This document shows positions 1 through 64,000 of a stretch of 64,000 nt of DNA, one piece after another (within the stretch, counting starts at the first letter, position 1; every line of letters begins with the position of its first letter). The notes beneath the pieces were generated by a model, which searched no databases, was not told where the DNA came from, and saw only the letters and a program-made list of their open reading frames with translations. The stretch lies in IMG/VR virus record IMGVR_UViG_3300021091_000011. The stretch is one strand, 5' to 3'. Made by a program: the position numbers and the translations under genes. This stretch comes from a virus. Taxonomy: Duplodnaviria > Caudoviricetes.

Positions 1-55
1 GGTCACGCAGCGCCGAAGAAATCTCGGAAGGAACAGAAACACGCTTAGTCGCCAT
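1..55 (-). CDS. Partial CDS running off the left edge (MATKRVSVPSEISSALRD...)
   Basis: ATG at 55-53 with GGGAG upstream; open frame to the window edge. Confidence 0.5.
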   Translation of the reverse strand, partial: MATKRVSVPSEISSALRD

Positions 56-165
56 AGTAGTTAGACTCCCAAAGTTGGTTGATACTATCCGACCCGTTTT
101 GTGGGCGGCTGAAAATCAAGATAAGCAGTAAGTTTGGTCTTGTAAAGAAGTTTGATGAAAAAAGT

Positions 166-384
166 TTAGAGCCGCTTCGCTTTTTCGTTCAAGCCCTTTG
201 TGCGGGGCACTTCGGGCGCATCTTGTTCCTCTCCATACGAATCCCGAACAGGCGGGAAAAGCGAGCCGTCGCTCATATCCTCAGTACGGCGATGCCCATA
301 CTCGACGGAACCCTCTTCCCACCCATTAGCGCCTCGTTCACCCTCTAACCAACGAGCGACGATCCGACGTGCCGAAGGTCGCAT
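166..384 (-). CDS. Small hypothetical protein with N-terminal PSARRIVARW tag
   Basis: ATG overlaps the upstream stop (TAATG); begins MRPSARRIVARWLEG, matching the recurrent RVAxR[YFW] motif. Confidence 0.55.
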   Translation of the reverse strand: MRPSARRIVARWLEGERGANGWEEGSVEYGHRRTEDMSDGSLFPPVRDSYGEEQDAPEVPRTKGLNEKAKRL

Positions 385-563
385 TAGAAACCGTTGCCCG
401 CGATGAACAATCGCGTCGCACCGCCCGTCGGCGGGCAGCACATATTAGGCTGCTTCGCCCCCGCCGCAGCGTCACTCAACGCGACCTTCAAGATCACGTT
501 GCCACGCTGAAAACGATTGATAGGAGGGGAAGGATACTGCGCCGACGTTGTTGAACGCGCCAT
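384..563 (-). CDS. Small hypothetical protein (59 aa)
   Basis: Hand-translated ORF MARSTTSAQYPSPP...IAGNGF downstream of the late-promoter-like motif at 602-615. Confidence 0.45.
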   Translation of the reverse strand: MARSTTSAQYPSPPINRFQRGNVILKVALSDAAAGAKQPNMCCPPTGGATRLFIAGNGF

Positions 564-615
564 GAGGCTACTCCACGCTAAGGTTGCAAACCTAGCCGCA
601 GGATAGCCGCATTAT

Positions 616-1011
616 TTAGTAGTCGTAGCGGTCGTCGTATCGGTCATCGACGTCGTAGTCGTAATCTTCCTGACCACGATCCTCCAGATACTCTTCGCCA
701 AGGCTTTCGGCCTCGGACTTGGTCAAATCAATCGGATACCACAACCCGTTATCACGGAGGAAGTACGCGCCATAAGCCGTGGCCGACTCGTCCCATGAAG
801 GGTCGTCCCATCCGCCGTTCTGCGCGGGCTCGTACTCAATGTCGTAGGAGATCGTCAACTCGTGGTCGTCGTCCCCTCGGGTGATCGTCCCCTCGTATTG
901 TCCCGGAGGGCTCCGCAGCGGCGTGACCCGATTGCCCGCGCAATGCGCGTCAAGAGCGGCGAGTCGGGCATTCACGGCCTGCTTCTTGTCCTTGCACTTG
1001 TAGCTGTTCAT
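616..1011 (-). CDS. Acidic hypothetical early protein
   Basis: 131-aa ORF with GAGG RBS, directly downstream of the early element at 1036-1078. Confidence 0.75.
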   Translation of the reverse strand: MNSYKCKDKKQAVNARLAALDAHCAGNRVTPLRSPPGQYEGTITRGDDDHELTISYDIEYEPAQNGGWDDPSWDESATAYGAYFLRDNGLWYPIDLTKSEAESLGEEYLEDRGQEDYDYDVDDRYDDRYDY

Positions 1012-1035
1012 CGAAGCCTCCTAGTCTAGTTGGGG

Positions 1036-1078
1036 TTACACCATCCAAACGGTTTGGGACCGCTTGGAAAACCGAAAA
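1036..1078 (-). promoter_or_regulatory. Early promoter-like half element (TTTTCGGTTTTC-N12-AACCGTTTGGATGGTGTAA)
   Basis: Conserved motif repeated 13 times in the window, always 5' of a small gene or the tRNA operon. Confidence 0.8.
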
Positions 1079-1081
1079 TCG

Positions 1082-1219
1082 TCAGTTCTTCGCGCTATCC
1101 TCGATGAAGAGGCTGCGTGCGCGGCGTACCGCGCGGATCGCGGCCTTGCGAGCCGCCTTGGATCGCACGATTCCCGCCTCGGTGCGGGCGGTGGCAATCT
1201 TGTTGTCGCGGAACTTCAT
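1082..1219 (-). CDS. Small basic early protein (45 aa, MKFRDNKIATART...)
   Basis: ATG with AGGGAGG RBS just downstream of the cassette at 1251-1347. Confidence 0.65.
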   Translation of the reverse strand: MKFRDNKIATARTEAGIVRSKAARKAAIRAVRRARSLFIEDSAKN

Positions 1220-1250
1220 CGAATCCTCCCTAGAAAGTGGTTTCTTGCGC

Positions 1251-1347
1251 TTACACCATCCAAACGGTTGATTCGGACTAGGAAAACCGAAAAAACGACG
1301 TCGATTTTCGGTTTTTCGTGGGTGGCCTAACCGTTTGGATGGTGTAA
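1251..1347. promoter_or_regulatory. Bidirectional early promoter cassette (two back-to-back half elements, 97 bp)
   Basis: TTACACCATCCAAACGGTT...GAAAACCGAAAA...TTTTCGGTTTTT...AACCGTTTGGATGGTGTAA between divergent genes. Confidence 0.85.
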
Positions 1348-1379
1348 GCGACACTATCAAAGCCCGACAGGAGTGAGTA

Positions 1380-1736
1380 ATGTCCGTCACGTTTTTCACA
1401 GGCTCGGACGCCGACTTTGACGCGCCCGACGTGAACTTCTCGAACGCCAACGCGCGCAATCTGCTCGCGCTTATCAAAATCGACGTCGAAGAAGACGACG
1501 GCCTTTGCGGTGAAATCCCGCACGACCAAATCGCTAACGTGCGCCGCGAGATTACCCGCGCACGCAATAGCGATAGGTCGCAAGCAGTCTCGCCCACCAC
1601 CATATCGCGTGAAGCCAACGGCCCACTCGTGATCGACATCGGCTCGACCGACGATCAAGTGCTCCGCAGGCTGGACGCACTAGATATGGTGCTAGATTAC
1701 GCGCAAAAGAAAGGTTGCACCGTCTATTGGGGATAA
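1380..1736 (+). CDS. Hypothetical early protein
   Basis: 118-aa ORF with AGGAG RBS downstream of the cassette. Confidence 0.8.
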   Translation: MSVTFFTGSDADFDAPDVNFSNANARNLLALIKIDVEEDDGLCGEIPHDQIANVRREITRARNSDRSQAVSPTTISREANGPLVIDIGSTDDQVLRRLDALDMVLDYAQKKGCTVYWG

Positions 1737-1980
1737 AGTGGGGATAAAGCCACTATCCAAGCGGCTAAAGCATCGTGGACCATTTAGTAAACCTGCAAAG
1801 AGGCGAGGAAATCATCGCCTACATTTTATTCCCTGACGTCGGCCAACGAAAATGGTTCGTTTGCTACTTCATGGGATTCATAGGACGCACAAATCTCGTT
1901 CAGATTCGCGTGATGGTAGGACATAGGACGCATTACCTAGTTATTAGGCGTGAGTGTATCCGCAAAATGAGGCTCATTCG

Positions 1981-2283
1981 ATGAATGATGAACATGATGA
2001 CGATCCCTTCGGCATTCTCGCGCTCTTAAAGCCGAAGCCCGCGAGCAAGCCTCGCACGGACTATATCTATGGGCAGGCTCAGGTCTGCGATGAAGCAATC
2101 TTAGAGGGGAACGCGCGCATCGGCGGGTTCGCCAAAGTCTATGGCGGGCACTTCAAAGGTGAAGCGCGCATCGGTGGATTCGCTAGAATCTACGGAGGCG
2201 TTTGGGACGGCACCGAAGGCGTTATCGTCAGCGGCTCTTGGAATGCCCCTAATCAGCCCCGCCTAGAAACACGGCCAATCTAG
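1981..2283 (+). CDS. Short hexapeptide-repeat (left-handed beta-helix-like) protein
   Basis: ARIGGFAKVYGG repeats and C-cap GGVWDGTEGVIVSGSW homologous to the proteins at 3336 and 4141. Confidence 0.75.
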   Translation: MNDEHDDDPFGILALLKPKPASKPRTDYIYGQAQVCDEAILEGNARIGGFAKVYGGHFKGEARIGGFARIYGGVWDGTEGVIVSGSWNAPNQPRLETRPI

Positions 2284-2306
2284 CCCTGACGTTTTCAAGG
2301 TCAGTA

Positions 2307-3275
2307 TCACAATGGAGGCAAGATATGGGCATGAAATACTCCTTGAAGTATATCGTGCCCTAAAAGCGTGATAAAAACAACTACAAAGTTACGAGGACTC
2401 AGAACTCCTCGACCCACAAAGGGACCGAAGGCCGAACGAACACCACGTCCGAAACGTGGTTGGGACAAACCACGCATATATTTCGTTGTTCTTGCTTTTG
2501 CTTCGACGAGTTTATCCCATTGTTCTTCGGCATTTTGCTTTAGGCTCTCATATTTAGATGACTTTTCAAGGTTTAGACTGATACCGCCGATAGAGTAGTC
2601 AAACTCATTTGCAGTCCAATTATAAGCCAAGGCTTGCGCGGCGTTTACTAATGCTCCCCACAGGATAGAAGCCTTCCAAGCGGGCTTCTGTTGGCAGAGC
2701 CGATCTAAGTTGTTGAGTTCTTCCGTCTCGGGCGGGTGGGCGTTCCACTTCCAGAGGGCGATCTCTAAATACTCGGCGAACTCTGCATCCTCCCAAATGT
2801 AGCCGAAGACCTGATTGTAACAACCAACCTCGCCTTCGGACTTAGGTGGAGCGAACCTATAATTTTTGTCGGGGTTATTATCGCGTGTGAGAATCCGCAT
2901 TTTGTTAATCAGGTCTGCGACGCATCCAGAGTATGCGGATTCGGACGTGACGACGGACGCGGAGACGACGCCGAACTCTTGGACAGCACCTTCTTGTGCT
3001 GACGCAGCGGTTTCCCGAAAGAGCCAACGGATGCGATAGTCGCCGGGCGCGGCGTTAGACGGCACTTGAAGTGCGGCGTAATACTCGCCCACAGCCGGAT
3101 TGACCGGAGTGCGCGCATTGGAGCCGATCAAGACTTCGGCTTGCGTCGAGGGGTCTACCAGATAGATCGCGTAGGTGATTTGGTAGACGTTAAGGGGGTT
3201 GCCAGAGGCGTTGGACAGGAAGATGTCCAAGTCCCCACGACCGAGCAATTGGCCTTGCGTAAAGACGACGGACAT
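2307..3275 (-). CDS. Putative virion head-completion/neck (head-tail adaptor-like) protein
   Basis: 322-aa ORF; Ig-like N-terminus plus helical C-terminal part (EFDYSIGGISLNLEKSSKY) reminiscent of adaptor proteins; late motif upstream; function inferred. Confidence 0.55.
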   Translation of the reverse strand: MSVVFTQGQLLGRGDLDIFLSNASGNPLNVYQITYAIYLVDPSTQAEVLIGSNARTPVNPAVGEYYAALQVPSNAAPGDYRIRWLFRETAASAQEGAVQEFGVVSASVVTSESAYSGCVADLINKMRILTRDNNPDKNYRFAPPKSEGEVGCYNQVFGYIWEDAEFAEYLEIALWKWNAHPPETEELNNLDRLCQQKPAWKASILWGALVNAAQALAYNWTANEFDYSIGGISLNLEKSSKYESLKQNAEEQWDKLVEAKARTTKYMRGLSQPRFGRGVRSAFGPFVGRGVLSPRNFVVVFITLLGHDILQGVFHAHILPPL

Positions 3276-3314
3276 AAAAAAGCCCCTAGTACGATCAACG
3301 CACTAGGGGCTTTT
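3276..3314 (-). terminator. Intrinsic terminator hairpin
   Basis: AAAAGCCCCTAGT/ACTAGGGGCTTTT inverted repeat followed by a U-tract on the minus strand. Confidence 0.75.
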
Positions 3315-3315
3315 G

Positions 3316-3329
3316 GATAGCCGTATTAG
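3316..3329 (-). promoter_or_regulatory. Putative late promoter CTAATACGGCTATC
   Basis: Exact match to the recurrent CTAANNCGGCTATC motif. Confidence 0.6.
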
Positions 3330-3335
3330 CGGGAA

Positions 3336-4103
3336 TCAGGCCGGAACGCCAGGCTCTCGCCACTTGCCCGAAGTGATCTCACCCTCGGAGCCGTCCCATT
3401 CGCCGCCGAGGATAATCGCCGTACCGCCGATTCTGGCCCTGCCAAAGCATCTGGCTTCGCCTCTAACCAAGGCACTCTCGTACACCTTGGCGTTGCCGTA
3501 CACCTCGGCGTCGTCCCACACCAAGGCGTTGCCGAACACTTGGGCATTGCCGTACACCTTGGCGTTGCCGTCCACATGGGCTATGCCATACACATAAGCT
3601 CTGTCATACACCTCGGCTTTGCCTCTCACCTCGGCGTTGCCGTACACCACGGCATTGCCGTACACCTGGGCGTCGCCGCCCACAATGGCGTTGTCGGACA
3701 CATTGGCGTCGCCGTACACCTTGGCGTTGCCGTACACCTTGGCGTCGTCCCACACCCAGGCTTCGTCGTACACCTTGGCGTTGCCTTTCACATCGGCTTT
3801 GCCGTACACCTGGGCGTCGTCGGACACCACGGCATTGCCGTACACCTGGGCGTCGTCGGACACCACGGCATTGCCGTACACCTTGGCGTCGCCCTTCACC
3901 AAGGCGTCGCCGAACACCTTGGCGTTTCCGGTCACAATGGCATTATCAAAGATGTGCTTCCCAGGGATGTTTACATCAACAGAAGCCGACCTGCTCAGAC
4001 CCTGAAGTCCAACAAGAATAGCCTTTCTCTCGGACGAACCGACGGGCAGGCTAGAAGCCAACTTGATCAGAGCAGAACGGTCGCTTGAACTCAACTTACG
4101 CAT
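3336..4103 (-). CDS. Tagged hexapeptide-repeat protein (VYGNAK-type left-handed beta-helix)
   Basis: About 30 [VI]YG[ND]AxV hexads after the shared ~30-aa N-terminal tag. Confidence 0.9.
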   Translation of the reverse strand: MRKLSSSDRSALIKLASSLPVGSSERKAILVGLQGLSRSASVDVNIPGKHIFDNAIVTGNAKVFGDALVKGDAKVYGNAVVSDDAQVYGNAVVSDDAQVYGKADVKGNAKVYDEAWVWDDAKVYGNAKVYGDANVSDNAIVGGDAQVYGNAVVYGNAEVRGKAEVYDRAYVYGIAHVDGNAKVYGNAQVFGNALVWDDAEVYGNAKVYESALVRGEARCFGRARIGGTAIILGGEWDGSEGEITSGKWREPGVPA

Positions 4104-4140
4104 GGGGGGTCAAACCTTCTTGTGTTCTAGGCTAGGGGAC

Positions 4141-5451
4141 TCAGGCGGGAACGTCAGGGGCTTCCCACTTACCTGAAGTGATTTCGCCTTCGGAGCCGTC
4201 CCATTCGCCGCCGAGGATAATCGCCGTACCGCCGATGCGGGCGTCTCCGTATATCTCGGCGCGACCGTACACCTTGGCGTTGCCGTATATCTCGGCGTCG
4301 TCGTACACCATGGCAAGGCCATACACCTCGGCCCTGTCGTACACCCTGCCGCTAATCACCTTGGCGCCGCCGTACACCTGGGCGTCGTCGGACACCACGG
4401 CTTTGCCGTACACCTCGGCGCCGCCGTACACCTGGGCGTCTCCGTAAACTTCGGCGTTGTCGTACACATGGGCGTTGTCGTACACAATGGCTTTGCCGTA
4501 CACCTTGGCTTCGTCCCTCACCTGGGCGCCGCCGGACACCTTGGCGTTGTCGTACACCTTGGCCTTGCCCTTCACCTTGGCGTCGTCGGACACCTTGGCG
4601 TTGCCGGACACCTCGGCGTCTTCGTACACCCGAGCGTCGCTAAACACCGAGGCTTTGCCGTACACCTCGGCGCTGCCGTACACCTTGGCTTTGCCGTACA
4701 CCTGGGCGTTGTCGTACACATGGGCGTTGTCGTACACAATGGCTTCGTCCCTCACCTGGGCGCCGCCGGACACCTTGGCGTTGTCGTACACCTTGGCCTT
4801 GCCCTTCACCTTGGCGTTGCCGGACACCTTGGCGTTGCCGGACACCTCGGCGTCTTCGGACACCTTGGCGGCGTTGAAGATATGCTTTCCAGGAATGTTG
4901 TAATTTCCCGAAGCCTTCTTGCTTGAACTCTGAAGTCTAACAAGAATCGCCTTTCTCTCGGTAGAACCGACGGGAAGGCTAGAGGCCAAGCGAATCAACG
5001 CAGAACGGTCAGAGGCGGTAAGTTTACGCGAGGCCATTTTCTTAGCTCCATCTTCAAGATTCGTGAAACCTGAAAAGTCAACCATGTAAGTAGTTCCGTT
5101 GGGAAGCACGATCACGTCGCCCACGGACATACTCGTATGTCCGGTTTTTGAAATCGCGGGCATGGTGTTAGCCTCGCCGTAAGGCGACCAAACTTCACCC
5201 TGCATCATATTGAAGATTTCGCTCAGGTTCGTCTCGTCGACGAGCCCGATGCGTGTATGCGTATTTTCCAAATCAGCGAGAACGGCAGATAAGTCCAAGC
5301 CGCGCGTGCCACGGCTGAACTTGGAAAACAGACCACGATTGTAGTAGAGGATTTGGGTGCGGCCTCGACCGTAACGATCATCACCCGTGACACCACCTGC
5401 GCCTCTCAGGGTGTTGTAACCATTAAAGCCGCCGTCCGAAAAATAGTTCAT
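4141..5451 (-). CDS. Multidomain protein: YodL-like N-domain, internal tag, long hexapeptide-repeat beta-helix
   Basis: Probable start MNYFSDGG at 5451; HTSMSVGDV motif, then SDRSALIRLASSLPVGS tag, then about 40 hexads. Confidence 0.85.
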   Translation of the reverse strand: MNYFSDGGFNGYNTLRGAGGVTGDDRYGRGRTQILYYNRGLFSKFSRGTRGLDLSAVLADLENTHTRIGLVDETNLSEIFNMMQGEVWSPYGEANTMPAISKTGHTSMSVGDVIVLPNGTTYMVDFSGFTNLEDGAKKMASRKLTASDRSALIRLASSLPVGSTERKAILVRLQSSSKKASGNYNIPGKHIFNAAKVSEDAEVSGNAKVSGNAKVKGKAKVYDNAKVSGGAQVRDEAIVYDNAHVYDNAQVYGKAKVYGSAEVYGKASVFSDARVYEDAEVSGNAKVSDDAKVKGKAKVYDNAKVSGGAQVRDEAKVYGKAIVYDNAHVYDNAEVYGDAQVYGGAEVYGKAVVSDDAQVYGGAKVISGRVYDRAEVYGLAMVYDDAEIYGNAKVYGRAEIYGDARIGGTAIILGGEWDGSEGEITSGKWEAPDVPA

Positions 5452-5520
5452 GGGTAATCCCACTTCGTTGAAGGGTCCCCCAAGCCCTAATGATAGCGAT
5501 ACTATCGAAAGGTACAGGTT

Positions 5521-6807
5521 ATGACCGACAAGCCGATCCCTTACACGCTCGCGCAAAACCCTGCACCGAATCCGGCTAATCAAGGCCAAGCCTATCAGCA
5601 GGACAAATCGGCGTTGGTTCAACGCATCATGGCCGCTTTCAGGTCCGTGCTGCCTTCTAACTACGTCGCGGCAACCAACGGCCCTTGGTACTCGTTGCAG
5701 TTTCAAGCCATGGCCGAGCAGTTGGCCGAGATTCAGATTAACGCCAGCGAACTCGCCACGGATTGCGATTGGGATTTCACGCGCTCTGATTTTTTGTGGG
5801 ACTTGCTCGGCGGCGTCGTGTTCCCGAACTCGTCCTCGGGCATCCCTTACATAAACGGCGATGTTGACTATCGGACGTTCCTGCGTCGAATGGTCGAGTT
5901 ACTATTGCAAGGCGCGACCAAAGCCTCGATTCAAGGCGGCATCGAAGCCTTAAACCCGAACGTCACCGCCTATGTGCTCGAAAGATACCTGCAAACGCCG
6001 CCTCGTGACCCGAACGGCGCGTACACGATTGCAGATCAGTTTGCGTTAGACATTCTAATCGACGCCGGAAACTCGTTCCCCGACAATCCGGCGATCTTAC
6101 AAGCCAACATCGAACTCGTACTGCGTGCGCTAAAGCCCGCCCATGTGCTTTGTTCGTATTCGACGCTCTTTCGAGATACTTTCCCGACGCCCGAAGATAA
6201 CGGCGATGCGTTTTCGTGGGACGTTGAGCCGTATTACTACGACGACACTCGCAAGTATTGTCTCGGTGCTAAAGAAATCAGCGGCATCAGCGGCGCGTTC
6301 TTAGCGCGTAGGGATTACTTCTCGGACCCGAGCGTGTCCTTCTCGTCCATTCCGTCCGGCGCGTTGCTTATGATCGGCACGGACCAATACCGTGTTCGCA
6401 GTACGCGGGCATTGCTTACAGGTGCCGATGCGGTCGCAAGGGCGTACACGACATCGCCCTCTGGACTTTCGGGCATGGTCGTCGCTCTCAATGCGACTGA
6501 TTTATACGATGCCGCTCAAGATTGGGGCGCAAGCGCAGTCGAAGGCGAAGTGATTACGATTTTGACGGGGCCGAACTCGGGCGCGTCGTATCGACTTGAG
6601 ACGGTGCTCGGTTCCGACGGTGGGCCTTTGGGCGAGGCCGGATTGTCCGGCAATCGCGTTCGATTGGCACCAACGATCCTCGTGCTGAATCGTCGAGCGT
6701 CGGCTGCTGCGTCTGGTTTGACGTACACGGTCACGGTGGACCGTTTAGGTCAACAGCCCGTGCGTGAAGTCTTGGCCGAAGACGTCGCTATTCAGTTTTG
6801 GTTATAG
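5521..6807 (+). CDS. Putative baseplate wedge subunit (P2 gpI/T4 gp7-like)
   Basis: 428 aa; GDVDYRTFLRRMVELLLQGATKASI and LKPAH signatures typical of myovirus wedge proteins. Confidence 0.7.
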   Translation: MTDKPIPYTLAQNPAPNPANQGQAYQQDKSALVQRIMAAFRSVLPSNYVAATNGPWYSLQFQAMAEQLAEIQINASELATDCDWDFTRSDFLWDLLGGVVFPNSSSGIPYINGDVDYRTFLRRMVELLLQGATKASIQGGIEALNPNVTAYVLERYLQTPPRDPNGAYTIADQFALDILIDAGNSFPDNPAILQANIELVLRALKPAHVLCSYSTLFRDTFPTPEDNGDAFSWDVEPYYYDDTRKYCLGAKEISGISGAFLARRDYFSDPSVSFSSIPSGALLMIGTDQYRVRSTRALLTGADAVARAYTTSPSGLSGMVVALNATDLYDAAQDWGASAVEGEVITILTGPNSGASYRLETVLGSDGGPLGEAGLSGNRVRLAPTILVLNRRASAAASGLTYTVTVDRLGQQPVREVLAEDVAIQFWL

Positions 6808-7201
6808 CCCACGGAGCTTCCGTGAGTACGGAGATTCCGTAGTCGTCCTGCAAGATACGCGAGCACTCGCTCACGGCTTCGTCTCGGGTCGTGAACGGAC
6901 CAATCTCCATGATTGAATCCGCGTCCATCAAGACCGCCTGAAAGAACGACGGGTCAGACCTGTATATACGAGCGACGGGCCGATTCGACCCGACCGACTT
7001 TAGCGCGATGGCAAGCGCATAAGGGTTGCTCTCGTACTCCGCGTACAAATCAATATCGACGATGAACGCGGCGTCGCCATTGTCGTAAATGGGTGGCGGG
7101 TAAAAAGAAGAAGGTTCCGCATGGAACAAAGCCCGCTCGACGCAAATGCGATTCAGCGGGTCAGCCAGCATCGCCTTTACTATCTTGTACCTTTCGGTCA
7201 C
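6788..7201 (-). CDS. Hypothetical protein
   Basis: 137-aa ORF with protein-like composition in the early block. Confidence 0.65.
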   Translation of the reverse strand: MTERYKIVKAMLADPLNRICVERALFHAEPSSFYPPPIYDNGDAAFIVDIDLYAEYESNPYALAIALKSVGSNRPVARIYRSDPSFFQAVLMDADSIMEIGPFTTRDEAVSECSRILQDDYGISVLTEAPWAITKTE

Positions 7202-7553
7202 GCAATTCTCCGAACTTTGCTTCTAGCATTTTAAGCCCCATACGCCTCACACGATACCCCAAAATCTCATCGTTGTCTCTATCGTTGTAGTAAAGGGCTT
7301 CAGCCAAGCAGTTAGCGAGTTCTTTTCGCGTCGCCTCAAGTACGGCGTTTCCAATCTCGTCTAATTCTTCCTCGGTGATCTTCGATAGCAACTGAAGCGA
7401 AAGCGAATCGTTGTCAATCGCGGCTTGCCTTATCGCCTCGCGCACGCTTTCAAACGATTCCGCGTAAAGTCCGGAAACGCGGTCGTACTCGTCTACGCAT
7501 CCCGGACAAACAAGGTTAGAGATAGATAGTAACCACTTCGCTGACGTTGCCAT
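7161..7553 (-). CDS. Hypothetical protein
   Basis: Open frame, start uncertain (overlaps both neighbours by about 40 nt). Confidence 0.5.
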   Translation of the reverse strand: MATSAKWLLSISNLVCPGCVDEYDRVSGLYAESFESVREAIRQAAIDNDSLSLQLLSKITEEELDEIGNAVLEATRKELANCLAEALYYNDRDNDEILGYRVRRMGLKMLEAKFGELRDRKVQDSKGDAG

Positions 7554-7674
7554 CGGATTCGACCTCGGGTTCATCCTCGCCGATGACGATCACACGGCGA
7601 GGCTCCCTCTCTTGCTTCTTTACCTCCACAGGGGGTGGTGGCGGTGGTAGCGGTAGTTGAAGATCGTTACTCAT
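7516..7674 (-). CDS. Small Pro-rich hypothetical protein
   Basis: ATG with GGAAGGGGG RBS; MSNDLQLPLPPPPPP... Confidence 0.55.
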   Translation of the reverse strand: MSNDLQLPLPPPPPPVEVKKQEREPRRVIVIGEDEPEVESDGNVSEVVTIYL

Positions 7675-7794
7675 AGATTCCCCCCTTCCATCTGAGAATT
7701 GCGTTTGCGAAGCGTTCTTCGCGCTCGATCTCGGTCCTGCGTTTGTGGCGCAGTACCCATATAATAGTTCCAATAGCCATTATTACGCCGACCG

Positions 7795-8220
7795 TCATCC
7801 CGCGTACCCCGCGATACCCTGAATCGACGTGCCGCCGCCGCCGCCGTGCATCCCGTCAAAGCGACCCGCGTTCGGGTTCGCCGTGAACCCGCGCACGGGC
7901 TTATCGAACTCACGGTGCTTCAGCTTGAAGCCGTAGGCCGCGAGTTCGGCCTTGATGTTCGCCACGATCTTTTGCGTCGTCGCGTTCAACACTTGAAGTT
8001 CGAACGCCGTGTATTCCTCACGGTCGTTGTCTGCCAAGTGCTCTGCGAACGCCTCGACCGAAGCAAACTCCGGCTCCTTCGGATTCAGCCCGCCGAAGCG
8101 GACCAGCCCCGTCTGAACAGGCTCGGCGACTTCACGCCGCATCGCACGCCGCTCGGCGCGCTCTTCGGCAATCTGGTCTTCACGGTCTTGATTGTGGGGG
8201 ACGAAACCGATGCGGCGCAT
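7795..8220 (-). CDS. Hypothetical early protein
   Basis: MRRIGFVPHNQ... with AGGAG RBS abutting the early element at 8231. Confidence 0.8.
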   Translation of the reverse strand: MRRIGFVPHNQDREDQIAEERAERRAMRREVAEPVQTGLVRFGGLNPKEPEFASVEAFAEHLADNDREEYTAFELQVLNATTQKIVANIKAELAAYGFKLKHREFDKPVRGFTANPNAGRFDGMHGGGGGTSIQGIAGYAG

Positions 8221-8230
8221 GGCAGGCTCC

Positions 8231-8273
8231 TTACACCATCCAAACGGTCGGCAACCGCTTGGAAAACCGAAAA
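8231..8273 (-). promoter_or_regulatory. Early promoter-like half element (tandem with 8297)
   Basis: TTACACCATCCAAACGGT-N12-GAAAACCGAAAA. Confidence 0.8.
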
Positions 8274-8296
8274 TCGGCGGGAGCACCATGCCCCGC

Positions 8297-8393
8297 TTAC
8301 ACCATCCAAACGGTTCAAGTCGGGCTAGAAAACCGAAAATCGACGTCACTTTTTCGGTTTTCTAGGGCCTGCCCGACCGTTTGGATGGTGTAA
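8297..8393. promoter_or_regulatory. Bidirectional early promoter cassette (97 bp)
   Basis: Two back-to-back half elements between divergent genes 7795-8220 and 8412-8927. Confidence 0.85.
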
Positions 8394-8411
8394 GCACAAC
8401 CTCAAGGAGCG

Positions 8412-8927
8412 ATGAACATGGAACACTTCAACGGAAAGGACATCTTCGCGGCAATCGCCGCGAAGTTCGACTACATCCCCCGCCCCCACACTACCGGCCA
8501 CGTCACGGACTACGACGTGTCTAGGCTGATCTCCGGACTTCTCGACTCCCTTGCGGAGATTGAGAACGTCTACTTCACCAAGCCAAACCGGAAAGGGCGC
8601 GACCGTCTGACCGCTGCGGAGTTCATCACGGAGACGGTCAATTTGACAATCGCGGACTACCGCGAAAACTATGAGCGGCCCGCGCCCGCCGATCTCATGC
8701 GCGGCTTGCAGGACATCGCGGCGACGCTCACGCAAGACGCCGTCCGCGAGGCTTGCGCCGCGTTGGAAGAGCGGGTCAGCGTTGACGTTTGCCACTTCTT
8801 TGGCGACATCGACGACTTGATGACGGGCAGGCTTGAAATCCCTCGGAATTTCCTGCGCGATCTGATTAGCGAGGGTGCGATGATTATCTCACAGGAGATC
8901 AAGAAGGAAGCGGCAAAGGCCGCTTAA
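8412..8927 (+). CDS. Hypothetical early protein
   Basis: 171-aa ORF with AAGGAG RBS downstream of the cassette. Confidence 0.8.
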   Translation: MNMEHFNGKDIFAAIAAKFDYIPRPHTTGHVTDYDVSRLISGLLDSLAEIENVYFTKPNRKGRDRLTAAEFITETVNLTIADYRENYERPAPADLMRGLQDIAATLTQDAVREACAALEERVSVDVCHFFGDIDDLMTGRLEIPRNFLRDLISEGAMIISQEIKKEAAKAA

Positions 8928-8942
8928 GGCTTCTTGATTGCG

Positions 8943-9698
8943 TCAGACGTAATCTTCGCCCTCAAGCGGGCGCACAGCAAAGACGGCTCGATAATCTCGG
9001 GCGGTCTTGCCATGAATCGAACGCACGGACTTGATCACGCCCTCGTGACGAGTCCCATCGGGCTTCTTGCCGCCTGCGTTCCCCTCATACGTCTCAAACT
9101 TGCCGTCCGGATTTAACGCCGTCGCCGCCAAAGTGACGTGGGCACCGTCGGCATCGCCCTCCGGCCCAATCACGACGATGTCGCCAGGCTGAATACCCGA
9201 CAGCGGGATTCGACGTGCGTTACCCTTCGACCAAACCCAAAGTCGATACGTCGAAGCGATGTGCTTCTTGCGGAGCAGAGGCTTCAGGCCGACCTGCCCA
9301 TAGCACCACGCCGCAAATGCACCGCACCACTCGAACATTCCGTTCTTCGTGTACGGAATGTTCGGTCTCGCAGTAGGCCCAATCTCCGCAGTAGACCAAC
9401 CTAAGCCGGACGCGCCACGGATATACTCGTCGATGCGAGCCGCGCCGTTTTTCGGGCCACCGGAAACAGGCTCCGTCACGCCGCGCATCCACTCGGTATG
9501 CGCGACCTGAATCAGCCGATCCATGCGCGACTGATGAGCGTCGAGCGCCGGAGGCTCGCAAACAAGAGCCTTCTCGTCTACGGGTTCGTCCGGATGGCCG
9601 TTGAGTTTCGCCATCTGGACTTCACGGCCCATACGACGCATCTCGGTCGCAACGGTTTCCGTCAGGGCTTCAAGGGCTAGGGAGATCAGAGGGTTCAA
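8943..9698 (-). CDS. CHAP-domain amidase/peptidase
   Basis: EWCGAFAAWCY (catalytic Cys), HVTLA (His) and TYEGN motifs; TTG start with GGAG. Confidence 0.8.
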   Translation of the reverse strand: MNPLISLALEALTETVATEMRRMGREVQMAKLNGHPDEPVDEKALVCEPPALDAHQSRMDRLIQVAHTEWMRGVTEPVSGGPKNGAARIDEYIRGASGLGWSTAEIGPTARPNIPYTKNGMFEWCGAFAAWCYGQVGLKPLLRKKHIASTYRLWVWSKGNARRIPLSGIQPGDIVVIGPEGDADGAHVTLAATALNPDGKFETYEGNAGGKKPDGTRHEGVIKSVRSIHGKTARDYRAVFAVRPLEGEDYV

Positions 9699-10152
9699 TG
9701 TGAGGTCTCCTGCTGCGTGGGATGTATTTCTCGTAGAAAGAATGGGTCAGCGTGCCGACCAAGTTCTTTCTACCAGCGTGGCAAACAGCCGGATTATCGG
9801 AAGGACCGCAGTAGAAGTAAGCGTCATGTGCCCATGCCGGAACAGGCAGGGAGTCGAAAGTAGCGAGTATGCCGAGTGTCAGGTGATGGGGCTTCCAGAA
9901 TCGAGGCGATTCAGGGCACTTGGTCGCGTAAGCGTTGGGGTAACTCAGCGCGTCAAAGAGCGAATAGCCAAACTTCTTAGAGCGATTCACGGCGGTCTGC
10001 AAAACCACCGCGCCGTCTTGGGAGTCGATGCCGGACTCGCAACGGACTACGTTGGTTGCGAGTTTGATAGTCTTGATCGTGTCAAGCGATTTCGGGATTT
10101 CGGGGATGATGTGGGCTTTTGCTGCCAAAACAAATGCAATGAAAGAGAGCAT
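9670..10152 (-). CDS. Putative SleB/Hydrolase_2-like cell wall hydrolase with N-terminal hydrophobic segment
   Basis: LATNVVRCESG...GAVVLQTAVNR pattern resembles the SleB catalytic helix (Glu). Confidence 0.55.
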   Translation of the reverse strand: MLSFIAFVLAAKAHIIPEIPKSLDTIKTIKLATNVVRCESGIDSQDGAVVLQTAVNRSKKFGYSLFDALSYPNAYATKCPESPRFWKPHHLTLGILATFDSLPVPAWAHDAYFYCGPSDNPAVCHAGRKNLVGTLTHSFYEKYIPRSRRPHIEPSDLPSP

Positions 10153-10312
10153 TTCAGCGTCCTTCGGTTAGGGCGCAAATAAGCGCGAGCACCGTCCAAA
10201 GGATCAGCGCCACGCTAGGCGAGATCAATGGAACGGCTTTACGTCTGATTTCAGGGTCATAACGGCGCACGGAGTAATCTTACCGCGCACTATGTAGGTT
10301 TATGCCCCTTAT

Positions 10313-10588
10313 TTAGTCAAACTGATTTCCACCTTGGGCTGCTTCAAGCAATCCAGAGTATGAAACGTATTGGCCTTCGCCGAAAGCGGGCGGTGCCGCA
10401 CCGACGTCATCGAACGCGCGTGCAAAAATCAGGAATACGGCGAGAATGTCCTGCTTTGAGTAGCCCTCGTCACGAAGGCTATTTACGAATGCCAACGAGT
10501 TCGCGCCAAGTGCCTGCGACAAAAGTTCTTCAGGCGGCAGGTTGTCGACGTACACCTGCCAATCTTCCAACGTGATCGGATATTCCAT
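10313..10588 (-). CDS. Hypothetical protein
   Basis: 91-aa ORF translationally coupled to the helicase stop. Confidence 0.7.
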   Translation of the reverse strand: MEYPITLEDWQVYVDNLPPEELLSQALGANSLAFVNSLRDEGYSKQDILAVFLIFARAFDDVGAAPPAFGEGQYVSYSGLLEAAQGGNQFD

Positions 10589-13500
10589 TATGGGCTCCCT
10601 TGCTTGCCGATTTGCGTGGCGTAAGGTGAAAGCGCACGCTCAAGCATCTTGCGGTCAAGGCTATACGTCCCCGACCGCTGACGCTCGATGTTCGTCCACG
10701 TCTCGCCAAGCACGAACGTCTTGCTGTCCTTGATGATGCTGTCGAACAGCGCGGAGTCCATCTCCTGCATATAGCGGCGAATCAGGTCGAGCGTCATATC
10801 GTCTTTCGCGTTCGCGCGGGGGTTCGAATACACGGTGTCCATCGTGAATTCGGTGACGGGCTGACGCTGACCGGAACGCCACGCACGCGCGGTGCGCTGC
10901 TTCATCGTCTCGCTTGACCACGAATCGCGGTCAAGGTGAACGACCGATGAGAACGCCTGAAGATTCTGGCCGACCGCGTACTTGCCGGACAAGGTCAACG
11001 TGAGAAGCGTGCTATCACGTTGAATCTGCTTCAGGATGACCGTGGCCCATTCAGCGGGCTTGGCCTTCAAGCCCGTATCAGGGTCCGTGTACGCCTTCTG
11101 GCGATAGACCGTTTCCTTGCCCATCGCGTCACGGAAAATGATCTGGTCGCTCAAAGCAAGCGCGTGGGCACGCATCGGGTATGTGTCGACGAAGTTCTGG
11201 AAAGCGCGTTGAACCAGCGGGACAGAATCGCCGAAGAAGATCGTCTTGCTCGTGAGCCTATCACGCAAAATCGAGTTCGCTCGCTCAAGTTTCGGGTTAG
11301 AAGCACCCGGAACAATCTCTTCCGGCACGTCGGAGAGTTTGGTGAGCAACGCGATCAACTTCGCCAACTTGACGCGGGAAGCCTCGATTGCGATGGGCTG
11401 ATTGCTTCGCACGCCCTTATTGGCGACGTTCTTCAGTTCACTAAGCAACTGCCCCATCGTCTGACGATACATAGCCTCCACTTGGGGGTCCATCGTCAAC
11501 GCAGCGGAGGGCGTTACTATGAGTTCGGGCAAGCCCGTCTCATCGCGCGTATCCCGCTTGTCGCCATAGTAGAGGTTACGCTTCACCCACGACCGCATAT
11601 CTTCTTCGAGATCGGGGTCATCCGTCACGCCGACAATACGATTGCCGACTTTCTTAGCGAAGCGGTTGATGAAGAGCCGTTCTTCCGTCCGGCCCTCTCT
11701 CGTGTTCAAATCCACGCCGTTCGTCACGGACGCCATCGTGTAGATATCACGCGGCGTATTGACGATAGGCGACGCAGACAAAATGATCTTGCGATCACAC
11801 TTGACCGCAGTAGCGGCCTTGTATTTCGCTGAAGAACGCTTGATCAAGTGCAAATGCGCTTCGTCGAAGAAGATCGCGGTGTAATCATCACCGTAGGTGG
11901 GGTCGTCCTTGCGGTTCTTCAGGAACATCGCATAGGTCACAACATCGGTGTTCTCAAGGATGTTCGCGGCGTCGTAAGAACCCCTATCGTCGCTCAGATT
12001 CGCCGTGACCTCTTTGGCGAAGTTACCGAGCAAAGACTTCTCGCAGACGAACAAGAAACGCCCGTTGCCGGAGATTTCCTCACCCTGATTCATACGCATT
12101 TGCAGATTGCGAATCGTCGCAATTGCCACGGTCGTTTTTCCCAAGCCCGTGTCTAACGCGCAAACGCCACGGTCGCCATTGGCCTCAAGCCAAGCGAGGG
12201 CCTTCTTTTGGAAGTGCCAAAGGGGTCGGCGCATCCCAAGATCGTCGAAACGTGCAAGGTCCTCGGACTCCGCAGCCTGTTGAGCGCGAAGCAGATCGTC
12301 AAAATATGCCTTGAGGAAACGCGCAGCGGCATTGGACATAGCAACGCCGCCAACGCGCTTCTTGATCGCCGTAAAATCTTTCGCGTCGAATATGAACAGG
12401 TTGCCAAGGTCATTCTTGACCTTGATGATAGTCGGCTGGATTAGCGAGAGTTTGTCAACAGCCTCTCGCGCCGCGCCCTTGATCTTCTTCTCTTTGAGCA
12501 ACACGGGGTCTTTGGGGTCACGCCCACGGGTGCTATGCAAGCGAATCAGGAGTTTCTGCTTGCCCTTGTGCTTGACGAGCGTGATATACGGCTCTTGCTC
12601 GGCGCGAATCAGTTTATCAATCGCGGTGCCCTTGGGATTCTCACGGCGCGTAATGCGCTGCGAGTCCGCATCATAGTAATAGACCGAGCCTTCGATTTGA
12701 CGGCCCGCGACGTTCACTAGATCGGGAAGCGCGAAACCCTTGAAGCGCCCCGACTGCACATAGTCCGTACCGTTGATTTCCACGACGGGGTACAGACGAG
12801 TCAGGGCTGAGTCTTTCAGCGGGTCATCTGTGAGGCTGACGTAACGAATCTGGTCAACCGGAACTTCACTCAAGCGGTCGATCATCTCAGGCGTCAAAGA
12901 ACGCATCGAATTCAAGTCCTTCAGGGACTTAGGATTAATGCGGGCCTCTTCCTGATACTGCTTGTTCGACTCGCGGATTTTGGCGAAATACTCGTCAATC
13001 GGAGTGCGGCTACCGTCAATGTCGTAGACGATGCGCTCACCCGTATCCGCATCTTGGCCGACCATCACGACACGGCCAAAGATGTTGGCTCGCGTCGGCG
13101 TCAGGCCGTCTTTGACGATGCGCGATTCGATCTTAACCGTGAGTTTCTTGATCTGCTCTTGGCTCTTGAGCGTGCGCGCGTATAAATCAGGATCGTCGTA
13201 CTTTAGTTTCTCGACCACTTCTTGCTTCGCCGAAGCCAAACGCAACTGCGGCCAGCGCAGATTCGGAAGGTTCACGAAGGTAACAGAAGTGAACACGCCC
13301 TTGTCAGCCAAATACGCACGAAGCAACTCGGCGTAGTTATTGGCAACCGTGCGCCACATCGTCAGCGGGATGACCGCGTTCGGATTACCGATGCGCCGAA
13401 TCGAGGGCAACAAAACGCGGTACTGCTGCTCGACAATATCGAACAGGTCGTTGCGCTTGATACCCTTAGAAATCAGGGAATACGCGATCCGAAAACGATT

Positions 13501-13713
13501 GGCGAGTTCGCTATCAGGCCCTTCATCTAGGCTTACGTCGAAATCGTCAATGACATCGTCTTCTGAAACCACCGCAACGTACTTTTGCCGCAGGTCCTCG
13601 TAGACCACGAGGATATCGAGCGCGCGGGGGTTCGTACCAACTTCACGGCGCAGCCCGACGAACACGGCGCGGGAAAACGCTGAAGTCAGCGTAGGTACAG
13701 GATTAGGCGTCAT
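10588..13713 (-). CDS. SNF2-family (SF2) helicase/ATPase with long N-terminal extension
   Basis: Motif I ALDTGLGKTT, II FFDEAH, III LSASP, VI QRTARAWRSGQ. Confidence 0.92.
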   Translation of the reverse strand: MTPNPVPTLTSAFSRAVFVGLRREVGTNPRALDILVVYEDLRQKYVAVVSEDDVIDDFDVSLDEGPDSELANRFRIAYSLISKGIKRNDLFDIVEQQYRVLLPSIRRIGNPNAVIPLTMWRTVANNYAELLRAYLADKGVFTSVTFVNLPNLRWPQLRLASAKQEVVEKLKYDDPDLYARTLKSQEQIKKLTVKIESRIVKDGLTPTRANIFGRVVMVGQDADTGERIVYDIDGSRTPIDEYFAKIRESNKQYQEEARINPKSLKDLNSMRSLTPEMIDRLSEVPVDQIRYVSLTDDPLKDSALTRLYPVVEINGTDYVQSGRFKGFALPDLVNVAGRQIEGSVYYYDADSQRITRRENPKGTAIDKLIRAEQEPYITLVKHKGKQKLLIRLHSTRGRDPKDPVLLKEKKIKGAAREAVDKLSLIQPTIIKVKNDLGNLFIFDAKDFTAIKKRVGGVAMSNAAARFLKAYFDDLLRAQQAAESEDLARFDDLGMRRPLWHFQKKALAWLEANGDRGVCALDTGLGKTTVAIATIRNLQMRMNQGEEISGNGRFLFVCEKSLLGNFAKEVTANLSDDRGSYDAANILENTDVVTYAMFLKNRKDDPTYGDDYTAIFFDEAHLHLIKRSSAKYKAATAVKCDRKIILSASPIVNTPRDIYTMASVTNGVDLNTREGRTEERLFINRFAKKVGNRIVGVTDDPDLEEDMRSWVKRNLYYGDKRDTRDETGLPELIVTPSAALTMDPQVEAMYRQTMGQLLSELKNVANKGVRSNQPIAIEASRVKLAKLIALLTKLSDVPEEIVPGASNPKLERANSILRDRLTSKTIFFGDSVPLVQRAFQNFVDTYPMRAHALALSDQIIFRDAMGKETVYRQKAYTDPDTGLKAKPAEWATVILKQIQRDSTLLTLTLSGKYAVGQNLQAFSSVVHLDRDSWSSETMKQRTARAWRSGQRQPVTEFTMDTVYSNPRANAKDDMTLDLIRRYMQEMDSALFDSIIKDSKTFVLGETWTNIERQRSGTYSLDRKMLERALSPYATQIGKQGSP

Positions 13714-14374
13714 AGATCGTTTCGCCCCACTCAGAGTCTAAAGAACCGTAATCAGGACGAAGCGACAAAGGCTGCTCCATGTATTCGCCACGGTCGCGGC
13801 CCTTGTGCTTTTCAGCACGGTCGTACTTGCTCTTGTCCCGATGCGCGCCGCCACCCGAAGGCGGGTTCAGGATCATCGCACGCGCAGCAGGGTCACGCTG
13901 CGGCGGCAACTTGCCTTTGATCTTGACCAAGGATTTACCCGCGACACGCTTCGTGCCACCCTCGGCGTAACCTTGAGCGGCTTCCCACGCCGTAAAGCCG
14001 TCGTCAAAACCGTACTTGGCGAGGCGGTCGTGCAAATGCGGCGGCAAGTCGACGAGCTTCGCCAAATACGCCGAACCCAAGTCGTCCTCGCCGACCACGC
14101 CAAGCCAATAGTCTTTGTTCATCGCGTTGGGCATATCGGCGATGCCGAACAAATACCCATCCGTCGAAACCAGCGCCCAAACCTCGGTGAACGCTGCGGT
14201 CTTGCGACCTTTGCCCGTGAAATAACCTTCAGGCCCACGCTTACAATGGGGGCTACCAGGCTTCTTATACTTGCACCAGCGCGACCATGCAATCGCCCAC
14301 GCTTTAGACTCGGGCATCCCCGCGTCTAAGCCCTCTTGAACGTAGCGTTCAACATCAGCAGGTAAGTTTGGCAT
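13703..14374 (-). CDS. Modular hypothetical protein (three small modules separated by KTA|A and RVA|G)
   Basis: 223-aa ORF coupled to the helicase gene. Confidence 0.75.
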   Translation of the reverse strand: MPNLPADVERYVQEGLDAGMPESKAWAIAWSRWCKYKKPGSPHCKRGPEGYFTGKGRKTAAFTEVWALVSTDGYLFGIADMPNAMNKDYWLGVVGEDDLGSAYLAKLVDLPPHLHDRLAKYGFDDGFTAWEAAQGYAEGGTKRVAGKSLVKIKGKLPPQRDPAARAMILNPPSGGGAHRDKSKYDRAEKHKGRDRGEYMEQPLSLRPDYGSLDSEWGETIYDA

Positions 14375-14415
14375 TTACGGCTCCTGGAATTCGCCTATGT
14401 TCGACAATAGGCAAA

Positions 14416-15237
14416 CTACAACGCCGTGTTCGCTTCCTCGCCGCTCGCCACATCGTTCATCAAGTTCGGGTACGCCGCGAGTGCTTCGGTATTGGACGCA
14501 GCATTGACCGACACGGTGCCGTCCTCAGAGGGCACATGGTAGATCGAATCCACCGTGTAAACGATCTTCGCCACAGTCAGGTCGTCGTCGTAACGGCTCT
14601 CGTCGTAAATCATCGAAGAAACGCCGTAGCCTCGAACAGCCCAACATAAATCGTCCAACTCCTGCTCCAACTGCTCACGCAGGTCGCAGAGTTTCAGAAT
14701 GCGGTGCTCAATCGCGTTGCGCTTGAACTTGATTTCTTTGCTCACCCACTTGCGGGACCGCAGGATCAAATCGCCCGTAGGTCCGTCGGGCGTAATCACG
14801 GGTCCACCGCTTCGGCTAGGCTTGAACTTTTGAATCGTAGAATCAGACGTTGTAGGCGGGCCACCATACGAATAGGCAAATCCCACCGATGTCGAAACGC
14901 CGCCCGAAGGCTGCGAGGATTGACCATCGACGCTATCGGGCAACGCCTTGTCCGGTGACAAGAACATCGAGATATCAAACGGATTGCCGCCCAAAGACAC
15001 ATAGGCCGAAAACAGTTTGCCGAGACTCGTTAAAGGCTCGACGGTGATGCTCAGGCGCGTTTCATTCGTGACGCCGTTCGTAGAACCGTAACGAATCGTC
15101 ACGTCGCCGATTCGACCCATCTCGGCCAGAATCGCCAACTCACGTTTGCTCGCGTCACGCCGTTCGTCAAGGATGAACTTGCGGTACGCACGCCATTGAC
15201 CCTCACGAAATCGTCCTGTCCATGAAAACGAAGGCAT
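14416..15237 (-). CDS. Hypothetical virion-associated protein
   Basis: 273-aa ORF in the late operon, coupled to the upstream gene. Confidence 0.75.
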   Translation of the reverse strand: MPSFSWTGRFREGQWRAYRKFILDERRDASKRELAILAEMGRIGDVTIRYGSTNGVTNETRLSITVEPLTSLGKLFSAYVSLGGNPFDISMFLSPDKALPDSVDGQSSQPSGGVSTSVGFAYSYGGPPTTSDSTIQKFKPSRSGGPVITPDGPTGDLILRSRKWVSKEIKFKRNAIEHRILKLCDLREQLEQELDDLCWAVRGYGVSSMIYDESRYDDDLTVAKIVYTVDSIYHVPSEDGTVSVNAASNTEALAAYPNLMNDVASGEEANTAL

Positions 15238-17624
15238 TAGATCAACCCTAAAAGTTCGAACAGTAAACGATTAGGCCCACCCGCAACGACCACCATGCCC
15301 GCACCAAAAGCATCAGGCCCGTCAGACGGCTTGTTCGTCGAATTCACGAAGTTTGACAATACGCCGTCCGTGCCGTCACCCACGGTGATCAAAGCCGACA
15401 TAGGACTAATCGTGAACGCCGAAAGCGAACGCAATAACGCGCGGATTGTTTCTAGCAACGCCTGAAGTTGATTCAGACGCGCACGAATCGCTTGGATAGC
15501 CGCTTTGATCGAGTCAATAATGGATTGAACAGTCGATAGCGCGCTCGTTAGAAAACCCTCTACTACGTCCAACAGGTCCGTGATAGGCGTTACGTTCTGC
15601 CCGAAAATGCGAATCGCTGTCCAAGAACCGTCATTGGGCGAACGGGCCAGAATGCCCGCTGCGATACGAATGACGTCGGCTGCGGGCACAAGGAGGTTTT
15701 CGTTAATCGCCGTGTTTCGAAAAAACGTGATTTCATCCTCAACATCAAATTGAAGGTCATATAAAACAGGCGAGTTGTCGCAAGAACCCACGCCCATCTC
15801 AAAAGTATCAACGCCTTCGACGACGCCGTTTTTCACCATGAAACCTGGAGCACGGCGCGGTTCAGATATACCGAAATTAGTCGCGCTATCTACTAGCTTA
15901 GGATTCGCCCCCAAGCCTAATGCAGAATCTTTCGACTCTAACAGTTGCAAAAGCGATTGGTCCCGAAACCGATAGTCTAAGATCGGCTGCGCCTGATTTA
16001 TCACTAACGCCGCGAGTTCGTCCGACGGCGGGTTTTTTTGCACCAGATTGGCCGCAATCGCCGTGGACACGCTCAGGACTTCATCACGAAATGCATCGAC
16101 GTTTCTGAACTTCTCTTGGGCTGACGGCGAGGCCAGATTGAACCACTTGTAGCGCACGAGCATTTGGGAGATGAAATCTTCCAGATTTGTCTCGTTGCCA
16201 CTTGCGACGCGATTCACCGCGTAAGTGCTCGATGGTTTCAGATCCATGCGCGCCAAAATCGCAACGGCGACCGCAAGCCGAACCGTGTTGCGATATTCTT
16301 TGACCGCTGCACTCGGAAACGTCACGGACACGGGCGATGACGCGAGGCTGTAAAGATTCGCCCGAAGTTCGCTATTCGCCAAGCCCGTGTTCGCGTCGGG
16401 AAAGAACGTCTTGTTACTGCCAGAGTTTCTGACACCATCGGTCGAGAAGAAGAAAAGCCTAGCCGCTTTTCCATACAGCGGTATCGCATCACCGACATCT
16501 AAAACGCCGACGTTGAGCGTTTCTTCCATCAAGTCCGCTAAATCAGACGCCACGGCGCGCACCCGAATATAATATGAGCGCGTGTCGTCCACGACGCTCG
16601 CACTACCACCCTCAAACGAAGCGTGCTTGGGCAGCATATCCCGAGTAAACGTCGTGGTGAACGTCTGACCGGGCACTAACTTTGGGAACACGCCCGCCTT
16701 GACGTAATAGGCCGAACCCAATAGCAGGTCGTCGCCGTTCACGAGTTCCGAAGGCTTAATCAACGGCGACGTTTGATCGAGCCGGAAACGAAGTTGTTGC
16801 GTGCCCTTTTCGAGACTATCCCAATCTTGGCCCGAGTCGCCCGCACCGCAGACTCCGACACCACCGTAGACGTTCAAGACCTTGTTCGATTGCGGGTCCA
16901 GAGCGAGGTAAGTGCTTTTCGGAGGGTTTGGCGATGCCGAGTTTCCGTCGTCCGCAGTTTGGCTCACAACCTGTAAGCCCGTCGGCACCGTCGAAATCTC
17001 AACGATGAATCCAGCAGGCGCGGGCGCAAGCAAACCACTTACTACGCCCGCCACCTGCGAATACGACCACGTCACCACCAACTCGTCCGAGTCGTTGATT
17101 TCAGCCTTCGGCGCAGTCGGAGGCGGGAAAGACGTCGTGCCCGTTTTGTAAGGGCCAAACAAAGCCAATAGCGACGAAATAGCCTTGATTACTTTGCCGA
17201 TGTCGCCCGACGAAACGTAAAAGAAAACACCCGCCGTAGGCGTATTGGACGAAAAATCAGGACGATTGACGTCCGTGCGGTCCACGAACCGCGCAATCAT
17301 GCGCTGCTCGTAAGCCGAGTACCCGCCGACGACATCGGCAAATAGATTGCTAGGCGTCAATAAGGCGAAGTCACCCGCGATGTAAACGCCCGTGTTCGCC
17401 AAGTCGCTAATCAACGCGCGTAACTCGTCCAACAACGCTTCGACGATTGCCCGAATCGGGTCAATCAGGCCGAAGAGAAGCGATTGCATCACGGACAAAA
17501 CTAAGTCCGCGAGTTCGAGTATCGTAATCCCGAACTCTAGGATGCCGTCGAGCGTGTCTAAAATGCCGCCTAAAAAGGCGTTGGGGTCTAGTGTGAGACT
17601 AAACCCCTGCCACTCATCGGCCAC
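15237..17624 (-). CDS. Large hypothetical structural protein with amphipathic helical termini
   Basis: 795 aa; long amphipathic helices at both ends and a beta-rich middle. Confidence 0.8.
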   Translation of the reverse strand: MADEWQGFSLTLDPNAFLGGILDTLDGILEFGITILELADLVLSVMQSLLFGLIDPIRAIVEALLDELRALISDLANTGVYIAGDFALLTPSNLFADVVGGYSAYEQRMIARFVDRTDVNRPDFSSNTPTAGVFFYVSSGDIGKVIKAISSLLALFGPYKTGTTSFPPPTAPKAEINDSDELVVTWSYSQVAGVVSGLLAPAPAGFIVEISTVPTGLQVVSQTADDGNSASPNPPKSTYLALDPQSNKVLNVYGGVGVCGAGDSGQDWDSLEKGTQQLRFRLDQTSPLIKPSELVNGDDLLLGSAYYVKAGVFPKLVPGQTFTTTFTRDMLPKHASFEGGSASVVDDTRSYYIRVRAVASDLADLMEETLNVGVLDVGDAIPLYGKAARLFFFSTDGVRNSGSNKTFFPDANTGLANSELRANLYSLASSPVSVTFPSAAVKEYRNTVRLAVAVAILARMDLKPSSTYAVNRVASGNETNLEDFISQMLVRYKWFNLASPSAQEKFRNVDAFRDEVLSVSTAIAANLVQKNPPSDELAALVINQAQPILDYRFRDQSLLQLLESKDSALGLGANPKLVDSATNFGISEPRRAPGFMVKNGVVEGVDTFEMGVGSCDNSPVLYDLQFDVEDEITFFRNTAINENLLVPAADVIRIAAGILARSPNDGSWTAIRIFGQNVTPITDLLDVVEGFLTSALSTVQSIIDSIKAAIQAIRARLNQLQALLETIRALLRSLSAFTISPMSALITVGDGTDGVLSNFVNSTNKPSDGPDAFGAGMVVVAGGPNRLLFELLGLI

Positions 17625-17838
17625 GCTTCGCCTCCAACTTATTCAGCGTGAGTTGAAGGTCCGTAATCTTGGCTTTATCCGCATCAATCTGAACCTGAAT
17701 GACCTGCTCTAATCGCTTGAACAGGTTGATCTCAGCGTCCAGACCCGCCTTGCGCTCCGGCTTTTCCTGCCAAGCGTCGAGCGGCACACCTGCTTCTCGC
17801 AAGGCTTTTTCGAGTTCTTCTTTAGTGCGGTACGCCAT
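17614..17838 (-). CDS. Small coiled-coil protein
   Basis: 74 aa, preceded by the late motif at 17854-17867. Confidence 0.7.
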   Translation of the reverse strand: MAYRTKEELEKALREAGVPLDAWQEKPERKAGLDAEINLFKRLEQVIQVQIDADKAKITDLQLTLNKLEAKRGR

Positions 17839-17853
17839 ACATGATCGTACCGC

Positions 17854-17867
17854 GATAGCCGCGTTAG
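17854..17867 (-). promoter_or_regulatory. Putative late promoter CTAACGCGGCTATC
   Basis: Exact motif match 15 nt upstream of the ATG. Confidence 0.6.
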
Positions 17868-18082
17868 GGCGTCGGGCTTGCCTTGACGATCACCTTGACG
17901 GTATCGACGGGCAAGATCACCGTCAGGCTTCGACGGATATCCCAATCCACCGAGAGATACGTCTGCCCATAGGACGAAGAAATCTCCCGCACCTTGCCTC
18001 GCGTGCCAGCGGGGATCGGATCGGGATCGTCGGGCATATCGACGAGTTCAATGGTATCACCAATCGAGATATCCGGTTCCAT
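17864..18082 (-). CDS. DUF4314-like small protein
   Basis: IGDTIELVDMPDDPDPIPAGTRGKV...SVDWD pattern. Confidence 0.7.
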   Translation of the reverse strand: MEPDISIGDTIELVDMPDDPDPIPAGTRGKVREISSSYGQTYLSVDWDIRRSLTVILPVDTVKVIVKASPTP

Positions 18083-18290
18083 GAGGGGTCCACCTTTTCT
18101 TGAAAGTTTCAATGCACCGTTCAGCGTATTCACGGCTTGGCCGAGTACCCAAACAGGGTTCAAAGTCCTCGTCAGCCTTTCCGCATGGGCCTTTTACCGT
18201 GACCCAAGTGTAAAACGCCGAGTTAACTTTGCGACGGTCCCGAATGAGAACCGTGTAGCCGTCGCGCTCTAGCACGGTCCACGGCTTCAT
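18057..18290 (-). CDS. Hypothetical early protein
   Basis: 77-aa ORF coupled to the upstream stop (TGATG). Confidence 0.65.
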   Translation of the reverse strand: MKPWTVLERDGYTVLIRDRRKVNSAFYTWVTVKGPCGKADEDFEPCLGTRPSREYAERCIETFKKRWTPHGTGYLDW

Positions 18291-19078
18291 CAGCCCGCCA
18301 GAGCCTCAAGCGCACTCTCGCGCACCGTCACGTCCGCGTTCGTCGCAGCCGTGACCGCCGCACCACCCGCCTTCAGAATCCAGCCCGCGTTCGGGTCCAA
18401 GCGGTAACTCACGAACCGCGCGACGGGCAGCGTGGCGCGAATCGCGTCCTTTGCGACCGTCTTGGCACCGCTCTTCGTCGCGGGCGCAGGGCCGTTCGCG
18501 GCAGGCGTGATCACCTTGCTCCCGATGCTCAACCCGCTCAGGTTGATCTGACCGTCGATAGGCGCGCGGGCGTCACCCGTGCAGGCTCGGCATCGGCACT
18601 TGTGCGCCGTACCCGCCACACACTTGTAGACCCGCGCACCGCGCACCGTCTCCGACGGGCCGATCAGGTCGTCAATGACCAGCGGCTCGTACACATGGTC
18701 CGTGGTCGCCTCGTTCGTGCCGTTCAGCGTCTCCATGAACGACGCCACCAACTCGTCCCGCGCCGCTTGCGCGTCAGCCAGCGTCACCGCCCGCTCGACC
18801 GCGCTCTTGCCGCGACCGTCCATGCCCGTCTTGCCGTCGATCAGGCGGGCGAGGTCCGCGTCCGTCATGGCGACCACCTTGTCGAGCGACCGCTGGACCA
18901 AGCGGTCGTAGCGGAAGCCCGTCACGATCACGGTCAACACCGTGTCGTCGCCGTACACGACCCCGCCCTTCTCGACGCCCTGCTTCGTCGTCAGGAGAGA
19001 AGTGAAGGTCCCCTTGTTCGCGTTGGCGAGGGCGAGGGCGTTGGCGAGCGAAAGAGCGTTGGAAGAAACCGCGTTCAT
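18290..19078 (-). CDS. Hypothetical early protein
   Basis: Start MNAVSSN with GGAG RBS; high-GC3 codon usage; downstream of the early element at 19131. Confidence 0.85.
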   Translation of the reverse strand: MNAVSSNALSLANALALANANKGTFTSLLTTKQGVEKGGVVYGDDTVLTVIVTGFRYDRLVQRSLDKVVAMTDADLARLIDGKTGMDGRGKSAVERAVTLADAQAARDELVASFMETLNGTNEATTDHVYEPLVIDDLIGPSETVRGARVYKCVAGTAHKCRCRACTGDARAPIDGQINLSGLSIGSKVITPAANGPAPATKSGAKTVAKDAIRATLPVARFVSYRLDPNAGWILKAGGAAVTAATNADVTVRESALEALAG

Positions 19079-19130
19079 AAGGCACTCCAAAAAAGCAGGT
19101 AGAACCGTGAGCGACCGCCTATCGGCCCCT

Positions 19131-19171
19131 CACACCATCCAAACGGTCGGCACCGCCCGAAAAACCGAAAA
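19131..19171 (-). promoter_or_regulatory. Early promoter-like half element
   Basis: CACACCATCCAAACGGT-N11-GAAAAACCGAAAA. Confidence 0.75.
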
Positions 19172-19183
19172 TCGGCAATCGAC

Positions 19184-19426
19184 TCAGAGATTGTTGGCCG
19201 CAGCCTCAATCTCTTCGGTGGGAACGCCGTCCCACGAGCGGCGGGGACGGAACCCCCGCGTCTCCTTGTACGAGTCCTCGTACTCGGAGATAGCGAGGAA
19301 CCGCCGAAGTTCCTCGCCCGAGTGGACCCCCATCGACGCCCAATGCGCCGCGTCCTCGACCATCTTAAAGATGGCGTTGTGCTTGGCGTTGATCTCGGCG
19401 GCGTACTGCGAAGCGGTCATGGTCAT
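19184..19426 (-). CDS. Small early protein
   Basis: MTMTASQYAAEINAKH... with AAGGAG RBS. Confidence 0.8.
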   Translation of the reverse strand: MTMTASQYAAEINAKHNAIFKMVEDAAHWASMGVHSGEELRRFLAISEYEDSYKETRGFRPRRSWDGVPTEEIEAAANNL

Positions 19427-19458
19427 GTTCGTTGCTCCTTGAAAGTGATTCGTTGTGC

Positions 19459-19555
19459 TTACACCATCCAAACGGTTCGGGACCGCCCGAAAAACCGAAA
19501 ATCGACGTCACTTTTTCGGTTTTTTCAGCCCGAATCAACCGTTTGGATGGTGTAA
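19459..19555. promoter_or_regulatory. Bidirectional early promoter cassette (97 bp)
   Basis: Two back-to-back half elements between divergent genes. Confidence 0.85.
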
Positions 19556-19574
19556 GCAATCTCAAGGAGCGAAC

Positions 19575-20462
19575 ATGGCGATCATCAACAAGTCTGACGG
19601 CACGGTTTCCTACGCGGGCGCGGTTCTTGCGATTGATTGCCGAACCGTCCGGATTATGTCGGACGTGTGGGCGAGCGAAAGTTGCGCCACCGTACTTTGC
19701 GACGACGGCGCAACAAAGGTCATCACGCTCGGGAACGACGAGTTTGGGTACGCATCAACCGCAGAGGTTGACGCGCCCCACGCGGTCATTGAAAAGTGGA
19801 AGGCCGCGCAGGAGCGCGCCCTTGCCGAAGAGATTGCGCGTGATCGAGCCTACCGCGCCGAAAACTACTGCACCCGCATCGAAGCGGGCCGCAAGGTGGT
19901 CGTCGTGCGTGGCCGTAAGGTCAAGGTCGGCACGAAGGGCACCGTCAAGACCGTGCGAAGCGGGGCTTATGGAACATCGGCGTTGATCGCCACGGACACC
20001 GCCGCTGTTTGGTGGATCAACATCGGCAATCTCGCCGTTGAACACGCGCTGCTCAACAATGGCGAGCCGATCAGCGGCGAAACTTGGGAGTCCGTTCAGG
20101 CGGCGATGATGGCCGAAGAGGATGCGCGCCTTGCCGCGATGCCCAAGAACGGCGACAAGGTTCGGCTCAAGTCCGACCCCTCGCGTCAGGGTGTGGTCTT
20201 TTGGGTACGCGGGGATCGCCTCGGTTTCAAGGAGGCTCCGACAGCCGACCCCGTGTGGGCGAACGCTTCTGAAGTCGAGGCCGTGACCGCCGACTTTACG
20301 ATTCCCGCAAATATCGCGGCGAGTCTGCCCGCTCCGTTCAATCGCCTGAGCGTGCTCAAGCCGGACGGCGATAAGTACGTCGCGCTCGACGAGAAGGGCC
20401 GCATGATCGCCACGATGCCTTTGACGAGCGCGATGGTGCTTATCGAGCGTGTCTCGATTTAA
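19575..20462 (+). CDS. Hypothetical early protein with SH3/KOW-like modules
   Basis: MAIINKSDG... with AAGGAG RBS; GRKVVVVRGRKVKVGTKGTV and GDKVRLK segments. Confidence 0.8.
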   Translation: MAIINKSDGTVSYAGAVLAIDCRTVRIMSDVWASESCATVLCDDGATKVITLGNDEFGYASTAEVDAPHAVIEKWKAAQERALAEEIARDRAYRAENYCTRIEAGRKVVVVRGRKVKVGTKGTVKTVRSGAYGTSALIATDTAAVWWINIGNLAVEHALLNNGEPISGETWESVQAAMMAEEDARLAAMPKNGDKVRLKSDPSRQGVVFWVRGDRLGFKEAPTADPVWANASEVEAVTADFTIPANIAASLPAPFNRLSVLKPDGDKYVALDEKGRMIATMPLTSAMVLIERVSI

Positions 20463-23400
20463 CTTGCGGCTTCCAGCACGACGGTCGTAATCGTCGGACT
20501 TGGCAACGGCGAACCGCCGACCAACGTAAATGCGGACGTCGGCAAAGGCGCACCGCCCGCCAGCAAAGACCTCGGCGTGAGACTCGAAAGCCCGCCCCAA
20601 GGCCCAAGCCTTGAAGTCCCTGTGCTCGCATAGTCGATGATTTGAGCGACGCAGGCACCGTTACCGAAAACGCCAGGCGTGCCGTCAGGATTTACGGCAC
20701 CGCTAATCGCAGACGGCGGGACGTTATCGCCCATGCTCGCGGGCAAATCCCAAGTGTCGTCTTGAACGTCGCGCAAGTAGAGCGCGAAGTCCTGATTCAT
20801 GCCGAACCCGCCAGCGGGCACTTGTCCGCTTGGCCCACGCGCATTCGGGTAAGTGATCGCGCTATTGAGTTCGCCATTCGCAGGCGTCGGTCTACGTCCA
20901 CCCGCCGCAATAAGCGACACGCCGCCAAAGCGCATCGCACTCCCTCTAAACGTCGATGAACCCCTGAAAGGTCCAGCCGGACCATCTAGCACCGTAAAGG
21001 GATCGGTCGTAAAGCGACCGTCAATCTCGATTTCGGCCAAGCCCAAGCCCGGACCAGCGCCGTCGCAGAGAGAAGTCAGCGGTACGTCGTCACCGACCTC
21101 GTTTTGGCAAAAGTCCACGCTCGCGTACAAACTCGTCTGGTCATACGAGAACTGCACTTCATCGCCATTCGGCGTCGCCACGATGGACCGCGTGATTGCC
21201 CCATCCCGACTCATCGGTACAGGTGGCGTTCCGGCGTTGAGCACCGTGACGGTTTCGTCAATCGGGCGCGAACATTGATACGTCTTGGTCTGCGGTCGAG
21301 CAGGCGCAAACGTGACTTCAACCAACGTCCCGATTGCGACCGGATTTGCCAGCCTGATTTCTTGCGTGGCCGAATCAAACTGCCAGCCCGCAGCCGGAAT
21401 CGTCACGCCGTCGATACGGACCAAAAATACGCGGTCGCCGTTTATGGCCGAGTCGTTGACGAAAACCGATTGCGTGTCCCGAGCAGGTATCAACCGTACT
21501 TCGGGTGTCGCATCCAAGTTCCAATCACCCGACTTGAAGGTGATCGCCCTATTCAGCACCATGCCAGTTTGAGCGATGCCATAGCCGTAAGGCCGTGCGC
21601 GGACTCGATACGAAACGTCGTCCCAACGTGAGCGGGATACAGACTTAGGGTCGAGCGAACCAAAAGAAATCTCGCCTCGCGCCTGCGTTTGACGAGGCAA
21701 GCGTCGATACTCGACGTTAATCCACGCATCCGACGGATTGACCGTTTCGGTGATATATCCTGCCGCCGTCGATGTAGGCGGCAAGGGCAAATCAGGACGG
21801 TAGAAACTCGCGCCCCATGTGGGATCGACGTACAGCCGCAACTCGCACGTCGCCGTCCAATCCATTGCGATTGGCATAGCAAAAATCGACGAGTTAGGAT
21901 TGTTCGTGACGTCAGAGCGCGGGATGATATAGTTGTTTATGTCCGCAACGTCGCCGCCAAGCCAAATGCCGAACGTGCGGTCAATCGTCGAACCGATTAG
22001 CGCGACAGGGCGCAAAGGAACGACGGTGAACTCGTACCACTCGGTATCAACCGAACCCGCGCCATTGACGCCGAAAATCGCCGTAAAGTCCGTCGTAGTG
22101 GCCGAGAACAGCGACAAAGCAACGCTGCCCGCGAGTGCGTTGTCTACGAACACGGTCACTAGATCAGCGGTCGGGTCACAAACGATTCGATACTCGTGCG
22201 TGTCCCCATCCGTCCAAGTCACGCCCGCGATTGGCCCGAGTTTTACAACGCCGAGTTCATTCGTCAGCGTCAACGTATCGCCCGCACTAAATACCGCGCG
22301 AACGTATTGGGCCGTTGCAGCGCCCGTCTTGACCCGCGCCGCGATGTAGGCATTCGCCACGCCGCTCAGATTCTCAGCAGAGAACCGAGCGGTAAGCACC
22401 GCGCCTTCATGCCCGCAGGCAACAGACGCCGGAACAGTCTGCGTCCATTCAGGCGTCAACGCCGCAGGTTTGTTGATGCCGAGGCTTTGCCCCCACGCAA
22501 TCGGCGTCACCGCAACGCCGTTGGAAACCCAACCCTCGTCCTCAAGGGTTTGCAGGCCCGAGAAGAAGTTAGAAGGCAGGTCCGTAATCAAGCTGCGTTG
22601 GGGGTTTATGACGAAGCCGACAGGCTTTTTGTAGAGCAGATTCACGAGACGCACTTCGCGTGCGCCGTCCCTGATTCTTAGCGCGATATCACCCGCACCC
22701 AACGTCGCAGATTCGACTGTGGTGGTCGCTAAGAAGTTCGTCGTGACTTTGTTCGTGAGATGCGGCTCGACGCGAGAGTAACCAAACTCGAAATCGAGCG
22801 CGTTAGACCGTGCCGAGGAAGAAAGCACCAACTCGCCAAGCGACAAACTGCCCGCGCCGTAGCCGCCCGTGATAAACCACGGGTCCGTGGCATCTTCGGG
22901 CAGCACGGTCATATCGTCGGCTACATAGACGCCAGAAACGGTCTGCGTAAGTGCGATGGGGTTTGCGGCATACTGCGCTAAATCCCACGCCGATTTGTTC
23001 GCAGCCCTTCGGGAAATCGAACCGAAGAAATACCCGCCCGAAATGCTCGCCGGAATCAACAGTCCAGTTTCAGCCGGATACGCTGGCGCTTGGACCGAAC
23101 CAATCGTCCCCGATACGCGCCCGCTCAAATAGGCCGTGACGGTCCCATTCGGGAAGTCTACAATGGCCCGAACGCCATTGAAATCCTGAGCCAACCACGG
23201 TGTCTCGTAGAAAACCGTGAATTGCCCGCCACCGAACGAGTTAATGTTTGTCGGAAGGGCGGGCGTAAAAGTCAGGCTCACGCCTCCGTCCGTTTGTGCG
23301 ACGATGCCGCAGGACGAAATCGTGTAAATGCCCGCTTGAGGACCATCGGCTACTCGGAATCGTGAGCCGTAGCCCAAGCCGACCGCGTACTCTGCCGAAG

Positions 23401-25528
23401 TGACGGTGATCGTATTTTGACTCGTCGCCGTCGCCGTCGCGCTCGGACCAATCTGCCAAGACGCTTCCAAGTCCGGTCGATTGCCGTCGAGCAATAGGCC
23501 GAAGTGCTGAACGCCGCTTACGAGCAACGCGCCGATTACGATAAGCCTGCGCCCATCGTAAGTGCCGAAAGCCAAGCCCGAGAACACGCCATCGTAAGTG
23601 CTTACTTCAACGCCCTTGAATCGAGCGGAGGCTTGAACGATGGTGGGGAGCGCAATATCCAGATTCTTGTAGTAAAGCGAAGCGGTGCCGTCCGGATAAT
23701 CGCCCGCGTTCGCGTCTACGATGAGATAGGACCCATCGCCAATCACGACTCCGGCGTCCGCGCCCGTCAATAACCAACCTTGATTCGCAGGCGTGGACGT
23801 GCCCGTAAACCGTCCGATTTGTCGAACAGACGCCGCCGTAAGTTGGCCGTTTGAGATCGCGTGCGGATTATTATTGAGCAGCAGCGTCGTCGGGTCATTG
23901 GTCAACGCCGAGTAGTCGCGCTGATACCCGATGTAAGTATGCCCGACTCGCTTCGGCTCAGGTCTAACCAGCGGACCAAGAACGGTCGAGTAGGGAAAGC
24001 GCATGGTGTTTTGCACACCACGGCCATAAGCAACCGGAGGCGGCAACGCCGTGTGGCCGTTTGCACGTCCCCAATTGTTCAGCGTCAATCCTGATGTGTT
24101 CAAACCCGAAAGCGCGAAGATCGGGTTCACGATCCAACAGTAATCAACCTCAACAGTCGCCGCACCCGCTGGAAACAAAGGAATAGGCACTATGGGGAAA
24201 ATCTCACCCGTGTACGGATTCACGTCGGCGATTGCTATTGAAACGCCGTTGACTCTGACTTCAACGTCGTTAGGACCAGCAGGCGTCCAATCGCCCCACG
24301 ATTTAACCAGCGGGCCGCGTTTCGTGCGAATACGGTCATTGGCAAGGCCGGATACACCGACAAAACCATAGACCAGATTGAACACGAAGTTCCACGCCGC
24401 CGTGTAAATCGTCTCCGATGCCTGCAAGCCTACGGACGAGATTTTCAATCCCGAGGCCGAAAGCCCCGCATCGAGAAACACGCCCACGCCCGCAGGCATA
24501 CTCGCAGGCTGTGTCAACGCCGCATCGCTGAACGAATCGAAAGGGATGCCGTCAATCAGGACGGTGCATAGCCCCGCCTGACTGTTTCTAATAACGGTGA
24601 GTTCGAATACCGACGCAGACCAATCGAACTCCATGGTAGACGCAAAGCCGCCCGCTTCGATGCTGATTTCTTTGATCGGGCCGGATACGCCTAGTGTAAC
24701 ATCAATCTGCGATACGCCGTCGCTCACTAAAAAGCGCGGCGCACCAGAGGCCGTCGTCGCGTCAATTGAAAACACGGCTTGGAAAGACGCCGAAGCGGTG
24801 ATTTTGCCGCTCGTGTCCTCAAACTGCCAGCCGTAGGTCGCCGCAGACAAAGGCTTTTCGAGAAGCAGATTGCCCGCGACTATTGAAGAAGAACCCGAGC
24901 CGATCTCTACGCCATCGAAGCCCACGGCCAGATTCGGCAACACGGACGCATCGTAAGAGAGGGCTTCAGCCGGACCAACTTCGCCGTTGTATGAAATCGT
25001 CGTGATTTGCCCGATTTCGAGCGTAATCTCGCCGCCGTCAAAACTCGCGCCATTGATCGAAGGGCTAATCGGGTAATCGCCCGAGATGACGTAAGAACCA
25101 TCCTCTTGCACAGCACCGTTGTCGAGCAACGGCGCTGCACGACCCAAGTCGTCTTTGACGGTGATGGTGACCGAGCCGACGTCTACGCTGACATCCGTGG
25201 TGAGCGTTTGGCCGAGAGCTAAGAACGACTCGGTGTTGTAAGGAGATGCGAGAACTTGGCCCGTGAGGTTTTCGGGTCCAGAGACGATGACCGAGTAAAT
25301 GCCGCCGAGCGTCGTTCCAGAGACGGTCAAGTCCACGGCTAAGAAGCCGCCGCTTGACGGATTGGCCGTTTGAACACTTTGAACGACGACGGCTGCGCCT
25401 AAAAGCGCGGTGATTGAGTATGAAGAAGTGGCGGTCAAAGCAGCGTTGCCCGCCATAGGGACGTTAAACGCCACCCTGACTCGGCAACCGTCTAGCGATG
25501 AGACATCAGTTATCTCCGGCACGGGCAT
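20459..25528 (-). CDS. Very large beta-rich virion structural protein (baseplate/tail-associated)
   Basis: 1689 aa, Ig-like/beta-sandwich composition, late motif upstream. Confidence 0.8.
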   Translation of the reverse strand: MPVPEITDVSSLDGCRVRVAFNVPMAGNAALTATSSYSITALLGAAVVVQSVQTANPSSGGFLAVDLTVSGTTLGGIYSVIVSGPENLTGQVLASPYNTESFLALGQTLTTDVSVDVGSVTITVKDDLGRAAPLLDNGAVQEDGSYVISGDYPISPSINGASFDGGEITLEIGQITTISYNGEVGPAEALSYDASVLPNLAVGFDGVEIGSGSSSIVAGNLLLEKPLSAATYGWQFEDTSGKITASASFQAVFSIDATTASGAPRFLVSDGVSQIDVTLGVSGPIKEISIEAGGFASTMEFDWSASVFELTVIRNSQAGLCTVLIDGIPFDSFSDAALTQPASMPAGVGVFLDAGLSASGLKISSVGLQASETIYTAAWNFVFNLVYGFVGVSGLANDRIRTKRGPLVKSWGDWTPAGPNDVEVRVNGVSIAIADVNPYTGEIFPIVPIPLFPAGAATVEVDYCWIVNPIFALSGLNTSGLTLNNWGRANGHTALPPPVAYGRGVQNTMRFPYSTVLGPLVRPEPKRVGHTYIGYQRDYSALTNDPTTLLLNNNPHAISNGQLTAASVRQIGRFTGTSTPANQGWLLTGADAGVVIGDGSYLIVDANAGDYPDGTASLYYKNLDIALPTIVQASARFKGVEVSTYDGVFSGLAFGTYDGRRLIVIGALLVSGVQHFGLLLDGNRPDLEASWQIGPSATATATSQNTITVTSAEYAVGLGYGSRFRVADGPQAGIYTISSCGIVAQTDGGVSLTFTPALPTNINSFGGGQFTVFYETPWLAQDFNGVRAIVDFPNGTVTAYLSGRVSGTIGSVQAPAYPAETGLLIPASISGGYFFGSISRRAANKSAWDLAQYAANPIALTQTVSGVYVADDMTVLPEDATDPWFITGGYGAGSLSLGELVLSSSARSNALDFEFGYSRVEPHLTNKVTTNFLATTTVESATLGAGDIALRIRDGAREVRLVNLLYKKPVGFVINPQRSLITDLPSNFFSGLQTLEDEGWVSNGVAVTPIAWGQSLGINKPAALTPEWTQTVPASVACGHEGAVLTARFSAENLSGVANAYIAARVKTGAATAQYVRAVFSAGDTLTLTNELGVVKLGPIAGVTWTDGDTHEYRIVCDPTADLVTVFVDNALAGSVALSLFSATTTDFTAIFGVNGAGSVDTEWYEFTVVPLRPVALIGSTIDRTFGIWLGGDVADINNYIIPRSDVTNNPNSSIFAMPIAMDWTATCELRLYVDPTWGASFYRPDLPLPPTSTAAGYITETVNPSDAWINVEYRRLPRQTQARGEISFGSLDPKSVSRSRWDDVSYRVRARPYGYGIAQTGMVLNRAITFKSGDWNLDATPEVRLIPARDTQSVFVNDSAINGDRVFLVRIDGVTIPAAGWQFDSATQEIRLANPVAIGTLVEVTFAPARPQTKTYQCSRPIDETVTVLNAGTPPVPMSRDGAITRSIVATPNGDEVQFSYDQTSLYASVDFCQNEVGDDVPLTSLCDGAGPGLGLAEIEIDGRFTTDPFTVLDGPAGPFRGSSTFRGSAMRFGGVSLIAAGGRRPTPANGELNSAITYPNARGPSGQVPAGGFGMNQDFALYLRDVQDDTWDLPASMGDNVPPSAISGAVNPDGTPGVFGNGACVAQIIDYASTGTSRLGPWGGLSSLTPRSLLAGGAPLPTSAFTLVGGSPLPSPTITTVVLEAAS

Positions 25529-25566
25529 TGGCCGACCCTTTTCTATGCGCGCAAAAGGGCAGGAGG

Positions 25567-25580
25567 GATAGCCGTGTTAG
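25567..25580 (-). promoter_or_regulatory. Putative late promoter CTAACACGGCTATC
   Basis: Exact motif match upstream of the 1689-aa gene. Confidence 0.6.
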
Positions 25581-25703
25581 CGGGAATAGCGCGGATTATT
25601 AGGCGGCTCCAGCCTGAAGCTACGCCCGCGCCGAGGCCATACTCGCCATAGAGCCTCCGCACTATGAGGGGTCGATAGCCGAAATATGCGGTATGATTAG
25701 GCT

Positions 25704-25964
25704 ATGAACCGGATCAGCCGCAGAGAATACCTTTTCGCTACGCACGTCCCGCTCAAGAACGAGATTGTGCGCTATACGACCCGAGAGATCGCCAACATGA
25801 TCGGCATCAACCTTGTCGAAGGATACCGAATCGGTGCGCGATTATGTCGCAAGGGCATCGTGAAAAAAGATCACGACTTTGAAGCGTATTACCTAACGCC
25901 CCGAGGTTATGATTGGTGCCTGCAAGTCTATCCGCGTATTTGGCGTCAGACCTCAGACGAATAA
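25704..25964 (+). CDS. Putative winged-helix DNA-binding protein
   Basis: TTREIANMIGI...RLCRKGIV...YYLTPRG pattern. Confidence 0.55.
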   Translation: MNRISRREYLFATHVPLKNEIVRYTTREIANMIGINLVEGYRIGARLCRKGIVKKDHDFEAYYLTPRGYDWCLQVYPRIWRQTSDE

Positions 25965-26188
25965 ATCAGGCTTTTCATCGTTCGAATCATTTGTCCGAAC
26001 GATTGAGCCGGAACCTTGGCTTCGTCCGCAAAATACTGCCGACGAAACTCGCGCATTACCGATGCGCCTTGGTCCTCAAATAAAAAGTGGACACGATTGC
26101 CTTCCCGTTCAACATCAATGAACGGAACGCCTGCTACACGCAGGAAGGCCGCAAAGTAGAGGTCGCTGGTCTTGTACGTCGTGAACAT
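25946..26188 (-). CDS. DUF5659-like small protein
   Basis: YKTSDLYFAAFL...REGNRVHFLF pattern. Confidence 0.7.
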   Translation of the reverse strand: MFTTYKTSDLYFAAFLRVAGVPFIDVEREGNRVHFLFEDQGASVMREFRRQYFADEAKVPAQSFGQMIRTMKSLIYSSEV

Positions 26189-26398
26189 TTACCATCATTC
26201 CGAAATCCCGTAGAGGTCGAGTTTTGCCTCTAACGCCGAAAGTTGGCGGGGTGAAAGATCGCGTCCGTGTTTCAGACCTTCTCCTAGTGACTTCGCAAAA
26301 TCCATCGTCCAAACTTATATAGCGGCTAATGCTAAAAGCAAAAAACCCGCAAGGCACAAGGCCGAGCGGGTTTCAGCAGACTTGAAAGAGTCTAAAAA

Positions 26399-27064
26399 TC
26401 AGGGACCCGTGTAAAGCGCGCCCGCATCGGTGTAAATCACAATAGCCGTGCTAGATACACCGTCGTACTCGAAGCCAGAGGACAAGAACGCCGCGATCTG
26501 GCCTTCGTAGTACGAGATGTTGAAAGGCGCACCGGAGGCGTAAATCTTGCGCTCCGTGAGCGTGCCGAACGTCTCAGTAGCGCGCGTAGCAGGCTGCGTA
26601 CCCGCAATCAGCGTGCCAGCGGGCAGGAGGTAATCACCACCCGCCACGACGGACAGCAGATTGGCGAGCACACCGTTAGAACCAGCACCCGTCAACTGCG
26701 TGCCCGCACCCGCACCAGCGGCCACGAGGTCCGCGTTCACGTTAACGGCAGAAATGGTGCCGCCCGCATCGAGGCGAGCGATGATCAACAAAGCGGCGGC
26801 ATTTGCGATAGCCGGAGTGATCGCCACGTTCGCAACATTGTCCTCAACGTGGTCGAGCAAGTACGCCGCAATGCCGTGATAGGCAAGCGGGGTGCTGCCA
26901 CCCGAGAGGGCGACCGTGTCATTGGCGGGACGACCAAGGTACTTGGTCTGACCCTTGGGGTCAATCGCGCCATTACGCTGCGAGGTGTTCGGGGAGAGAT
27001 CGAGTAACTGAAGGACACCGTTGGGGATGTCCGTCCGCTTCACGCAAATATAAACAGCAGCCAT
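26399..27064 (-). CDS. Ala/Gly-rich virion structural protein
   Basis: 221 aa, GGAG RBS, followed by a terminator-like hairpin (26340-26373). Confidence 0.75.
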   Translation of the reverse strand: MAAVYICVKRTDIPNGVLQLLDLSPNTSQRNGAIDPKGQTKYLGRPANDTVALSGGSTPLAYHGIAAYLLDHVEDNVANVAITPAIANAAALLIIARLDAGGTISAVNVNADLVAAGAGAGTQLTGAGSNGVLANLLSVVAGGDYLLPAGTLIAGTQPATRATETFGTLTERKIYASGAPFNISYYEGQIAAFLSSGFEYDGVSSTAIVIYTDAGALYTGP

Positions 27065-27137
27065 GACTAACTCCTAGAGTTTGTTGAAGGGGGACGATCC
27101 CCACGATTAGAAAGCAGTATAAACGCCCTAACGTCAT

Positions 27138-27827
27138 TCAAGCCTGAATACCGTTCACTATGCCAGCCGTCATCGTGAAAGGAACGGCACCACCAGAACC
27201 CCGAAGCAAAATCTCATTCGCGCCGGATTCAGCGTAGCCTCGGCTTGTTTCAGCGGGCACCCGCATTTCAACCAAGCCAATGCCCAACGAAAGGTAAAGG
27301 TCGTCGCCGCCCGAAGCATTTTCGTTGTAGATACGCAGTTCTTCTGCAAACTTCGGCAGATATACCCGCAGGCCATTTTCAGGCGGCAGGTTATTGCCAC
27401 GGCTCGCAAGGTTCGGAGCCGTGCCAACTAGCACTAAACTACGTCGTCCCGTTTTGAAGAAATCAGGCGGCGGGATCACGAGAATCGGGCCATTCGGTAA
27501 AAAGCCCGCCGCAGTCTGCTCGGCCACACGCAAGTAAAGAATGTCCGTGTCGCCCGGAATCGTCGCATTCGCATAATCGTTGATGTCTAACCACAAGCGA
27601 GTCAAACCAAGATTCGAGCCGTCATTGCGATAAGCCCGATTACGCTGCACCGTAGGCGACGAGAAAACGTCGCTACTACGGACAGTTAAAAAGTTCGTCG
27701 GAGCGGAGAACGCCGTGTCTAAATCATTCGCCGCACTCAGTCGATAGCCGATCACGCCCGGACGATTCCGAATCGCCAAGTCCATGATCCCCAAGGCCCG
27801 TCTCACAAGTCTCGGTACTACCGACAT
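27138..27827 (-). CDS. Hypothetical virion protein
   Basis: 229-aa beta-rich ORF with GGAGAG RBS. Confidence 0.75.
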   Translation of the reverse strand: MSVVPRLVRRALGIMDLAIRNRPGVIGYRLSAANDLDTAFSAPTNFLTVRSSDVFSSPTVQRNRAYRNDGSNLGLTRLWLDINDYANATIPGDTDILYLRVAEQTAAGFLPNGPILVIPPPDFFKTGRRSLVLVGTAPNLASRGNNLPPENGLRVYLPKFAEELRIYNENASGGDDLYLSLGIGLVEMRVPAETSRGYAESGANEILLRGSGGAVPFTMTAGIVNGIQA

Positions 27828-27979
27828 TCTCGCTCTCCTGCTTCGTCTCCACGCTTACCGGATTGGTAAAAGTGCGGCCCCACATGGAACACGCATCACC
27901 CCAACCGTCCATCATCTATAAAGCCTTTGAATGACGTAAGCGTAGATACCCCCGCAGGCTTATAGCCCGCCTAACGTGG

Positions 27980-28357
27980 TCACTTCTTTTCCTTCGTCGC
28001 CATCTTTTCATAACCCGAAGTGTCCTTGCCTTTGGACTTGGCGAGTTTCGCCGCTTCGGACCACGAATCTACGCGCTCGCCGCCGACGTTCGGCACGAGT
28101 CTCACGCCAGGACCGTCATTCTTCATTTCGCGCTGCTTCGCATCTAGCCGTCGATTCTTCTCGGCCATTTGCTTCGCAACACGTCCGTTTTTAGAAGCCC
28201 AACCGTCGCCCGCCAAGACAAACCCGACGGGTGCCACGGTCTTGCGAGCCGTCACACCGCAAGTCGGGCAGGCTTGCGGTTCATCGTATCGGGCTAAAGG
28301 AAGAACCTGCTCGAATTCGCACCCGCAGGCGTCACACGCATAAGTGTAAATCGGCAT
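27980..28357 (-). CDS. FmdB-family zinc-ribbon protein
   Basis: MPIYTYACDACG...ACPTCG N-terminus. Confidence 0.85.
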   Translation of the reverse strand: MPIYTYACDACGCEFEQVLPLARYDEPQACPTCGVTARKTVAPVGFVLAGDGWASKNGRVAKQMAEKNRRLDAKQREMKNDGPGVRLVPNVGGERVDSWSEAAKLAKSKGKDTSGYEKMATKEKK

Positions 28358-28361
28358 AAGA

Positions 28362-29159
28362 TCAAACCGCCATGTAGTTCATATCGACTTCGCCCTGAAC
28401 GCCCGCGACCTTGCCCTTGTTCGTGTATTGCCAAATGTGCCAATTGCCCCAAGGGTTCAAGTTCACAGGCTGATCGCCCCAACGCGGCGTCCACAAAGGA
28501 TAAGCCTCAAGCCCCGCACCGCCGCTGAGTTTTTCAGTTATGATGCGCCTGCTCGTGTAAACGATAGGACGACGCTTGAACTCGCGCTCGGCTTCCTGCA
28601 ACCACGAAATCGCCCACTCGGTCGCCGCTTGACCTGATACGCCGAAATCAGCCTCAAGGTCCAACGCGGCGGGCAGGTCGAGATTCCAATGCCCGACGAC
28701 GGACATAAAGTTATCGAACTCGGCCCACGGCGTATTCGTCCCCATGCGCGCAAAGTGATAGGCACCGAACTTGAGGCCGACGCCTCTTGCGCCCGAACAA
28801 TGCGAGGCAAACTCTTGGGATTTCCACGTCACGCCTTCGCTCGCCTTGGCGTACACGAAGTCAATGCCCGCGACGGACGACCAGACGATGCCCTTTTGGT
28901 AATCCGAAACATCCATGCCCGTCGTGACTTGAGCGTACACGCCGAGTGACGTAAGAACCTCCGGACCCGCGATACCGTCTACGGACAGTTCGAGTTGGGT
29001 CTGGTAGTTTCTGACGGCTTGCTCGGTGTTTGATCCGAACAAGCCGTCGACGTTGGCGTATGAACTCGCCATAGGCCAAGCCCAAGCGGGCAAGGTGCGC
29101 TGAAGATACTTGACTTCAGAACCCTTGTCGCCGCGTTTGAGGGACTTGAAGATTCGCAT
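28362..29159 (-). CDS. Endolysin: PG_binding_1 domain plus GH25 muramidase
   Basis: LKRGDKGSEVKYLQ...DGLFGSNTEQAV..YQ; GMDVSDYQ, KASEG, AYHFA, ALDLEAD, WQYT, VDMN. Confidence 0.92.
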   Translation of the reverse strand: MRIFKSLKRGDKGSEVKYLQRTLPAWAWPMASSYANVDGLFGSNTEQAVRNYQTQLELSVDGIAGPEVLTSLGVYAQVTTGMDVSDYQKGIVWSSVAGIDFVYAKASEGVTWKSQEFASHCSGARGVGLKFGAYHFARMGTNTPWAEFDNFMSVVGHWNLDLPAALDLEADFGVSGQAATEWAISWLQEAEREFKRRPIVYTSRRIITEKLSGGAGLEAYPLWTPRWGDQPVNLNPWGNWHIWQYTNKGKVAGVQGEVDMNYMAV

Positions 29160-29251
29160 GAGCACCTGTTCGTGAGAAGTGGTGCCACACTATACCGCTT
29201 TTTTGCGGTCAATCCTTAGATTTCTTGGCAAACGGATTCTTAGCGTCGATC

Positions 29252-29368
29252 TTATATTCCGCAATATCGGAATCCGGAATCTCTACTCGGGATGATGATG
29301 AAGTTCACCGCAAGGAACGGTGCCATGTTCTCGTGGGCGTTTCCACCACCCGCATTGTCAATAGTCAA
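29252..29368 (-). pseudogene. Remnant of a tail-collar/microcystin-dependent-protein C-terminus
   Basis: Intergenic frame reads LTIDNAGGGNAHENMAPFLAVNFII, with no upstream body of the gene. Confidence 0.55.
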
Positions 29369-29391
29369 TGCGATAGGCGTGGTATTTAACC

Positions 29392-30141
29392 TTACGAATG
29401 GTGATAACCTGCGTAACGCCGAGCGACTATGATCGCACTCGGCGCAGGCTCAATCGTCGCTCCGGACAAGTTCAAACCCAAGCCATTCGCAAATCGAAAC
29501 TTGCGGGCCTTATTCAACACGGCGACGGCGTGCTTACAAAGCCAATGCTTCCCGCTTGGATCTTTTTCGACGGGCTTAGAGGCCGTGCCGACGGGCTTGC
29601 CGTATAAATACTGATTGACCTTGGCCCAATGCTCCGGCCCTTGCCACCGAAAGAAGTTGCAACTGCAAGAGATTTGAACGTGATGTTTGTCAACCGACTT
29701 CGCGTTGCCCTTGCGTTGGACTTTCAGGCGAATCGAGTATTTCTCGCCTTTCGATCCGTTCACCGAGAACGACCAAAAGCCCTTACCCGGCAAAACACGG
29801 CTGATGCTCGGGTTGATCCCATTCGCTTTAGCGATCACGTCGGGGCTGACTTTCGCCAGCACGTCCGAGATTAACGCCGCGCGTTTCGGATACGTCATTT
29901 CACCCTGCACGAAATCCGTGACGCCATTTTGGGTCACGCGCGACGTAGGGGGGTTTGCTTCGTCGTGATGCTGATTCGGCAGTTGGTTGCCCTTCGGCAA
30001 ACCCTTCTTGTCGTCCGGCGAATGCGTGTAGGTCGTCGAAGTATCAGCGCGATACCCCACGTTGTCGTCAGGCTGATTAACTTCGTCATTGGGGCTGGAT
30101 TGGTCGTAGAGGACCAAATCACCCGCGCGCTTAGAATTCAT
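29392..30141 (-). CDS. SWIM-type zinc-finger protein with cargo-like termini
   Basis: CSCNFFRWQGPEH...LCKH; start MNSKRA coupled to the upstream stop; ends PSAIIVARRY. Confidence 0.8.
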   Translation of the reverse strand: MNSKRAGDLVLYDQSSPNDEVNQPDDNVGYRADTSTTYTHSPDDKKGLPKGNQLPNQHHDEANPPTSRVTQNGVTDFVQGEMTYPKRAALISDVLAKVSPDVIAKANGINPSISRVLPGKGFWSFSVNGSKGEKYSIRLKVQRKGNAKSVDKHHVQISCSCNFFRWQGPEHWAKVNQYLYGKPVGTASKPVEKDPSGKHWLCKHAVAVLNKARKFRFANGLGLNLSGATIEPAPSAIIVARRYAGYHHS

Positions 30142-30559
30142 CTTGGCTACCCAACATCGAATCGGCCCAAGCGAAAAGCACTTGCGCGTCCTCGGGACTA
30201 TCGAACACGGCCAAATCCGTGAATACGTCGAGCGGCAAACAAAACGGATGCTCGCTCTCGAACTCAGACTCCAACTCAAACTGCACGACGCCCGTGTCAG
30301 TCACGTTCACGACCACACCGGGCGTTTCGTTTTTACCAAACGAAAATACGATCTCCTGCATGATATCGGACGCGATGCGGCGATGTGCAGAAGGACTTTG
30401 CAGATACTTACGTCGAGTTATCTTGGCGCGGGATTTGTTGCGCCTACGCCACGATTTCGCGCGCATCTTGATCTTAGTTTTATGCGTGCGGTAATAGGCT
30501 TTGGCTTTAGTGCGGGCCAAGCCACGAGATTTACGCTGACGCCGGAACGCGGTTTTCAT
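30131..30559 (-). CDS. Protein with highly basic N-terminal half and SH3-like C-terminal half
   Basis: MKTA|FRRQRKSRG...RRIA|SDIM. Confidence 0.8.
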   Translation of the reverse strand: MKTAFRRQRKSRGLARTKAKAYYRTHKTKIKMRAKSWRRRNKSRAKITRRKYLQSPSAHRRIASDIMQEIVFSFGKNETPGVVVNVTDTGVVQFELESEFESEHPFCLPLDVFTDLAVFDSPEDAQVLFAWADSMLGSQDEF

Positions 30560-31641
30560 TACTCACCATCTCTACGACTGATGCCACGGCGCTTATACTT
30601 AAGCGGGTTTTCACGATACTCTTTGCGCTTCTTCATGCAATCTCTATCACGGCGGCAGAACTCATGGTATCGCCGCTTGGCTTGCACTTTCTCGCGCGAC
30701 TTGTTTCTTTTGTACGCCTTGCTCTCTTCGAGTTTGCGTTTTGGGTCTTGATTCTTCTGAAAGGTAGGCGCGGGCAATCCAGACTCCCACGCGCACTTCT
30801 CAAGATAGCGAGCCAAAACGCGAGCGGTCATGCTTCGACGAGTGGGCATATTGTAATCGAACTTCGTCGGATGCCCATACTCGTCGCCAGGCAAACCCGA
30901 TGAACGCGGTTGAATGTTACGATTCGAGTCCGGCGTGTTTTCCTCTACGCGAGGTATATCACGCCCGCCGCTCGGCATCGCCGTCGAAGGGTTCGTCGCG
31001 CTATCTGGCTCACGGTCAATGTCCGTAGGCAGATTGTTCTTAGACTTCGGATGAACGTAAGTCTGGACGCTCGGTACGACTATGGACGCCGTGCGGTTAC
31101 AAAAAGCCTCATTCACCGGACGAGGCTTATCATCGTTGGCCCAAAACGCCGTGATTAGCCTTACAGACAAATCAGACTTAATGGCGAAAACGATGGTGAG
31201 GCCGATTTTCGGGTCTGACCAACGCACGCCTTCGTCGCGGCGCAAATCGGCAACCCATTTCGTGTATTGAGAATCGCCACGCGACTTCGAGTTCAAAAAC
31301 GCCCTATTAAAAGACGCCAGCGCGATTCGCACTTCGGGGACGGTGATGCCACGCAAGTCCATTCGGTATTGCGCGTGGGCACTAATCTGAATGTTCTTAA
31401 ACTGCGTCTTATCAGGCGCACGCTCTTGCTCAATCCCATAGACTTTGGAAGCCTCGGGATTGCTCAGGTCTGCGCCAACTTCGACGTCATCAATCAAATC
31501 TTCGGCCAAGGCCGGATTCGTGACGTTCTGGCGAATACGCTGCATGACGTGGCACGGACCACCCGGATAACCGAGCGGCGGTGCCAAGTCAGAGTTCATA
31601 TAGCGCGAAGCAACTCGCTTAGGTAATGCGGCGTACTGCAT
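30559..31641 (-). CDS. Modular cargo-like protein with basic C-terminus
   Basis: 360 aa; N-terminal LPKRVASRY tag; central ISAHAQYRMDLRGI segment (RelE/DUF4258-like pattern). Confidence 0.8.
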   Translation of the reverse strand: MQYAALPKRVASRYMNSDLAPPLGYPGGPCHVMQRIRQNVTNPALAEDLIDDVEVGADLSNPEASKVYGIEQERAPDKTQFKNIQISAHAQYRMDLRGITVPEVRIALASFNRAFLNSKSRGDSQYTKWVADLRRDEGVRWSDPKIGLTIVFAIKSDLSVRLITAFWANDDKPRPVNEAFCNRTASIVVPSVQTYVHPKSKNNLPTDIDREPDSATNPSTAMPSGGRDIPRVEENTPDSNRNIQPRSSGLPGDEYGHPTKFDYNMPTRRSMTARVLARYLEKCAWESGLPAPTFQKNQDPKRKLEESKAYKRNKSREKVQAKRRYHEFCRRDRDCMKKRKEYRENPLKYKRRGISRRDGE

Positions 31642-31672
31642 ATACAGTACGGGGCGATAACCTAAAAACCGC

Positions 31673-32308
31673 TTAGAACGTGATGCGCCAAGTGATCGAG
31701 AGCCGAGCCGTAGCAGGGCAACTAAGCACGGCGAAGGTCAAATAGTTCACGAGGATGTCGTAAACCGTAAGATCAACCGTCGTGTCTCGCGTCGGGAAGG
31801 TATTGGGGTTCGGATTCGTGGTCAGCGGGTTCGCTGAGATCGTCGAAAGAATCCCCATCTCGTTCAAAGGTCCAACGGCTTCACCCTCGTCAAACGTGCA
31901 GGTGAAGTCCACGATGTTCGTCGGGATCGCCACGGCATTACCCGAGCCATCACGAAACGTCGTGGTCGAAAACGGCTTCCGCGCGATTTCCGCGTTAAGT
32001 TTGCGTTGCCGAGAATCCGGAGCGTCAGGCGACAAAAGCGCGCCCGTCGCTCCGGTTCCCACGGCCAGCATATTCATACCATTCGTTCGAGAAGCCGGAT
32101 CCCGCAGCAGGATTGCTGCGAGGATTCCGGCGTCGAGCGTAATGATGTTCATGCGGTGGTCTTGCCACACCACGCGATCTTTTTCGGTTACGGTGATAAA
32201 GACCTCGCCCTTCGCCGAACAAATGCCAAGAGTGGCATTGTAGGCAGGGTGCATATCGAATCTCGATGCACCCGAAGCCGCTCGAAAGTGGTCATTCACG
32301 ATGGGCAT
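31673..32308 (-). CDS. Putative baseplate/tail structural protein
   Basis: AVGTG...LNAEIARK...TFDEGEAVGPLNEMG...ITWRITF pattern seen in tail-fibre-proximal proteins. Confidence 0.65.
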   Translation of the reverse strand: MPIVNDHFRAASGASRFDMHPAYNATLGICSAKGEVFITVTEKDRVVWQDHRMNIITLDAGILAAILLRDPASRTNGMNMLAVGTGATGALLSPDAPDSRQRKLNAEIARKPFSTTTFRDGSGNAVAIPTNIVDFTCTFDEGEAVGPLNEMGILSTISANPLTTNPNPNTFPTRDTTVDLTVYDILVNYLTFAVLSCPATARLSITWRITF

Positions 32309-32331
32309 GGGCTTATCCCCCGTATCCTACG

Positions 32332-32658
32332 TCAAGCCTTCTTCTTAAACGCTACGAAGGAAGCCACGAGCGCAAAGACAAGGCAACCGACGATGATGTA
32401 AGGTGTATTGCTTCCCGAAGCCTCTTCCACTACCGCCGCCGCTACCGAAGCAGGAGCCGAAGGCGCAACCGAAGGCGCGGCATCGGGAGCCGCCGAGGAA
32501 GGAAGGCTCGCGTCGTGGGGGGCAGACGCAGGGGCAGCAGCGTCAACAGCAGCCGAAACCACAGCGGGTGCCGAAGCCACAGCAGCGGCGGGCTGAACAG
32601 GCTCGTTGGCAAAAGCAACGAGCGGAAAAAGCAGAGAAACAAGAGCGAGCTTACGCAT
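32332..32658 (-). CDS. Signal peptide, Ala/Pro/Ser linker and C-terminal TM anchor protein
   Basis: MRKLALVSLLFPLVAFA signal; YIIVGCLVFALVASFVAFKKKA anchor. Confidence 0.75.
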   Translation of the reverse strand: MRKLALVSLLFPLVAFANEPVQPAAAVASAPAVVSAAVDAAAPASAPHDASLPSSAAPDAAPSVAPSAPASVAAAVVEEASGSNTPYIIVGCLVFALVASFVAFKKKA

Positions 32659-32713
32659 AAAAACAACCTCCGTTGTAAGCGCGTATGGCAGTCAATAGCC
32701 CTACTAACGCTTA

Positions 32714-33907
32714 TCAACCACGTTTGGCGAGTTCCTTGTCGATTCCGTTGCGAACGGCATCGATCTCAATCGCCTTAATACGCGCGATCACGTCGGCATC
32801 GCCCCCGAAGCGATCAACCGCCGTCTTTACGCGCACGCGCCAATGCGCGTTCATATCCCAATCAGATTCGTTAAACTCAGCAAACTCGACCACGTCAGCC
32901 TGAGCCTCGACTAAATCTTCGGGCACGTTGGACTCTTCGGCCTTGAAGTCACTTACAGGCGTGTGAGTCACGGCGATTTTGAAGTCACTATTGCGGACCT
33001 CGCGGACAGGCTTGAGGTTATTGCTCAACGCCTCAATGTGATTCAGGATGCGGTCGAGTTTCGATTCGATCTTCTCTACGTTGATCGTGAGAAGATCGAG
33101 TTCTTTCTTCGACGCAAAATCTCGCGCAGGCTCCGGCACCAGATTAGCGTTCACGGGCAAGCCGAGAATCTTGGCCGAAGGCACCGAAGCCGTAACCGCA
33201 GACTTGACGATTACGCCGTCCTCTTGCCCGCCCGTGGCCGAAGAACCCGCAGCGAACTTGGCGCGGGCTTCGGACTCATCGCCACGCCCCTCGCCCGCAA
33301 CGCCCGGCGAAGGCTTGCCCGTCTCAGCCGCGTCGTCAAACAAGTCGACCAACTCGTTCGCAGCGACGGCGACCGGAATTTTCTCCATAGCGATACGCGA
33401 CTTGTTATCTAACTCGGTAACGACACGGCGGTCGTCCGTTCCGATTTCAATCGGACCCGACTTCGCGGGCGTCTTGAGTTTGGCGATCACCACGCCATCG
33501 CTCGCAGGTGGGTTCGTCTGCCCCGCGTTCTTGGCCTGATGCGTAGCAGGCGCTTCCGGCCCGCGTACTTTTTGTAAATCACCGACGTTCTGCTCATCCA
33601 CAGCGACGGTGACCTTGCTAGGGCGCATATCACGCTTCTCGCCCTTGTTCACCGCGTCACCAATCTGAATATCAGCAGGCTTGGGTGCATAAATAGACTT
33701 GGTATCCGTATCGGGCACCAACCAACCGACCTTGATCGCGCCACGCAACGCCGGAAACGGATGGTCTTGGCTACCACGACGAAGAACGGAACCGTCGAAA
33801 AGCACGACCTCGCCCGTTTCCAGATTCTCGCCAATCGAACCAAGGTGAACCTTGGTGAGTGCCTTGAAAGCCTGAAAGTCACCTTTATTAAACTGAGGCT
33901 CGGACAT
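32714..33907 (-). CDS. Hypothetical protein with low-complexity linker and coiled coil
   Basis: Probable start MSEPQF; ~397 aa. Confidence 0.75.
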   Translation of the reverse strand: MSEPQFNKGDFQAFKALTKVHLGSIGENLETGEVVLFDGSVLRRGSQDHPFPALRGAIKVGWLVPDTDTKSIYAPKPADIQIGDAVNKGEKRDMRPSKVTVAVDEQNVGDLQKVRGPEAPATHQAKNAGQTNPPASDGVVIAKLKTPAKSGPIEIGTDDRRVVTELDNKSRIAMEKIPVAVAANELVDLFDDAAETGKPSPGVAGEGRGDESEARAKFAAGSSATGGQEDGVIVKSAVTASVPSAKILGLPVNANLVPEPARDFASKKELDLLTINVEKIESKLDRILNHIEALSNNLKPVREVRNSDFKIAVTHTPVSDFKAEESNVPEDLVEAQADVVEFAEFNESDWDMNAHWRVRVKTAVDRFGGDADVIARIKAIEIDAVRNGIDKELAKRG

Positions 33908-33934
33908 ACGAAGCAATCCCCTTACGAAAAGTTG

Positions 33935-34366
33935 TTAGCCGCTGACGCCGAAGCGGGCGTCTGTGATCAACACCATATCAGTCTCGGTCACGGCGATACC
34001 GACCTGAATAAACGTACTCGGCGTGCTCAAACTCGGCGGCGTTTGCGTTACTTCACCTGGCGTGGTAGATAAATACACGCGGCCATTAGGAACCAACGAG
34101 ATGCCACCTTGAACAATCGGCTTCACGTTGCTGCCCCGTGAAGCCACTACTGCGAGTGTAGACCCTGCGCCCGCAACACCTATGCAAGAGAATCCGAAGA
34201 ACTGCCCGCCCAAAAAAGTAGAGCCGCACTCTACGATAGTGGGCTTAGTACCGTCATTCGTTAGGGCTACTGCCGCACGAGAGCGAATAGGCGCACCCGA
34301 TACCGAACCCGGAACAGTAATCGTCCCCTGCGTACCCGTATACGCAGGGGCGTATCCGATAGGCAT
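33935..34366 (-). CDS. Capsid cement/decoration-like (DUF2190-like) protein
   Basis: GRVYLSTTPGEVTQTPP...QVGIAV pattern, paralogous to the C-terminus of 35680-38352. Confidence 0.65.
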   Translation of the reverse strand: MPIGYAPAYTGTQGTITVPGSVSGAPIRSRAAVALTNDGTKPTIVECGSTFLGGQFFGFSCIGVAGAGSTLAVVASRGSNVKPIVQGGISLVPNGRVYLSTTPGEVTQTPPSLSTPSTFIQVGIAVTETDMVLITDARFGVSG

Positions 34367-34618
34367 TTAGTTCGTCTCCGTAATAATCAGGCCGGAAGCC
34401 CGCAAGTCTGACGTGATTCGATCACGAATCACTTGCAGTAACTCTAATGGAACACGAATGCGGGACACGACACGCGCTCGGTTGTCGCGTCCCGAATAAA
34501 CGCAAAAATCGAGCAAGACCTCAGACCCCCCACCGTCGTCTAATACCCGAAATGAATTCGCGTACTCCCCGAAGCAGGCGTCTTGCTCCACATGGCAATC
34601 TACGTTCTTCGTGCCCAT
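34367..34618 (-). CDS. DUF3467-like small protein
   Basis: GEYANSFRV...EVLLDF...VVSRIRVP pattern. Confidence 0.6.
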   Translation of the reverse strand: MGTKNVDCHVEQDACFGEYANSFRVLDDGGGSEVLLDFCVYSGRDNRARVVSRIRVPLELLQVIRDRITSDLRASGLIITETN

Positions 34619-34626
34619 AGGAGGGC

Positions 34627-34953
34627 TCAACCTTCTAACTTCTGCGCCGCCGTGTCGATGAAGTAACAAAATGCGCTAGAAGCAAAAGAGAAAATCACGG
34701 CCTCGCTCAAAAGCGCGTGCCAATCACCATTGCACGCTGCCAGAATCTTAGCGTTGGCGATCAGCCACACAATCCAGCCCGTGTGAAAACCCGTGCAATA
34801 GGGGCAACGCAGTAGCCGCTGGAAAAACGTATGTCCCTCTTCATTCTTGAAGAGCGGCAACCTGCGAAGTGCATTGGTCAAGAATTCGACCTTGTCGTTC
34901 ATTAGGCCGAAGCAAATGCCGTAGGCGGCGAGCAACATGAGTACGGTGGTCAT
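34627..34953 (-). CDS. DUF1360-like membrane protein
   Basis: Hydrophobic segments and the LLRCPYCTGFH motif. Confidence 0.7.
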   Translation of the reverse strand: MTTVLMLLAAYGICFGLMNDKVEFLTNALRRLPLFKNEEGHTFFQRLLRCPYCTGFHTGWIVWLIANAKILAACNGDWHALLSEAVIFSFASSAFCYFIDTAAQKLEG

Positions 34954-35576
34954 TCCTTGTTCTCCTTGGACTTACGAACCCCGCGTTCTTTCTTGGGCTC
35001 GGATGAAGCATCACCAGACTTACCACCAGACTTGCCAAATGCCTTTTCAATCGCCCGCGACAAGAATGCGCTCTTGGGCTTTTCTTCAGGGGCTTTCGCA
35101 GGTTCAGAAGGCTTAGGCGCAACAGGTTTGGGTTTGCTCGCCAGAGACGAAGGCTCGCTCGATTTCGCCAACGGAGCCTTTGCCATGAAGTCGGCCAGAT
35201 TCTCTTTGACCTTTTCTATATCGGGCAGATTCTCTACGCGCCTGCCTGAACCGAACTTCTCTTTGCGGCCCGAGTCTGAATCTTCGTCGTTCATGGGCAA
35301 GATTCGGCAACACGAGGTCTTAGCCGTCTGTTGGAAAATCTCGACCGTATCCGGCACCGCGTCCGCGTTGCAATCGAAGCCCAAGTCCAACTGATACTGT
35401 TGATTCAAGGCTTGAACGATCAGATTACGCTCGGTGACGAGTTCGGCTTCAACGCCCGAGTTTGTCGCATAAAGCAACTCGACGTGAATGAGACGCAAAA
35501 CCGCCTCACCCAAGCCCATGTAAACACGACGTTGTTCGCCAAGCACTTTGCCGGGAATATTAAAATCAGAAGCCAT
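34950..35576 (-). CDS. Hypothetical protein with Lys/Pro-rich tail
   Basis: 208-aa ORF coupled to the downstream gene. Confidence 0.75.
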   Translation of the reverse strand: MASDFNIPGKVLGEQRRVYMGLGEAVLRLIHVELLYATNSGVEAELVTERNLIVQALNQQYQLDLGFDCNADAVPDTVEIFQQTAKTSCCRILPMNDEDSDSGRKEKFGSGRRVENLPDIEKVKENLADFMAKAPLAKSSEPSSLASKPKPVAPKPSEPAKAPEEKPKSAFLSRAIEKAFGKSGGKSGDASSEPKKERGVRKSKENKE

Positions 35577-35597
35577 GCGTTATCTTACCCCATAAAT

Positions 35598-35640
35598 AGA
35601 AAAGGCCGGATAGAGATTTTGAATCTCTATCCGGCCTTCT
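35598..35640 (-). terminator. Terminator-like hairpin after the fibre gene
   Basis: AAGGCCGGATAGAG/CTCTATCCGGCCTT 14-bp inverted repeat with U-rich tail. Confidence 0.7.
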
Positions 35641-35679
35641 CTGAGACGCTAAAGCGACTCTAGTGAGTCGCTTTCAATG

Positions 35680-38352
35680 TCACGGACGCTTGGCGATGAA
35701 CTGCGGCGCGAAGAGCACCGAGTAAAGGCCGTTGACCGCGCTGCCCGACGCGAGGTAGCCAACACGGTAAACCGTGGTGCCCGACGCGGTGGGGGCCGTC
35801 AGCGTGACCTGACCCGCCGTGCCGAGGTACACGGCCTGACCGATGTTCGCGGCGGCAGGGCCGGACGCGAAGTCCATCGGCACCAGCGTACCGGGAACGG
35901 AGGCCGCGAGGACGCTATCGCCGTTATTGCCCGCGATCTGCACGACCGCCGCGATGACGCGCTTGTCGTCGGAAGCGTCATTATTCGCCGCCTTGAAGAA
36001 CTTGGGCGAACCCGAGGAGTTCTGGAAGCAGCCGACAAGACCCGCCGAGATCGTCTCGCCGAGCGTGACCTGAATGCCAGCGTAGGAGCCGAACAGGACC
36101 GGAGTGTTCGAGAACCTCGCAGTATCAGCGGTGAAGGTGATCAGGTCAGCAGAGGTGATGGAGATATCGCCGGACGTCGCCGTACTGAGCGTCAGGTTGC
36201 CGCTCGTAACGGTGAAGTTCGAGTCGTCGGCAGCATCGAGGCTGATGAAGCCATTGCCCGCATCAACCGTGATGTTATCGGTCGCATCGAGGTCGAGGTG
36301 CTGGCCAGCTTCGAGGTAGACGTTGTTCGTGCCCGTCGAAATGATGCCGAACGCGCCACCCGTCGCCGTGATCGTACCACCCGTGTTGGCGACGAAGAAC
36401 CCAAGGCTGTCGATGTTGACGTCACCCGAAAGGTCCGCGTCAAGATCAACACCGTTCAGGTCGAGCTTCGCAGCCGACGTGAGGATGATGTCGCCGGAGG
36501 TGGTGGTCTGAACCGTGAGGTTCGCGCCCGCGACGGATACGTCCGAGGCCGCACCCGCCGCGAGGCTGATGAAGCCCGTCGCGTCGAGTTCGAAGTTGCC
36601 CGTCACGTCAACGTCGGCGTTCGCGCCAGCGTCGATGTTCAGGAGGCCCGCCGAGGCCAGCGCGAGTTCACCGGAGGTGACCGTGCTGATCGTCAGGGTG
36701 TTGCTCGCAACCGTGAAGTTCGACGCCGCCGTACCGTCAAGGCTGATGCTCGCGCCGTCAACCGTGACGTCACCCGCCGAGTTCACATCGACGTTGCCGG
36801 AACCCGTGGTCTCAAGCGCAAGGTTCGCGCCAGCAACGGAGAAGTTCGACGCCGCAGCAGCATCAAGGCTGATGCCGCTCGTGGCATCGACCGTGACCGC
36901 AACCGCATCGGCGTCGATGTTGCCCGCCGAACTGAGGATGAGGTTGCCCGAGGTGATCGTGCTGACCGTGAGGTCGCCCGAGGTCGCGGACAGGTTGGAC
37001 GCGCCAGAGCCGTCGATGCTGAACGAGCTGGACGAGAAGAAGTCCATCGTGCCCGTCACGTCAACGTCGAGGTTCGCAGCCGCGTTCACGTCAATGAGGC
37101 CAGCGGAGGTGAGGTCGAGTTCACCGGAGGTGATCGTGCTGATCACGAGGTCCGCAGCCGTGACGGAGAAGTTCGACGCCGCAGCCGCGTCGAGGCTGAT
37201 GCCGCTCGTGGCATCGACCGTGACCGCAACCGCGTCCGCGTCGATGTTACCCGCCGAGCCGAGCACGAGGTTGCCGGAGGTAGTGGTGGCAAGCGTAAGG
37301 CTCGCACCCGCGACGGAGAAGTTCGACGCCGCAGCCGCGTCGAGGCTGATAGCACCCGTGGCGTCAACCGTGACCGCAACCGCGTCCGCGTCGATGTTGC
37401 CCGCCGAACTGAGGATGAGGTTGCCCGAAGTGATCGTGCTGACCGTGAGGTCCGCACTCGTGGTGCTGACGTTAGACGCCGAAGAACCGTCGATGCTGAA
37501 ACCGACCACATTGCCATCAGCGGGCTCAACGTTGAACGCACCGATAGCCTCTGTCATATCAATCGCGGGACCGACGTTGTACGCTTCCTGAAGGGAGACG
37601 TTCTGCGCCGACTCGTAGTAGAGCTTGGTACGGCCAGCGGGAGCCGCGCCAGCGCCAACCCACGCGCTCGCCGCGTAAGCCGTGGCGAACGTACCGACCG
37701 AAAGAGCGGTGTCACCAATCGCCGTGATCGCACCGTCGGAGATAGCGAACACGCCGAGGTTCACGCGCTTACAGACACCAGAAGATGCCGCACCCGCGTC
37801 AAACTGATTCTGAGCGAAGGGCGCGTTCGTGGGCATCGCGGAAGAAAGACCCGCGACCTTGACCTGCGTGCGACCCGCATTGTTAGAGCCGTCAGCGTTC
37901 TTGCCGTTATTGACTTCGCTGACAACAAAGAGACCGTTGTTGCCCGGAAAATCGGTGCAACCGCTGATCTCGATTACGTCGCCAGCGGAGTACGTCGTAG
38001 CACCAGTCGGGATGGAAAGCGCGAAGGCCGCGTCAGCCGAACCGCTATTGCCCGCCGCGAAAGCGAGGATGCTCGTAGAAGCCGTCGCCGCGAGGACGTT
38101 AACGGCGATACCGCCAGCCTTCGCCGTGCCGTTGGTTTGGCCGTTGTTGAGGTCGATGAACGAATCGCCAATAACGACGTTCTGCGAACCCGCCGAGATG
38201 ATGTCGCCAGTTACGCTAAGATTACCGCCGACAGAAAGATCGCTGCCGAGAGCAACCTTTACGCTGACCGACAGCGAATCGCTGCTGGTGTCGATGGTAC
38301 GGGAAAGCCCGTTTTCATCGAGCAGCAGCAGGTTATTTGCCTGAACCGCCAT
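35680..38352 (-). CDS. Repetitive head/tail fibre protein with C-terminal DUF2190-like domain
   Basis: 890 aa; repeated GNIDADAVAVTVDATxGISLDAAAASNFSV units; strongly biased codon usage. Confidence 0.85.
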   Translation of the reverse strand: MAVQANNLLLLDENGLSRTIDTSSDSLSVSVKVALGSDLSVGGNLSVTGDIISAGSQNVVIGDSFIDLNNGQTNGTAKAGGIAVNVLAATASTSILAFAAGNSGSADAAFALSIPTGATTYSAGDVIEISGCTDFPGNNGLFVVSEVNNGKNADGSNNAGRTQVKVAGLSSAMPTNAPFAQNQFDAGAASSGVCKRVNLGVFAISDGAITAIGDTALSVGTFATAYAASAWVGAGAAPAGRTKLYYESAQNVSLQEAYNVGPAIDMTEAIGAFNVEPADGNVVGFSIDGSSASNVSTTSADLTVSTITSGNLILSSAGNIDADAVAVTVDATGAISLDAAAASNFSVAGASLTLATTTSGNLVLGSAGNIDADAVAVTVDATSGISLDAAAASNFSVTAADLVISTITSGELDLTSAGLIDVNAAANLDVDVTGTMDFFSSSSFSIDGSGASNLSATSGDLTVSTITSGNLILSSAGNIDADAVAVTVDATSGISLDAAAASNFSVAGANLALETTGSGNVDVNSAGDVTVDGASISLDGTAASNFTVASNTLTISTVTSGELALASAGLLNIDAGANADVDVTGNFELDATGFISLAAGAASDVSVAGANLTVQTTTSGDIILTSAAKLDLNGVDLDADLSGDVNIDSLGFFVANTGGTITATGGAFGIISTGTNNVYLEAGQHLDLDATDNITVDAGNGFISLDAADDSNFTVTSGNLTLSTATSGDISITSADLITFTADTARFSNTPVLFGSYAGIQVTLGETISAGLVGCFQNSSGSPKFFKAANNDASDDKRVIAAVVQIAGNNGDSVLAASVPGTLVPMDFASGPAAANIGQAVYLGTAGQVTLTAPTASGTTVYRVGYLASGSAVNGLYSVLFAPQFIAKRP

Positions 38353-38548
38353 GTTTGAACTCCATGTGCTAAGTCACAAGTCGGCTGACGCAGAGACATT
38401 CGGCGTGCAGCACCCCTCGTAGTAATCTGTGTATTATTGTAGGGTAGTATTGACCAACCTGCACAAGTCAGACGAGACGAGCAGGCAACACCTCACTCGC
38501 TATCTAATAAGCGGGTATAGGTATTCTAACGACGATGGAGAACAAAAT

Positions 38549-38710
38549 ATGGCGTTCGTCAAAACGGGGATTGCAGTTAGCCGACCCAAACCCATCGAAG
38601 TAGACGTTGCTATCGGTGAAGAACGCGACGGCAAGGTTTGGGATGGCGTGAAATGGGTGACTAAGGCCGAGTGGGAAGCCAAGCAAGCCGGAAAGTCCGA
38701 CAATGGCTAA
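38549..38710 (+). CDS. Small hypothetical protein
   Basis: MAFVKTG... with GGAG RBS; KVWDGVKW motif. Confidence 0.7.
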   Translation: MAFVKTGIAVSRPKPIEVDVAIGEERDGKVWDGVKWVTKAEWEAKQAGKSDNG

Positions 38711-39074
38711 TACGTTCGCGGGCGGTGATTTCACTTTCACCGCTTCTTTTCTGACCGCAGACGGCCAGCCCATCGTTCCGGTCGCGTTACCGATCATTCA
38801 TTGTTTCTACTTCGACGCGAGCGGCAACAAAATCACGTTTATCGCTCCGACGAACATGGTCCCAATCATCGGGTCGCCAGGCCGTTATTCATACAAGGCC
38901 GCGATACCAGATAACCTCACCGTGAACACCGAGGTCTATGCCGATATGTCGGCCATAGACCCCGCCACGGGAGCCCGAATCGTGATCGAACAACCGACCA
39001 CGGTGATTTCTAACGCGAGCGGGGGCGTCGATGCCATTCGCGTCTCTTTCGTAAAGCCGCCAGGATTCTTATGA
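38703..39074 (+). CDS. Ig-like beta-sandwich protein (similar in pattern to the N-terminus of 2307-3275)
   Basis: 123 aa, GSPGRYSY motif. Confidence 0.7.
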   Translation: MANTFAGGDFTFTASFLTADGQPIVPVALPIIHCFYFDASGNKITFIAPTNMVPIIGSPGRYSYKAAIPDNLTVNTEVYADMSAIDPATGARIVIEQPTTVISNASGGVDAIRVSFVKPPGFL

Positions 39075-39487
39075 GCGAACAGAGTTATCTCGAAGACCGC
39101 CTCAACAAAATGCGTGAGGCTCAAGGCCAGATTCCCGATACTTTCAAGAAGTATCAAGAATTGGGCGAACGCGAAATCCAAGCCCTGATCTCCAAGGCCG
39201 GAATCGCGGACCAGATCGAAACGATCAAGGCCAAAGTCGAAGATCACCGCAAGCGGCTTCAGAAAGAATCAGACGTAATCGCGGGCCGCATTGCCGAAGT
39301 GCAGGCGATTTTGGAGAAGTTTCACTATGCGCCGATCCCCGAAGGCGTGACGCACATGCACGGCTTAGAACTCGCGCCGCTTGATTGGCAGACGAGATTG
39401 CTCGTCATGCAAGGCAACGAGGATACGATCACGGCGTTGGGCGGGACGCTCGAAAAGCCGAAAACCACTCGGCGCAAGCGTGCTTAA
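39071..39487 (+). CDS. Coiled-coil hypothetical protein
   Basis: 138-aa ORF coupled to the upstream gene. Confidence 0.75.
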   Translation: MSEQSYLEDRLNKMREAQGQIPDTFKKYQELGEREIQALISKAGIADQIETIKAKVEDHRKRLQKESDVIAGRIAEVQAILEKFHYAPIPEGVTHMHGLELAPLDWQTRLLVMQGNEDTITALGGTLEKPKTTRRKRA

Positions 39488-39711
39488 TCCTCGCGCGCAA
39501 ACTCGATGGTCACGAACCTATGCCCACACTCTAAGCATTTGCGCTTACGATAGACCGAGCAAATGCCCCATTCTTCGACGAGTTCTTGCATCTTAGCGAA
39601 AGACATAAAGCGACCTTTAATAAGGTGACCTTTCTCCGTGCTCAACACGAATGTTTCGGCCTTATTGCACTTCGAGCAAATCATCGTGACCCTATCAGGC
39701 AAATCCGACAC
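39484..39711 (-). CDS. Small zinc-ribbon protein
   Basis: CSKC and RKRKCLECGHRFVTIE (NrdR-N-like zinc ribbon). Confidence 0.65.
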   Translation of the reverse strand: MSDLPDRVTMICSKCNKAETFVLSTEKGHLIKGRFMSFAKMQELVEEWGICSVYRKRKCLECGHRFVTIEFARED

Positions 39712-39730
39712 ACGATACCCTGCGAGCAGC

Positions 39731-40084
39731 GTGTATTGGATCTACGTCATAGAATCGTTAGTGCCTCGTTACGCGAATAACGGACGTAGATTGCGTGGGT
39801 TTTTCTACGTCGGCATGACGACGCACCCCAACCGCAGATTACGCCAGCACAACGGCGAAATCTTGGGCGGGGGTCGTTATACTGCGAAGCATCGACCGTG
39901 GGTGCTCCGCACCGTGTACGGACCTTATTCTTCTAGGTCCGAAGCACTCAAAGCCGAGTACGCACTCAAGCATAGTAAGCGAGGCGAGGCCCGACTGAGT
40001 TGGACGCCTAATGATTCGGTTTGGTGCCGAACAGCGTATCAAATTGCGGAAGGGGAGGGATTCGAACCCTCGGTGAGGGATTAG
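39731..40084 (+). CDS. GIY-YIG nuclease (Slx1-like)
   Basis: WIYV...FYVGMT..NRRLRQHNG..GGGRYT..RPW..EALKAE; start placed at GTG 39731. Confidence 0.85.
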   Translation: MYWIYVIESLVPRYANNGRRLRGFFYVGMTTHPNRRLRQHNGEILGGGRYTAKHRPWVLRTVYGPYSSRSEALKAEYALKHSKRGEARLSWTPNDSVWCRTAYQIAEGEGFEPSVRD

Positions 40085-40134
40085 CCCACACACGATTTCC
40101 AATCGTGCGCCTTAAACCACTCGGCCACCCTTCC
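40047..40134 (-). tRNA. trnS: tRNA-Ser(GGA)
   Basis: Full cloverleaf with long variable arm; CACGA-TTGGAAA-TCGTG; no encoded CCA. Confidence 0.95.
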
Positions 40135-40169
40135 GTATCATGCACTCTGATTTCAGAGTGCGCTCAAAA

Positions 40170-41024
40170 TCAACGCTTTACGAGCGATAACAGGGTTCTG
40201 CGCTCATTAGAACCGACAGGCATCGTAGACGCCAGCCGAATCAGAGAACTTCTCTGCGAAGAGGTCACTCTAAAAGAAGCCTGCTTGTACGGCGCAGTCC
40301 AGTCAACTGAACCGCTGCTAAGTGCCTTCACCGCAGGCTCTACGTGGCCCTTATCAGGGTCGATCACAGGCATTTCTTTGCGGTCAGGAGCCCAACTCGG
40401 CACATTGCGTTTCATTCCCTTGACGTTGTTTGCCATTATGATGATTCCGGTTTCAACTGAACCGAAGTTTTTTTCGAGAATTGCCTTGACGTCATCCGCA
40501 GAGATCGGAAACTCACCCGGAACGCCGTTGTTGGCATACCCTTCAAGCATATCCGCGACGTTCTTGGGCGTGAACTTCGAGATTGAACCCTCGCCTTTCT
40601 TGCCGTTTCTCACGTTGAACTTACCTACGGTGAGGATGTTCAATACGCGAAGAAGGTCTTTACCCGGAAGAGCCGCCTTGTAGCCTTCAACCTTGGCCGA
40701 ATTGCCGCCTGCGATGATCGCAGCCGCCCAACGATGATGACCATCCATGATGAAGTTGTCAGCAGAGATCAGCGCGTTCAAATCGCCGCCGATCTTGCCC
40801 TTAGCGAGCATACCCAAAGCCATGCCGACAGCCTTCCCTAAGACCATCGTGGTCTGGGATGGCTTCAGCGCAGCAGCAACGGAGCTAACCTTGCTTACTG
40901 AGATTTTATCCGAACTGCCGTCGCCGGACTCGCACATCAAGTGAGCGATAGACGGGTCTACTCCTGAGAGCGTTCCGGCTTCCTCAAACTGCTTCTCGAA
41001 AACACCATCTGCCTTACGCCGCAT
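40170..41024 (-). CDS. ParB/Srx-like domain protein with C-terminal cargo tag
   Basis: ISADNFIMDGHHRWAA motif; ends KQA|SFRVTSSQRSSLIRLASTMPVGSNERR. Confidence 0.85.
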   Translation of the reverse strand: MRRKADGVFEKQFEEAGTLSGVDPSIAHLMCESGDGSSDKISVSKVSSVAAALKPSQTTMVLGKAVGMALGMLAKGKIGGDLNALISADNFIMDGHHRWAAAIIAGGNSAKVEGYKAALPGKDLLRVLNILTVGKFNVRNGKKGEGSISKFTPKNVADMLEGYANNGVPGEFPISADDVKAILEKNFGSVETGIIIMANNVKGMKRNVPSWAPDRKEMPVIDPDKGHVEPAVKALSSGSVDWTAPYKQASFRVTSSQRSSLIRLASTMPVGSNERRTLLSLVKR

Positions 41025-41164
41025 AATCTACCTCTTCTAGTTAGAGCATCTCGTAACGGCTGATAGATAAATGTGATAACGGCGATTTCACACCAAAGAT
41101 TTCTTGATCTTACCTTCCAAAAACCCCTATGCCTTTTTTACAACCCTCACGGGCAAAAGGCTTA

Positions 41165-41287
41165 CGCCGAAGGGGAAGACCGACGCCACCTGAAACTGCG
41201 TCGTGTGAACACGCAAGACCCGACAGACGCAGTTACTACCTGCCGATCAGGACGGAGGTTGGATTTCCGGGAGGAGGCAGTCGGGCC
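41165..41287 (-). ncRNA. Candidate pseudoknotted structured RNA
   Basis: Crossing helices GGCCCGAC/GUCGGGUC and AACUGCGUC/GACGCAGUU plus inner hairpins; G-U pair favours the minus strand. Confidence 0.35.
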
Positions 41288-41446
41288 TCATTCTGAGGTT
41301 TCATCAATCGGCTCTTGCTCGTTCTTCTTGGAATCGGAAGAACCGCAGGAAGGGCAGACTCGCGCCTGCTTACCTGATTTTTTGATGATCGTGCGGTATT
41401 TAGTCCCACACGCAGAACAAGTGACTGACACTACGGCTTTACCCAT
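41288..41446 (-). CDS. Small zinc-ribbon protein
   Basis: MGKAVVSVTCSACG...VCPSCGS. Confidence 0.7.
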   Translation of the reverse strand: MGKAVVSVTCSACGTKYRTIIKKSGKQARVCPSCGSSDSKKNEQEPIDETSE

Positions 41447-41473
41447 ATCGTAACATACCAAACAAAATGAAAA

Positions 41474-41536
41474 TAGTCCTTGTCGGACTTGAACCAGCAC
41501 TTCCTCGCGGGAATCTGCCTGTTTCGCCAAGAGGCC
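41474..41536 (-). pseudogene. Highly degenerate tRNA-like remnant lacking the anticodon arm
   Basis: TGGCGAAACAGGCAGA D-arm-like, CCGCGAGG variable-arm-like and GGTTCAAGTCC T-loop; weak acceptor stem. Confidence 0.35.
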
Positions 41537-41540
41537 ATCG

Positions 41541-41612
41541 TGGGTCGTTTGGGATTCGAACCCAAAACCAGCGGATTAAAAGTCCGATGCGCTACCGTTG
41601 CGCCAACGACCC
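41541..41612 (-). tRNA. trnK: tRNA-Lys(TTT)
   Basis: Cloverleaf with CGGA-CTTTTAA-TCCG; no CCA. Confidence 0.95.
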
Positions 41613-41619
41613 TAAACAT

Positions 41620-41680
41620 TGGGGAACTACCTAGATAGGCGAAATCAAAATCCGCAGTCCTGCCGTTAGACGATTCCCCA
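41620..41680 (-). pseudogene. tRNA-Gln(TTG) with deleted T-loop
   Basis: Intact acceptor, D and anticodon arms; CTAGGT-AG where CTAGGTTCGAATCCTAG is expected (9 nt missing). Confidence 0.85.
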
Positions 41681-41686
41681 TTGTAG

Positions 41687-41759
41687 TAGCCGCAGAGGGA
41701 TTCGAACCCCCGACCGTCGCTATGTAAAAGCGATGCTCTACCAACTGCGCTATGCGGCT
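41687..41759 (-). tRNA. trnV: tRNA-Val(TAC)
   Basis: TCGCT-TTTACAT-AGCGA anticodon arm; no CCA. Confidence 0.92.
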
Positions 41760-41766
41760 ATGTTTG

Positions 41767-42076
41767 TACCCGAAGTCGGATTCGAACCGACACGCCCTTG
41801 CGAGCGGAGGATTTTCTTACCACTATGGTTTTCACCACCAAATCACGTTGTTTGTGGTCTGGACTTTGCCTTCACCCTCGCCATCTAGCCTCGGCTAGAT
41901 TCGTTAGGGCGGCTACCGTCAAGTCTCTACACCTTCCCCATTTATCATGGGGCTTGGCTCGGCGTTGGGTCGCTTTCGCAGGCCGTTCACCGAATTTGGC
42001 AGCATTCACTCAAGGGGCTTTCCCCCTTGGTGCTCAATCAATAAGTCCTCTGTGGCTACCCTTTCACCATTCGGGC
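41767..42076 (-). tRNA. trnL: tRNA-Leu(TAA) interrupted by a group I intron (exons 42043-42076 and 41767-41815)
   Basis: Exon 1 ends GAGGACTT and exon 2 starts AAAATCCTC; the spliced arm is GAGGA-CTTAAAA-TCCTC. Confidence 0.93.
41816..42042 (-). ncRNA. Group I intron (IC3, trnL-UAA type), 227 nt, no ORF
   Basis: Follows U, ends in G; P (AAATTCGG), Q (CGCCGAGCCAA), R (GTAGAGACTTGACGG) and S (AAGGCAAAGTCC) elements. Confidence 0.92.
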
Positions 42077-42085
42077 AATCTCAAG

Positions 42086-42158
42086 TGCCCCCAACGGGAT
42101 TTGAACCCGTGTAACCAACGTGAAAGGCTGGCGTCCTAGGCCACTAGACGATGGGGAC
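42086..42158 (-). tRNA. trnE: tRNA-Glu(TTC)
   Basis: CCAGC-CTTTCAC-GTTGG; no CCA. Confidence 0.93.
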
Positions 42159-42162
42159 TAAA

Positions 42163-42420
42163 TCAAAGCCAATAATCAAAGATCGATTCCGCGAAATAAT
42201 CGTCCGGCTTGACCGACTCGATCTGCAAGTCACCATTCGGACTTGCATAACGCACGATGCGCTTTACCAACCAACGCAGGTAATCAGGCCCCCCTGCAAT
42301 CACCCTCGTTTCGGAAAAGCCAACGAGTGCTTGCTCAAGCCCTTCGGTTGATTGCGGTAAAAAATCTTCTAGGTGCTTTACGCCTAGCGCGGTTTTATTT
42401 TCGTGATCGAGTAGCCACAT
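42163..42420 (-). CDS. Small hypothetical protein inside the tRNA cluster
   Basis: MWLLDHENK... 85 aa fills the gap between tRNA-Arg and tRNA-Glu. Confidence 0.65.
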   Translation of the reverse strand: MWLLDHENKTALGVKHLEDFLPQSTEGLEQALVGFSETRVIAGGPDYLRWLVKRIVRYASPNGDLQIESVKPDDYFAESIFDYWL

Positions 42421-42453
42421 GGTACGGCTACTCAAAAAATCAGATAAACGCGG

Positions 42454-42526
42454 CACCACCGGAGGGAATCGAACCCCCATCGACAGGCTTAGAAGGCCCG
42501 CGCCTTATCCGTTAGACCACGGTGGC
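42454..42526 (-). tRNA. trnR: tRNA-Arg(TCT)
   Basis: CGGGC-CTTCTAA-GCCTG; followed by CCG, not CCA. Confidence 0.93.
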
Positions 42527-42532
42527 AGATAA

Positions 42533-42606
42533 TGGACCCCCTCGGGCTTGAACCGAGAACCAACCGGGTATGAGCCGGACGCGCTAACCACTTGCGCCAG
42601 AGGTCC
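42533..42606 (-). tRNA. tRNA with CAT anticodon (elongator Met or Ile2)
   Basis: CCGG-CTCATAC-CCGG; G1-C72 paired, so not an initiator. Confidence 0.9.
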
Positions 42607-42611
42607 AAAAG

Positions 42612-42694
42612 TACGAGCAAAGGGACTTGAACCCCCACGCCCTTGCGGGCACCGGAACCTAAATCCAGCGTGTCTACCGTTCCACCATGCTCGC
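42612..42694 (-). tRNA. trnL: tRNA-Leu(TAG)
   Basis: CTGGA-TTTAGGT-TCCGG with long variable arm; no CCA. Confidence 0.95.
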
Positions 42695-42701
42695 TTATTT
42701 G

Positions 42702-42779
42702 TGGACGAGGGAGGACTCGAACCTCCGTGTGATATGCCTGATTTACAGTCAGGTGCAGTCGCCGCTGTGCCACTCGTCC
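42702..42779 (-). tRNA. trnY: tRNA-Tyr(GTA)
   Basis: CCTGA-CTGTAAA-TCAGG; variable region about 10 nt; no CCA. Confidence 0.92.
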
Positions 42780-42869
42780 AAGAGGCAGACTTCCTCTAAC
42801 TCGGTCTGCCAGCGAGTTCGGTTCCCATGGCAGGTAGAAAAGGAGAAAACCCCGCCACGGGCATCGAGA

Positions 42870-43073
42870 CTACTTGCGCTGAACGAAGTCGTACATTTCT
42901 TCGGCCAGCAAGCGAACCTGCGTGAAGGTCGGGAACGGAACTGCCAGCGGCGGGCGGTTTTCATACTGCGCCCGCGAGTTCTCGTTCTCCTGAGCCGCGT
43001 GATACTGCTCCACGAGCATATTCCGCGCCTCTTGGAGAATCCCCCAACGGATTTCGTAACCGGACTGAGACAT
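42870..43073 (-). CDS. Small hypothetical protein
   Basis: MSQSGYEIRWGILQEARNML... with AGGGAG RBS. Confidence 0.75.
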   Translation of the reverse strand: MSQSGYEIRWGILQEARNMLVEQYHAAQENENSRAQYENRPPLAVPFPTFTQVRLLAEEMYDFVQRK

Positions 43074-43094
43074 AAACCAGACTCCCTGTGTGTG

Positions 43095-43350
43095 TGGTGA
43101 AAGCAAATACCGCTGGTGTGCAACCACCTGAGATCGCTCTAGCGTCCTATAACGATCTCCCCTGCGCGGCGACAAGGACCCCGATAACGGTGAGGTAACC
43201 GGAAGGAGTTTTCGCACCCCTACAAACGCACGGATTCTCGTCCCATGACTACGCTCAAGGACTTAACGAGCCCTGAGAATCGTCCGCATATAACGTCGCG
43301 GCCCCGCCGTTTTCTACCTGACGGTACAGGTTTGAGTGGTTGCACACTCA
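43095..43350 (-). ncRNA. Candidate ~250-nt structured RNA
   Basis: Perfect 12-bp long-range helix (43116-43127 with 43336-43347) enclosing several hairpins; no credible ORF. Confidence 0.5.
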
Positions 43351-43353
43351 AGG

Positions 43354-43426
43354 CTCCGACAGCAGGACTCGAACCTGCGACCAGGCGGTTAACAGCCGCC
43401 TGCTCTACCAACTGAGCTATGTCGGA
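43354..43426 (-). tRNA. trnN: tRNA-Asn(GTT)
   Basis: GGCGG-CTGTTAA-CCGCC; followed by CCT, not CCA. Confidence 0.95.
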
Positions 43427-43429
43427 AAA

Positions 43430-44125
43430 AGCGAGGGCGTTCCACCCTCTAGAGCACGATGCCCTTACCACGGCGTCGATCCGCAGTAAGCCCCTGCGCG
43501 TACCTACGCAGAAGACTGAAAGGCTCAAGGCGGGAGCTTACGGTTATCGCTAACCTTAGACCCACTCCACTTTGCTTACCTGCGCCTAACAGGTGCTGCT
43601 GGACTTGTCACTCCAGCGGGAGGTCACTACTTTCCGTCCACCGCCATCCAACCAGAGACATTCCCTGATCGAACGCACGAACTCGGCCAGCAACGTACCC
43701 AATTCGTCCCGCCCTTTTTAACCTCGGCGTCAGGTTCCCCACCACGGTTGGACTGCTACCGTCGGTCTATTGACCGTCGCTCGGTGTCCACTTCGTCCGA
43801 ACGATCCCCGAGCACGGGGACTTACGATCACGGCTTAGAGGCCCGACGAGTTATCATCGGGCTTACCGCGACAGGCTTGTAAGCCGTAGTGAGGATAATA
43901 GGGTCTCCCGCGTCGAGACTTAGCCCGATGCGGTCGTATATTCTGCGACCTAGACCCCTAGTCGCTACATCCGTGATAATCTGAGCCAAATCCCGAACAC
44001 GGCTTCGGGGCTCAGTTCGGGTAGCAGGTCGGCACCAACCAGCCCCCGAAATCGTTTTCAATGAACGTGACGGCTTACTTTACCCAAGCCGTATTGAACG
44101 TCAACCCCTTAGTTGACGGAAACTA
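43430..44125 (-). ncRNA. Large ornate ncRNA, probably GOLLD-like
   Basis: About 690 nt, no credible ORF, packed with hairpins, between tRNAs; 3' half has GGUACGUUGCU, AGUGACCUC, GUUAGGCGCA, GUGGAGUGG, UUGAGCCUUU and GCGUAGGUAC, which I recall from GOLLD alignments (not verified by search). Confidence 0.7.
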
Positions 44126-44127
44126 AG

Positions 44128-44206
44128 CACGCGCAGGAGGAATCGAACCTCCATGCCCTTGCGGGCACCGGAAAATCCGGCGTGTCTGCCATTCCACCAT
44201 GCGCGG
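44128..44206 (-). pseudogene. Leu-type tRNA with anticodon loop collapsed to 3 nt
   Basis: Close paralog of tRNA-Leu(TAG) at 42612, but CCGGA-TTT-TCCGG (4 nt missing) and a C1/U72 mismatch. Confidence 0.85.
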
Positions 44207-44232
44207 ATAACGTGTTGGTCAAATGATTGCGC

Positions 44233-44321
44233 TTACACCATCCAAACGGTTCGGGGCGGCGAGGAAAACCGAAAAAGTGAACGACGATTTCCGGTTTTTT
44301 CGGGGCGGTCTAACCGTTTGG
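44233..44321. promoter_or_regulatory. Early promoter cassette with truncated right half; its left half faces the ncRNA/tRNA operon
   Basis: 89 bp identical to 44604-44692. Confidence 0.85.
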
Positions 44322-44330
44322 GAGGATCGT

Positions 44331-44588
44331 TCACGGCTCGTTAACGACCACCTTGTCGCCCGAAGGCGTAAGGAGGGTGACCGCCGCGATGAAGTACCCG
44401 CAGCACTCCGCGCCGCAGGACTGCTCTGCTGTCTCGACGTCGACGACTTGGTAGCCGTCGACAACGGGCGACGAGATGTTACCCTCGTCATCCTCATACT
44501 CGTAACTCTCGAAAAACGACTTGCCATCTGCCGCCCACGCGGATTCGATTTTCTTGACGATGATATCGAGGTTCTTGAGGTTGTTCAT
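44331..44588 (-). CDS. Small acidic early protein
   Basis: 85 aa, GGAAAGGA RBS, flanked by duplicated cassettes. Confidence 0.8.
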   Translation of the reverse strand: MNNLKNLDIIVKKIESAWAADGKSFFESYEYEDDEGNISSPVVDGYQVVDVETAEQSCGAECCGYFIAAVTLLTPSGDKVVVNEP

Positions 44589-44603
44589 GGTTTATCCTTT
44601 CCC

Positions 44604-44701
44604 TTACACCATCCAAACGGTTCGGGGCGGCGAGGAAAACCGAAAAAGTGAACGACGATTTCCGGTTTTTTCGGGGCGGTCTAACCGTTTGGATGGTGTA
44701 A
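44604..44701. promoter_or_regulatory. Bidirectional early promoter cassette (98 bp)
   Basis: Two back-to-back half elements between divergent genes. Confidence 0.85.
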
Positions 44702-44724
44702 AGACCCCGAAAGGAGCAGCGCAC

Positions 44725-45093
44725 ATGGGCTTTCGCTCGGAGATTCGCCGGATGCGTGACAAGCAGGACGCGCTCGCGCACGTCGAGCGCGTCGGCAAGG
44801 GCGTGCGTGCGCTGATCGACACGAGCGACCCTTCGCGGGTAGAGCGCGCCGAAGGCATCATGGATCGGATCAATCCGATTCGTGATAGCCTGACCGAAGT
44901 GGCGGCGGCTGTTGCGGGCACGAATCCGAATGACGGCTACATGGTCGTTATCCGCTTCGGGCAAATCGCGCGTAGTGCGTGTGAGTGCCCCGACTTTGGA
45001 CGCACGGGTCCATGCAAACACGTCCTCGCCGTCGCGGAGTCATGGCTTGAGCAAGTCGCTCGCCCGACTTGGCGGGAATTGCGGCGCGGCTAA
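44725..45093 (+). CDS. SWIM zinc-finger early protein
   Basis: CECPDFGRTGPCKHVLAV; AAGGAG RBS. Confidence 0.85.
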   Translation: MGFRSEIRRMRDKQDALAHVERVGKGVRALIDTSDPSRVERAEGIMDRINPIRDSLTEVAAAVAGTNPNDGYMVVIRFGQIARSACECPDFGRTGPCKHVLAVAESWLEQVARPTWRELRRG

Positions 45094-45103
45094 TTCGGCT
45101 ATA
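45090..45103 (+). promoter_or_regulatory. Putative late promoter CTAATTCGGCTATA
   Basis: One mismatch to the late motif, 15 nt upstream of ATG 45119. Confidence 0.5.
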
Positions 45104-45118
45104 CGAAAGTGACGTATC

Positions 45119-45304
45119 ATGGATACGTTCAGCGAAATCGAAAAGATCAAGCGGGCAATCAGGTCATCGCACGCGGTCATGTTCAACGTGAACACGATTG
45201 ACGTTGATTTGGATGATGACCACCAGCCCGTGTTCAAGCCTCGCAATCGCGTGGTAAAATCGAATGAACCCACCGAAAAGGACGAATCCTCGCGCAAGAC
45301 GTGA
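45119..45304 (+). CDS. Small hypothetical protein
   Basis: 61-aa ORF after the late motif. Confidence 0.55.
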   Translation: MDTFSEIEKIKRAIRSSHAVMFNVNTIDVDLDDDHQPVFKPRNRVVKSNEPTEKDESSRKT

Positions 45305-45322
45305 TTCGTTCTAGCAACTGCT

Positions 45323-45841
45323 ATGAACGTACTTGTGCTCAACTTCGTCTATCGACCGATTGCCGTGATGTCGTGGCAAGAGGCGATCACGACGGTATAT
45401 AGCGGACGTGCTGAAGTCGTCGAGCACTACGCCGACAGGACGATCAAATCGGCCACGCAAGAATGGCCGATGCCTTGCGTCGTTCGATTCCTGCGTAAAA
45501 AGACCGCACGATGGTTTAAGTGCGAGCCGCGATTCACGCGCAAGAACGTCTGGATTCGGGACAAAGGCGTTTGCCAATACTGCGGCAGGCCCGTATTACT
45601 GCGGCAGTTCACTTTAGATCACGTTTTGCCTCGATCACGCGGCGGCAAAACGGAATGGGGCAACATCGTTGCGGCGTGTGACCCGTGCAATCAAAAGAAA
45701 GAAGCACGGACACCGCAAGAGGCAAAAATGCACCTTCGGAAACCGCCGTTGGCTCCGAAGGTGCTGCCCGTTGTCAACGAATCAAATGACCCTGCACTAA
45801 GCCACGTCATGCCCGATCAATGGCGGGCATACTTGGATTAG
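45323..45841 (+). CDS. HNH endonuclease (McrA/HNH_5-like)
   Basis: VLVLN..Y.P; CQYCG; TLDHVLPRSRGG..EWGNIVAACDPCN. Confidence 0.92.
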   Translation: MNVLVLNFVYRPIAVMSWQEAITTVYSGRAEVVEHYADRTIKSATQEWPMPCVVRFLRKKTARWFKCEPRFTRKNVWIRDKGVCQYCGRPVLLRQFTLDHVLPRSRGGKTEWGNIVAACDPCNQKKEARTPQEAKMHLRKPPLAPKVLPVVNESNDPALSHVMPDQWRAYLD

Positions 45842-46392
45842 CGCAGCCGATACGAAGCGGTCTTGCCAGCAGGCGCTTCTTCCTCGTCGGCAAGCGCAAA
45901 GACCATCTTCTCGAAGTCGCCAGCGTTCATCTTCTTGACGCGCTCTTGCGCCCGCTGGAAATCTTCGGGGCTATCGTACTTGCTACGATCCATGTTTTTG
46001 AGGAACTTAGCCTTACGTTCCTCGGGCGTCATACGCTTCTTGGCGTTCTTGTCCGCGAGGTCTTTAGCCTGATCCTTGAGGTCGTGCATCTCATCATCTT
46101 CAAGATCATGCTCACGGGCGAGAGCCTTCACGCCCTCATTCTTGATCTTCTTGAAGGTCTGCTTCTTGTAAGTTTTGTTTTCTTCGCTATGGCCCGTGTT
46201 CATCACGCGGGCTTCCCATTCTTCTTTCGAAAGGGCAGGCTTACCCTCACGCTTCTTCTTGTCGAGATACTTATTGTAGTCAGGTCTAGCGATGTGCATC
46301 AAACCCGCGATGATCGCACGGCGTAACGAGTCGCCCTGCGGCAAAGTCGAAGCCACGCGCACTAAAGACTTACGCTCTTGATTCGTCACCAT
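45838..46392 (-). CDS. Tagged, highly charged helical protein
   Basis: N-terminal ERKSLVRVASTLPQGDSLRRAII tag; AGGAG RBS before ATG 46392. Confidence 0.8.
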   Translation of the reverse strand: MVTNQERKSLVRVASTLPQGDSLRRAIIAGLMHIARPDYNKYLDKKKREGKPALSKEEWEARVMNTGHSEENKTYKKQTFKKIKNEGVKALAREHDLEDDEMHDLKDQAKDLADKNAKKRMTPEERKAKFLKNMDRSKYDSPEDFQRAQERVKKMNAGDFEKMVFALADEEEAPAGKTASYRLR

Positions 46393-46405
46393 GACCAATC
46401 TCCTA

Positions 46406-46879
46406 TCAATACTCATTGGGGAGCATCACGACAGGACGCTCGCCAGGATTACGGGTGCAGAAAAGTTTGATCGCAGGCAGAGGGAAGTCGGTGTAGGGGA
46501 TTCGCTGCGAAACGAGTTTGGTGCCGTTACCATCTTCGGCCCAAACCGTCGCGCCCGCGCTGCGGCCTGATTTCTTCAAGTGCCACACCTGAAAAGGTTG
46601 AGCGGCGACGCGGCGATTCGTCTGGTGAGACGCGACCACGTCAACGAGCCACCAAGACTGAGCCACTTCGCAAAGGTGTTCCACGCCGGACGTGATTAAG
46701 ACCGGAGGAAACCCGGCCTTGGTAAGACCGCCGCCGCCCGAGAACGTGCGAAGGTCCGACAGTAACTCAGCGGGGTCCACAGGCTCAGAGGCCACGCGAA
46801 GAATCGTCTTTCGGTCTTGGGAACCGACGGGCATCGTCGCGGCCAATCTAATCAGAGCTTTTTTAACGTCAGGCATCAT
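46406..46879 (-). CDS. Tagged DUF6876-like protein
   Basis: Tag KKALIRLAATMPVGSQDRKTIL, then SWWLVDVVASHQ...FQVWHL...DGN...IPYTDFPL...VMLPNEY. Confidence 0.8.
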   Translation of the reverse strand: MMPDVKKALIRLAATMPVGSQDRKTILRVASEPVDPAELLSDLRTFSGGGGLTKAGFPPVLITSGVEHLCEVAQSWWLVDVVASHQTNRRVAAQPFQVWHLKKSGRSAGATVWAEDGNGTKLVSQRIPYTDFPLPAIKLFCTRNPGERPVVMLPNEY

Positions 46880-46898
46880 AATCAGCACTCCTGAAAAG

Positions 46899-47750
46899 TC
46901 AGGCGAAAGCCTGATTTTGTAGGTTGAAGTCTCGCTCTAGGTTCTCGCGTATAAGCGAAAAACCTCGACCGTTCCATTCGATGTATCTGTTAGCGAGCAG
47001 GAAAATGAACCGTGCGGCTATGCTGTATGGCAACAACGTGAACGTGCCGAAACCGAATCCATTTAGCAGAAATCCAAAGGCAGAACCAGGCAATGAAGCC
47101 AAGAAATCAGGAAAGGACATCCTGCCGAAAACAGCATCGGCCAAAGATTTCAAGTCCCATTCGAACTCAGTCACGTTGAGCCAAACCCAAATGTAAATGC
47201 CCAACATGATGACGCCTACAAGCCGAGGGGCTTGCTTTCGCAGCATCTCACCGAAATCAGAGATTTTCCCGACAGCGGAATCCAAGAAACGCTTGAGCTT
47301 GGGTGATTTGCTCAACAAAGAGTCAAGCACCTGATTGAAACTCAGCAGTTTGCCCTTGTCCAGCGTGTATAACTTCAAGGGCCAAGTATCAAACATACGA
47401 TGAAGAGCAGAATCCAACGCTTTCTTAGCCGTATCTGCTAGGCGTTTGATTGCGCTCGGTATGTCTGCTAGGGACTCGATACCCACGGCTTTCTTGAAGG
47501 CACCAAATAAAGCGGGGGCTTTCTTGAACGCTTCAACTATCTGACCAAGTTTGCGGGTAATGCCCAAGAAAGCCGTTTTTTGCAGGCTCGTGTCCGAGTA
47601 GAAATGCTCGGCAAGTGCGGCGATGATTTCGCGTTGGAAGCCCGCACTCGCACAGACGTTATTCGCGGCGAGGCGAACCATCTGCTTTCTGATAGCAGCC
47701 CTTTTTTGCATGGCCGCTATCTTCGAAATGTGGCTTCTGCGATTTGTCAT
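46899..47750 (-). CDS. Cargo-like protein with C-terminal transmembrane helices
   Basis: Diverged tag (IRKQMVRLAANN...REIIAAL), KTA| linker, LVGVIMLGIYIWVWL TM segment. Confidence 0.8.
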   Translation of the reverse strand: MTNRRSHISKIAAMQKRAAIRKQMVRLAANNVCASAGFQREIIAALAEHFYSDTSLQKTAFLGITRKLGQIVEAFKKAPALFGAFKKAVGIESLADIPSAIKRLADTAKKALDSALHRMFDTWPLKLYTLDKGKLLSFNQVLDSLLSKSPKLKRFLDSAVGKISDFGEMLRKQAPRLVGVIMLGIYIWVWLNVTEFEWDLKSLADAVFGRMSFPDFLASLPGSAFGFLLNGFGFGTFTLLPYSIAARFIFLLANRYIEWNGRGFSLIRENLERDFNLQNQAFA

Positions 47751-47851
47751 GGCCTTACTTAGATGTCGTAGGTCTTAGACAGCGTGATTTGCTTGAGAGT
47801 GCGAGTCGGCATGATAAAACCTCCGGTTGCGCCTTATGCAAAGGTATAGGC

Positions 47852-47892
47852 AAAAAAAACCGCCGAAGGGGTTTTATCCTCCTCGACGGTTT
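47852..47892 (-). terminator. Intrinsic terminator after the major capsid gene
   Basis: AAACCGTCGAGG/CCTTCGGCGGTTT hairpin followed by 8 U. Confidence 0.8.
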
Positions 47893-47928
47893 CTTTAGCA
47901 CCATCCCCTAATCAAAGGGGATTCACAA

Positions 47929-48804
47929 TCACGCGCGGGTGATCGTGAGGCGGGCGAGACCTTTGGGGTTGTACGCGCCGATGCCGAGGTTTTCGAACAC
48001 GGAGAAGCCGATGGTGCGGGCCTTCGGATCGTCAGCCGAGAGAACGGTGAGTTCGGTACGAACCGGAATGCGACCGAACATCTCGGGCTCGCAGCAGACG
48101 TACACCGTGCCGACCGGAACGAGACGGCTGACGATAATCTGCGCGCCCCAAAGCGTAGCCATAAGGCCCGTCTTGAGAAGATCACGCTGGCTCTCGATGT
48201 CGAGAATATCACGACCGAACTTCCGGAGGTCCGTGTAGTCTTGCGCGTTCACAAACACGCGGGCCACGCGGAGGTCGTGACGCTCGATCAGGCCATAGGC
48301 GTCAGCGAGAACCGCACCGCTGATCGGCGCGACAACCGGAATGTCAGGGTTGATGCCGCCAGCGACGGAATCAAAGCCCGACGTCGCAATCGCGTCGAGA
48401 ACGGAGAACACGCGCTCGTCCTCGGCAGCCTGAATCTGCGCGCGGGCGAGGTCCTGAGCGCGCTCAATGAGGTCGTAACGACGCTCCTTGATCTGCGTCA
48501 GGGGGATCTCGGGGTTCGACGCAATCTCGAACAGGGGGAAGATGACACGGCGCGGCTTGGTGATAGCGACGATGTTCTCGCCTTCCTCACCAACCACGAA
48601 CGCGGTCACGTCCGGGTCCTTGTCGTAGATCGGGAGCGCACCGTCCGGCAACTGCTCGACGAGGAAGGTCTTACGACCAACCGCCATGTAGTCGCGGCGC
48701 AGACGGAGGGGCTGCGTCATGGAGGCAGCGAGCTTCGCACGGCCCGAGGGCGTCGAGATATACTCGCTGATGAGCTTCTGCTTCACGCTGTTGTCGATAG
48801 ACAT
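47929..48804 (-). CDS. Major capsid protein (HK97 fold)
   Basis: 291 aa, after protease, scaffold and decoration genes; strong codon bias; terminator follows; DLIERAQDLARAQIQAAEDERVF backbone helix. Confidence 0.85.
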   Translation of the reverse strand: MSIDNSVKQKLISEYISTPSGRAKLAASMTQPLRLRRDYMAVGRKTFLVEQLPDGALPIYDKDPDVTAFVVGEEGENIVAITKPRRVIFPLFEIASNPEIPLTQIKERRYDLIERAQDLARAQIQAAEDERVFSVLDAIATSGFDSVAGGINPDIPVVAPISGAVLADAYGLIERHDLRVARVFVNAQDYTDLRKFGRDILDIESQRDLLKTGLMATLWGAQIIVSRLVPVGTVYVCCEPEMFGRIPVRTELTVLSADDPKARTIGFSVFENLGIGAYNPKGLARLTITRA

Positions 48805-48822
48805 TTTGGTTAGCCCTTCCTA

Positions 48823-49419
48823 TCAGATTCGCTGGTCGAAGACGATCTCGGGCTGAACCGAGTCGGCGGGCATCTTGAGAATGCCGATTACCTGGGGCAG
48901 AGCGTCAAACGCATCAGCGGAGACGTTCGTCAGGTAACCGTTCTGGCTCGCGTACAAGAAGTCACCCGTGGTGTAGGTGAGGGTCGACGCAGCGCCGACG
49001 AGATCGCTGGTCTCGTAAAGGCTGTTGCCGTAGGTGCCCATGCCGGACACATACGGGCCAATGCCCGACGCAGGCCCCGGGGTGTTCTCGTAAGGACGAC
49101 CCACGGCGTTATTGATGAAAATGCCGAGAGGAATCACGCGCGGAGCACCCGCGCCGTTTACGGCATCGGGGCCACCGACGTAGTTGGAACCGACGTCAGC
49201 GCGGGTAAACGCAATCGAACCGCCGAGCACGCCGAGAACCGCCGTGTTCATGCCAGCCGACTGAGAAACCTTGGCCGAAGCCGTAACAACCGGAGGATTG
49301 GTCTGCGTGAAGGCGTCGTCCGTCAGGATGCCGACGGTATTGCGAATACCGACGTGCAAAATCCGAAGGGCCGACGAGCTTTCCGTCCAATCCCCACTCG
49401 CCTGTCCAAGCAGAGGCAT
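48823..49419 (-). CDS. Capsid decoration/stabilisation protein
   Basis: Between scaffold and MCP; YTTGDFLYASQNGYLT...IGIL beta-tulip-like C-terminus; AGGAG RBS. Confidence 0.75.
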   Translation of the reverse strand: MPLLGQASGDWTESSSALRILHVGIRNTVGILTDDAFTQTNPPVVTASAKVSQSAGMNTAVLGVLGGSIAFTRADVGSNYVGGPDAVNGAGAPRVIPLGIFINNAVGRPYENTPGPASGIGPYVSGMGTYGNSLYETSDLVGAASTLTYTTGDFLYASQNGYLTNVSADAFDALPQVIGILKMPADSVQPEIVFDQRI

Positions 49420-49525
49420 AATGTCTCCTGTCTCTCTGCTCCCTGTTACTAGGGAGGGGTGTTGAAAAAGCCGCGAAAAACGGCTGCTATCCATAAGCCG
49501 ATAGCAATAAACAATCTAACGAAAC

Positions 49526-49562
49526 AAAAAAGCCGATTAGGGCGTGATCCCTAATCGGCTTT
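49526..49562 (-). terminator. Intrinsic terminator after the scaffold gene
   Basis: AAAGCCGATTAGGG/CCCTAATCGGCTTT 14-bp stem with U-tract. Confidence 0.8.
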
Positions 49563-49590
49563 CCGAAAACTCAGGCTAACTTAGGACGGT

Positions 49591-51120
49591 TCAGAAATAC
49601 TTAGAAACGTCCGGAGCCGAATCCCACAACTTCGACAGGTCGTTGGAAGCCGAAGCCTCCTTCGTCACGCCGCCGCCGAGACGGGTCACGCCATTGGCGG
49701 GCTTGCGGGGCTGCGGACGGAACGAAGCCTTCTTCTCGGCCTTGGGAGCCTCATCCTCGGCCTCTTCCTCGGGCTTATCTTCAGCGGCCTTCTTGCCACC
49801 AAAGAGCTTCGCCATGAGGAAACGCTCGTCAGCGGACATTTCAACGTCCATGACGCCCATCGGGTCCTCGGCGAAATCACCGCCGAAATCGTCACCGAGC
49901 ATGGACTCAAGAACCTCGTCCTCAGACTCGGCCATATCGTCGGCTTCGGCTTCGGGCATCATGCCCTCTTCGGCCATCATCGACTCAAGAAGTTCCTGCT
50001 CGTGCTCGCCCCAAGCGGCCTTCTTCTTGGACTCGGCCTTGGGAGCCTCGACCTCGTCCTCGGCCTCTTCCTCGGCATCGGCCTCTGCCGCAAGGCGGCG
50101 AAGGCGAGCGAGACGCGCATTTACAGAAGCCTTCTTCTTGGACTCGGGCACTTCCTCGTCCTCGGCCTCTTCCTCGGCCTCAACCTCTTCCTTAGCCTTA
50201 GCGACAAGGCGGCGAAGGTGAGCAAGGCGAGCCTTGGCAGAAGCCTTCTTCTTGGACTCGGCCTTGGGAGCCTCGTCCTCGGCCTCTTCCTCGTCCTCGG
50301 CCTCTTCCTCTTCAGCCGCAAGGCGGCGAAGGTGAGCAAGGCGGGCCTTGACGGAAGCCTTCTTCTTGGACTCGGCCTTGGGAGCCTCGTCCTCGGCCTC
50401 TTCCTCGGCCTCGGCTTCCTCACCAGCGCGACGACGGAGACGGGCATACTTGCCCATGTGCTCGGTCTTCAGCATGGACTCAAGCAAAACTTCTTCTTCC
50501 AACTCATCCATCATGGACTCATCCATCATGGACTCATCCATCATGGACTCATCCATCATGGACTCGTTCATATCTTCCTCTGCGAGCATTTCTTCGAGAA
50601 GCATCTCGTCAAGGGATGCTTCCTCATGCTCATACTCACAACCTGCCGCAAGGCGGCGAAGGCGCGCGAGACGCGCATTTACAGAAGCCTTCTTCTTGGA
50701 CTCGGGCACTTCCTCGTCCTCGGCCTCTTCCTCGGCTTCCTCACCCGCAAGGCGGTTCAACGTCGCCGTGATCGCGCGGTTATCGAGGTCCATAAGCACA
50801 AGGGCCTGATCCTCGATCTGACGGACAGAGGCGCGCTTGCCGAGCATAGCGGACGCGATGCGAATGCACTTCGCGGCCTTACGCTCAAGCGAAGCCTGCT
50901 TGTTGTAAGCGGGCGACGCCGGACCCTCATCAGGATACGCGGGGTGCGCGCCCTGAGCATAAGGACCCTTGCGGGGGTCCTCGGCCCAAGACGAAGGATC
51001 GCCGTTCTCATAGGCGTCAGCCTCGGGATCAGCGCCCGGATAAGCGGGCGAAGCGGGACCCTCGTCGGGGTAGGCGGGATGGGCCGAAGCCTTACGGCCC
51101 CAAGTCATTCTCTGGCGCAT
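49591..51120 (-). CDS. Scaffolding protein with acidic internal repeats
   Basis: 509 aa between protease and capsid genes; about 5 repeats of EEAEDE..ESKKKAS..ARLA.LRRLAA; MMDES x4. Confidence 0.8.
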   Translation of the reverse strand: MRQRMTWGRKASAHPAYPDEGPASPAYPGADPEADAYENGDPSSWAEDPRKGPYAQGAHPAYPDEGPASPAYNKQASLERKAAKCIRIASAMLGKRASVRQIEDQALVLMDLDNRAITATLNRLAGEEAEEEAEDEEVPESKKKASVNARLARLRRLAAGCEYEHEEASLDEMLLEEMLAEEDMNESMMDESMMDESMMDESMMDELEEEVLLESMLKTEHMGKYARLRRRAGEEAEAEEEAEDEAPKAESKKKASVKARLAHLRRLAAEEEEAEDEEEAEDEAPKAESKKKASAKARLAHLRRLVAKAKEEVEAEEEAEDEEVPESKKKASVNARLARLRRLAAEADAEEEAEDEVEAPKAESKKKAAWGEHEQELLESMMAEEGMMPEAEADDMAESEDEVLESMLGDDFGGDFAEDPMGVMDVEMSADERFLMAKLFGGKKAAEDKPEEEAEDEAPKAEKKASFRPQPRKPANGVTRLGGGVTKEASASNDLSKLWDSAPDVSKYF

Positions 51121-51122
51121 CT

Positions 51123-52541
51123 TTACTCTCCTGCGCTAATGCGTGCCCGTCGAGCGAGCAAGGAGCCGATCCGAATGATCGCTCGGACTTCGGCGGTTGT
51201 AAGGAATCTGCCTGCTTTTTTACGGCAAGCAGCAAGGAACGATTGCGAACTAGCGTACTTGTTTATTGAACCGACGTTATAAGCCGTCCAATAAATATCG
51301 CTACGCAGATTTACCCCGTAAAGGGTGTTTACCGTGACGATGCCGGATACTAAGTCGGCTTGGCTACTTGCAACGCGAACCAAACGATTGATCGCGTTGG
51401 CATAGTCCAATCGGGCAGCGGCCATCTTCGTCACGTTTTCATTAGTCGAAGCAGAACCACCATCGGCAGGCGGCAAAGCCTGAGAAGGACCTTCGTCCTT
51501 TTTCGCTAACGACTTCTCAACACGCTTCACGACGCGGTCGCGCAAAGCCGTGTAGAGTTTTTCTTCGGCCTCATCTAACGGGTCTTTTTCAGCGGGCGCG
51601 GCGGCGGCGGCGGCATCACCACCGTCGCTTCCGTCACCGCCTAAGTCAAAAGCGTGATGAATCGAAGCCGCTTTCTTCGTCCCGACCGAGTCCCATTGGG
51701 GAGGGGGAGAAGAAAGAATCTCTTGGGCCTTTGCACCAATCGCGTCCATAGGATTCAGGATGTTCCGCATTACCGCGCCGGGAAAAGCGGGGACCGCCAC
51801 CCAAGAGGCTTCGATAAAGCGAACGCCACCTGTTTCATTCATAGACGTATGACCGCAAATCTCGGCCACTCGACGACGGTTGCCCTGATCGTCGATGAAG
51901 TAGTTGCCCTTCTCGTACTTGATGTGGTCACACAGTTGCGTTTCGTCTACGCCGACGTTGCCGCATTTCGTACATTGGGTCGCATCACAAATGCAGCCCA
52001 TCGAAAGCGTCGTCAGCGTACCGTTCTCGATCTGCTGAACAAGTGAGGCGTGCTTACGATCCGTGGCAACCAAGATATCAACGTAAATCGAATCGCCAAT
52101 GTCACGCGCCACGGCGTCGATGACGCGGCCTTTGGACTGCTCTTCGATTTGGACGTGCTCAAGGTAATTCTGAGCACCGACGAACGACCGATATGACTTT
52201 AACAACACATCGCGCGGGAACGCATCGTGATTGTTATTGATAAACTGATCGGTATTCGGCGTGACGAAATACTCGGACCAACGACGGTCAACCGTATTAG
52301 ACCCGATCTTGATCTTGCCCGTCTTGACGCCCGGCACAGGCTTGATATCGACCGAAGCGACGATAGTGCAATGGCTAATGAGATAACGAGCAGGGTCCAA
52401 AGGACCGCCCAAAATCTCTTGAGCCTGAGCCGAAACGCTCTTCGCCGGAGTCACCGAAGCGGTCTTACGCAGACCGCTCCAAGTAGCGGGACTAACGCTA
52501 GGGTGAACAACGACGGCGCGTGCAGTTTTTAGAAACGCCAT
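51123..52541 (-). CDS. Prohead (maturation) protease with zinc-finger insertion
   Basis: NYLEH, TLSMGC (Ser nucleophile), CTKCGN...CDH, FIEASWVAVPAFPGA; start MAFLKTA coupled to the upstream stop. Confidence 0.85.
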   Translation of the reverse strand: MAFLKTARAVVVHPSVSPATWSGLRKTASVTPAKSVSAQAQEILGGPLDPARYLISHCTIVASVDIKPVPGVKTGKIKIGSNTVDRRWSEYFVTPNTDQFINNNHDAFPRDVLLKSYRSFVGAQNYLEHVQIEEQSKGRVIDAVARDIGDSIYVDILVATDRKHASLVQQIENGTLTTLSMGCICDATQCTKCGNVGVDETQLCDHIKYEKGNYFIDDQGNRRRVAEICGHTSMNETGGVRFIEASWVAVPAFPGAVMRNILNPMDAIGAKAQEILSSPPPQWDSVGTKKAASIHHAFDLGGDGSDGGDAAAAAAPAEKDPLDEAEEKLYTALRDRVVKRVEKSLAKKDEGPSQALPPADGGSASTNENVTKMAAARLDYANAINRLVRVASSQADLVSGIVTVNTLYGVNLRSDIYWTAYNVGSINKYASSQSFLAACRKKAGRFLTTAEVRAIIRIGSLLARRARISAGE

Positions 52542-53026
52542 TACTCGGACCACTTCCAATGATTCTGAATGTCCTCAAACCGAATCAGGAACATACATTG
52601 CGGGCAACCAAGCAAATGCTCGCTTGCGCCCTCAACGCGAGTGAACGTCGTCTTACGCATCGGAGATTCAGGGCAACGCGGGCAAAACACGGACTTCTGA
52701 TCGCATTCCGAGCGCGTAGCCCTATACTTGCGGTCTTTATTGGCCCAATACATGGCCACGACACGCCTAGAACTCGCGGTCTTAGCGACGACGGAGTTCG
52801 TAAAAGGCGGGGATACGTCGGGGTCAGATTGGACCACAAGAAATTCGACTGGTACGCGCTTGTTGCCAATCGGGAACTCAACGTCAACCATACCGATAGC
52901 TGGATACACCGCCGTAATACGACCGGACTGCGAGTTCAAAAGACCATAAGGAACAACGACGTCCCCGATAGCGAATTCATGCGCTCGGGTCTGGTATTTT
53001 ACGTTGTTTTCGGCCTTTTTACGCAC
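52541..53026 (-). CDS. SH3-like plus zinc-ribbon protein with KKA|/KTA| linkers
   Basis: MRKKA|...KTA|SSRRVVAMY...CPRC...CPQC. Confidence 0.8.
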   Translation of the reverse strand: MRKKAENNVKYQTRAHEFAIGDVVVPYGLLNSQSGRITAVYPAIGMVDVEFPIGNKRVPVEFLVVQSDPDVSPPFTNSVVAKTASSRRVVAMYWANKDRKYRATRSECDQKSVFCPRCPESPMRKTTFTRVEGASEHLLGCPQCMFLIRFEDIQNHWKWSE

Positions 53027-53032
53027 GGTCGA

Positions 53033-54319
53033 TTACTTTTCGGTCAGCCAAGTGTGCGAAGCCTTCTTGCCTTGCTTGAGGGCATTCAGCACTTCGCTAC
53101 GGGAACTCTCAACCTTCTTAAACTTATTCTTGAGAAGGTTCGTCGCCGTTGTAAAGATCGAAACAAGTTTCGATACCGACTTGACGATGTAATCCTTGAA
53201 CTGAACGATGCTGTCGATCAAGCCCGCAGAACGGTAACTCGCAGACTTCATCAGCATCTCAGAGCCCTTGTAAGAAATGGTAAGAGGCTTATCCATTTCG
53301 CGCAAAGAGTCAACCGTCTGCGAGATAAACTGAGCGACCTCATCGCCATACTTGTTGGCGACGTCAATCAAAGTCTGCGCGTAAACCGCGTCAAGCGTGC
53401 GGGACTTAGCGACGGCTTGATACATTGCCGTTACTTCGAGCAGGCCGTCACGCGCCTTGAGAACGTAGTTACCGTGCTCCTTGAGAGCAGGGCGCATCGC
53501 TTCGGTCAAAACCTTGAGAGCCTTAGCCGCAGCGTCCTTAGACTCTTCGAGTTCTTGAAGTTCCTGCGCTGCAATCGCCTTGAGTTTTGCTTCTCTTTGA
53601 GCAACGGCTTGCTGAAGCTCGGTCAACTGTTTGACCAAACCCGCAAGTTGACCCGTCGTGTCATCTAACTCAATAGAGGGCATCTTGCTCTTATCCGAGA
53701 AACCACGGCTCGGGCCAGCGGCAAGAATATGGAGACCTTCTAACGCGGCCTTCTTCGCGTTGGGGGCGAAATACGGCTTCGCGCCAAGGGCTCCGGACTG
53801 ATGCGCGCCACGCAGTTCTTCGAACCGCTCCTGCGTGAAATGGTCGTCCATCCACGGCTCGTCGCTATCCAACATCTCAAGCGGACCAGGCACCTCTTCG
53901 CCAATCGTCGCGGCGTCGAAACCCGCACGGCGAGCGAAAGAAGCCTTCTTCTTGGACTCGGGAGCTTCCTCGTCCTCGGCCTCTTCCTCGGCATCGGCCT
54001 CTGCCGCAAGGCGGCGAAGGCGCGCGAGACGCGCATTTACGGAAGCCTTCTTCTTGGACTCGGGCACTTCCTCGTCCTCGGCCTCTTCCTCGTCGTCATG
54101 CTCGGAAGCCTGACGGGGGAAGTTATTGACCGCGCGAGTCTCAACTGCATCGCTCAACAGGTCGCAGCGGTACGCGAAATCAGCCGCGATACGACTATCG
54201 ACGCCAAGAATCTTGGGGTTCTCCTGAACCACGGTGGCAACCTGGTCTAGCATCGAAGTAAGGCGACGCGCGCCCTTACGAGTAAGCATGATCAACTCCG
54301 AAGTGAAAAGAGGCGTCAC
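53033..54319 (-). CDS. Head-associated coiled-coil protein sharing a scaffold repeat
   Basis: 428 aa; contains a near-identical copy of the scaffold repeat. Confidence 0.8.
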   Translation of the reverse strand: MTPLFTSELIMLTRKGARRLTSMLDQVATVVQENPKILGVDSRIAADFAYRCDLLSDAVETRAVNNFPRQASEHDDEEEAEDEEVPESKKKASVNARLARLRRLAAEADAEEEAEDEEAPESKKKASFARRAGFDAATIGEEVPGPLEMLDSDEPWMDDHFTQERFEELRGAHQSGALGAKPYFAPNAKKAALEGLHILAAGPSRGFSDKSKMPSIELDDTTGQLAGLVKQLTELQQAVAQREAKLKAIAAQELQELEESKDAAAKALKVLTEAMRPALKEHGNYVLKARDGLLEVTAMYQAVAKSRTLDAVYAQTLIDVANKYGDEVAQFISQTVDSLREMDKPLTISYKGSEMLMKSASYRSAGLIDSIVQFKDYIVKSVSKLVSIFTTATNLLKNKFKKVESSRSEVLNALKQGKKASHTWLTEK

Positions 54320-54324
54320 CGCCG

Positions 54325-62770: not shown

Positions 62771-64000
62771 TCAGAAAATCAGCCCACCCATGACGATCTC
62801 GTTGACCTTCTCCTGTTCGGGCAGGTCATCAGCACGGACATTGTCCAATGCCGCGTTGTGCAGGCTGAACTCATTGGGATCAAAACGCGGCGCGAACAAA
62901 GACGCCGTGTGCTCGGCATCGTTGCTATTGGCTTGCTTAATCGTCGCAGCCTTCGCACGGCGAAGTTCATTCGCGTCGAAATCAGACGCCCTGACGATCA
63001 TCTTGTTGTAGACCGAGCAGCGCGTAGAACCGTCGGGCAAAGCATTAGCCATCGCGCAAGAGCCGCAACGGTCCATGCCCAACACCATCTTGACCTGATT
63101 CGCGCGATGCTTGAGGCCACCGTCCTCGCAGCCTTTTACGCCGCCGTCTTTCGAGGCGTAAACCGAAGCGTCGATGTATCTGAAGCCCGCCAAGCCCTCG
63201 TGCAAAGCACGAATCTTGGCGATGTTACCGTTGGCTTCTTTGAGCAGCGCGTCCGTGAACCGACTGCGAATAGCGTCGTCGAGATTCTTGCCCGCGAAGC
63301 CTTCGTTCATGGCGCGGCGAACCCAACCGACGGTTCCCGCTACCTTTTGCACGAGTCCAATCTCAGAGCCGACCTTAGCCAAGCGCACGTCACGGTCACC
63401 CGTGTCTTTTGCGACGCGAACCTCACGGGGCTTGTCAGTCAAGTGACCTTGCACGATGGGCGCGAGCATACGAACCGCAGCGACGCGCTCCGAAGGTTCA
63501 AAAGAAGTCTCGATCTTGTGGCGTAAGAACTCGCCGCTGAGACCACCTTCGACAGCCTTAGCGATTTTCGCAACCTTCGCTTGGATTTTCGCCAAACGAT
63601 TATTTTCATGCGCCTTGTCAATCGCGGCGACGTTAATCTCGCGTTTGCCAAGCGTCCTGATATCGGAAACAGAGCCTACGGTTTCTGTGGCGATGCGCGT
63701 TTGCCGCGCATCGTCCTGAAGCGCATTTTTGACGATGGGCGCAAGTAACTTGGCGGCTTCGGCTTGCTCGCTAGGCGCGAACATCGAAGCGACACGACGC
63801 ATTAGGATCGTGCCCTTTTCGCCGGATTCAACGCGGACCTTGATCGCCTCAACTTTGGCGACGACCGAACGGCGATTGCGATTCTCAAAGGCTTCCGCAG
63901 CGGCGTGCTCATTGAAGTTCGACTTGCCGAGTCGCTTGATTTCGCCGTCATGCGTCGGCACGTTGCTATTAGCAACACGCTTCGCAGGTCCAGCTAAGAA
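62771..64000 (-). CDS. Partial large head-associated hypothetical protein (start outside the window)
   Basis: The frame stays open from the track's GTG at 63961 to the window edge (FLAGPAKRVANSNV...); contains internal repeats and a Cys-rich C-terminal domain. Confidence 0.8.
   Translation of the reverse strand, partial: FLAGPAKRVANSNVPTHDGEIKRLGKSNFNEHAAAEAFENRNRRSVVAKVEAIKVRVESGEKGTILMRRVASMFAPSEQAEAAKLLAPIVKNALQDDARQTRIATETVGSVSDIRTLGKREINVAAIDKAHENNRLAKIQAKVAKIAKAVEGGLSGEFLRHKIETSFEPSERVAAVRMLAPIVQGHLTDKPREVRVAKDTGDRDVRLAKVGSEIGLVQKVAGTVGWVRRAMNEGFAGKNLDDAIRSRFTDALLKEANGNIAKIRALHEGLAGFRYIDASVYASKDGGVKGCEDGGLKHRANQVKMVLGMDRCGSCAMANALPDGSTRCSVYNKMIVRASDFDANELRRAKAATIKQANSNDAEHTASLFAPRFDPNEFSLHNAALDNVRADDLPEQEKVNEIVMGGLIF

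Follow-up and report, generated by a model that had tools for sequence, protein, structure and literature searches.

A repeated two-box element in an uncultured phage

The 64,000-nt stretch of phage DNA that we analysed (hereafter the window) contains the element ATTTTCGGTTTT-N15-CCGTTTGGATGGTGTAAG as 12 full copies plus a truncated one. The copies lie at four sites and include four tight back-to-back pairs (99–100 bp) and three solo copies (Table 1). With the exception of the 122-aa SWIM zinc-finger protein, the genes downstream of them belong to no family in Pfam or PHROG, the 131-aa ORFan included.

Table 1. Copies of the element in the window, with their core matches and predicted targets (bits, weight-matrix score).
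Feature	Position	Strand	Core match	Details	Predicted target
Solo copy	1033..1079	-	1035-	66.1 bits; start codon 23 nt past core	131-aa ORFan (616-1011)
Back-to-back pair	1248..1350	both	1250-, 1329+	core edges 1250-1348, 99 bp	minus: 45-aa basic ORF (1082-1219); plus: 118-aa ORFan (1380-1736)
Solo copy	8228..8274	-	8230-	68.8 bits	141-aa ORFan (7795-8220)
Back-to-back pair	8294..8396	both	8296-, 8375+	core edges 8296-8394	plus: 169-aa ORFan (8418-8927, +)
Variant solo copy	19127..19172	-	19129-	14-nt spacer, TGTGAG, 50-nt leader	262-aa ORFan (18290-19078, -)
Back-to-back pair	19456..19558	both	19458-, 19537+	core edges 19458-19556	minus: 80-aa ORFan (19184-19426); plus: 295-aa ORFan (19575-20462)
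Copy heading RNA operon	44230..44276	-	44232-		minus-strand RNA operon: tRNA-like gene 44127-44206, then 9 tRNAs down to 40046
Truncated copy	44287..44321	+		ends at CCGTTTGG; 16.5 bits	
85-aa ORFan	44331..44588	-		inside 90-bp direct repeat	
Back-to-back pair	44601..44704	both	44603-, 44683+	core edges 44603-44702, 100 bp	minus: 85-aa gene; plus: 122-aa SWIM zinc-finger protein (44725-45093)

Scanning the window with the core AACCGTTTGGATGGTGTAAG, allowing up to 3 mismatches, returned 12 matches, compared with none in 100 shuffles of the window, and the upstream box (cg)ATTTTCGGTTTT was present at every copy. Using a weight matrix built only from the copies of other contigs (maximum 72.8 bits), we obtained scores of 57–69 bits for the 11 regular copies and 31.7 bits for the variant at 19129, scored in the 15-nt register. 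No non-copy in the window exceeded 8 bits and the top score of the shuffles was −15. The thirteen copies counted in an earlier, sequence-only reading of this DNA were thus recovered as 12 full copies and the truncated one, where none is expected by chance. The information content of the element is ∼48 bits. A megablast of a phage collection with the window gave no matches, Rfam held no family matching the element, and a literature search on the box sequences found nothing relevant. A relaxed pattern for the downstream box, CCGTNNGNA(N)GGTG, proved too loose: its extra hits in G017, G007, G003 and G009 and at G001:28389 had no upstream box and look like chance matches.

The copy at 1033..1079 begins 2–3 nt beyond the stop codon of the upstream 45-aa gene, and the Shine–Dalgarno sequence of the 141-aa ORFan is formed by the last bases of the copy at 8228..8274 (TGTAAGGAGcctgccATG), as had been noted for the ribosome-binding site abutting the element there (given as 8231, 8230 in our scan). 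The minus copy of the neighbouring 8294..8396 pair lies 21 nt upstream of this solo copy; the resulting tandem arrangement of promoters may be the scar of a deleted cassette. A perfect direct repeat of 90 bp (44232-44321 = 44603-44692) has the truncated copy at its right edge, and the 85-aa ORFan was not found in any relative compared; judging from the sequence, this gene is probably a recently inserted cassette.

Architecture of the element and its back-to-back pairs

Across 92 unique copies from the window and its relatives, both boxes were rich in information, while the spacer was weakly conserved (0.1–0.5 bits). The gap between CGGTTTT and CCGT was nevertheless 15 nt in 82 of the 92 copies (14 nt in the 19129 copy), so that the variation previously ascribed to the spacer applies to its sequence and not to its length. 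Downstream, a contiguous block of 19 bp is almost invariant and includes the likely start site. We infer that (ATTTT)CGGTTTT would serve as the −35 box, followed by a spacer free in sequence and rigid in length, and CCGTyTGG as the −10 box, within which CGT/GTT would be the part flipped out by an ECF-type sigma factor. Transcription would then start inside GGTGTAAG.

The divergent palindromes of ∼97 bp described in the sequence-only reading are real paired copies, although they measure 99–100 bp between outer edges. Each would consist of two promoters with −35 box centres 21 bp apart. As DNA hairpins the pairs are strong (−31 to −38 kcal/mol, z −8 to −12), but the cruciform potential attributed to them is a by-product: self-complementarity is confined to the two protein-recognition boxes and involves neither the spacers nor the centre. 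Solo half-elements are conserved to the same degree as the pairs. The palindrome of a pair is simply two promoters set back to back.

A diverged version of the element occurs in a 205-kb relative of 62% GC (G008), which encodes a sigma ortholog with 45–47% identity and carries at least 15 copies of CCGTTAAAA-N8-CTGCTTCCGTAAGTAgGTGA. The geometry is shared (7-mer, 15 nt, then CCGT) and the −10 region can be aligned between the two versions (CCGTAAGTA-GGTG versus CCGTTTGGATGGTG). Region 2 of the sigma factor is conserved between the two phages, like the −10 box, whereas region 4 has diverged, like the −35 box. The G008 version could offer a natural specificity swap for the co-evolution of sigma region 4 with the −35 box.

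Position and orientation point to a promoter

All 12 full copies are intergenic, and each faces a gene, the RNA operon or a second promoter. The earlier statement that the copies point into small genes or the tRNA operon is generally right, except that copy 8296- faces a second promoter 21 nt downstream. Including the relatives, a Shine–Dalgarno sequence plus start codon follows within 9–60 nt for 75 of 87 unique copies (86%), compared with 26% of random positions. What follows most of the other 12 is a tRNA operon, a set of repeated non-coding units or a further promoter copy. At least eight copies end in ...GTAAGGAG, 9–10 nt ahead of an ATG; since the ribosome-binding site here overlaps the last bases of the copy, the 5′ end of the RNA would have to lie inside the core, within GGTGTAAG.

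We therefore consider it very probable that the element is a promoter. That it is primarily something else, namely a repeat bound by proteins or used in recombination (as an operator, for partition or packaging, or as a small mobile palindrome) that is intergenic by chance, would be in keeping with its very high information content, with the strong folding of the pairs as DNA and with recombination joints that fall within copies. Such a site is hard to reconcile, however, with the strict orientation of the copies and their distance to start codons, with solo halves being conserved equally to pairs, with self-complementarity limited to two boxes and with RNA genes being headed by the element. 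Neither a transposase nor a target duplication is present, and we regard this explanation as very improbable.

The class of genes served appears to be non-late and could be early or middle. Predicted targets are ORFans and tRNAs in the window and, in one related contig, an exonuclease gene and an operon ending in an NAD-dependent DNA ligase gene. The structural operons of the window carry another motif instead, namely TAAnnCGGCTATC with a hairpin.

The element differs from known promoter classes

The position, orientation and rigid two-box anatomy of the element, together with its conservation in relatives, make a phage-specific, non-sigma-70 promoter class a well-supported reading of the sequence. 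Sigma-70 promoters have −35 TTGACA and −10 TATAAT (A at −11 and T at −7), 16–18 bp apart. A consensus scan detected no sigma-70 site at any copy, in line with the sequence-only reading, and such sites were not enriched (5 found versus 8.8 expected). TAnnnT was absent in every register of the core. The MotA-box-like alternative raised in that reading is unsupported because the sigma-70 −10 (TAnnnT) that such a mechanism requires is missing; the upstream box also differs from the MotA box in sequence and is centred ∼10 bp further upstream (MotA box centre −30). Three further candidates were rejected. For sigma-54 (TGGCAC-N5-TTGC; GG at −24 and GC at −12, 10 nt apart), TGGATGGTGTAAGC falls short by a single base, and just 54 of the 92 copies have the final C. 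A Bacteroidota-type promoter (TTTG / TAnnTTTG) does not fit the box sequences and the strong AGGAG ribosome-binding sites, and a bidirectional terminator is ruled out by solo copies that have no stem.

ECF sigma promoters are characterised by stringent boxes, a rigid spacer of ∼16–17 bp and a −10 element with GTT/CGT, as exemplified by the Mycobacterium tuberculosis sigma-H promoter GGAACA-N17-GTT (PMC6411747). Written as hexamer plus triplet, the 82 copies with CGGTTTT-N15-CCGT read GGTTTT-N17-GTT, which matches the geometry of ECF (group 4) promoters. In the −10 box, positions that are invariant (2.0 bits) or almost so over the 92 copies are G and the first T within CCGT, along with TG two bases on. 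The AAC typical of ECF −35 boxes (GGAAC) is absent, the box being CGGTTTT here and CCGTTAAAA in G008. The 19-bp downstream block is longer than a sigma factor requires and is closer to a T7-type promoter.

Candidate readers of the element

The element would most plausibly be read by the host core RNA polymerase together with a sigma-70-family factor that is encoded by the phage and has sigma2 and sigma4 domains, although we lean towards a phage sigma only slightly, if at all. The sequence-only reading had suggested searching for RNA polymerase or sigma genes, and this search yielded an ECF-like sigma family in the lineage and no RNA polymerase in the DNA searched. The candidate sigma of this genome, a 295-aa protein (P0002), is encoded on the 204,357-bp contig in the baseplate operon, ∼24 kb before the window, and is a member of a family that comprises over 230 phage proteins. 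Its family profile matched a solved sigma-H structure across regions 2–4 (E 2e-5), Pfam Sigma70_r2 matched 13 of 38 family members, and the top Foldseek matches of an AlphaFold2 model (pLDDT 82.5) were mostly ECF sigmas and sigma-28, with weak E-values (best 0.028). Sigma-like genes were present in 12 of 15 related contigs.

P0002 may instead be a late sigma and not the reader of the element. This possibility follows from the position of its gene in a late (baseplate) operon with no copy upstream, from a family much more widespread than the element, and from the late motif CGGCTATC, which is also kept in relatives whose sigma is 46–63% identical. One 14.5-kb contig (L047; sigma 54% identical) has the late motif and no element. 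In the related 33-kb contig Ga0194130_10001804, neither Pfam nor the A1 profile detected a sigma-like gene in the parts covered, and none of the precomputed Pfam hits for a further stretch was a sigma.

If the phage encoded its own RNA polymerase, whether single-subunit (T7- or N4-like) or divergent multisubunit, that enzyme would use the 19-bp core across the start as its recognition block and the upstream box as an auxiliary site. The almost invariant block that includes the likely start site agrees with this, as do the all-or-none scores, which resemble those of T7-type promoters. Two late window proteins of 1689 and 795 aa matched nothing in Pfam, PHROG, PDB or Atlas and could in principle belong to such an enzyme. 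We searched the window, ∼60 kb of DNA that flanks it or comes from relatives, and 15 large related contigs without finding a polymerase gene or a catalytic motif, ∼60% of the phage genome being covered. Specifically, the large window proteins had no RNA polymerase match in Pfam or PHROG (a family search run without a positive control), the motifs DFDGD and HDS[FY] were absent from the window and related loci (excluding G004, G005 and G008), G001 likewise had no RNA polymerase match or motif, and the 15 contigs, four of them at least 90% complete, contained no beta-prime catalytic domain. The 485-kb LR745208 is too distant and yielded neither the element nor a Pfam match to a sigma or RNA polymerase. 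Given also that a pair of boxes rigidly separated by 15 nt of free sequence is characteristic of sigma-type promoters and that the lineage encodes sigma factors, the T7-like polymerase proposed in the sequence-only reading has become less likely, and we consider a phage polymerase of any type quite unlikely.

It is also unlikely, if somewhat easier to envisage, that the host holoenzyme reads the element, through a host ECF-type sigma or through sigma-70 redirected by a phage activator at the upstream box in the manner of MotA/AsiA. Were this class transcribed before all others, the only factors on hand would be those of the host or injected ones; the −10 CGT/GTT and 17-bp spacing suit ECF sigmas in general, and the upstream box could serve an activator. 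The primary sigma, however, would find no TAnnnT, with A−11 and T−7 both missing, and it would be unusual for the main non-late class to depend on a host sigma induced by stress. Furthermore, a distantly related phage whose GC content differs keeps the architecture with altered boxes, which suggests that the element tracks the phage lineage, although such tracking stays compatible with different hosts having different sigmas. For a phage sigma, the difficulty is that a newly made one could not read the element at time zero, should this class really be the earliest. A sigma made late with the baseplate and virion genes, packaged and injected could capture the host core and read the element at that point; this is an improbable scheme, which also supposes a phage with neither an RNA polymerase nor sigma-70-type early promoters. 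To our knowledge, a virion-delivered sigma factor has been described for no phage.

Gene content changes at the copies

Homology to relatives ends at copies of the element (44600-44605, ∼8279/8295 and 1360/1418), and the 90-bp perfect repeat encloses a single gene of 85 aa. Because ∼45 nearly identical bases precede many genes, the copies would act as homology patches at which cassettes of accessory genes are gained, lost and swapped. Metagenome assemblies of the phage also break at the promoter repeats. On balance, we favour the view that each copy is the phage's own non-late promoter, read by a phage sigma on the host core and doubling as a shuffling patch.

Implications and comparison with known systems

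Taken at the level of sequence, this uncultured ∼204-kb lake phage probably places one ∼45-base two-box promoter, with a phage sigma as its reader, before small accessory genes and the tRNA operon. An information-rich, defined promoter for an uncultivated huge-phage lineage would allow temporal gene classes to be sorted by sequence alone. Sigma factors are encoded by T4-like 'group 2' jumbo phages, and the phage G group has been described as having none (PMC7824862); our data provide a concrete candidate sigma–promoter pairing in a huge-phage clade listed by a published survey as without sigma factors.

A close parallel in genome organisation is found in T4-like phages, whose PeSL (promoter-early stem-loop) cassettes repeat a highly conserved promoter, strong and sigma-70-like and joined to a terminator stem-loop, before small ORFans, with genes inserted, deleted and swapped by recombination between the copies (Arbiol et al. 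2010, PMC2839356; Comeau et al. 2014, PMC4122927). In both systems, copies flank and precede small ORFans in variable islands between conserved blocks, and the end points of indels and replacements between relatives fall in the copies. In contrast to PeSL, the element is not sigma-70-like, has no attached stem-loop (solo copies start 2–10 nt past the preceding stop codon, and no hairpin is present), and many copies form fixed 99–100-bp back-to-back pairs. The idea that repeated regulatory cassettes drive shuffling would thereby extend past T4-like phages and sigma-70 promoters.

With T7-type promoters the element shares an almost invariant block of ∼20 bp across the start and all-or-none copies, to which it adds an upstream box at a fixed distance. 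Phage-sigma middle promoters, such as those of Bacillus phage SPO1 (gp28) and the 'group 2' jumbo phages, likewise have a phage-only two-box consensus for pre-late genes, of unrelated sequence; under our favoured reading, a phage sigma would redirect the host core here as well. ECF (group 4) promoters are similar in their two short stringent boxes, rigid spacer and CGT/GTT −10, and the phage lineage likewise encodes an ECF-like sigma, its pairing with the element being a prediction. Conservation here, however, extends 12 bp beyond the −10 box into the transcribed region, and the phage sigma differs from ECF sigmas in bearing an extra N-terminal domain of ∼110 aa, with no anti-sigma partner known.

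A two-box element recurs at four sites

The window belongs to an uncultured lake-water phage of ~204 kb (204,357-bp contig), for which no close relative was found in the phage collection. A pattern scan for the near-invariant 20-bp core of the element, allowing up to three mismatches, gave 12 matches in the window and none in 100 shuffles, and the upstream box (cg)ATTTTCGGTTTT is present in each of the 12. Another copy, on the plus strand, breaks off after CCGTTTGG; the thirteen copies described in the sequence-only reading were thus recovered as 12 full copies and one truncated one. They are grouped at ~1.0–1.35, 8.2–8.4, 19.1–19.6 and 44.2–44.7 kb, forming four tight back-to-back pairs and three solo copies, every solo lying on the minus strand. 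Using a weight matrix trained exclusively on element copies from other contigs (maximum 72.8 bits), the 11 regular window copies scored 57–69 bits, the variant copy at 19129 scored 31.7 bits and the truncated copy 16.5 bits. Other window sequence never exceeded 8 bits, and the maximum for shuffled sequence was −15. Scores are therefore all-or-none, without a gradation into weak copies. In IMG/VR and JGI metagenomes, pattern scans identified 30 element-bearing loci, every one from freshwater, which together with the window supplied 92 distinct copies.

Across these 92 copies, information is confined to two blocks, TTTT-CGGTTTT and A-CCGTyTGGATGgTGTaaG. The spacer between CGGTTTT and CCGT carries 0.1–0.5 bits per position and is 15 nt long in 82 copies; it is therefore variable in sequence, as had been claimed, but rigid in length. 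The repeated bipartite element itself was confirmed with corrected dimensions: the ~97-bp cassettes exist, but tight pairs (n = 24) measure 99 or 100 bp from outer edge to outer edge. In these pairs the core and upstream box are fully self-complementary, and the spacers (0.11–0.56) and the centre (0–0.22) are not. As single-stranded DNA, the pairs fold strongly (−31 to −38 kcal/mol, z −8 to −12), with large internal loops. Because complementarity is restricted to the boxes, the folds reflect two promoters back to back and not a selected hairpin or cruciform; the cruciform potential proposed earlier was not borne out. This demonstrates that the palindrome is an incidental outcome of back-to-back promoter placement.

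Position and anatomy point to a promoter

By anatomy and comparison, the reading of the element as a promoter is well supported. All full window copies are intergenic, and they point at a start codon, the tRNA operon or, at 8296 alone, another copy 21 nt downstream, so that the proposed orientation into small genes or the tRNA operon holds for all full copies except 8296. In the window and its relatives, a Shine–Dalgarno sequence and start codon follow 75 of 87 copies after 9–60 nt (median ~22), compared with 26% of random positions. Of the other copies, most lie ahead of a further promoter copy, a tRNA operon or, at loci L010, L011 and L023, arrays of a non-coding repeat unit. The core continues directly into the ribosome-binding site in at least eight distinct copies, as previously noticed at 8230, where the two together read TGTAAGGAGcctgccATG. 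The RNA 5′ end should therefore lie at or before TAAG, within the conserved block. Transcription would begin within GGTGTAAG. Consistent with the reported lack of a sigma-70-type consensus, our scan found no sigma-70-like site coinciding with any copy and no enrichment of such sites in positions 1–20000 (5 versus 8.8 expected); TAnnnT is absent from every register of the core.

The genes behind the window copies are ORFans of 45–295 aa plus one SWIM zinc finger. One related contig, sampled from the same lake, has the element ahead of a DnaQ-like exonuclease gene and of an operon with an NAD-dependent DNA ligase as its last gene. The variant promoter at 19129 has a 14-nt spacer and TGTGAG; its leader is unusually long (50 nt), with a T-run immediately upstream of the ribosome-binding site of a 262-aa gene and possibly a hairpin, and could be an attenuator.

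The structural operons carry a late motif and the ORFans and tRNAs carry the element, which would thus mark a non-late class, early or middle. The late motif was conserved in 12 of 23 contigs (4 control hits), where sigma orthologs are only 46–63% identical, and was also found at locus L047. In the window, a 1136-aa protein encoded behind a late motif begins with the catalytic core of a eukaryotic-type topoisomerase IB (Pfam E 1.5e-24).

Several other genes were annotated alongside. The tRNA cluster holds a full-length group I intron between tRNA-Val and tRNA-Glu (Rfam RF00028, 52.9 bits), which possibly splits a tRNA or stands free. Behind the 44232 promoter, the first gene encodes a tRNA-like RNA to which ARAGORN assigns a four-base anticodon (tccg); it falls below the threshold of the Rfam tRNA model and is conserved at ~75% in L001 and L005. 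A 1370-aa protein with HAD 'Swiss army knife' RNA-repair and poly(A)/CCA-polymerase head domains is split by an intein that carries a LAGLIDADG endonuclease. The related contig L044 (Ga0194130_10001804) encodes a full-length, actin-like Volactin (Pfam E 1e-77) adjoining WGR-domain and beta-solenoid protein genes.

Coordinates of features in the window and in related contigs
Feature	Location	Strand	Remarks
Truncated element copy	44287–44321	+	
Direct repeat, 90 bp	44232–44321 = 44603–44692		
Leader of 19129 promoter	19078–19128	−	
Group I intron	41836–42052	−	
tRNA-like RNA	44127–44206	−	
Late motif (C)TAAnnCGGCTATC, then hairpin	609, 3323, 17861, 25574, 25681, 57756	all −	Promoter-like; ahead of large structural operons
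1136-aa protein	54325–57735	−	
1370-aa protein	58657–62769	−	
Volactin	L044:10001–11008		
ECF-like sigma gene	L042:10001–10888 (own genome, ~24 kb before window); G001 15.7 kb		Inside baseplate operon
G008 element copies	e.g. 39462/39521, 94167/94238, 160–171 kb	−/+ (both pairs)	Many after a T-run; at least one (165661) after a clear hairpin

Gene exchange is located at the copies

Homology between the window and its relatives breaks off at element copies. Five contigs match 44600/44605–45490, stopping at the minus-strand core edge with different genes beyond; the related contig G001 has ~480 bp extra immediately after the site 1 plus promoter; and at site 2, L026, L029 and L022 show differing combinations of genes flanking the pair. 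The perfect direct repeat surrounds an 85-aa gene absent from all fetched relatives, and its plus promoter is intact in the right copy and truncated in the left. The copies at 8296 and 8230, 21 nt apart, resemble a scar left by the loss of a cassette. Independent assemblies of the same phage among Logan and JGI contigs (L038, L042, L037) stop at, or at most ~100 bp from, promoter copies; the element repeats fragment short-read assemblies of this phage.

A phage sigma is the most likely reader

We consider an ECF-type phage sigma acting with the host core polymerase the most likely reader of the element. In G001 (~81% nucleotide identity to the window start), a 296-aa protein matches Sigma70_r2 weakly, and P0002, a 295-aa protein of the window phage, is its 89%-identical ortholog. 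The P0002 family alignment (38 members) matches the sigma-H structure 3mzy (E 2e-5) from region 2.4 to the region 4 helix-turn-helix, Pfam Sigma70_r2 was detected in 13 of the 38 members, and the top Foldseek matches of an AlphaFold2 model (pLDDT 82.5) were mainly ECF sigmas and sigma-28, with weak E-values (best 0.028). These profile, Pfam and fold matches therefore indicate that the lineage encodes at least one sigma2+sigma4 protein. The family has an extra conserved, beta-rich N-terminal domain of ~110 aa that belongs to no known family, and the P0002-type sigma has >230 relatives in metagenomes. A phage-encoded polymerase is a live alternative. The search for polymerase and sigma genes suggested by the sequence-only reading yielded this sigma family but no polymerase family or catalytic motif in the window, G001 or ~60 kb of flanking or related DNA; of 15 large related contigs, four with a completeness of at least 90%, 12 have sigma-like genes and none has a beta-prime catalytic domain.

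A host sigma or activator is likewise a live alternative, on which a diverged counterpart bears. In G008 (IMGVR_UViG_3300012953_000012; 205 kb, 62% GC), whose sigma ortholog is 45–47% identical, CCGTTAAAA-N8-CTGCTTCCGTAAGTAgGTGA occurs at least 15 times, with several of the copies in divergent pairs. With CCGTTAA set against CGGTTTT, the order in both phages is a 7-mer, 15 nt and CCGT, and their −10 regions are alignable (CCGTAAGTA-GGTG against CCGTTTGGATGGTG). Since the geometry is the same and the boxes have diverged, the promoter type belongs to, and drifts with, the phage lineage, which favours a phage-encoded reader without proving one. Between the two sigmas, region 2 is nearly identical and the region 4 helices differ, a pattern that parallels the kept −10 and altered −35. 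The parallel falls short of proof because, in sigmas generally, region 4 is less well conserved.

The P0002-type sigma may itself be the late sigma and not the reader of the element, as suggested by the wider conservation of the late motif. No element copy lies upstream of its gene, which is within a late operon and preceded by a conserved GTAGTTAGTATC and a hairpin. The P0002 family is also much broader than the element, whose exact form occurs only in relatives with a sigma at least 83% identical.

Comparison with known systems

ECF sigma promoters have near-obligatory boxes, a rigid ~17-bp spacer and a GTT/CGT −10 (PMC6411747). The element, when written as GGTTTT-N17-GTT, shares this geometry and stringency, but its −35 box is without the usual AAC. 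From the promoter-early stem-loop (PeSL) cassettes of T4-like phages, the element differs in not being sigma-70-like and in standing without an attached terminator stem-loop; it resembles them in that breakpoints and gene exchange are located at its copies (PMC2839356, PMC4122927).

Follow-up and report, generated by a model that had tools for sequence, protein, structure and literature searches.

We identified a peptide tag of about 30 residues, predicted to form two helices, that occurs five times on the minus strand of a 64-kb window from an uncultured giant phage (the window is the whole stretch of DNA that was analyzed). Judging from sequence searches, the tag is a large undescribed family in one clade of huge phages, uncultured and phage-G-like, and modeling indicates that it is a self-contained basic helix-loop-helix docking module. 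That one shared protein partner reads the tags is well supported. The most likely use of the tag, at a little under an even chance, is to load proteins into the interior of the capsid. This reading draws on context: the place of tagged genes behind the capsid gene, a shared promoter-like motif, the nature of the cargo, and a likeness to the scaffold hairpin of phage P22.

All five copies that the first-pass annotation had quoted are present (Table 1). An HMM built from them and run against the six-frame translation of the window matches those five and nothing else (E = 1e-18 to 5e-18); the next-best match has E = 0.066, so chance is excluded. A further, diverged copy had been proposed to start the gene at 46899-47750, but it is not supported as a tag (HMM score about 1; hhalign probability of 1%), and the supposed echo of the tag's LIRLA core in the scaffold repeat is no stronger than noise. 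The tags were also said to be bounded by KxA or RxA linkers, which is partly real: across 67 aligned tags, K is enriched at position +30 (33 of 67) and A at +32 (25 of 67).

Table 1. Tag copies, tagged genes, head genes, and promoter-like sites in the window.
Feature	Position	Strand	Details
Tag copy 1 (core 30 aa)	4002..4091	-	N-terminal in beta-solenoid protein 3336-4103; HMM E 4e-18
Tag copy 2	4930..5019	-	Internal in 4141-5451; HMM E 5e-18
Tag copy 3	40176..40265	-	C-terminal in 40170-41024; HMM E 3e-18
Tag copy 4	46297..46386	-	Close to N-terminus of 45838-46416; HMM E 4e-18
Tag copy 5	46787..46876	-	N-terminal in 46406-46888; HMM E 1e-18
Tag + YdcK/bactofilin-type beta-solenoid, 255 aa	3336..4103	-	Pfam B_solenoid_ydck E 7e-21; Bactofilin 8e-08
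144-aa N-domain without assigned family, then tag, then beta-solenoid; 436 aa	4141..5451	-	Pfam solenoid E 1e-14
Promoter-like site CGATAGTATCGCTATC, CGGTAG-N5-CTATC variant	5492..5507	-	41 nt before ATG at 5451; PWM score 10.6
Viral family with DGHHRW motif (ParB/Srx-like, weakly supported) + C-terminal tag	40170..41024	-	phrog_2859 E 2e-10
Tag + K/E-rich helical orphan, 192 aa	45838..46416	-	Third gene after capsid gene; ORF listing
Tag + DUF6876	46406..46888	-	Second gene after capsid gene; Pfam PF21781 E 2e-28
First gene after capsid gene	46899..47750	-	C-terminal half hydrophobic; N-terminal tag unsupported
Major capsid protein, HK97 fold, phage G / Tunturi_5 type	47929..48804	-	Homologues carry PF25209
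Scaffold-like acidic repeat protein	49591..51120	-	Between protease and capsid gene; ESKKKAS repeats followed by a basic helix
Head maturation protease, 210-aa C-terminal extension	51123..52559	-	phrog_18299 E 1.5e-14
Promoter-like motif CGGTAGGTATTCTATA	54340..54355	-	Before 53033-54319, the first head-operon gene; only exact instance in window

The five tagged proteins had been described as unrelated. Two of them (3336-4103 and 4141-5451) are paralogous beta-solenoids of the YdcK/bactofilin type, which leaves four cargo classes. In the longer solenoid gene, an ATG at 5037 is preceded by GGAG and could also yield a short, N-terminally tagged form of the protein. The DUF6876 assignment is backed by a clear Pfam match. 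The label "ParB-like" for 40170-41024 came from a DGHHRW motif spotted by eye; this protein has no match in Pfam or in a PDB sequence search, and what speaks for the label is a set of weak Atlas neighbours with ParBc_2/ParB_N (score of 0.84-0.88). The K/E-rich orphan has no family in Pfam or PHROGs.

The consensus of the tag is M-[PS]-[KR]-[TS]-L-TASDR[SK]ALIRLAS[TS]LP[VK]GSxER[KR]AILAGL-KK, and the module covers about 33-37 residues. For residues 1-40 of the protein with copy 1, AF2 predicts a helix-loop-helix, in keeping with the two-helix module that had been proposed: helix 6-18, a loop of five residues, and helix 24-39 (pLDDT 88). A tagged protein of 87 residues consists of two tags only, and in its AF2 model each hairpin is confident (pLDDT 85-94) and the linker is disordered. 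The median net charge of the tag is +4, with four nearly invariant Arg/Lys positions, and the turn (P-x-G-S) has a single Gly. A Foldseek search with the tag model returned nothing at E ≤ 0.001, and the structural matches are generic hairpins: the scaffold hairpin of phage Pa193 (9b40_G) aligns over 36 residues with Z = 5.0 and an rmsd of 2.1, which ties it with many unrelated hairpins. Where two copies share a residue, the fraction of identical codons is close to what codon usage alone would give (observed versus expected: 0.39 versus 0.39, 0.46 versus 0.45, and 0.37 versus 0.40). Synonymous sites are thus saturated, and selection therefore acts on the peptide itself. By the same codon comparison, neither gene conversion nor an RNA element accounts for the conservation.

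Beyond the window, the tag matches 1,836 protein clusters at E ≤ 1e-3 (1,050 at E ≤ 1e-10). It is present at 28 loci in IMG/VR, and relatives carry 23, 12, 6, 4, and 18 copies. The claim that the tag is portable across otherwise unrelated proteins is supported: in the best 150 of the matching proteins, 131 copies are N-terminal, 76 internal, and 33 C-terminal. In the same set, 76 proteins have two or three copies, and tags within one protein are no more alike (identity of 0.51) than tags in different proteins (0.55). The cargo is mostly small orphan proteins; the recognizable classes include ADP-ribosyltransferase, pentapeptide and YdcK solenoids, DUF6876, DUF2958, DUF3846, and Fusellovirus-VP2-like proteins. 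Since DUF6876 is known without the tag elsewhere, and since untagged homologues also exist for the solenoids and (in one relative) for the ParB-like protein, new cargo has evidently been gained by fusion to the tag, as had been suggested; this is read from sequence comparisons. The earlier statement that no characterized family exists also stands, as no profile in Pfam, PHROGs, PADLOC, or PDB covers the 30-residue module. The matches are not mainly cellular: the tag loci that we retrieved are viral contigs, and two degenerate exact patterns of the tag had zero matches in 185,579 prokaryote genomes. We did not find the tag in any cultured phage in GenBank.

Phages that are close to one another in their capsid protein differ in the tag. 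LR745208.1, with a capsid protein 85% identical to that of the window, has no window-type tag; instead, at least nine of its ORFs carry a sister tag, TLRSKLIRLAHENPALRPHLLPLLKEA, which hhalign relates to the window tag with a probability of 76% (E = 2e-5). The sister tag has the turn E-N-P, without Gly, and prolines in its second helix. The complete genome G009 (capsid protein 88% identical) has neither the window-type nor the LR745208.1-type tag, and at least 16 of its ORFs share an unrelated leader, IRSLE.RIARLEKE. Such lineage-specific variants argue for a protein partner that co-evolves with the tag. Because tags differ or are absent where the capsid protein is 85-88% identical, the capsid protein alone cannot set the specificity, and a tag system of this kind is dispensable for this capsid.

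Tagged genes recur near the head genes. The capsid protein of the window is also 48% identical to the major head protein of Tunturi_5 and 38% identical to that of phage G, and the protease gene product matches, at 39% identity, a region of Tunturi_5 that carries the annotation head maturation protease gp331. Of the genes that follow the capsid gene in the window, the second and third carry the tag. Among 80 capsid-gene loci, 16 have a window-type tagged gene on the same strand and 200-1,500 nt downstream of the capsid gene, and these genes represent at least five architectures, including charged proteins of 153 and 215 residues that are tagged at both ends. The scaffold gene of LR745208.1 is separated from the next head gene by a tagged gene. 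The tag itself has no significant similarity to the scaffold, the tail of the protease, or the first head-operon protein. A promoter-like motif links some tagged genes to the head operon. The CGATAGTATCGCTATC site in front of the longer solenoid gene is weak on its own, as the PWM at that threshold has 9 matches in the window versus 6.8 expected. In the genomes G001 and G002, CGGTAG-N5-CTAT[CGA] occurs 25 times (G001) and 20 times (G002) versus 2 expected, and it is placed in front of the head operon, of an endolysin-like gene, and of five or six tagged genes per genome. The motif is found at a minority of tagged genes, and its timing class was assigned from few genes; most tagged genes are scattered across the genome on both strands.

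We propose that tagged proteins dock on one lineage-specific partner and co-assemble into the core of the procapsid as it grows, which we hold with slightly less than even confidence. Gene shuffling would have attached the tag to well over a thousand unrelated accessory proteins, and all copies in a genome would be read by a single protein partner specific to that phage lineage. Tagged proteins would be made late, together with the head proteins, and the hairpin would dock on an internal head component, much as the P22 scaffolding protein uses its C-terminal hairpin to bind coat protein. The cargo would then be enclosed in the procapsid, destined for the capsid interior, and would later exit with the DNA, presumably by injection. 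A broader version, which is possible but doubtful, is that phage-G-like huge phages run a natural, programmable system for cargo loading. Lineages with a near-identical capsid protein would use interchangeable address peptides of their own (the window-type hairpin, the LR745208.1-type hairpin, and G009's RIARLEKE helix). Every such peptide would have a receptor inside the head that co-evolves with it, and in this way the phages would package and inject libraries of well over a thousand effector families.

Several other explanations have to be weighed against head loading. The most serious is that the tag docks on a hub outside the head, either a phage complex for replication, transcription, or defence evasion or an abundant host machine, and so concentrates effectors in the infected cell and not in the virion. 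Tagged genes are scattered, and nearly the same capsid protein occurs with different tags or none, as expected of a lineage- or host-specific partner; also, the cargo resembles host-takeover proteins, which could equally act inside the cell. We nevertheless consider this unlikely, because tagged genes are repeatedly met right behind the capsid gene (and, in LR745208.1, inside the head operon), because some share their promoter-like motif with the head operon and the endolysin-like gene, and because proteins with two or three copies would go better with a repetitive lattice than with a single hub. The basic residues of the tag might instead point to a non-specific nucleic-acid-binding hairpin (HhH, SAP/HeH, or half of a ribbon-helix-helix) that tethers proteins to phage or host DNA. 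By eye, the LP-x-G-S turn is HhH-like, multiple copies per protein are common for HhH motifs, and some cargo is DNA-related (the ParB-like nuclease lead and the Fusellovirus-VP2-like proteins). This reading is improbable. Pfam HhH, SAP, and RHH profiles match none of 208 tagged proteins, the search thresholds being E ≤ 0.1 for 6 proteins of the window, E ≤ 0.01 for 58 locus proteins, and E ≤ 0.001 for 150 representatives, and no PDB sequence matches; the conserved G-h-G of HhH is missing, as the window turn has one Gly and the sister turn none; helix 2 of the sister tag carries prolines; and a DNA ligand would leave the genome-wide joint switching of tag type unexplained.

That half of the best 150 proteins have two or three tags, that the 87-residue protein is nothing but two tags, and that the capsid gene is followed by double-tag proteins that are charged and probably disordered could also mean that tags bind each other, with the multiply tagged proteins cross-linking single-tag clients into a network or condensate, inside the head or not. 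Mutual compatibility would account for the uniformity of tags within a genome. But AF2 does not place the two confident hairpins of the two-tag protein relative to each other (pTM 0.36), tags within a protein show no extra likeness, and all tags have the same positive charge, which makes this very unlikely. We give least credence, and very little, to the idea that the tag anchors fibres or decoration proteins on the outer face of the virion, in the manner of the N-terminal anchors that multiple tailspikes have in common. It would fit the two tagged solenoids of the window, for which PHROG families of tail fibres and baseplates give weak matches (E = 2e-5 to 2e-3) and which adjoin conserved genes of possibly structural role. 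Their untagged relatives, however, come from non-structural parts of small temperate phage genomes, with annotations as cytoskeletal or acyltransferase-like; the bulk of the cargo consists of small orphans and of enzymes, for example ADP-ribosyltransferase and DUF6876; and tags are internal and C-terminal as well.

If the tag is a head-loading signal, then the proteins that an abundant clade of uncultured huge phages injects could be recognized from their sequence alone. This injected proteome would comprise at least 1,836 protein clusters, almost all without an assigned function, and would include likely anti-defence and host-takeover proteins that act ahead of any phage gene expression. Head loading would also make the tag a natural counterpart of the engineered P22 scaffold fusion and a source of ready-made orthogonal tags for loading protein cages. 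Whatever the destination, the tag represents a large and so far undescribed docking domain, whose partner should be accessible to pull-down.

Among known systems, dockerin and cohesin offer a similar logic, as many catalytic subunits carry the same small module and dock with it on a shared receptor, and module and receptor co-vary between lineages. That system is extracellular, with a calcium-binding fold and a known receptor, whereas the fold of the tag is unrelated and its receptor putative. Encapsulins have cargo-loading peptides and bacterial microcompartments have encapsulation peptides; both kinds are short and found at one end of the protein, as a single helix or an extended motif. They likewise address unrelated enzymes to the lumen of a shell (which has the HK97 fold in encapsulins), but they serve a cellular organelle, while the tag is viral, is a two-helix hairpin, and is often present in several copies.

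A parallel in biology is the capsid targeting sequence (CTS) of the T4 internal proteins IPI-III and Alt, reportedly described by Mullaney and Black in 1996. Alt is an ADP-ribosyltransferase that is packaged via this sequence. In both cases, a short portable peptide is found on unrelated, fast-changing small proteins of a large myovirus, including an ADP-ribosyltransferase, and the proposed purpose is loading of the prohead and delivery with the DNA. The T4 signal has about 10 residues, is strictly N-terminal, and is cut off by the prohead protease at a defined site; in contrast, the tag is a folded hairpin of 30-37 residues that can be at any position, in up to three copies per protein, and it has no sequence likeness to the CTS. 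Propeptides related to the T4 CTS are reported for SPN3US and other giant phages, on their head proteins (PMC5694885, PMC10052503).

A physical parallel is in P22, whose scaffolding protein binds each coat subunit via a cationic helix-turn-helix of 30 residues (PMC9965877). We detected no homology between the tag and P22-type scaffold hairpins by PDB sequence search or Foldseek. The tag also differs in being on the cargo and not on the scaffold, and a reading of the C-terminus of the window's scaffold shows no hairpin-like sequence there. The P22 hairpin (residues about 268-303) nevertheless shares with the tag, as modeled by AF2 and given its charge, a length of about 30 residues, a cationic character, and two helices joined by a 5-residue turn. 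In P22, one hairpin binds per coat subunit on the shell's inner face, and cargo fused to the hairpin end of the scaffold is loaded into P22 shells (PMC9962691); fusion of the hairpin to foreign proteins suffices for encapsulation.

The window, a portion of the genome of an uncultured huge phage, carries five copies of a peptide of about 30 residues that probably acts as a portable protein-docking module with one shared, lineage-specific partner. The five peptides quoted in the first-pass annotation were all found, on the minus strand, in the genes at 3336-4103, 4141-5451, 40170-41024, 45838-46416, and 46406-46888. A profile of the five copies, run against the six-frame translation of the window, recovered the same five only (E ~1e-18; the next hit had E = 0.066), and a proposed sixth, diverged copy in 46899-47750 was dropped (hhalign probability 1%). 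The five hosts had been described as unrelated, but those at 3336-4103 and 4141-5451 are paralogous beta-solenoids of the YdcK/bactofilin type, so there are four cargo classes rather than five. The identification of the last gene as DUF6876 is secure (E = 2e-28), while the ParB-like label of 40170-41024 is a lead only.

No Pfam, PHROG, PADLOC, or PDB profile spans the tag, and fold searches with it returned only generic hairpins. The consensus is M-[PS]-[KR]-[TS]-L-TASDR[SK]ALIRLAS[TS]LP[VK]GSxER[KR]AILAGL-KK-x-A, with a median net charge of +4, and AF2 models it as a helix, a 5-residue loop, and a second helix (pLDDT 88). In IMG/VR, 28 loci matched the tag pattern, and scans of the whole records of five large viral contigs found 23, 12, 6, 4, and 18 copies. 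When a profile of 65 tags was compared to 1.84 billion representative proteins, 1,836 clusters matched at E ≤ 1e-3 and 1,050 at E ≤ 1e-10. In most copies, the tag begins 4–5 residues past the initiator methionine; among the best 150 proteins there were also 76 internal and 33 C-terminal copies, and 62 of these proteins had two tags and 14 had three. One protein of 87 residues is made up solely of two tags and a linker. A tblastn search with the tag found no match in 50,697 deposited phage genomes, nor did two degenerate exact patterns (sensitive to canonical copies only) match in 185,579 prokaryote genomes. Tunturi_5, a jumbo myovirus of Tunturiibacter and the sole cultured relative, lacks the tag; the paper describing it does not report virion proteomics. 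A literature search did not find the tag motif, or anything on DUF6876 or capsid targeting in huge phages.

We compared tags within one genome at positions with identical residues, and we contrasted the share of identical codons with the prediction from pooled codon usage. Observed and predicted shares were 0.39 and 0.39 in the related viral genome G001, 0.46 and 0.45 in the related genome G002, and 0.37 and 0.40 in the window. Because codon identity is at the level expected from codon usage, the conservation is not explained by gene conversion, by a duplication in the recent past, or by an RNA or DNA element under constraint. The codons indicate that selection is on the amino-acid sequence of the tag, which is constant across many independent contexts, and this constancy points to one common ligand.

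The tag also differs by lineage. The window-type tag is missing from the whole genome of LR745208.1, a 485-kb metagenomic phage; at least nine ORFs there carry a sister tag, M(T)TLRSKLIRLAHENPALRPHLLPLLKEA, at the ORF start or, in one case, internally. Profile-profile comparison of the two types aligned 28 columns (probability 76%, E = 2e-5) and showed a 3-residue deletion in the loop. The sister tag was not found in four genomes with the window-type tag or in Tunturi_5, and both types are present at one capsid-gene locus (L138). Three complete or near-complete relatives, G006 (376 kb), G008, and G009 (312 kb, complete, with terminal repeats), have neither type, and the capsid protein is 88% identical. 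An unbiased search for shared protein ends, which picked up the tag groups already known from G001 and LR745208.1, found a third, different N-terminal leader (IRSLE.RIARLEKE) on at least 16 ORFs of G009. (In fuller form, this leader reads QQIRSLE[MLV]RIARLEKEA, and many of its carriers lie in a tandem array.) Since the capsid protein is nearly constant while the address peptides differ, specificity must depend on more than the capsid protein. The lineage pattern favors a protein that co-evolves with the tag, rather than DNA, as the probable target.

The window's major capsid protein is 85% identical to that of LR745208.1, 48% identical to that of Tunturi_5, and 38% identical to that of Bacillus phage G. 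Its gene is followed by three small genes, of which the second and third are tagged. Coordinates of the head module and of other features are listed in the table.

Head-module genes, promoter-like motifs, and examples of other address peptides. Positions are in the window unless a locus or genome is named.
Feature	Position	Strand	Remark
Head module, first gene	53033-54319	-	start of operon order
Maturation protease	51123-52559	-	phrog_18299; matches Tunturi_5 region annotated gp331
Acidic repeat scaffold	49591-51120	-	after protease
Head-module gene	48823-49494	-	between scaffold and capsid genes
Capsid gene	47929-48804	-	last in head module order
Promoter-like motif, sole exact window copy	54340-54355	-	precedes head operon
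Promoter-like motif, weaker variant	5492-5507	-	precedes 4141-5451
Sister tag example, LR745208.1	L111:18459-18578	-	
Sister tag example, LR745208.1	L109:11835-11954	+	
G009 leader ORFs, examples (L196-L211)	146195-158577; 9021-9932		

Some other features of this stretch are worth recording. At 50052-50187, the scaffold gene has a 136-nt unit (acidic linker, ESKKKAS, and basic helix) that recurs at 53968-54103 with 96% identity, so the first protein of the head operon has two scaffold-type repeats. Just upstream of the head operon are genes for two very large multi-domain proteins: 58657-62769 (-) has a HAD domain and a CCA-adding/polyA-polymerase head domain interrupted by a LAGLIDADG intein, and the 1,136-aa product of 54325-57735 (-) contains the core of a type IB topoisomerase. 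Ten tRNA genes form an array at 40046-44206 (-), and the last of them (44127-44206) has a four-base anticodon call (tccg) and no amino-acid assignment. An intergenic element of ~95 nt has seven copies in the window (1029, 1245, 8224, 8291, 19453, 44227, and 44598) and contains nested inverted repeats (CTTACACCATCCAAACGGTT ... AAAACCGAAAA ... TTTTCGGTTTT ... AACCGTTTGG); candidate identities are a terminator and a small mobile or regulatory element.

Tagged genes recur near the capsid gene. Among 80 capsid-gene loci from IMG/VR, a gene with the window-type tag lies 200–1,500 nt downstream on the same strand in 16, and a gene with the sister type lies 2–4.6 kb downstream in seven. These downstream tagged genes have at least five architectures. 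In several lineages, the product of the first gene past the capsid gene is a charged protein (153 or 215 residues) with a tag at both ends. In LR745208.1, one tagged gene separates the scaffold gene from the next head gene. In all, 46 different genes occupy the first position past the capsid gene; this hypervariable region is a hot spot for variable genes, not a fixed slot for tagged ones. The double-tagged proteins L128:7157-7801 (+), L134:4931-5389 (+), and P0053, encoded directly after the capsid gene, have low-complexity modules in common (CEKLP..M..NCEK and HQF..E.NPNPKGNDKDGDGETNEP), and the second module resembles the calcium-binding D-x-D-G-D-G motif.

A promoter-like motif, CGGTAG-N5-CTAT[CGA], occurs 25–45 nt ahead of start codons, with 25 copies in G001 and 20 in G002 (~2 expected); it is not enriched in LR745208.1. 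Downstream of it in G001 and G002 lie the head operon, homologues of 2307-3275, one gene resembling an endolysin gene and one resembling a helicase gene, and 5–6 tagged genes per genome. This placement fits late co-expression, with the timing class taken from few named genes; Pfam and PHROGs left most of the motif-driven genes unnamed.

Tagged proteins have a median length of 194 residues and a bimodal distribution of isoelectric points. Pfam names few of the cargoes: beta-solenoids, DUF6876, DUF2958, DUF3846, pentapeptide repeats, an ADP-ribosyltransferase exoenzyme domain, and Fusellovirus VP2-like proteins. Small temperate phages have the solenoid without a tag, in regions whose annotation is non-structural; DUF6876 also exists as a stand-alone Pfam family; and the ParB-like homologue is tagged in G001 and untagged in G002. 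Because cargo domains are also found without it, the tag is an add-on that moves between genes.

The first-pass annotation had also proposed that the tag echoes the scaffold repeat, and this did not survive profile tests and reversed-sequence controls. The tag HMM scores the scaffold at ~1, hhalign of the tag with the scaffold N-domain gave a probability of 10%, and an xxRLA helix is missing from half of 38 scaffolds. The C-terminal tail of the protease fared little better (17%), and with an HMM of helix 1 only, neither scaffold nor protease tail rose above six-frame noise in four genomes. A looser regular expression, defined post hoc, matches the scaffold, and the protease at two places. The N-terminus of 53033-54319 looked tag-like by eye, but its hhalign probability was below 1%, equal to reversed controls.

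The proposal that the peptide is an address tag is supported. That it loads cargo into the capsid is plausible, at slightly less than even chances, with a docking partner that we infer. In this mechanism, the tag would dock on the shared, lineage-specific partner and cargo would be placed inside the assembling head. We tentatively favor the head interior as the destination because tagged genes occur in the context of the head operon, some share a motif with it, the cargo looks accessory or effector-like, and the multivalency of the tags suits a repetitive lattice. The scattered locations of tagged genes and the lineage specificity would also fit docking on a hub outside the head, which we consider rather unlikely.

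Other roles for the peptide seem less probable still. Its positive charge would suit nucleic-acid binding, but there are no matches to such families, the sister tag is glycine-free, and the tag type switches in concert; we judge this role improbable. Proteins with several tags could be explained if tags associate with each other, but the model of a natural two-tag protein reached a pTM of just 0.36 and tags of one protein show no excess similarity, which makes self-association quite improbable. As for an external anchor, only the solenoids fit it and their relatives contradict it, so we give it hardly any weight.

Address peptides of this general kind are already known: the T4 capsid-targeting sequence and scaffold hairpins are examples. 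What has not been described so far is this tag family, with its fold of two helices, its freedom of position and copy number, and its variants specific to lineages. Among the closest structural neighbors of the tag is a scaffold hairpin of phage Pa193, but many unrelated hairpins tie with it, so the architecture is compatible and nothing more. The P22 scaffolding protein grips each coat subunit via a 30-residue cationic helix-turn-helix (PMC9965877), and proteins fused to the end that bears this hairpin load into P22 shells (PMC9962691). The P22 hairpin is thus a working precedent for loading by a tag of this type.

What the first reader, a model, noticed from the sequence alone, without database searches (positions are those of the whole stretch)
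43095..43350. Second unidentified structured RNA immediately 3' of tRNA-Asn
Seen on the minus strand: the 5' hairpin UUGAGUG-UGCAAC-CACUCAA has a loop and arms perfectly complementary (12 bp) to GUGGUUGCACAC about 210 nt downstream, giving either a pseudoknot or two alternative folds. Internal helices include GAUUCUC/GAGAAUC, GCUC/GAGC and GAGAUCG/CGAUCUC. The 3' end reads UUUCACCA, followed by the RBS of a 67-aa ORF. It matches no tmRNA, SRP, RNase P or HDV pattern that I can fit.
Basis: partly seen in the sequence, partly recalled or inferred. Interest (0 to 1): 0.6.

Follow-up and report, generated by a model that had tools for sequence, protein, structure and literature searches.

The report
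Conserved folded RNA after phage tRNA-Asn
A group of large freshwater phages carries, directly behind the asparagine tRNA gene, a gene for a 215-250-base RNA with a conserved fold (about ten helices, a pseudoknot, two unchanging loops that fit each other) that matches no described RNA family and has no known job.

Summary
On the minus strand, 43104-43353 holds a perfect 12-bp complementarity (about 0.1% of shuffles) and the hairpins described.

I found 10 further variants: 8 metagenomic contigs and 2 strain variants. All lie directly 3' of tRNA-Asn(GUU). They show a conserved structured RNA with helices P1-P8, an H-type pseudoknot and probably a second one. Cells paired are 95-99.7%, against 30-45% when partners are slid. 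Six or seven pairs carry compensatory changes on unfitted alignments.

The 12-bp helix is not the conserved feature. The conserved features are two covarying hairpins, P1 and P8. Their 6-nt loops, UGCAAC and GUUGCA, are invariant and complementary, which reads as a kissing loop. The 'CACCA' end and the GAUUCUC/GAGAAUC helix are not conserved.

In one lineage the RNA sits between two tRNAs with spacers of 5 nt or less, and the 67-aa ORF is absent. It is therefore not that ORF's leader. It is most likely a stable RNA cut out by tRNA-processing enzymes. There is no match in Rfam 15, phage records, IMG/VR or GTDB genomes.

Function is unknown. The closest analogues are T4 RNAC/RNAD, ROOL/GOLLD and, for the paired loops, phi29 pRNA. 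The scan flagged this same stretch in an overlapping window (e1-5374508), but not on other DNA.

The parts
43354..43426 (-). tRNA-Asn(GUU). It lies directly upstream of the RNA in every contig that reaches that far. It is followed by CC and then a non-A base.
   Evidence: Rfam 72.1 bits; ARAGORN; contig pieces that reach into the tRNA
43104..43353 (-). The structured RNA as a whole, about 250 nt here and 215-250 nt in relatives. The 3' limit is inferred from relatives in which the next tRNA starts 4-5 nt after P6.
   Evidence: Alignments A1-A5; curated alignment; flanking tRNAs
43334..43349 (-). P1 hairpin, GAGUG/CACUC. Its invariant loop L1, UGCAAC, lies at 43339-43344.
   Evidence: 3 of 5 pairs carry compensatory changes. 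The strain variants change A-U to G-C.
43317..43330 (-). P2 hairpin, CCUG/CAGG.
   Evidence: Invariant in the contigs. Two strain variants change C-G to A-U at 43330/43317.
43284..43301 (-). P3a hairpin, CCGC/GCGG. It is conserved but shows no covariation, and its outer two pairs compete with P3.
   Evidence: Variants insert a 1-2 nt bulge.
43224..43285 (-). P3, GGACG (43281-43285) paired with CGUUU (43224-43228). It encloses P4a (43254-43277, present in this clade and L001/L146) and P4 (CAUGG/CCGUG, 43229-43247).
   Evidence: P3 shows only G-U to G-C changes. P4 shows the pair types AU, GC, CG and UG at one position.
43202..43223 (-). P5 hairpin, 7 pair positions, loop UGCGAAAA.
   Evidence: 5 of 7 pairs carry compensatory changes across clades on the fitted alignment; 2 within the second clade on a MAFFT alignment.
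43178..43201 (-). H-type pseudoknot. S1 is CGGU (43198-43201) with ACCG (43188-43191). S2 is ACCUC (43192-43196) with GGGGU (43178-43182).
   Evidence: S2 is a wholly different sequence in the second clade (UGCUU/AAGCA). Within this clade it changes A-U to G-C, and one variant has lost both partners of one pair together.
43161..43176 (-). P6' hairpin, CUUGU/GCAGG. Its loop holds the 5' strand of P6, so this is a possible second pseudoknot.
   Evidence: 100% paired, with U-G changing to C-G or U-A by one-sided changes on either strand (helix 6).
43109..43170 (-). P6, GCCGC (43166-43170) paired with GCGGU (43109-43113). It encloses P7 (43130-43159) and P8 (43115-43128).
   Evidence: P6 is invariant apart from G-U/G-C. 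P7 is a different sequence in each lineage but always a hairpin.
43115..43128 (-). P8 hairpin, GGUG/CACC. Its invariant loop L8, GUUGCA (43119-43124), is the exact complement of L1.
   Evidence: 2 of 4 pairs carry compensatory changes. All 12 L1/L8 columns are invariant, against 51/106 stem columns and 27/155 other columns.
42870..43087 (-). Shine-Dalgarno AGGGAG (43082-43087) and the 67-aa ORF (42870-43073). This is the downstream neighbour here and in one lineage only, and it is not part of the RNA.
   Evidence: Absent from L102, L126 and L138.

Best explanation
This is a gene for a discrete, stable, highly structured non-coding RNA of about 215-250 nt, transcribed on the minus strand together with the phage tRNAs.

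I infer that the tRNA-processing machinery releases it. Trimming of the 3' end of tRNA-Asn would make its 5' end. RNase P cleavage at the next tRNA would make its 3' end in the lineages where a tRNA follows.

It folds into a compact body. That body has hairpins P1-P5, an H-type pseudoknot, and a 3' domain (P6'/P6 enclosing P7 and P8). The 5' and 3' ends are joined by a 6-bp pairing between the invariant loops of P1 and P8. I infer that it acts in trans as an RNA, as a scaffold or decoy for a protein or as a self-assembling particle, and does not control its neighbours.

Shown here: conservation, covariation, strand and genomic placement. Inferred: transcription, processing, stability and action in trans.
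For: Family and placement:
- Eleven variants exist: the window, 8 distinct contig sequences, and 2 strain variants recovered from other lake samples. All lie directly 3' of tRNA-Asn.
- In L126, L138 and L102 the RNA fills the whole gap between tRNA-Asn and tRNA-Arg(CCU). The spacers are 3-5 nt on the 5' side and 4-5 nt on the 3' side. No homologue of the 67-aa ORF lies in those loci, and they share no other gene with the window.

Structure:
- On plain MAFFT alignments, 95.1% of cells pair across 60 pairs in 6 sequences, against 37-44% when partners are slid, with 7 pairs changed on both sides.
- Across 35 pairs in 9 sequences, 99.7% pair against 30-45% when slid, with 6 doubly changed pairs against 0-1.
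- On my fitted 11-sequence alignment, 98% pair and 24 of 59 pairs carry double changes, against 2-6 when slid.
- The close strain variants carry paired changes: A-U to G-C in P1, C-G to A-U in P2, and joint loss of both partners of an S2 pair.

Strand, loops and coding:
- 54 G-U cells fit the minus strand only: 569 of 581 cells are standard pairs on that strand, against 517 if the opposite strand were the RNA.
- Loops L1 and L8 are invariant in all 11 variants while their stems vary.
- Indels between close variants are mostly 1-2 nt and no reading frame is kept open.

Precedent:
- T4 RNAC and RNAD come from the T4 tRNA region (PMC3014915).
- ROOL and GOLLD lie near phage tRNA islands (PMC12286853).
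Against: - There are no expression data, so transcript ends and stability are inferred.
- The L1-L8 pairing rests on invariance and complementarity, not on covariation.
- Thermodynamic folding does not recover most of the proposed helices, and the nested helices account for only about half of the minimum free energy.
- The 3' domain has competing registers, such as GYYGCC with the P8 5' strand.
- The eleven variants come from only two clades, so some 'compensatory' cells are inherited from a single event.
- In the window itself the RNA runs straight into the ORF's ribosome-binding site, so here it could stay attached as a 5' UTR.
- One relative (L432) has a different element in the same slot.
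Confidence: 0.6

Rival explanations
1. It is a cis-acting 3' trailer of tRNA-Asn. On this view the folded block guides or protects maturation of tRNA-Asn, or insulates folding of neighbouring tRNAs in the polycistronic transcript, and has no role once cut off.
For: It is strictly linked to tRNA-Asn in every contig. It starts 3-5 nt after the discriminator base. The tRNA gene encodes CC but not CCA.
Against: About ten helices, a pseudoknot and two invariant loops are far more than a trailer needs. None of the other tRNAs in these arrays has such an element. A relative (L432) has tRNA-Asn followed by a different, smaller element.
Confidence: 0.15
2. It is a conformational switch or riboswitch-like leader. 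The 12-bp duplex and the two-hairpin form would alternate to control read-through or translation of what lies downstream.
For: In the window clade the long-range duplex is predicted to be 6-11 kcal/mol more stable than the two hairpins when the kissing energy is not counted. The RNA abuts the ORF's ribosome-binding site. An alternative pairing of the P8 5' strand exists.
Against: The downstream element differs between lineages: the 67-aa ORF in one, tRNA-Arg in the other. The extended duplex is not conserved in the second clade. There is no terminator or sequestering helix at the ribosome-binding site, and the extra hairpin that relatives have there is missing in the window.
Confidence: 0.07
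3. It is a self-cleaving or self-processing ribozyme that frees the tRNA-Asn 3' end or its own ends.
For: It sits exactly at a processing site. It is pseudoknotted and has invariant unpaired stretches. A group I intron lies in the same array.
Against: No ribozyme family in Rfam matches, even at E <= 10. The host tRNA-processing enzymes already explain both ends.
Confidence: 0.05
4. It is a decaying remnant of tRNA genes or of an intron, with no present function.
For: Other notes on this genome report damaged tRNA copies in the same array. The element in L432 contains a T-arm-like hairpin.
Against: The tRNA model gives no hit here. Helices are kept by compensatory changes across two lineages that share no other gene. 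The two loops are invariant.
Confidence: 0.03

Closest known systems
Bacteriophage T4 RNAC and RNAD (stable RNAs of the T4 tRNA region)
   Same: They are small non-tRNA RNAs encoded inside a phage tRNA cluster and co-transcribed with tRNAs. Their biological role is still unknown (PMC3014915, PMC9697503).
   Different: No sequence similarity: blastn of this RNA finds nothing in 50,697 phage records. I recall the T4 RNAs as shorter (own knowledge, not checked here). Pseudoknots or paired loops in the T4 RNAs were not checked here.
ROOL (RF03087) and GOLLD (RF01998) ornate phage RNAs
   Same: They are phage-encoded, often next to tRNA islands, pseudoknotted, use kissing loops, and have no known function. 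Loop pairings first read as tertiary contacts proved to be bridges between molecules (PMC12286853).
   Different: This RNA does not match either covariance model. It is 215-250 nt, against about 600-800 nt or more. Oligomerisation is untested.
phi29 packaging RNA (pRNA, RF00044)
   Same: It is a phage RNA in which two loops of one molecule are mutually complementary.
   Different: This RNA does not match the model. Its loops pair over 6 nt, against 4 in pRNA. It sits in a tRNA array and not at the packaging end of the genome. Earlier notes of this scan relate the phage to phage G, not to phi29-like phages (not checked here).
E. coli 3'ETS-leuZ and other functional spacers of tRNA operons
   Same: A functional RNA is released from a tRNA precursor by the tRNA-processing RNases (own knowledge: Lalaouna et al. 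2015).
   Different: Those are short, weakly structured sponges for small RNAs. This RNA is large and pseudoknotted, with invariant loops.

Membership tests
ROOL (RF03087) / GOLLD (RF01998) | Match to the family covariance model at its gathering score | tested here: not met
   No match in 43095-43353 even at E <= 10, nor in the homologous stretches of L126 and L003.
ROOL (RF03087) / GOLLD (RF01998) | Encoded in phages next to tRNA genes | tested here: met
   It lies inside tRNA arrays in all loci.
ROOL (RF03087) / GOLLD (RF01998) | Homo-oligomeric assembly through bridges between molecules | not testable with these tools
   Needs SEC, native gels or cryo-EM.
phi29 pRNA (RF00044) | Match to the covariance model | tested here: not met
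phi29 pRNA (RF00044) | Two mutually complementary loops in one molecule | tested here: met
   L1 UGCAAC and L8 GUUGCA are invariant in 11 of 11 variants. Whether they pair within or between molecules is unknown.
tmRNA | Detection by ARAGORN or Rfam, with a tRNA-like acceptor ending in CCA and a tag reading frame | tested here: not met
   Neither tool detects it. The CACCA end occurs only in the window: relatives with the ORF read CACCG followed by an extra hairpin, and in the other lineage a tRNA follows directly.
Group I intron (RF00028) | Match to the covariance model | tested here: not met
   The only hit in the window is 41836-42052.
Riboswitch or leader of the 67-aa ORF | Constant association with the regulated downstream gene | tested here: not met
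   The downstream neighbour is tRNA-Arg(CCU) in L126, L138 and L102, and the ORF is absent there. More distant ORF homologues lack the RNA.
T4 RNAC/RNAD | Sequence similarity | tested here: not met
   No blastn match in the phage collection.
T4 RNAC/RNAD | Non-tRNA stable RNA encoded within a phage tRNA cluster | tested here: inconclusive
   The location is met. Stability and expression are not testable here, because no RNA run holds the stretch.

The most novel reading that the evidence does not exclude
The two invariant, mutually complementary loops pair between molecules and not within one. It would be made from a small RNA punched out of a tRNA precursor in a huge phage.
Probability: 0.15. 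Interest if true: 0.8.

Novelty: new variant of a known kind. Interest (0 to 1): 0.5.

Why it matters
Phage tRNA arrays are emerging as nests of elaborate RNAs whose functions are unknown. Examples are T4 RNAC/RNAD for fifty years, and ROOL and GOLLD, now known to form RNA cages.

This element adds a compact, well-delimited family of 215-250 nt. Its ends are defined by flanking tRNAs. It has a covariation-supported pseudoknot and a pair of absolutely conserved complementary loops.

It sits beside a second, larger unexplained RNA in the same operon. Huge phages may therefore deploy sets of such RNAs alongside their tRNAs.

Tried and rejected
Searches for relatives that found nothing:
- Rfam 15 at gathering and at E <= 10, on the window and on two homologues: nothing but tRNAs and the known group I intron.
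- blastn against 50,697 phage records: no match.
- IMG/VR pattern scans and a GTDB genome scan: only chance hits, none confirmed by nhmmer.
- No whole genome is held for this window.
- An ORF67 protein scan of IMG/VR found nothing.
- More distant ORF67 homologues sit in other contexts without the RNA.

Steps that could not be completed or gave no information:
I used nhmmer and hand-anchored alignments instead.
- No RNA holder was listed among the public runs, so there is no information on expression.
- Pfam on ten neighbouring ORFs gave no family.
- Minimum-free-energy folding did not reproduce the comparative structure.
- A search for further conserved helices turned up only ambiguous alternatives in the G/C-rich 3' domain, plus P6'.

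Ideas considered and dropped as unsupported:
- The 12-bp stem as the conserved closing helix.
- A CCA-ended tRNA-like or tmRNA-like molecule.
- A T-box-like reading of AAC in L1 as an Asn codon. This is only 3 bp, and I estimate roughly a one-in-four chance of such a match by accident (my own estimate, not computed).
- P1 as a mimic of a tRNA-Cys anticodon arm. The loop is 7 nt in only some variants.
- A paralogue of the neighbouring large RNA or of another copy in the window. There is no second hit in 64 kb.

Full report
**What is in the window**

On the minus strand, tRNA-Asn(GUU) occupies 43354-43426 (Rfam 72.1 bits; ARAGORN). A stretch follows with no plausible gene, down to the Shine-Dalgarno and ATG of a 67-aa ORF at 42870-43073.

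- A perfect 12-nt complementarity, 43336-43347 with 43116-43127.
- The 5' hairpin.
- GAUUCUC/GAGAAUC.
- The GAGAUCG/CGAUCUC hairpin.

A perfect inverted repeat of 12 bp or more arises in 21 of 20,000 shuffles. Rfam 15 gives nothing here even at E <= 10. The only non-tRNA hit in the array is a group I intron at 41836-42052.

**Relatives**

The RNA has no match in 50,697 phage records or in IMG/VR.

Homologues of the 67-aa ORF led to contigs L001, L003, L004 and L005. Each has an alignable RNA between tRNA-Asn and the ORF. A pattern built from the conserved 3' part then found six metagenome contigs. L146 resembles L001. L126, L138 (identical over the RNA to L189) and L102 (identical over the RNA to L176) are new contexts.

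Laying contigs of other lake samples on the window gave two further strain variants. They carry 19 and 22 substitutions in the RNA stretch (43095-43353), plus small indels. That makes eleven distinct sequences in two clades.

L001, L003, L005 and L006 are syntenic relatives of the window phage, with neighbouring proteins 60-95% identical. L102, L126 and L138 share nothing with the window except the tRNA-Asn/RNA block. Broader pattern scans of IMG/VR and of GTDB genomes gave only chance hits.

**Placement**

Every contig that reaches far enough has tRNA-Asn directly upstream. P1 begins 3-5 nt after the discriminator base.

The downstream neighbour is not constant. In the window lineage it is the 67-aa ORF. 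In L126, L138 and L102 it is tRNA-Arg(CCU), which starts 4-5 nt after the last helix, and no homologue of the ORF lies in those loci. More distant ORF homologues sit elsewhere without the RNA.

The RNA is therefore not a leader of that ORF. In one lineage its two ends coincide with the sites where tRNA 3' and 5' processing enzymes cut.

**Structure**

Comparison gives the following elements, in window coordinates on the minus strand:
- P1: 43345-43349 with 43334-43338.
- P2: 43327-43330 with 43317-43320.
- P3a: within 43284-43301.
- P3: 43281-43285 with 43224-43228. It encloses P4a (43254-43277) and P4 (43229-43247).
- P5: 43202-43223.
- An H-type pseudoknot. S1 is 43198-43201 with 43188-43191. 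S2 is 43192-43196 with 43178-43182.
- P6': 43172-43176 with 43161-43165.
- P6: 43166-43170 with 43109-43113. It encloses P7 (43130-43159) and P8 (43115-43128).

The pair counts are:

| Alignment | Sequences | Pairs | Cells paired | Paired when slid | Pairs changed on both sides |
|---|---|---|---|---|---|
| MAFFT, second clade | 6 | 60 | 95.1% | 37-44% | 7 |
| MAFFT, both clades, eight helices that align without help | 9 | 35 | 99.7% | 30-45% | 6 (0-1 when slid) |
| Hand-anchored, all variants | 11 | 59 | 98% | 36-41% | 24 (2-6 when slid) |

The hand-anchored alignment used a register search of +/-3 for some rows, so it leans towards the structure.

The most telling cases are these:
- P5, S2 and P7 have wholly different sequences in the two clades, yet form the same helices.
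- The near-identical strain variants change A-U to G-C in P1 (43348/43335) and C-G to A-U in P2 (43330/43317).
- One strain variant has lost both partners of an S2 pair together.

54 G-U cells fit only the minus strand. On that strand 569 of 581 cells are standard pairs, against 517 if the opposite strand were the RNA.

Indels between close variants are mostly 1-2 nt and no frame stays open, so no peptide is conserved.

**The 12-bp complementarity**

Both of its halves are the loops plus inner stems of P1 and P8. The stems of P1 and P8 covary as local hairpins.

The six loop bases on each side, UGCAAC and GUUGCA, are invariant in all eleven sequences. By comparison, 51 of 106 stem columns and 27 of 155 other columns are invariant.

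The three flanking pairs on each side, which make up the 12 bp, hold only in the window clade and are mismatched in the other. The conserved feature is thus a 6-bp loop-loop pairing.

Because the loops never vary, there is no covariation to prove that pairing. Nothing tells whether it forms within one molecule or between molecules.

Nearest-neighbour folding, which cannot score a kissing complex, prefers the long duplex in 10 of 11 sequences.

- GAUUCUC/GAGAAUC is absent from the second clade and broken in one variant (C-U). It overlaps P3, P4a and P4.
- The 'CACCA' end is peculiar to the window.

**Uncertainties in the model**

- P3a, P6 and S1 are conserved but barely vary.
- P3a competes with P3 for two G residues.
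- The G/C-rich 3' domain has alternative registers, including a pairing of GYYGCC with the P8 5' strand that also shows correlated changes.
- The nested helices account for only about half of the predicted minimum free energy.
- Two clades are few independent events.

**Mechanism**

The best reading is a stable RNA released from the tRNA transcript by the host's tRNA-processing nucleases and acting as an RNA in trans.

The processing step follows from established knowledge of RNase P and of RNase Z, RNase E and exonuclease action at tRNA ends, together with the tRNA-to-tRNA placement.

[quoted passage not shown] ROOL and GOLLD are further precedents, 'often near tRNA islands' (PMC12286853).

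In ROOL and GOLLD, loop pairings predicted as tertiary contacts turned out to be bridges between molecules (PMC12286853). In phi29 pRNA, two complementary loops of one molecule build a ring (own knowledge). An RNA-only assembly is therefore the most novel reading left open.

No RNA run holding the stretch was listed, so nothing can be said here about expression.

**Rivals**

I judge each of these less likely, for the reasons given under each rival:
- A mere trailer of tRNA-Asn.
- A switch that controls downstream expression.
- A ribozyme.
- A decaying remnant.

**Verdict**

This is a real, conserved, pseudoknotted RNA family not found in Rfam 15 or in the paper searches made here. It belongs to the known kind of unexplained structured RNAs in phage tRNA arrays. 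Its function is unknown.

Noticed in passing
window 41836-42052 (-): A group I intron hit (RF00028, 52.9 bits) lies between tRNA-Glu and tRNA-Val. Relatives L001 and L006 have an uninterrupted tRNA-Leu(UAA) at that place. The window's tRNA-Leu(UAA) is therefore split by an intron and missed by ARAGORN. Already noted by the scan as e1-5374494.
   Followed up: partly
window 43433-43449 (-): A terminator-like hairpin, GAGGGUGGAACGCCCUC plus a U-run, sits at the end of the upstream large RNA. Its U-run runs into the first bases of tRNA-Asn. tRNA-Asn and this RNA may therefore depend on read-through or start a separate unit.
   Followed up: no
L432 35-150 (+): In one relative, the slot between tRNA-Asn and a homologue of the 67-aa ORF (64% identical) holds a different element of about 110 nt. 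It is closed by a 13-bp stem and followed by a U-run (z = -4.4), and contains a T-arm-like hairpin.
   Followed up: partly
L001 3945-4000, L003 2990-3049, L004, L005, L002, L146: Relatives that carry the ORF have an extra hairpin, GCGGGU...ACCCGC, between the RNA and the ribosome-binding site. It is deleted in the window. The 16 nt CACACACACAGGGAGU before the start codon are invariant in six sequences.
   Followed up: no
L001 3767-3825, L146 (same): There is a tandem duplication of the P4 hairpin unit (CGUGAUYAGGGGGACGAnACACCCUG). The window clade has an unrelated extra hairpin, P4a, at the same site. This is a variable insertion point in the RNA.
   Followed up: partly
window 42870-43073 (-) and P0006-P0042: The 67-aa ORF belongs to a family of small proteins with no Pfam domain: 38 clusters at E <= 0.001. 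Members often lie beside tRNA genes. In L433, for example, one lies between tRNA-Ala and tRNA-Gln.
   Followed up: partly
L102 7783-8718 (+): The 311-aa ORF just upstream of tRNA-Asn in the second lineage has a RAP-domain match just below threshold (23.6 against 24.2 bits). The same contig encodes an SNase-like protein and a 1601-aa DUF4215/PPC protein.
   Followed up: no
window 43339-43344 and relatives: In L138, L102 and the two strain variants, the P1 loop has 7 nt (CUGCAAC or UUGCAAC) on a 5-bp stem. That is the format of a tRNA-Cys(GCA) anticodon arm. The other variants have 6 nt.
   Followed up: no

Follow-up and report, generated by a model that had tools for sequence, protein, structure and literature searches.

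A large ornate RNA heading a tRNA operon of huge freshwater phages, apparently an undescribed family

What does the 700-nt gap behind the first element of a phage tRNA array encode? The window considered here, i.e., the whole analysed stretch of 64 kb, stems from an uncultured huge phage. Relatives of its capsid gene number in the hundreds in IMG/VR and occur on contigs as long as 619 kb. Its tRNA array (40046-44206) holds ten tRNA genes, every one on the minus strand according to ARAGORN and Rfam, and the gap (43427-44126) separates the array's first element, an odd tRNA at 44127-44206, from the tRNA-Asn at 43352-43426. A first-pass annotation had placed a GOLLD-like non-coding RNA here, between a defective tRNA and tRNA-Asn. 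Both neighbours are found as described, on the minus strand, and one correction is needed: the RNA itself is read from the minus strand. That is, given the reading direction of the array, it comes after the odd tRNA and before tRNA-Asn. The locus is composed as follows.

44233-44321, minus strand: repeated palindromic cassette, candidate promoter region of the operon in the window type (from sequence reading)
44127-44206, minus strand: tRNA-like element of tRNA-Leu shape with a long variable arm (ARAGORN; RF00005, 39.6 bits)
43598-44126, minus strand: conserved core of 529 nt with about 16 helices (P-a to P-m) and three pseudoknots (homologues, covariation, fold z-score)
44023-44126, minus strand: variable 5' leader of the core (alignments, per-segment folds)
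43428-43596, minus strand: optional 3' tail of 169 nt with several hairpins (absent in the relative L216 and in a contig of run X5)
43352-43426, minus strand: tRNA-Asn(GUU), adjoining the RNA on its 3' side in each of the four sequence types

Coding potential and strand of the locus

Each reading frame of 43427-44126 contains between 3 and 14 stop codons. The longer ORFs of the gap use only TTG or GTG starts and are unconserved, and no ORF is common to the homologues described below, which bears out the annotated lack of a credible ORF. With regard to folding, the minus strand of the 700 nt reaches a z-score of -5.9 versus dinucleotide shuffles compared to -2.0 for the plus strand, and the 529-nt core alone shows -4.1 on the minus strand. 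About 15% of the paired cells in conserved helices are G-U pairs (21/168 and 24/125 in the sub-alignments A4 and A6, see below). Since the opposite strand would have A-C mismatches at these positions, the fold is restricted to the minus-strand RNA.

These numbers also bear on the reading that the gap is no RNA gene at all, i.e., that it represents a DNA-level element (origin, packaging or recombination site) or a small-protein gene. The dense inverted repeats and the repeated palindromic cassette just upstream would fit a DNA element, but the G-U pairs can form in minus-strand RNA only and the plus strand folds no better than expected, while a small protein is opposed by the stops in every frame and by indels between the sequence types that are not multiples of three. 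We give this reading next to no credence. On these computational grounds, 43427-44126 is a genuine, conserved and strand-specific structured RNA. Public sequencing runs that contain the sequence are DNA runs of lake and freshwater metagenomes, with no RNA-seq among those listed.

The array contains further elements besides tRNAs. A group I intron (RF00028, 52.9 bits) is located at 41836-42052 (minus strand), 1.6 kb downstream of the RNA; in the relative L011, the tRNA-Leu(UAA) at 6472-6555 is uninterrupted. Downstream of tRNA-Asn, 42870-43073 (minus strand) is likely a small protein gene (67 aa from ATG) with 73-82% DNA identity to its counterparts in L009 and L011, and the 256 nt leading from this gene to tRNA-Asn (43096-43351) are unconserved in the L009 type.

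Homologues, covariation and architecture

Loci were gathered around the capsid gene and a 284-aa gene of the array, followed by scans for invariant motifs, and were searched with nhmmer and covariance models. Homologues of the RNA are present in L009, L011, L002/L010/L203, L214, L007 and G006/L306 as well as in L006 and L216, which cover only its 5' and its 3' part, respectively. The homologues found by nhmmer form three sequence types, namely the window, L006/L216 and the L009 type, and G006 provides a distant fourth. In every homologue the RNA sits at the head of the tRNA array and tRNA-Asn is the next gene downstream, spaced by 5-8 nt in L216 and G006. At the DNA level, the flanking genes are 75-93% identical, and the RNA of the window and that of the L009 type share about 70% identity, interspersed with invariant patches.

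We delimited the conserved unit by comparing the types. In L216, the conserved sequence ends at the hairpin GCUGGA-GUGACAAG-UCCAGC with tRNA-Asn 5 nt beyond. A contig of the freshwater run X5 joins position 43427 straight to 43597 such that 169 nt are missing, and in the L009 type about 295 nt of unrelated sequence replace the tail; besides the window, a contig of run X4 carries the tail as well. It follows that 43598-44126 is the core and 43428-43596 is optional. The approximately 690 nt proposed in the first-pass annotation are indeed free of conserved ORFs and helix-dense, but only the 529 nt of the core are conserved as a unit. Within the core, the leader (44023-44126) combines window-specific hairpins with the conserved motifs GGGUUGA and GUUCNUUGAA. 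One leader hairpin keeps its length, not its sequence, across relatives, and the leader of the L009 type is different, 52 nt longer and preceded by a TATAAT box.

Behind the leader, the core is organised into three domains (all minus strand), given here with their pseudoknots (PK) and the supporting alignments.

43895-44022: 5'-central double-pseudoknot domain with P-a, P-a2, P-b, P-c, PK1 and PK2 (A5, A8)
43998-44002 with 43971-43975: PK1, 5 bp in the window
43952-43957 with 43901-43906: PK2, 6 bp
43722-43880: middle domain with P-e enclosing P-f, further P-g, P-h, P-i, the junction CGUAGCAG and P-j with loop GACGCCG (A4)
43598-43742: 3' domain with PK3, the long hairpins P-k and P-l and the terminal hairpin P-m (A6)
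43726-43729 (P-j loop) with 43710-43713: PK3 (A6, G006)
43598-43617: P-m, terminal hairpin with the invariant loop GUGACAAG (alignment)

MAFFT misaligned some of the hairpins. We therefore tested three sub-alignments against the helices obtained from per-segment folds.

A4, middle (43722-43880): 28 pairs, 100% of cells paired, 8 pairs with double changes
A5, 5'-central (43895-44022): 32 pairs, 96.7% of cells paired, 6 pairs with double changes
A6, 3' (43592-43742): 25 pairs, 100% of cells paired, 3 pairs with double changes

Over the four pair counts (A4, A5, A6 and A8), 94-100% of the cells are paired with 3-14 double-changed pairs per domain, compared to 26-50% and 0-4 double changes in controls with slid partners; the comparison builds on about four independent sequence types, three of them close, such that much of the covariation goes back to few events and the shuffle control is not a probability. 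For the three sub-alignments, a slide of the 3' partners by 1-3 columns leaves 26-48% paired and 0-2 double changes (A4: 26-47% paired). In total, about 85 bp in about 16 helices are kept (94-100% of cells paired), many of them with compensatory changes, and RNAalifold predicts 103 pairs for the whole core of which 24 show compensatory changes. Junctions and loops are nearly invariant beside the covarying stems. Compensatory pairs in excess of controls are the general mark of a conserved structured non-coding RNA, and they are found here.

This is in accordance with the first-pass annotation, which had proposed a large, ornate non-coding RNA at the head of the tRNA operon and had named covariation among homologues as a check: A4, A5, A6 and A8 all show it. 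Among the perfect hairpins it had listed, CTGAGC/GCTCAG (P-a), GCCCGA/TCGGGC (P-f), TCCCCG/CGGGGA (P-g) and GCTGGA/TCCAGC (P-m) are conserved, while CGTCAAC/GTTGACG and ACGGCTT/AAGCCGT (44071-44093) are not kept in close relatives.

Run X4 offers a natural variant of the window RNA, i.e., a 789-nt contig over 43384-44175 with 8 substitutions and 4 indels, none of which breaks a modelled pair. The changes are confined to the leader, junctions and loops, bar a C to U change at RNA position 215 by which an A-C mismatch in P-c becomes an A-U pair. In the leader of the variant 12 nt are deleted, and the leader deletions take out the window-specific CGUCAAC/GUUGACG hairpin.

Some candidate pairings were discarded. 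A closing helix P1, in which the leader would pair with the stretch that precedes the last hairpin (8 bp in the window), was reached by 130/500, 393/500 and 387/500 shuffles and is erased by the 12-nt leader deletion of the X4 variant. No covarying long-range helix between the 5' and 3' halves of the core was found. Pairing of ACGGCUU with a distal AAGCCGU (43830-43887) competes with P-e, and we prefer the latter since it covaries in G006. With regard to kissing loops, none of the loops inspected is consistently palindromic across the types.

The most distant homologue provides an additional view on the fold. G006 is the contig of L012, its capsid protein is 97% identical, and its inverted array includes a 440-nt ORF-free stretch before tRNA-Asn that is recognised neither by nhmmer nor by the covariance model R1. 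When inspected by eye, this stretch shows the same succession of helices in almost wholly different sequence. For model R2, which was built without G006, the best match outside its training set is L306 7530-7657 (16.9 bits, E of about 0.002), which falls at the place predicted by eye. In G006, PK2 is paired at 6/6 positions and double-changed at 4/6 (GGGUCU/AGACCC to UCCCCU/AGGGGA; A8). Since a covariance model cannot encode a pseudoknot, PK2 lies outside the aligning model and its pairing is no alignment artefact. Likewise, PK1 changes from CCGUG/CACGG (5 bp) to GUGCAGG/CCUGCAC (7 bp) and PK3 from CGCC/GGCG to CAGGG/CCCUG. Overall, G006 keeps 14/16 elements in unchanged order, with less weight on the shortest ones, which were picked by eye, and its homologue folds with a z-score of -3.95. 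With respect to the capsid gene, the whole tRNA array has the opposite orientation in L012/L306 (G006), L001/L003 and L008 (capsid protein 97-99% identical), and the tRNA content of these relatives differs; G006 encodes 12 tRNAs including Pro, Thr and Ser(UGA).

BLAST, R1 and R3 were applied to ten larger contigs from relatives whose capsid proteins are 88-97% identical, and G006 is the only homologue among them. Five large relatives, among them two complete genomes of 312 and 376 kb with an 88% identical capsid protein, gave nothing convincing by R1, R3 and BLAST, and four further contigs of relatives gave no match. Since no homologue was found in complete relatives with an 88% identical capsid protein, the RNA is dispensable for the wider phage group. 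In the complete 376-kb relative, the locus L308 (G002:C1:172605-175661) shows gaps of about 650-690 nt between tRNAs at 847-1492 and 1569-2258, which could house other non-coding RNAs; models R1 and R3 have no match there.

Other matches were rejected. Those in G001 and G005 (10-13 bits) are unconvincing, the one in G005 being without a nearby tRNA. A possible second copy in the window, an R2 match at 6625-6749 (plus strand, 14.7 bits, E of about 0.01), is without P-b and was taken as chance. Records of INPHARED/GenBank phages match in tRNA-Asn only, and a 14-mer scan of the collection returned chance matches only, among the matches listed. L204-L206 and 8/10 metagenome matches are likewise due to chance, and so are all 88 matches, found in bacterial genomes of GC-rich taxa, of a motif scan over 185,579 bacterial and archaeal genomes. 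L336 and L339 fall within a 198-aa ORF, and L335 and L342 carry broken pairs. The known distribution comprises about ten freshwater metagenomic contigs from a narrow clade of huge phages.

Ends of the RNA and competing explanations

On its 5' side, the window RNA is directly abutted by the tRNA-like element (44127-44206), whose anticodon loop is shrunken (CCGGA-UUU-UCCGG) and for which ARAGORN reports a tRNA of unknown type with a four-base anticodon. The element is 76% identical to the tRNA-Leu(UAG) of the relative L002. L006 carries an element with the same odd anticodon loop (5241-5323), also abutting the RNA, and its T-arm shows a compensatory change (GGAGG/CCUCC to GGGGG/CCCCC). In this kind of element the anticodon stem closes on a loop of 3-5 nt. 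Conservation in two lineages together with this compensatory change speaks for selection on tRNA shape, not on decoding. Judged from its sequence and predicted fold, the element is a non-decoding derivative of tRNA-Leu(UAG). It probably serves as a 5' processing handle of the RNA and may stay joined to it.

The 5' side depends on the type, i.e., the window and L006 show the abutting tRNA-like element, and the L009 type shows the TATAAT box with the longer leader. In both the L009 type (4740-4790) and G006 (L306:7725-7775, minus strand), an A-run and a G-run are followed about 21-23 nt on by a -10-like box (TATAAT and TAGAAT, respectively), directly upstream of the RNA. This shared layout may represent a phage promoter type. 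On the 3' side, a terminator-like stem (43433-43449) with five U behind it closes the window tail, and the replacement tail of the L009 type begins with the T-arm-like hairpin CCUCG-UUCGAAU-CGAGG, located within a longer stem (element L009:5347-5400). ARAGORN calls no tRNA for this element and Rfam gives no match; it may be an RNase P handle.

We compared the locus with the 4227 models of Rfam 15, which include GOLLD, ROOL, OLE, RNase P, tmRNA, group I/II introns and small ribozymes. At gathering thresholds, only tRNAs and the group I intron are reported. When using permissive filters and E<=10, nothing is found within 43427-44126 (searched as part of 43400-44220 and 39500-44700) or within the homologous stretch of the relative L009 (4700-6200 searched). 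The scans thus give no match at E<=10 to GOLLD (RF01998) and ROOL (RF03087) in the window or the L009 copy, to bacterial RNase P RNA (RF00010, RF00011) including its P4 core, or to tmRNA and small ribozymes; neither do group I/II introns (RF00028, RF00029 and related) match in 43427-44126, where the flanking tRNA-like and tRNA-Asn genes are complete. Two short motifs that resemble RNase P, GCGGUAAG and AAGUCC, were seen by eye only.

A divergent member of GOLLD or ROOL would explain the genomic setting, i.e., a phage-encoded RNA beside a tRNA island, here at the head of a 10-tRNA array, as well as the attached tRNA-like piece, as in some GOLLD RNAs, and a size close to ROOL. However, both models stay silent at E<=10 even with lax filters, and the layout of GOLLD is absent as well: the core has about 530 nt without the GOLLD half-split, its central domains are the most conserved and its extreme 5' and 3' ends vary. 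We regard such membership as extremely unlikely. The GOLLD-like label of the first-pass annotation is therefore withdrawn, whereas its fallback for a failed GOLLD match, a new class, is what the evidence favours. Very unlikely, too, is a catalytic RNA for the maturation of phage tRNAs, i.e., a highly divergent RNase P-like, intron-like or self-cleaving ribozyme. The linkage to tRNA genes, the near-invariant junctions and loops beside covarying stems, a pseudoknotted core as is typical of ribozymes and the true group I intron 1.6 kb downstream in the same array would all agree with it, but the respective models (RNase P, group I/II introns, small ribozymes) find no match at E<=10, no gene is interrupted given the complete tRNA or tRNA-like genes on either side, and neither a P4-like long-range helix nor splice-site features were seen.

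Two rivals stand out, separate modules in a string on the one hand and an operon leader that acts in cis on the other. According to the former, the core would be a row of small RNA modules that fold independently, are processed apart and are co-linear only through joint inheritance. This has some weight given that all proven pairings are local and that the closing helix P1 failed its control; moreover, leader and tail behave as exchangeable modules at the two ends. Nevertheless, order and spacing of the elements are constant in four types, even in G006 with nearly every helix rewritten, the variation in presence and absence stops exactly at 43597/43598 and 44126, and no tRNA-like or other processing signal was found within the core (ARAGORN, Rfam), which makes separate modules unlikely in our view. 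A leader acting in cis as attenuator, sensor or processing scaffold would govern read-through or processing of the tRNA operon, with no function in trans. The RNA is always placed between a promoter-like region and the first tRNA, and the window copy has a terminator-like hairpin plus U-run just ahead of tRNA-Asn. Yet this terminator is part of the optional tail, which is missing in L216, the L009 type, G006 and the X5 contig. With its 530 nt and three pseudoknots, the core far exceeds any known leader or riboswitch, and no cis-regulatory family of Rfam matches. We thus consider a purely cis-acting leader quite unlikely.

Proposed role and comparison with known systems

In contrast to these alternatives, we consider it reasonably likely that the core (43598-44126, minus strand) constitutes an undescribed family of large ornate phage RNAs, which is the first product of the tRNA operon, is cut out by tRNA-processing enzymes and acts in trans. 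Judged against Rfam 15, in which it has no match, the family appears to be new; a screen of IMG/VR from 2023 lists 10,006 candidate viral RNAs, among them unnamed motifs (PMC10690425). The kind of object is already known, namely large ornate phage RNAs beside tRNA islands.

The invariable linkage to tRNA-Asn suggests that the ends of the RNA are made by tRNA-processing enzymes, and the tRNA-like 5' element, the T-arm element after the core in the L009 type and the promoter-like boxes in two types all point the same way. The RNA would be the first product of the tRNA-operon transcript and would be released by an RNase P cut at the 5' end of tRNA-Asn or, in the L009 type, at the T-arm-bearing element. 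Behind the abutting non-decoding tRNA-like element of the window type, the cut would be made by RNase Z or RNase E, while the RNA of the other types would start at its own promoter. A comparable use of tRNA folds occurs in MALAT1-mascRNA and in the tRNA-linked small RNAs of gammaherpesvirus 68, where an adjacent tRNA-like fold recruits RNase P/RNase Z and thereby defines RNA ends. This likeness concerns the mechanism only, since these systems are eukaryotic or of a eukaryotic virus and show no sequence relation, and processing in the phage is what we infer.

After release, the compact pseudoknotted core would persist as a stable trans-acting RNA during infection. It would most probably act in the manner proposed for ROOL and GOLLD, i.e., as a particle that folds or self-assembles without protein and interacts with the tRNA or translation machinery, and not by base pairing with a target. 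By analogy with these two families, a stable particle that acts in trans and is linked to tRNA or translation is the role we favour; the core sequence itself shows no pointer to a specific partner or activity. Going further, the RNA might form a third, structurally independent class of self-assembling phage RNA particles beside ROOL and GOLLD, or it might be a tRNA-operon RNA decoy against host defences that act on tRNAs or ribosomes. Either way, it would be made in stoichiometric excess, being the first product of the transcript. We put this forward as speculation, possible if on the unlikely side.

ROOL and GOLLD rank with the largest RNAs in microbiology that still lack an explanation, and RNA-only cages have recently been shown for them. 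The occurrence of an unrelated family in this niche would suggest repeated invention of such RNAs by phages for a task linked to tRNA or translation. With its modest size, clear boundaries and natural variants, the RNA described here is tractable for structure determination and for testing how general cages are.

Both families are phage or prophage RNAs that are often found near tRNA islands and form RNA-only cages (PMC12286853). ROOL and the new RNA are alike in their large size (about 0.55-0.66 kb), in an ornate fold with several pseudoknots and in their origin from phages or prophages, often next to tRNA islands; no protein partner or function is known for either (PMC12286853). In contrast, there is no covariance-model match and there are no recognisable common motifs between the two. 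ROOL forms an octameric cage, whereas the new RNA is known from sequence alone and from one narrow clade of huge freshwater phages. GOLLD is likewise phage-encoded, tRNA-adjacent and ornate, and was first seen in lake metagenomes. It often exceeds 800 nt, compared to about 530 nt of the core, and its 3' half is universally conserved with a less conserved 5' half (PMC12286853), while conservation centres on the middle of the RNA in our case. Finally, some GOLLD RNAs carry a tRNA embedded within them, whereas the tRNA-like piece of the window abuts the RNA.
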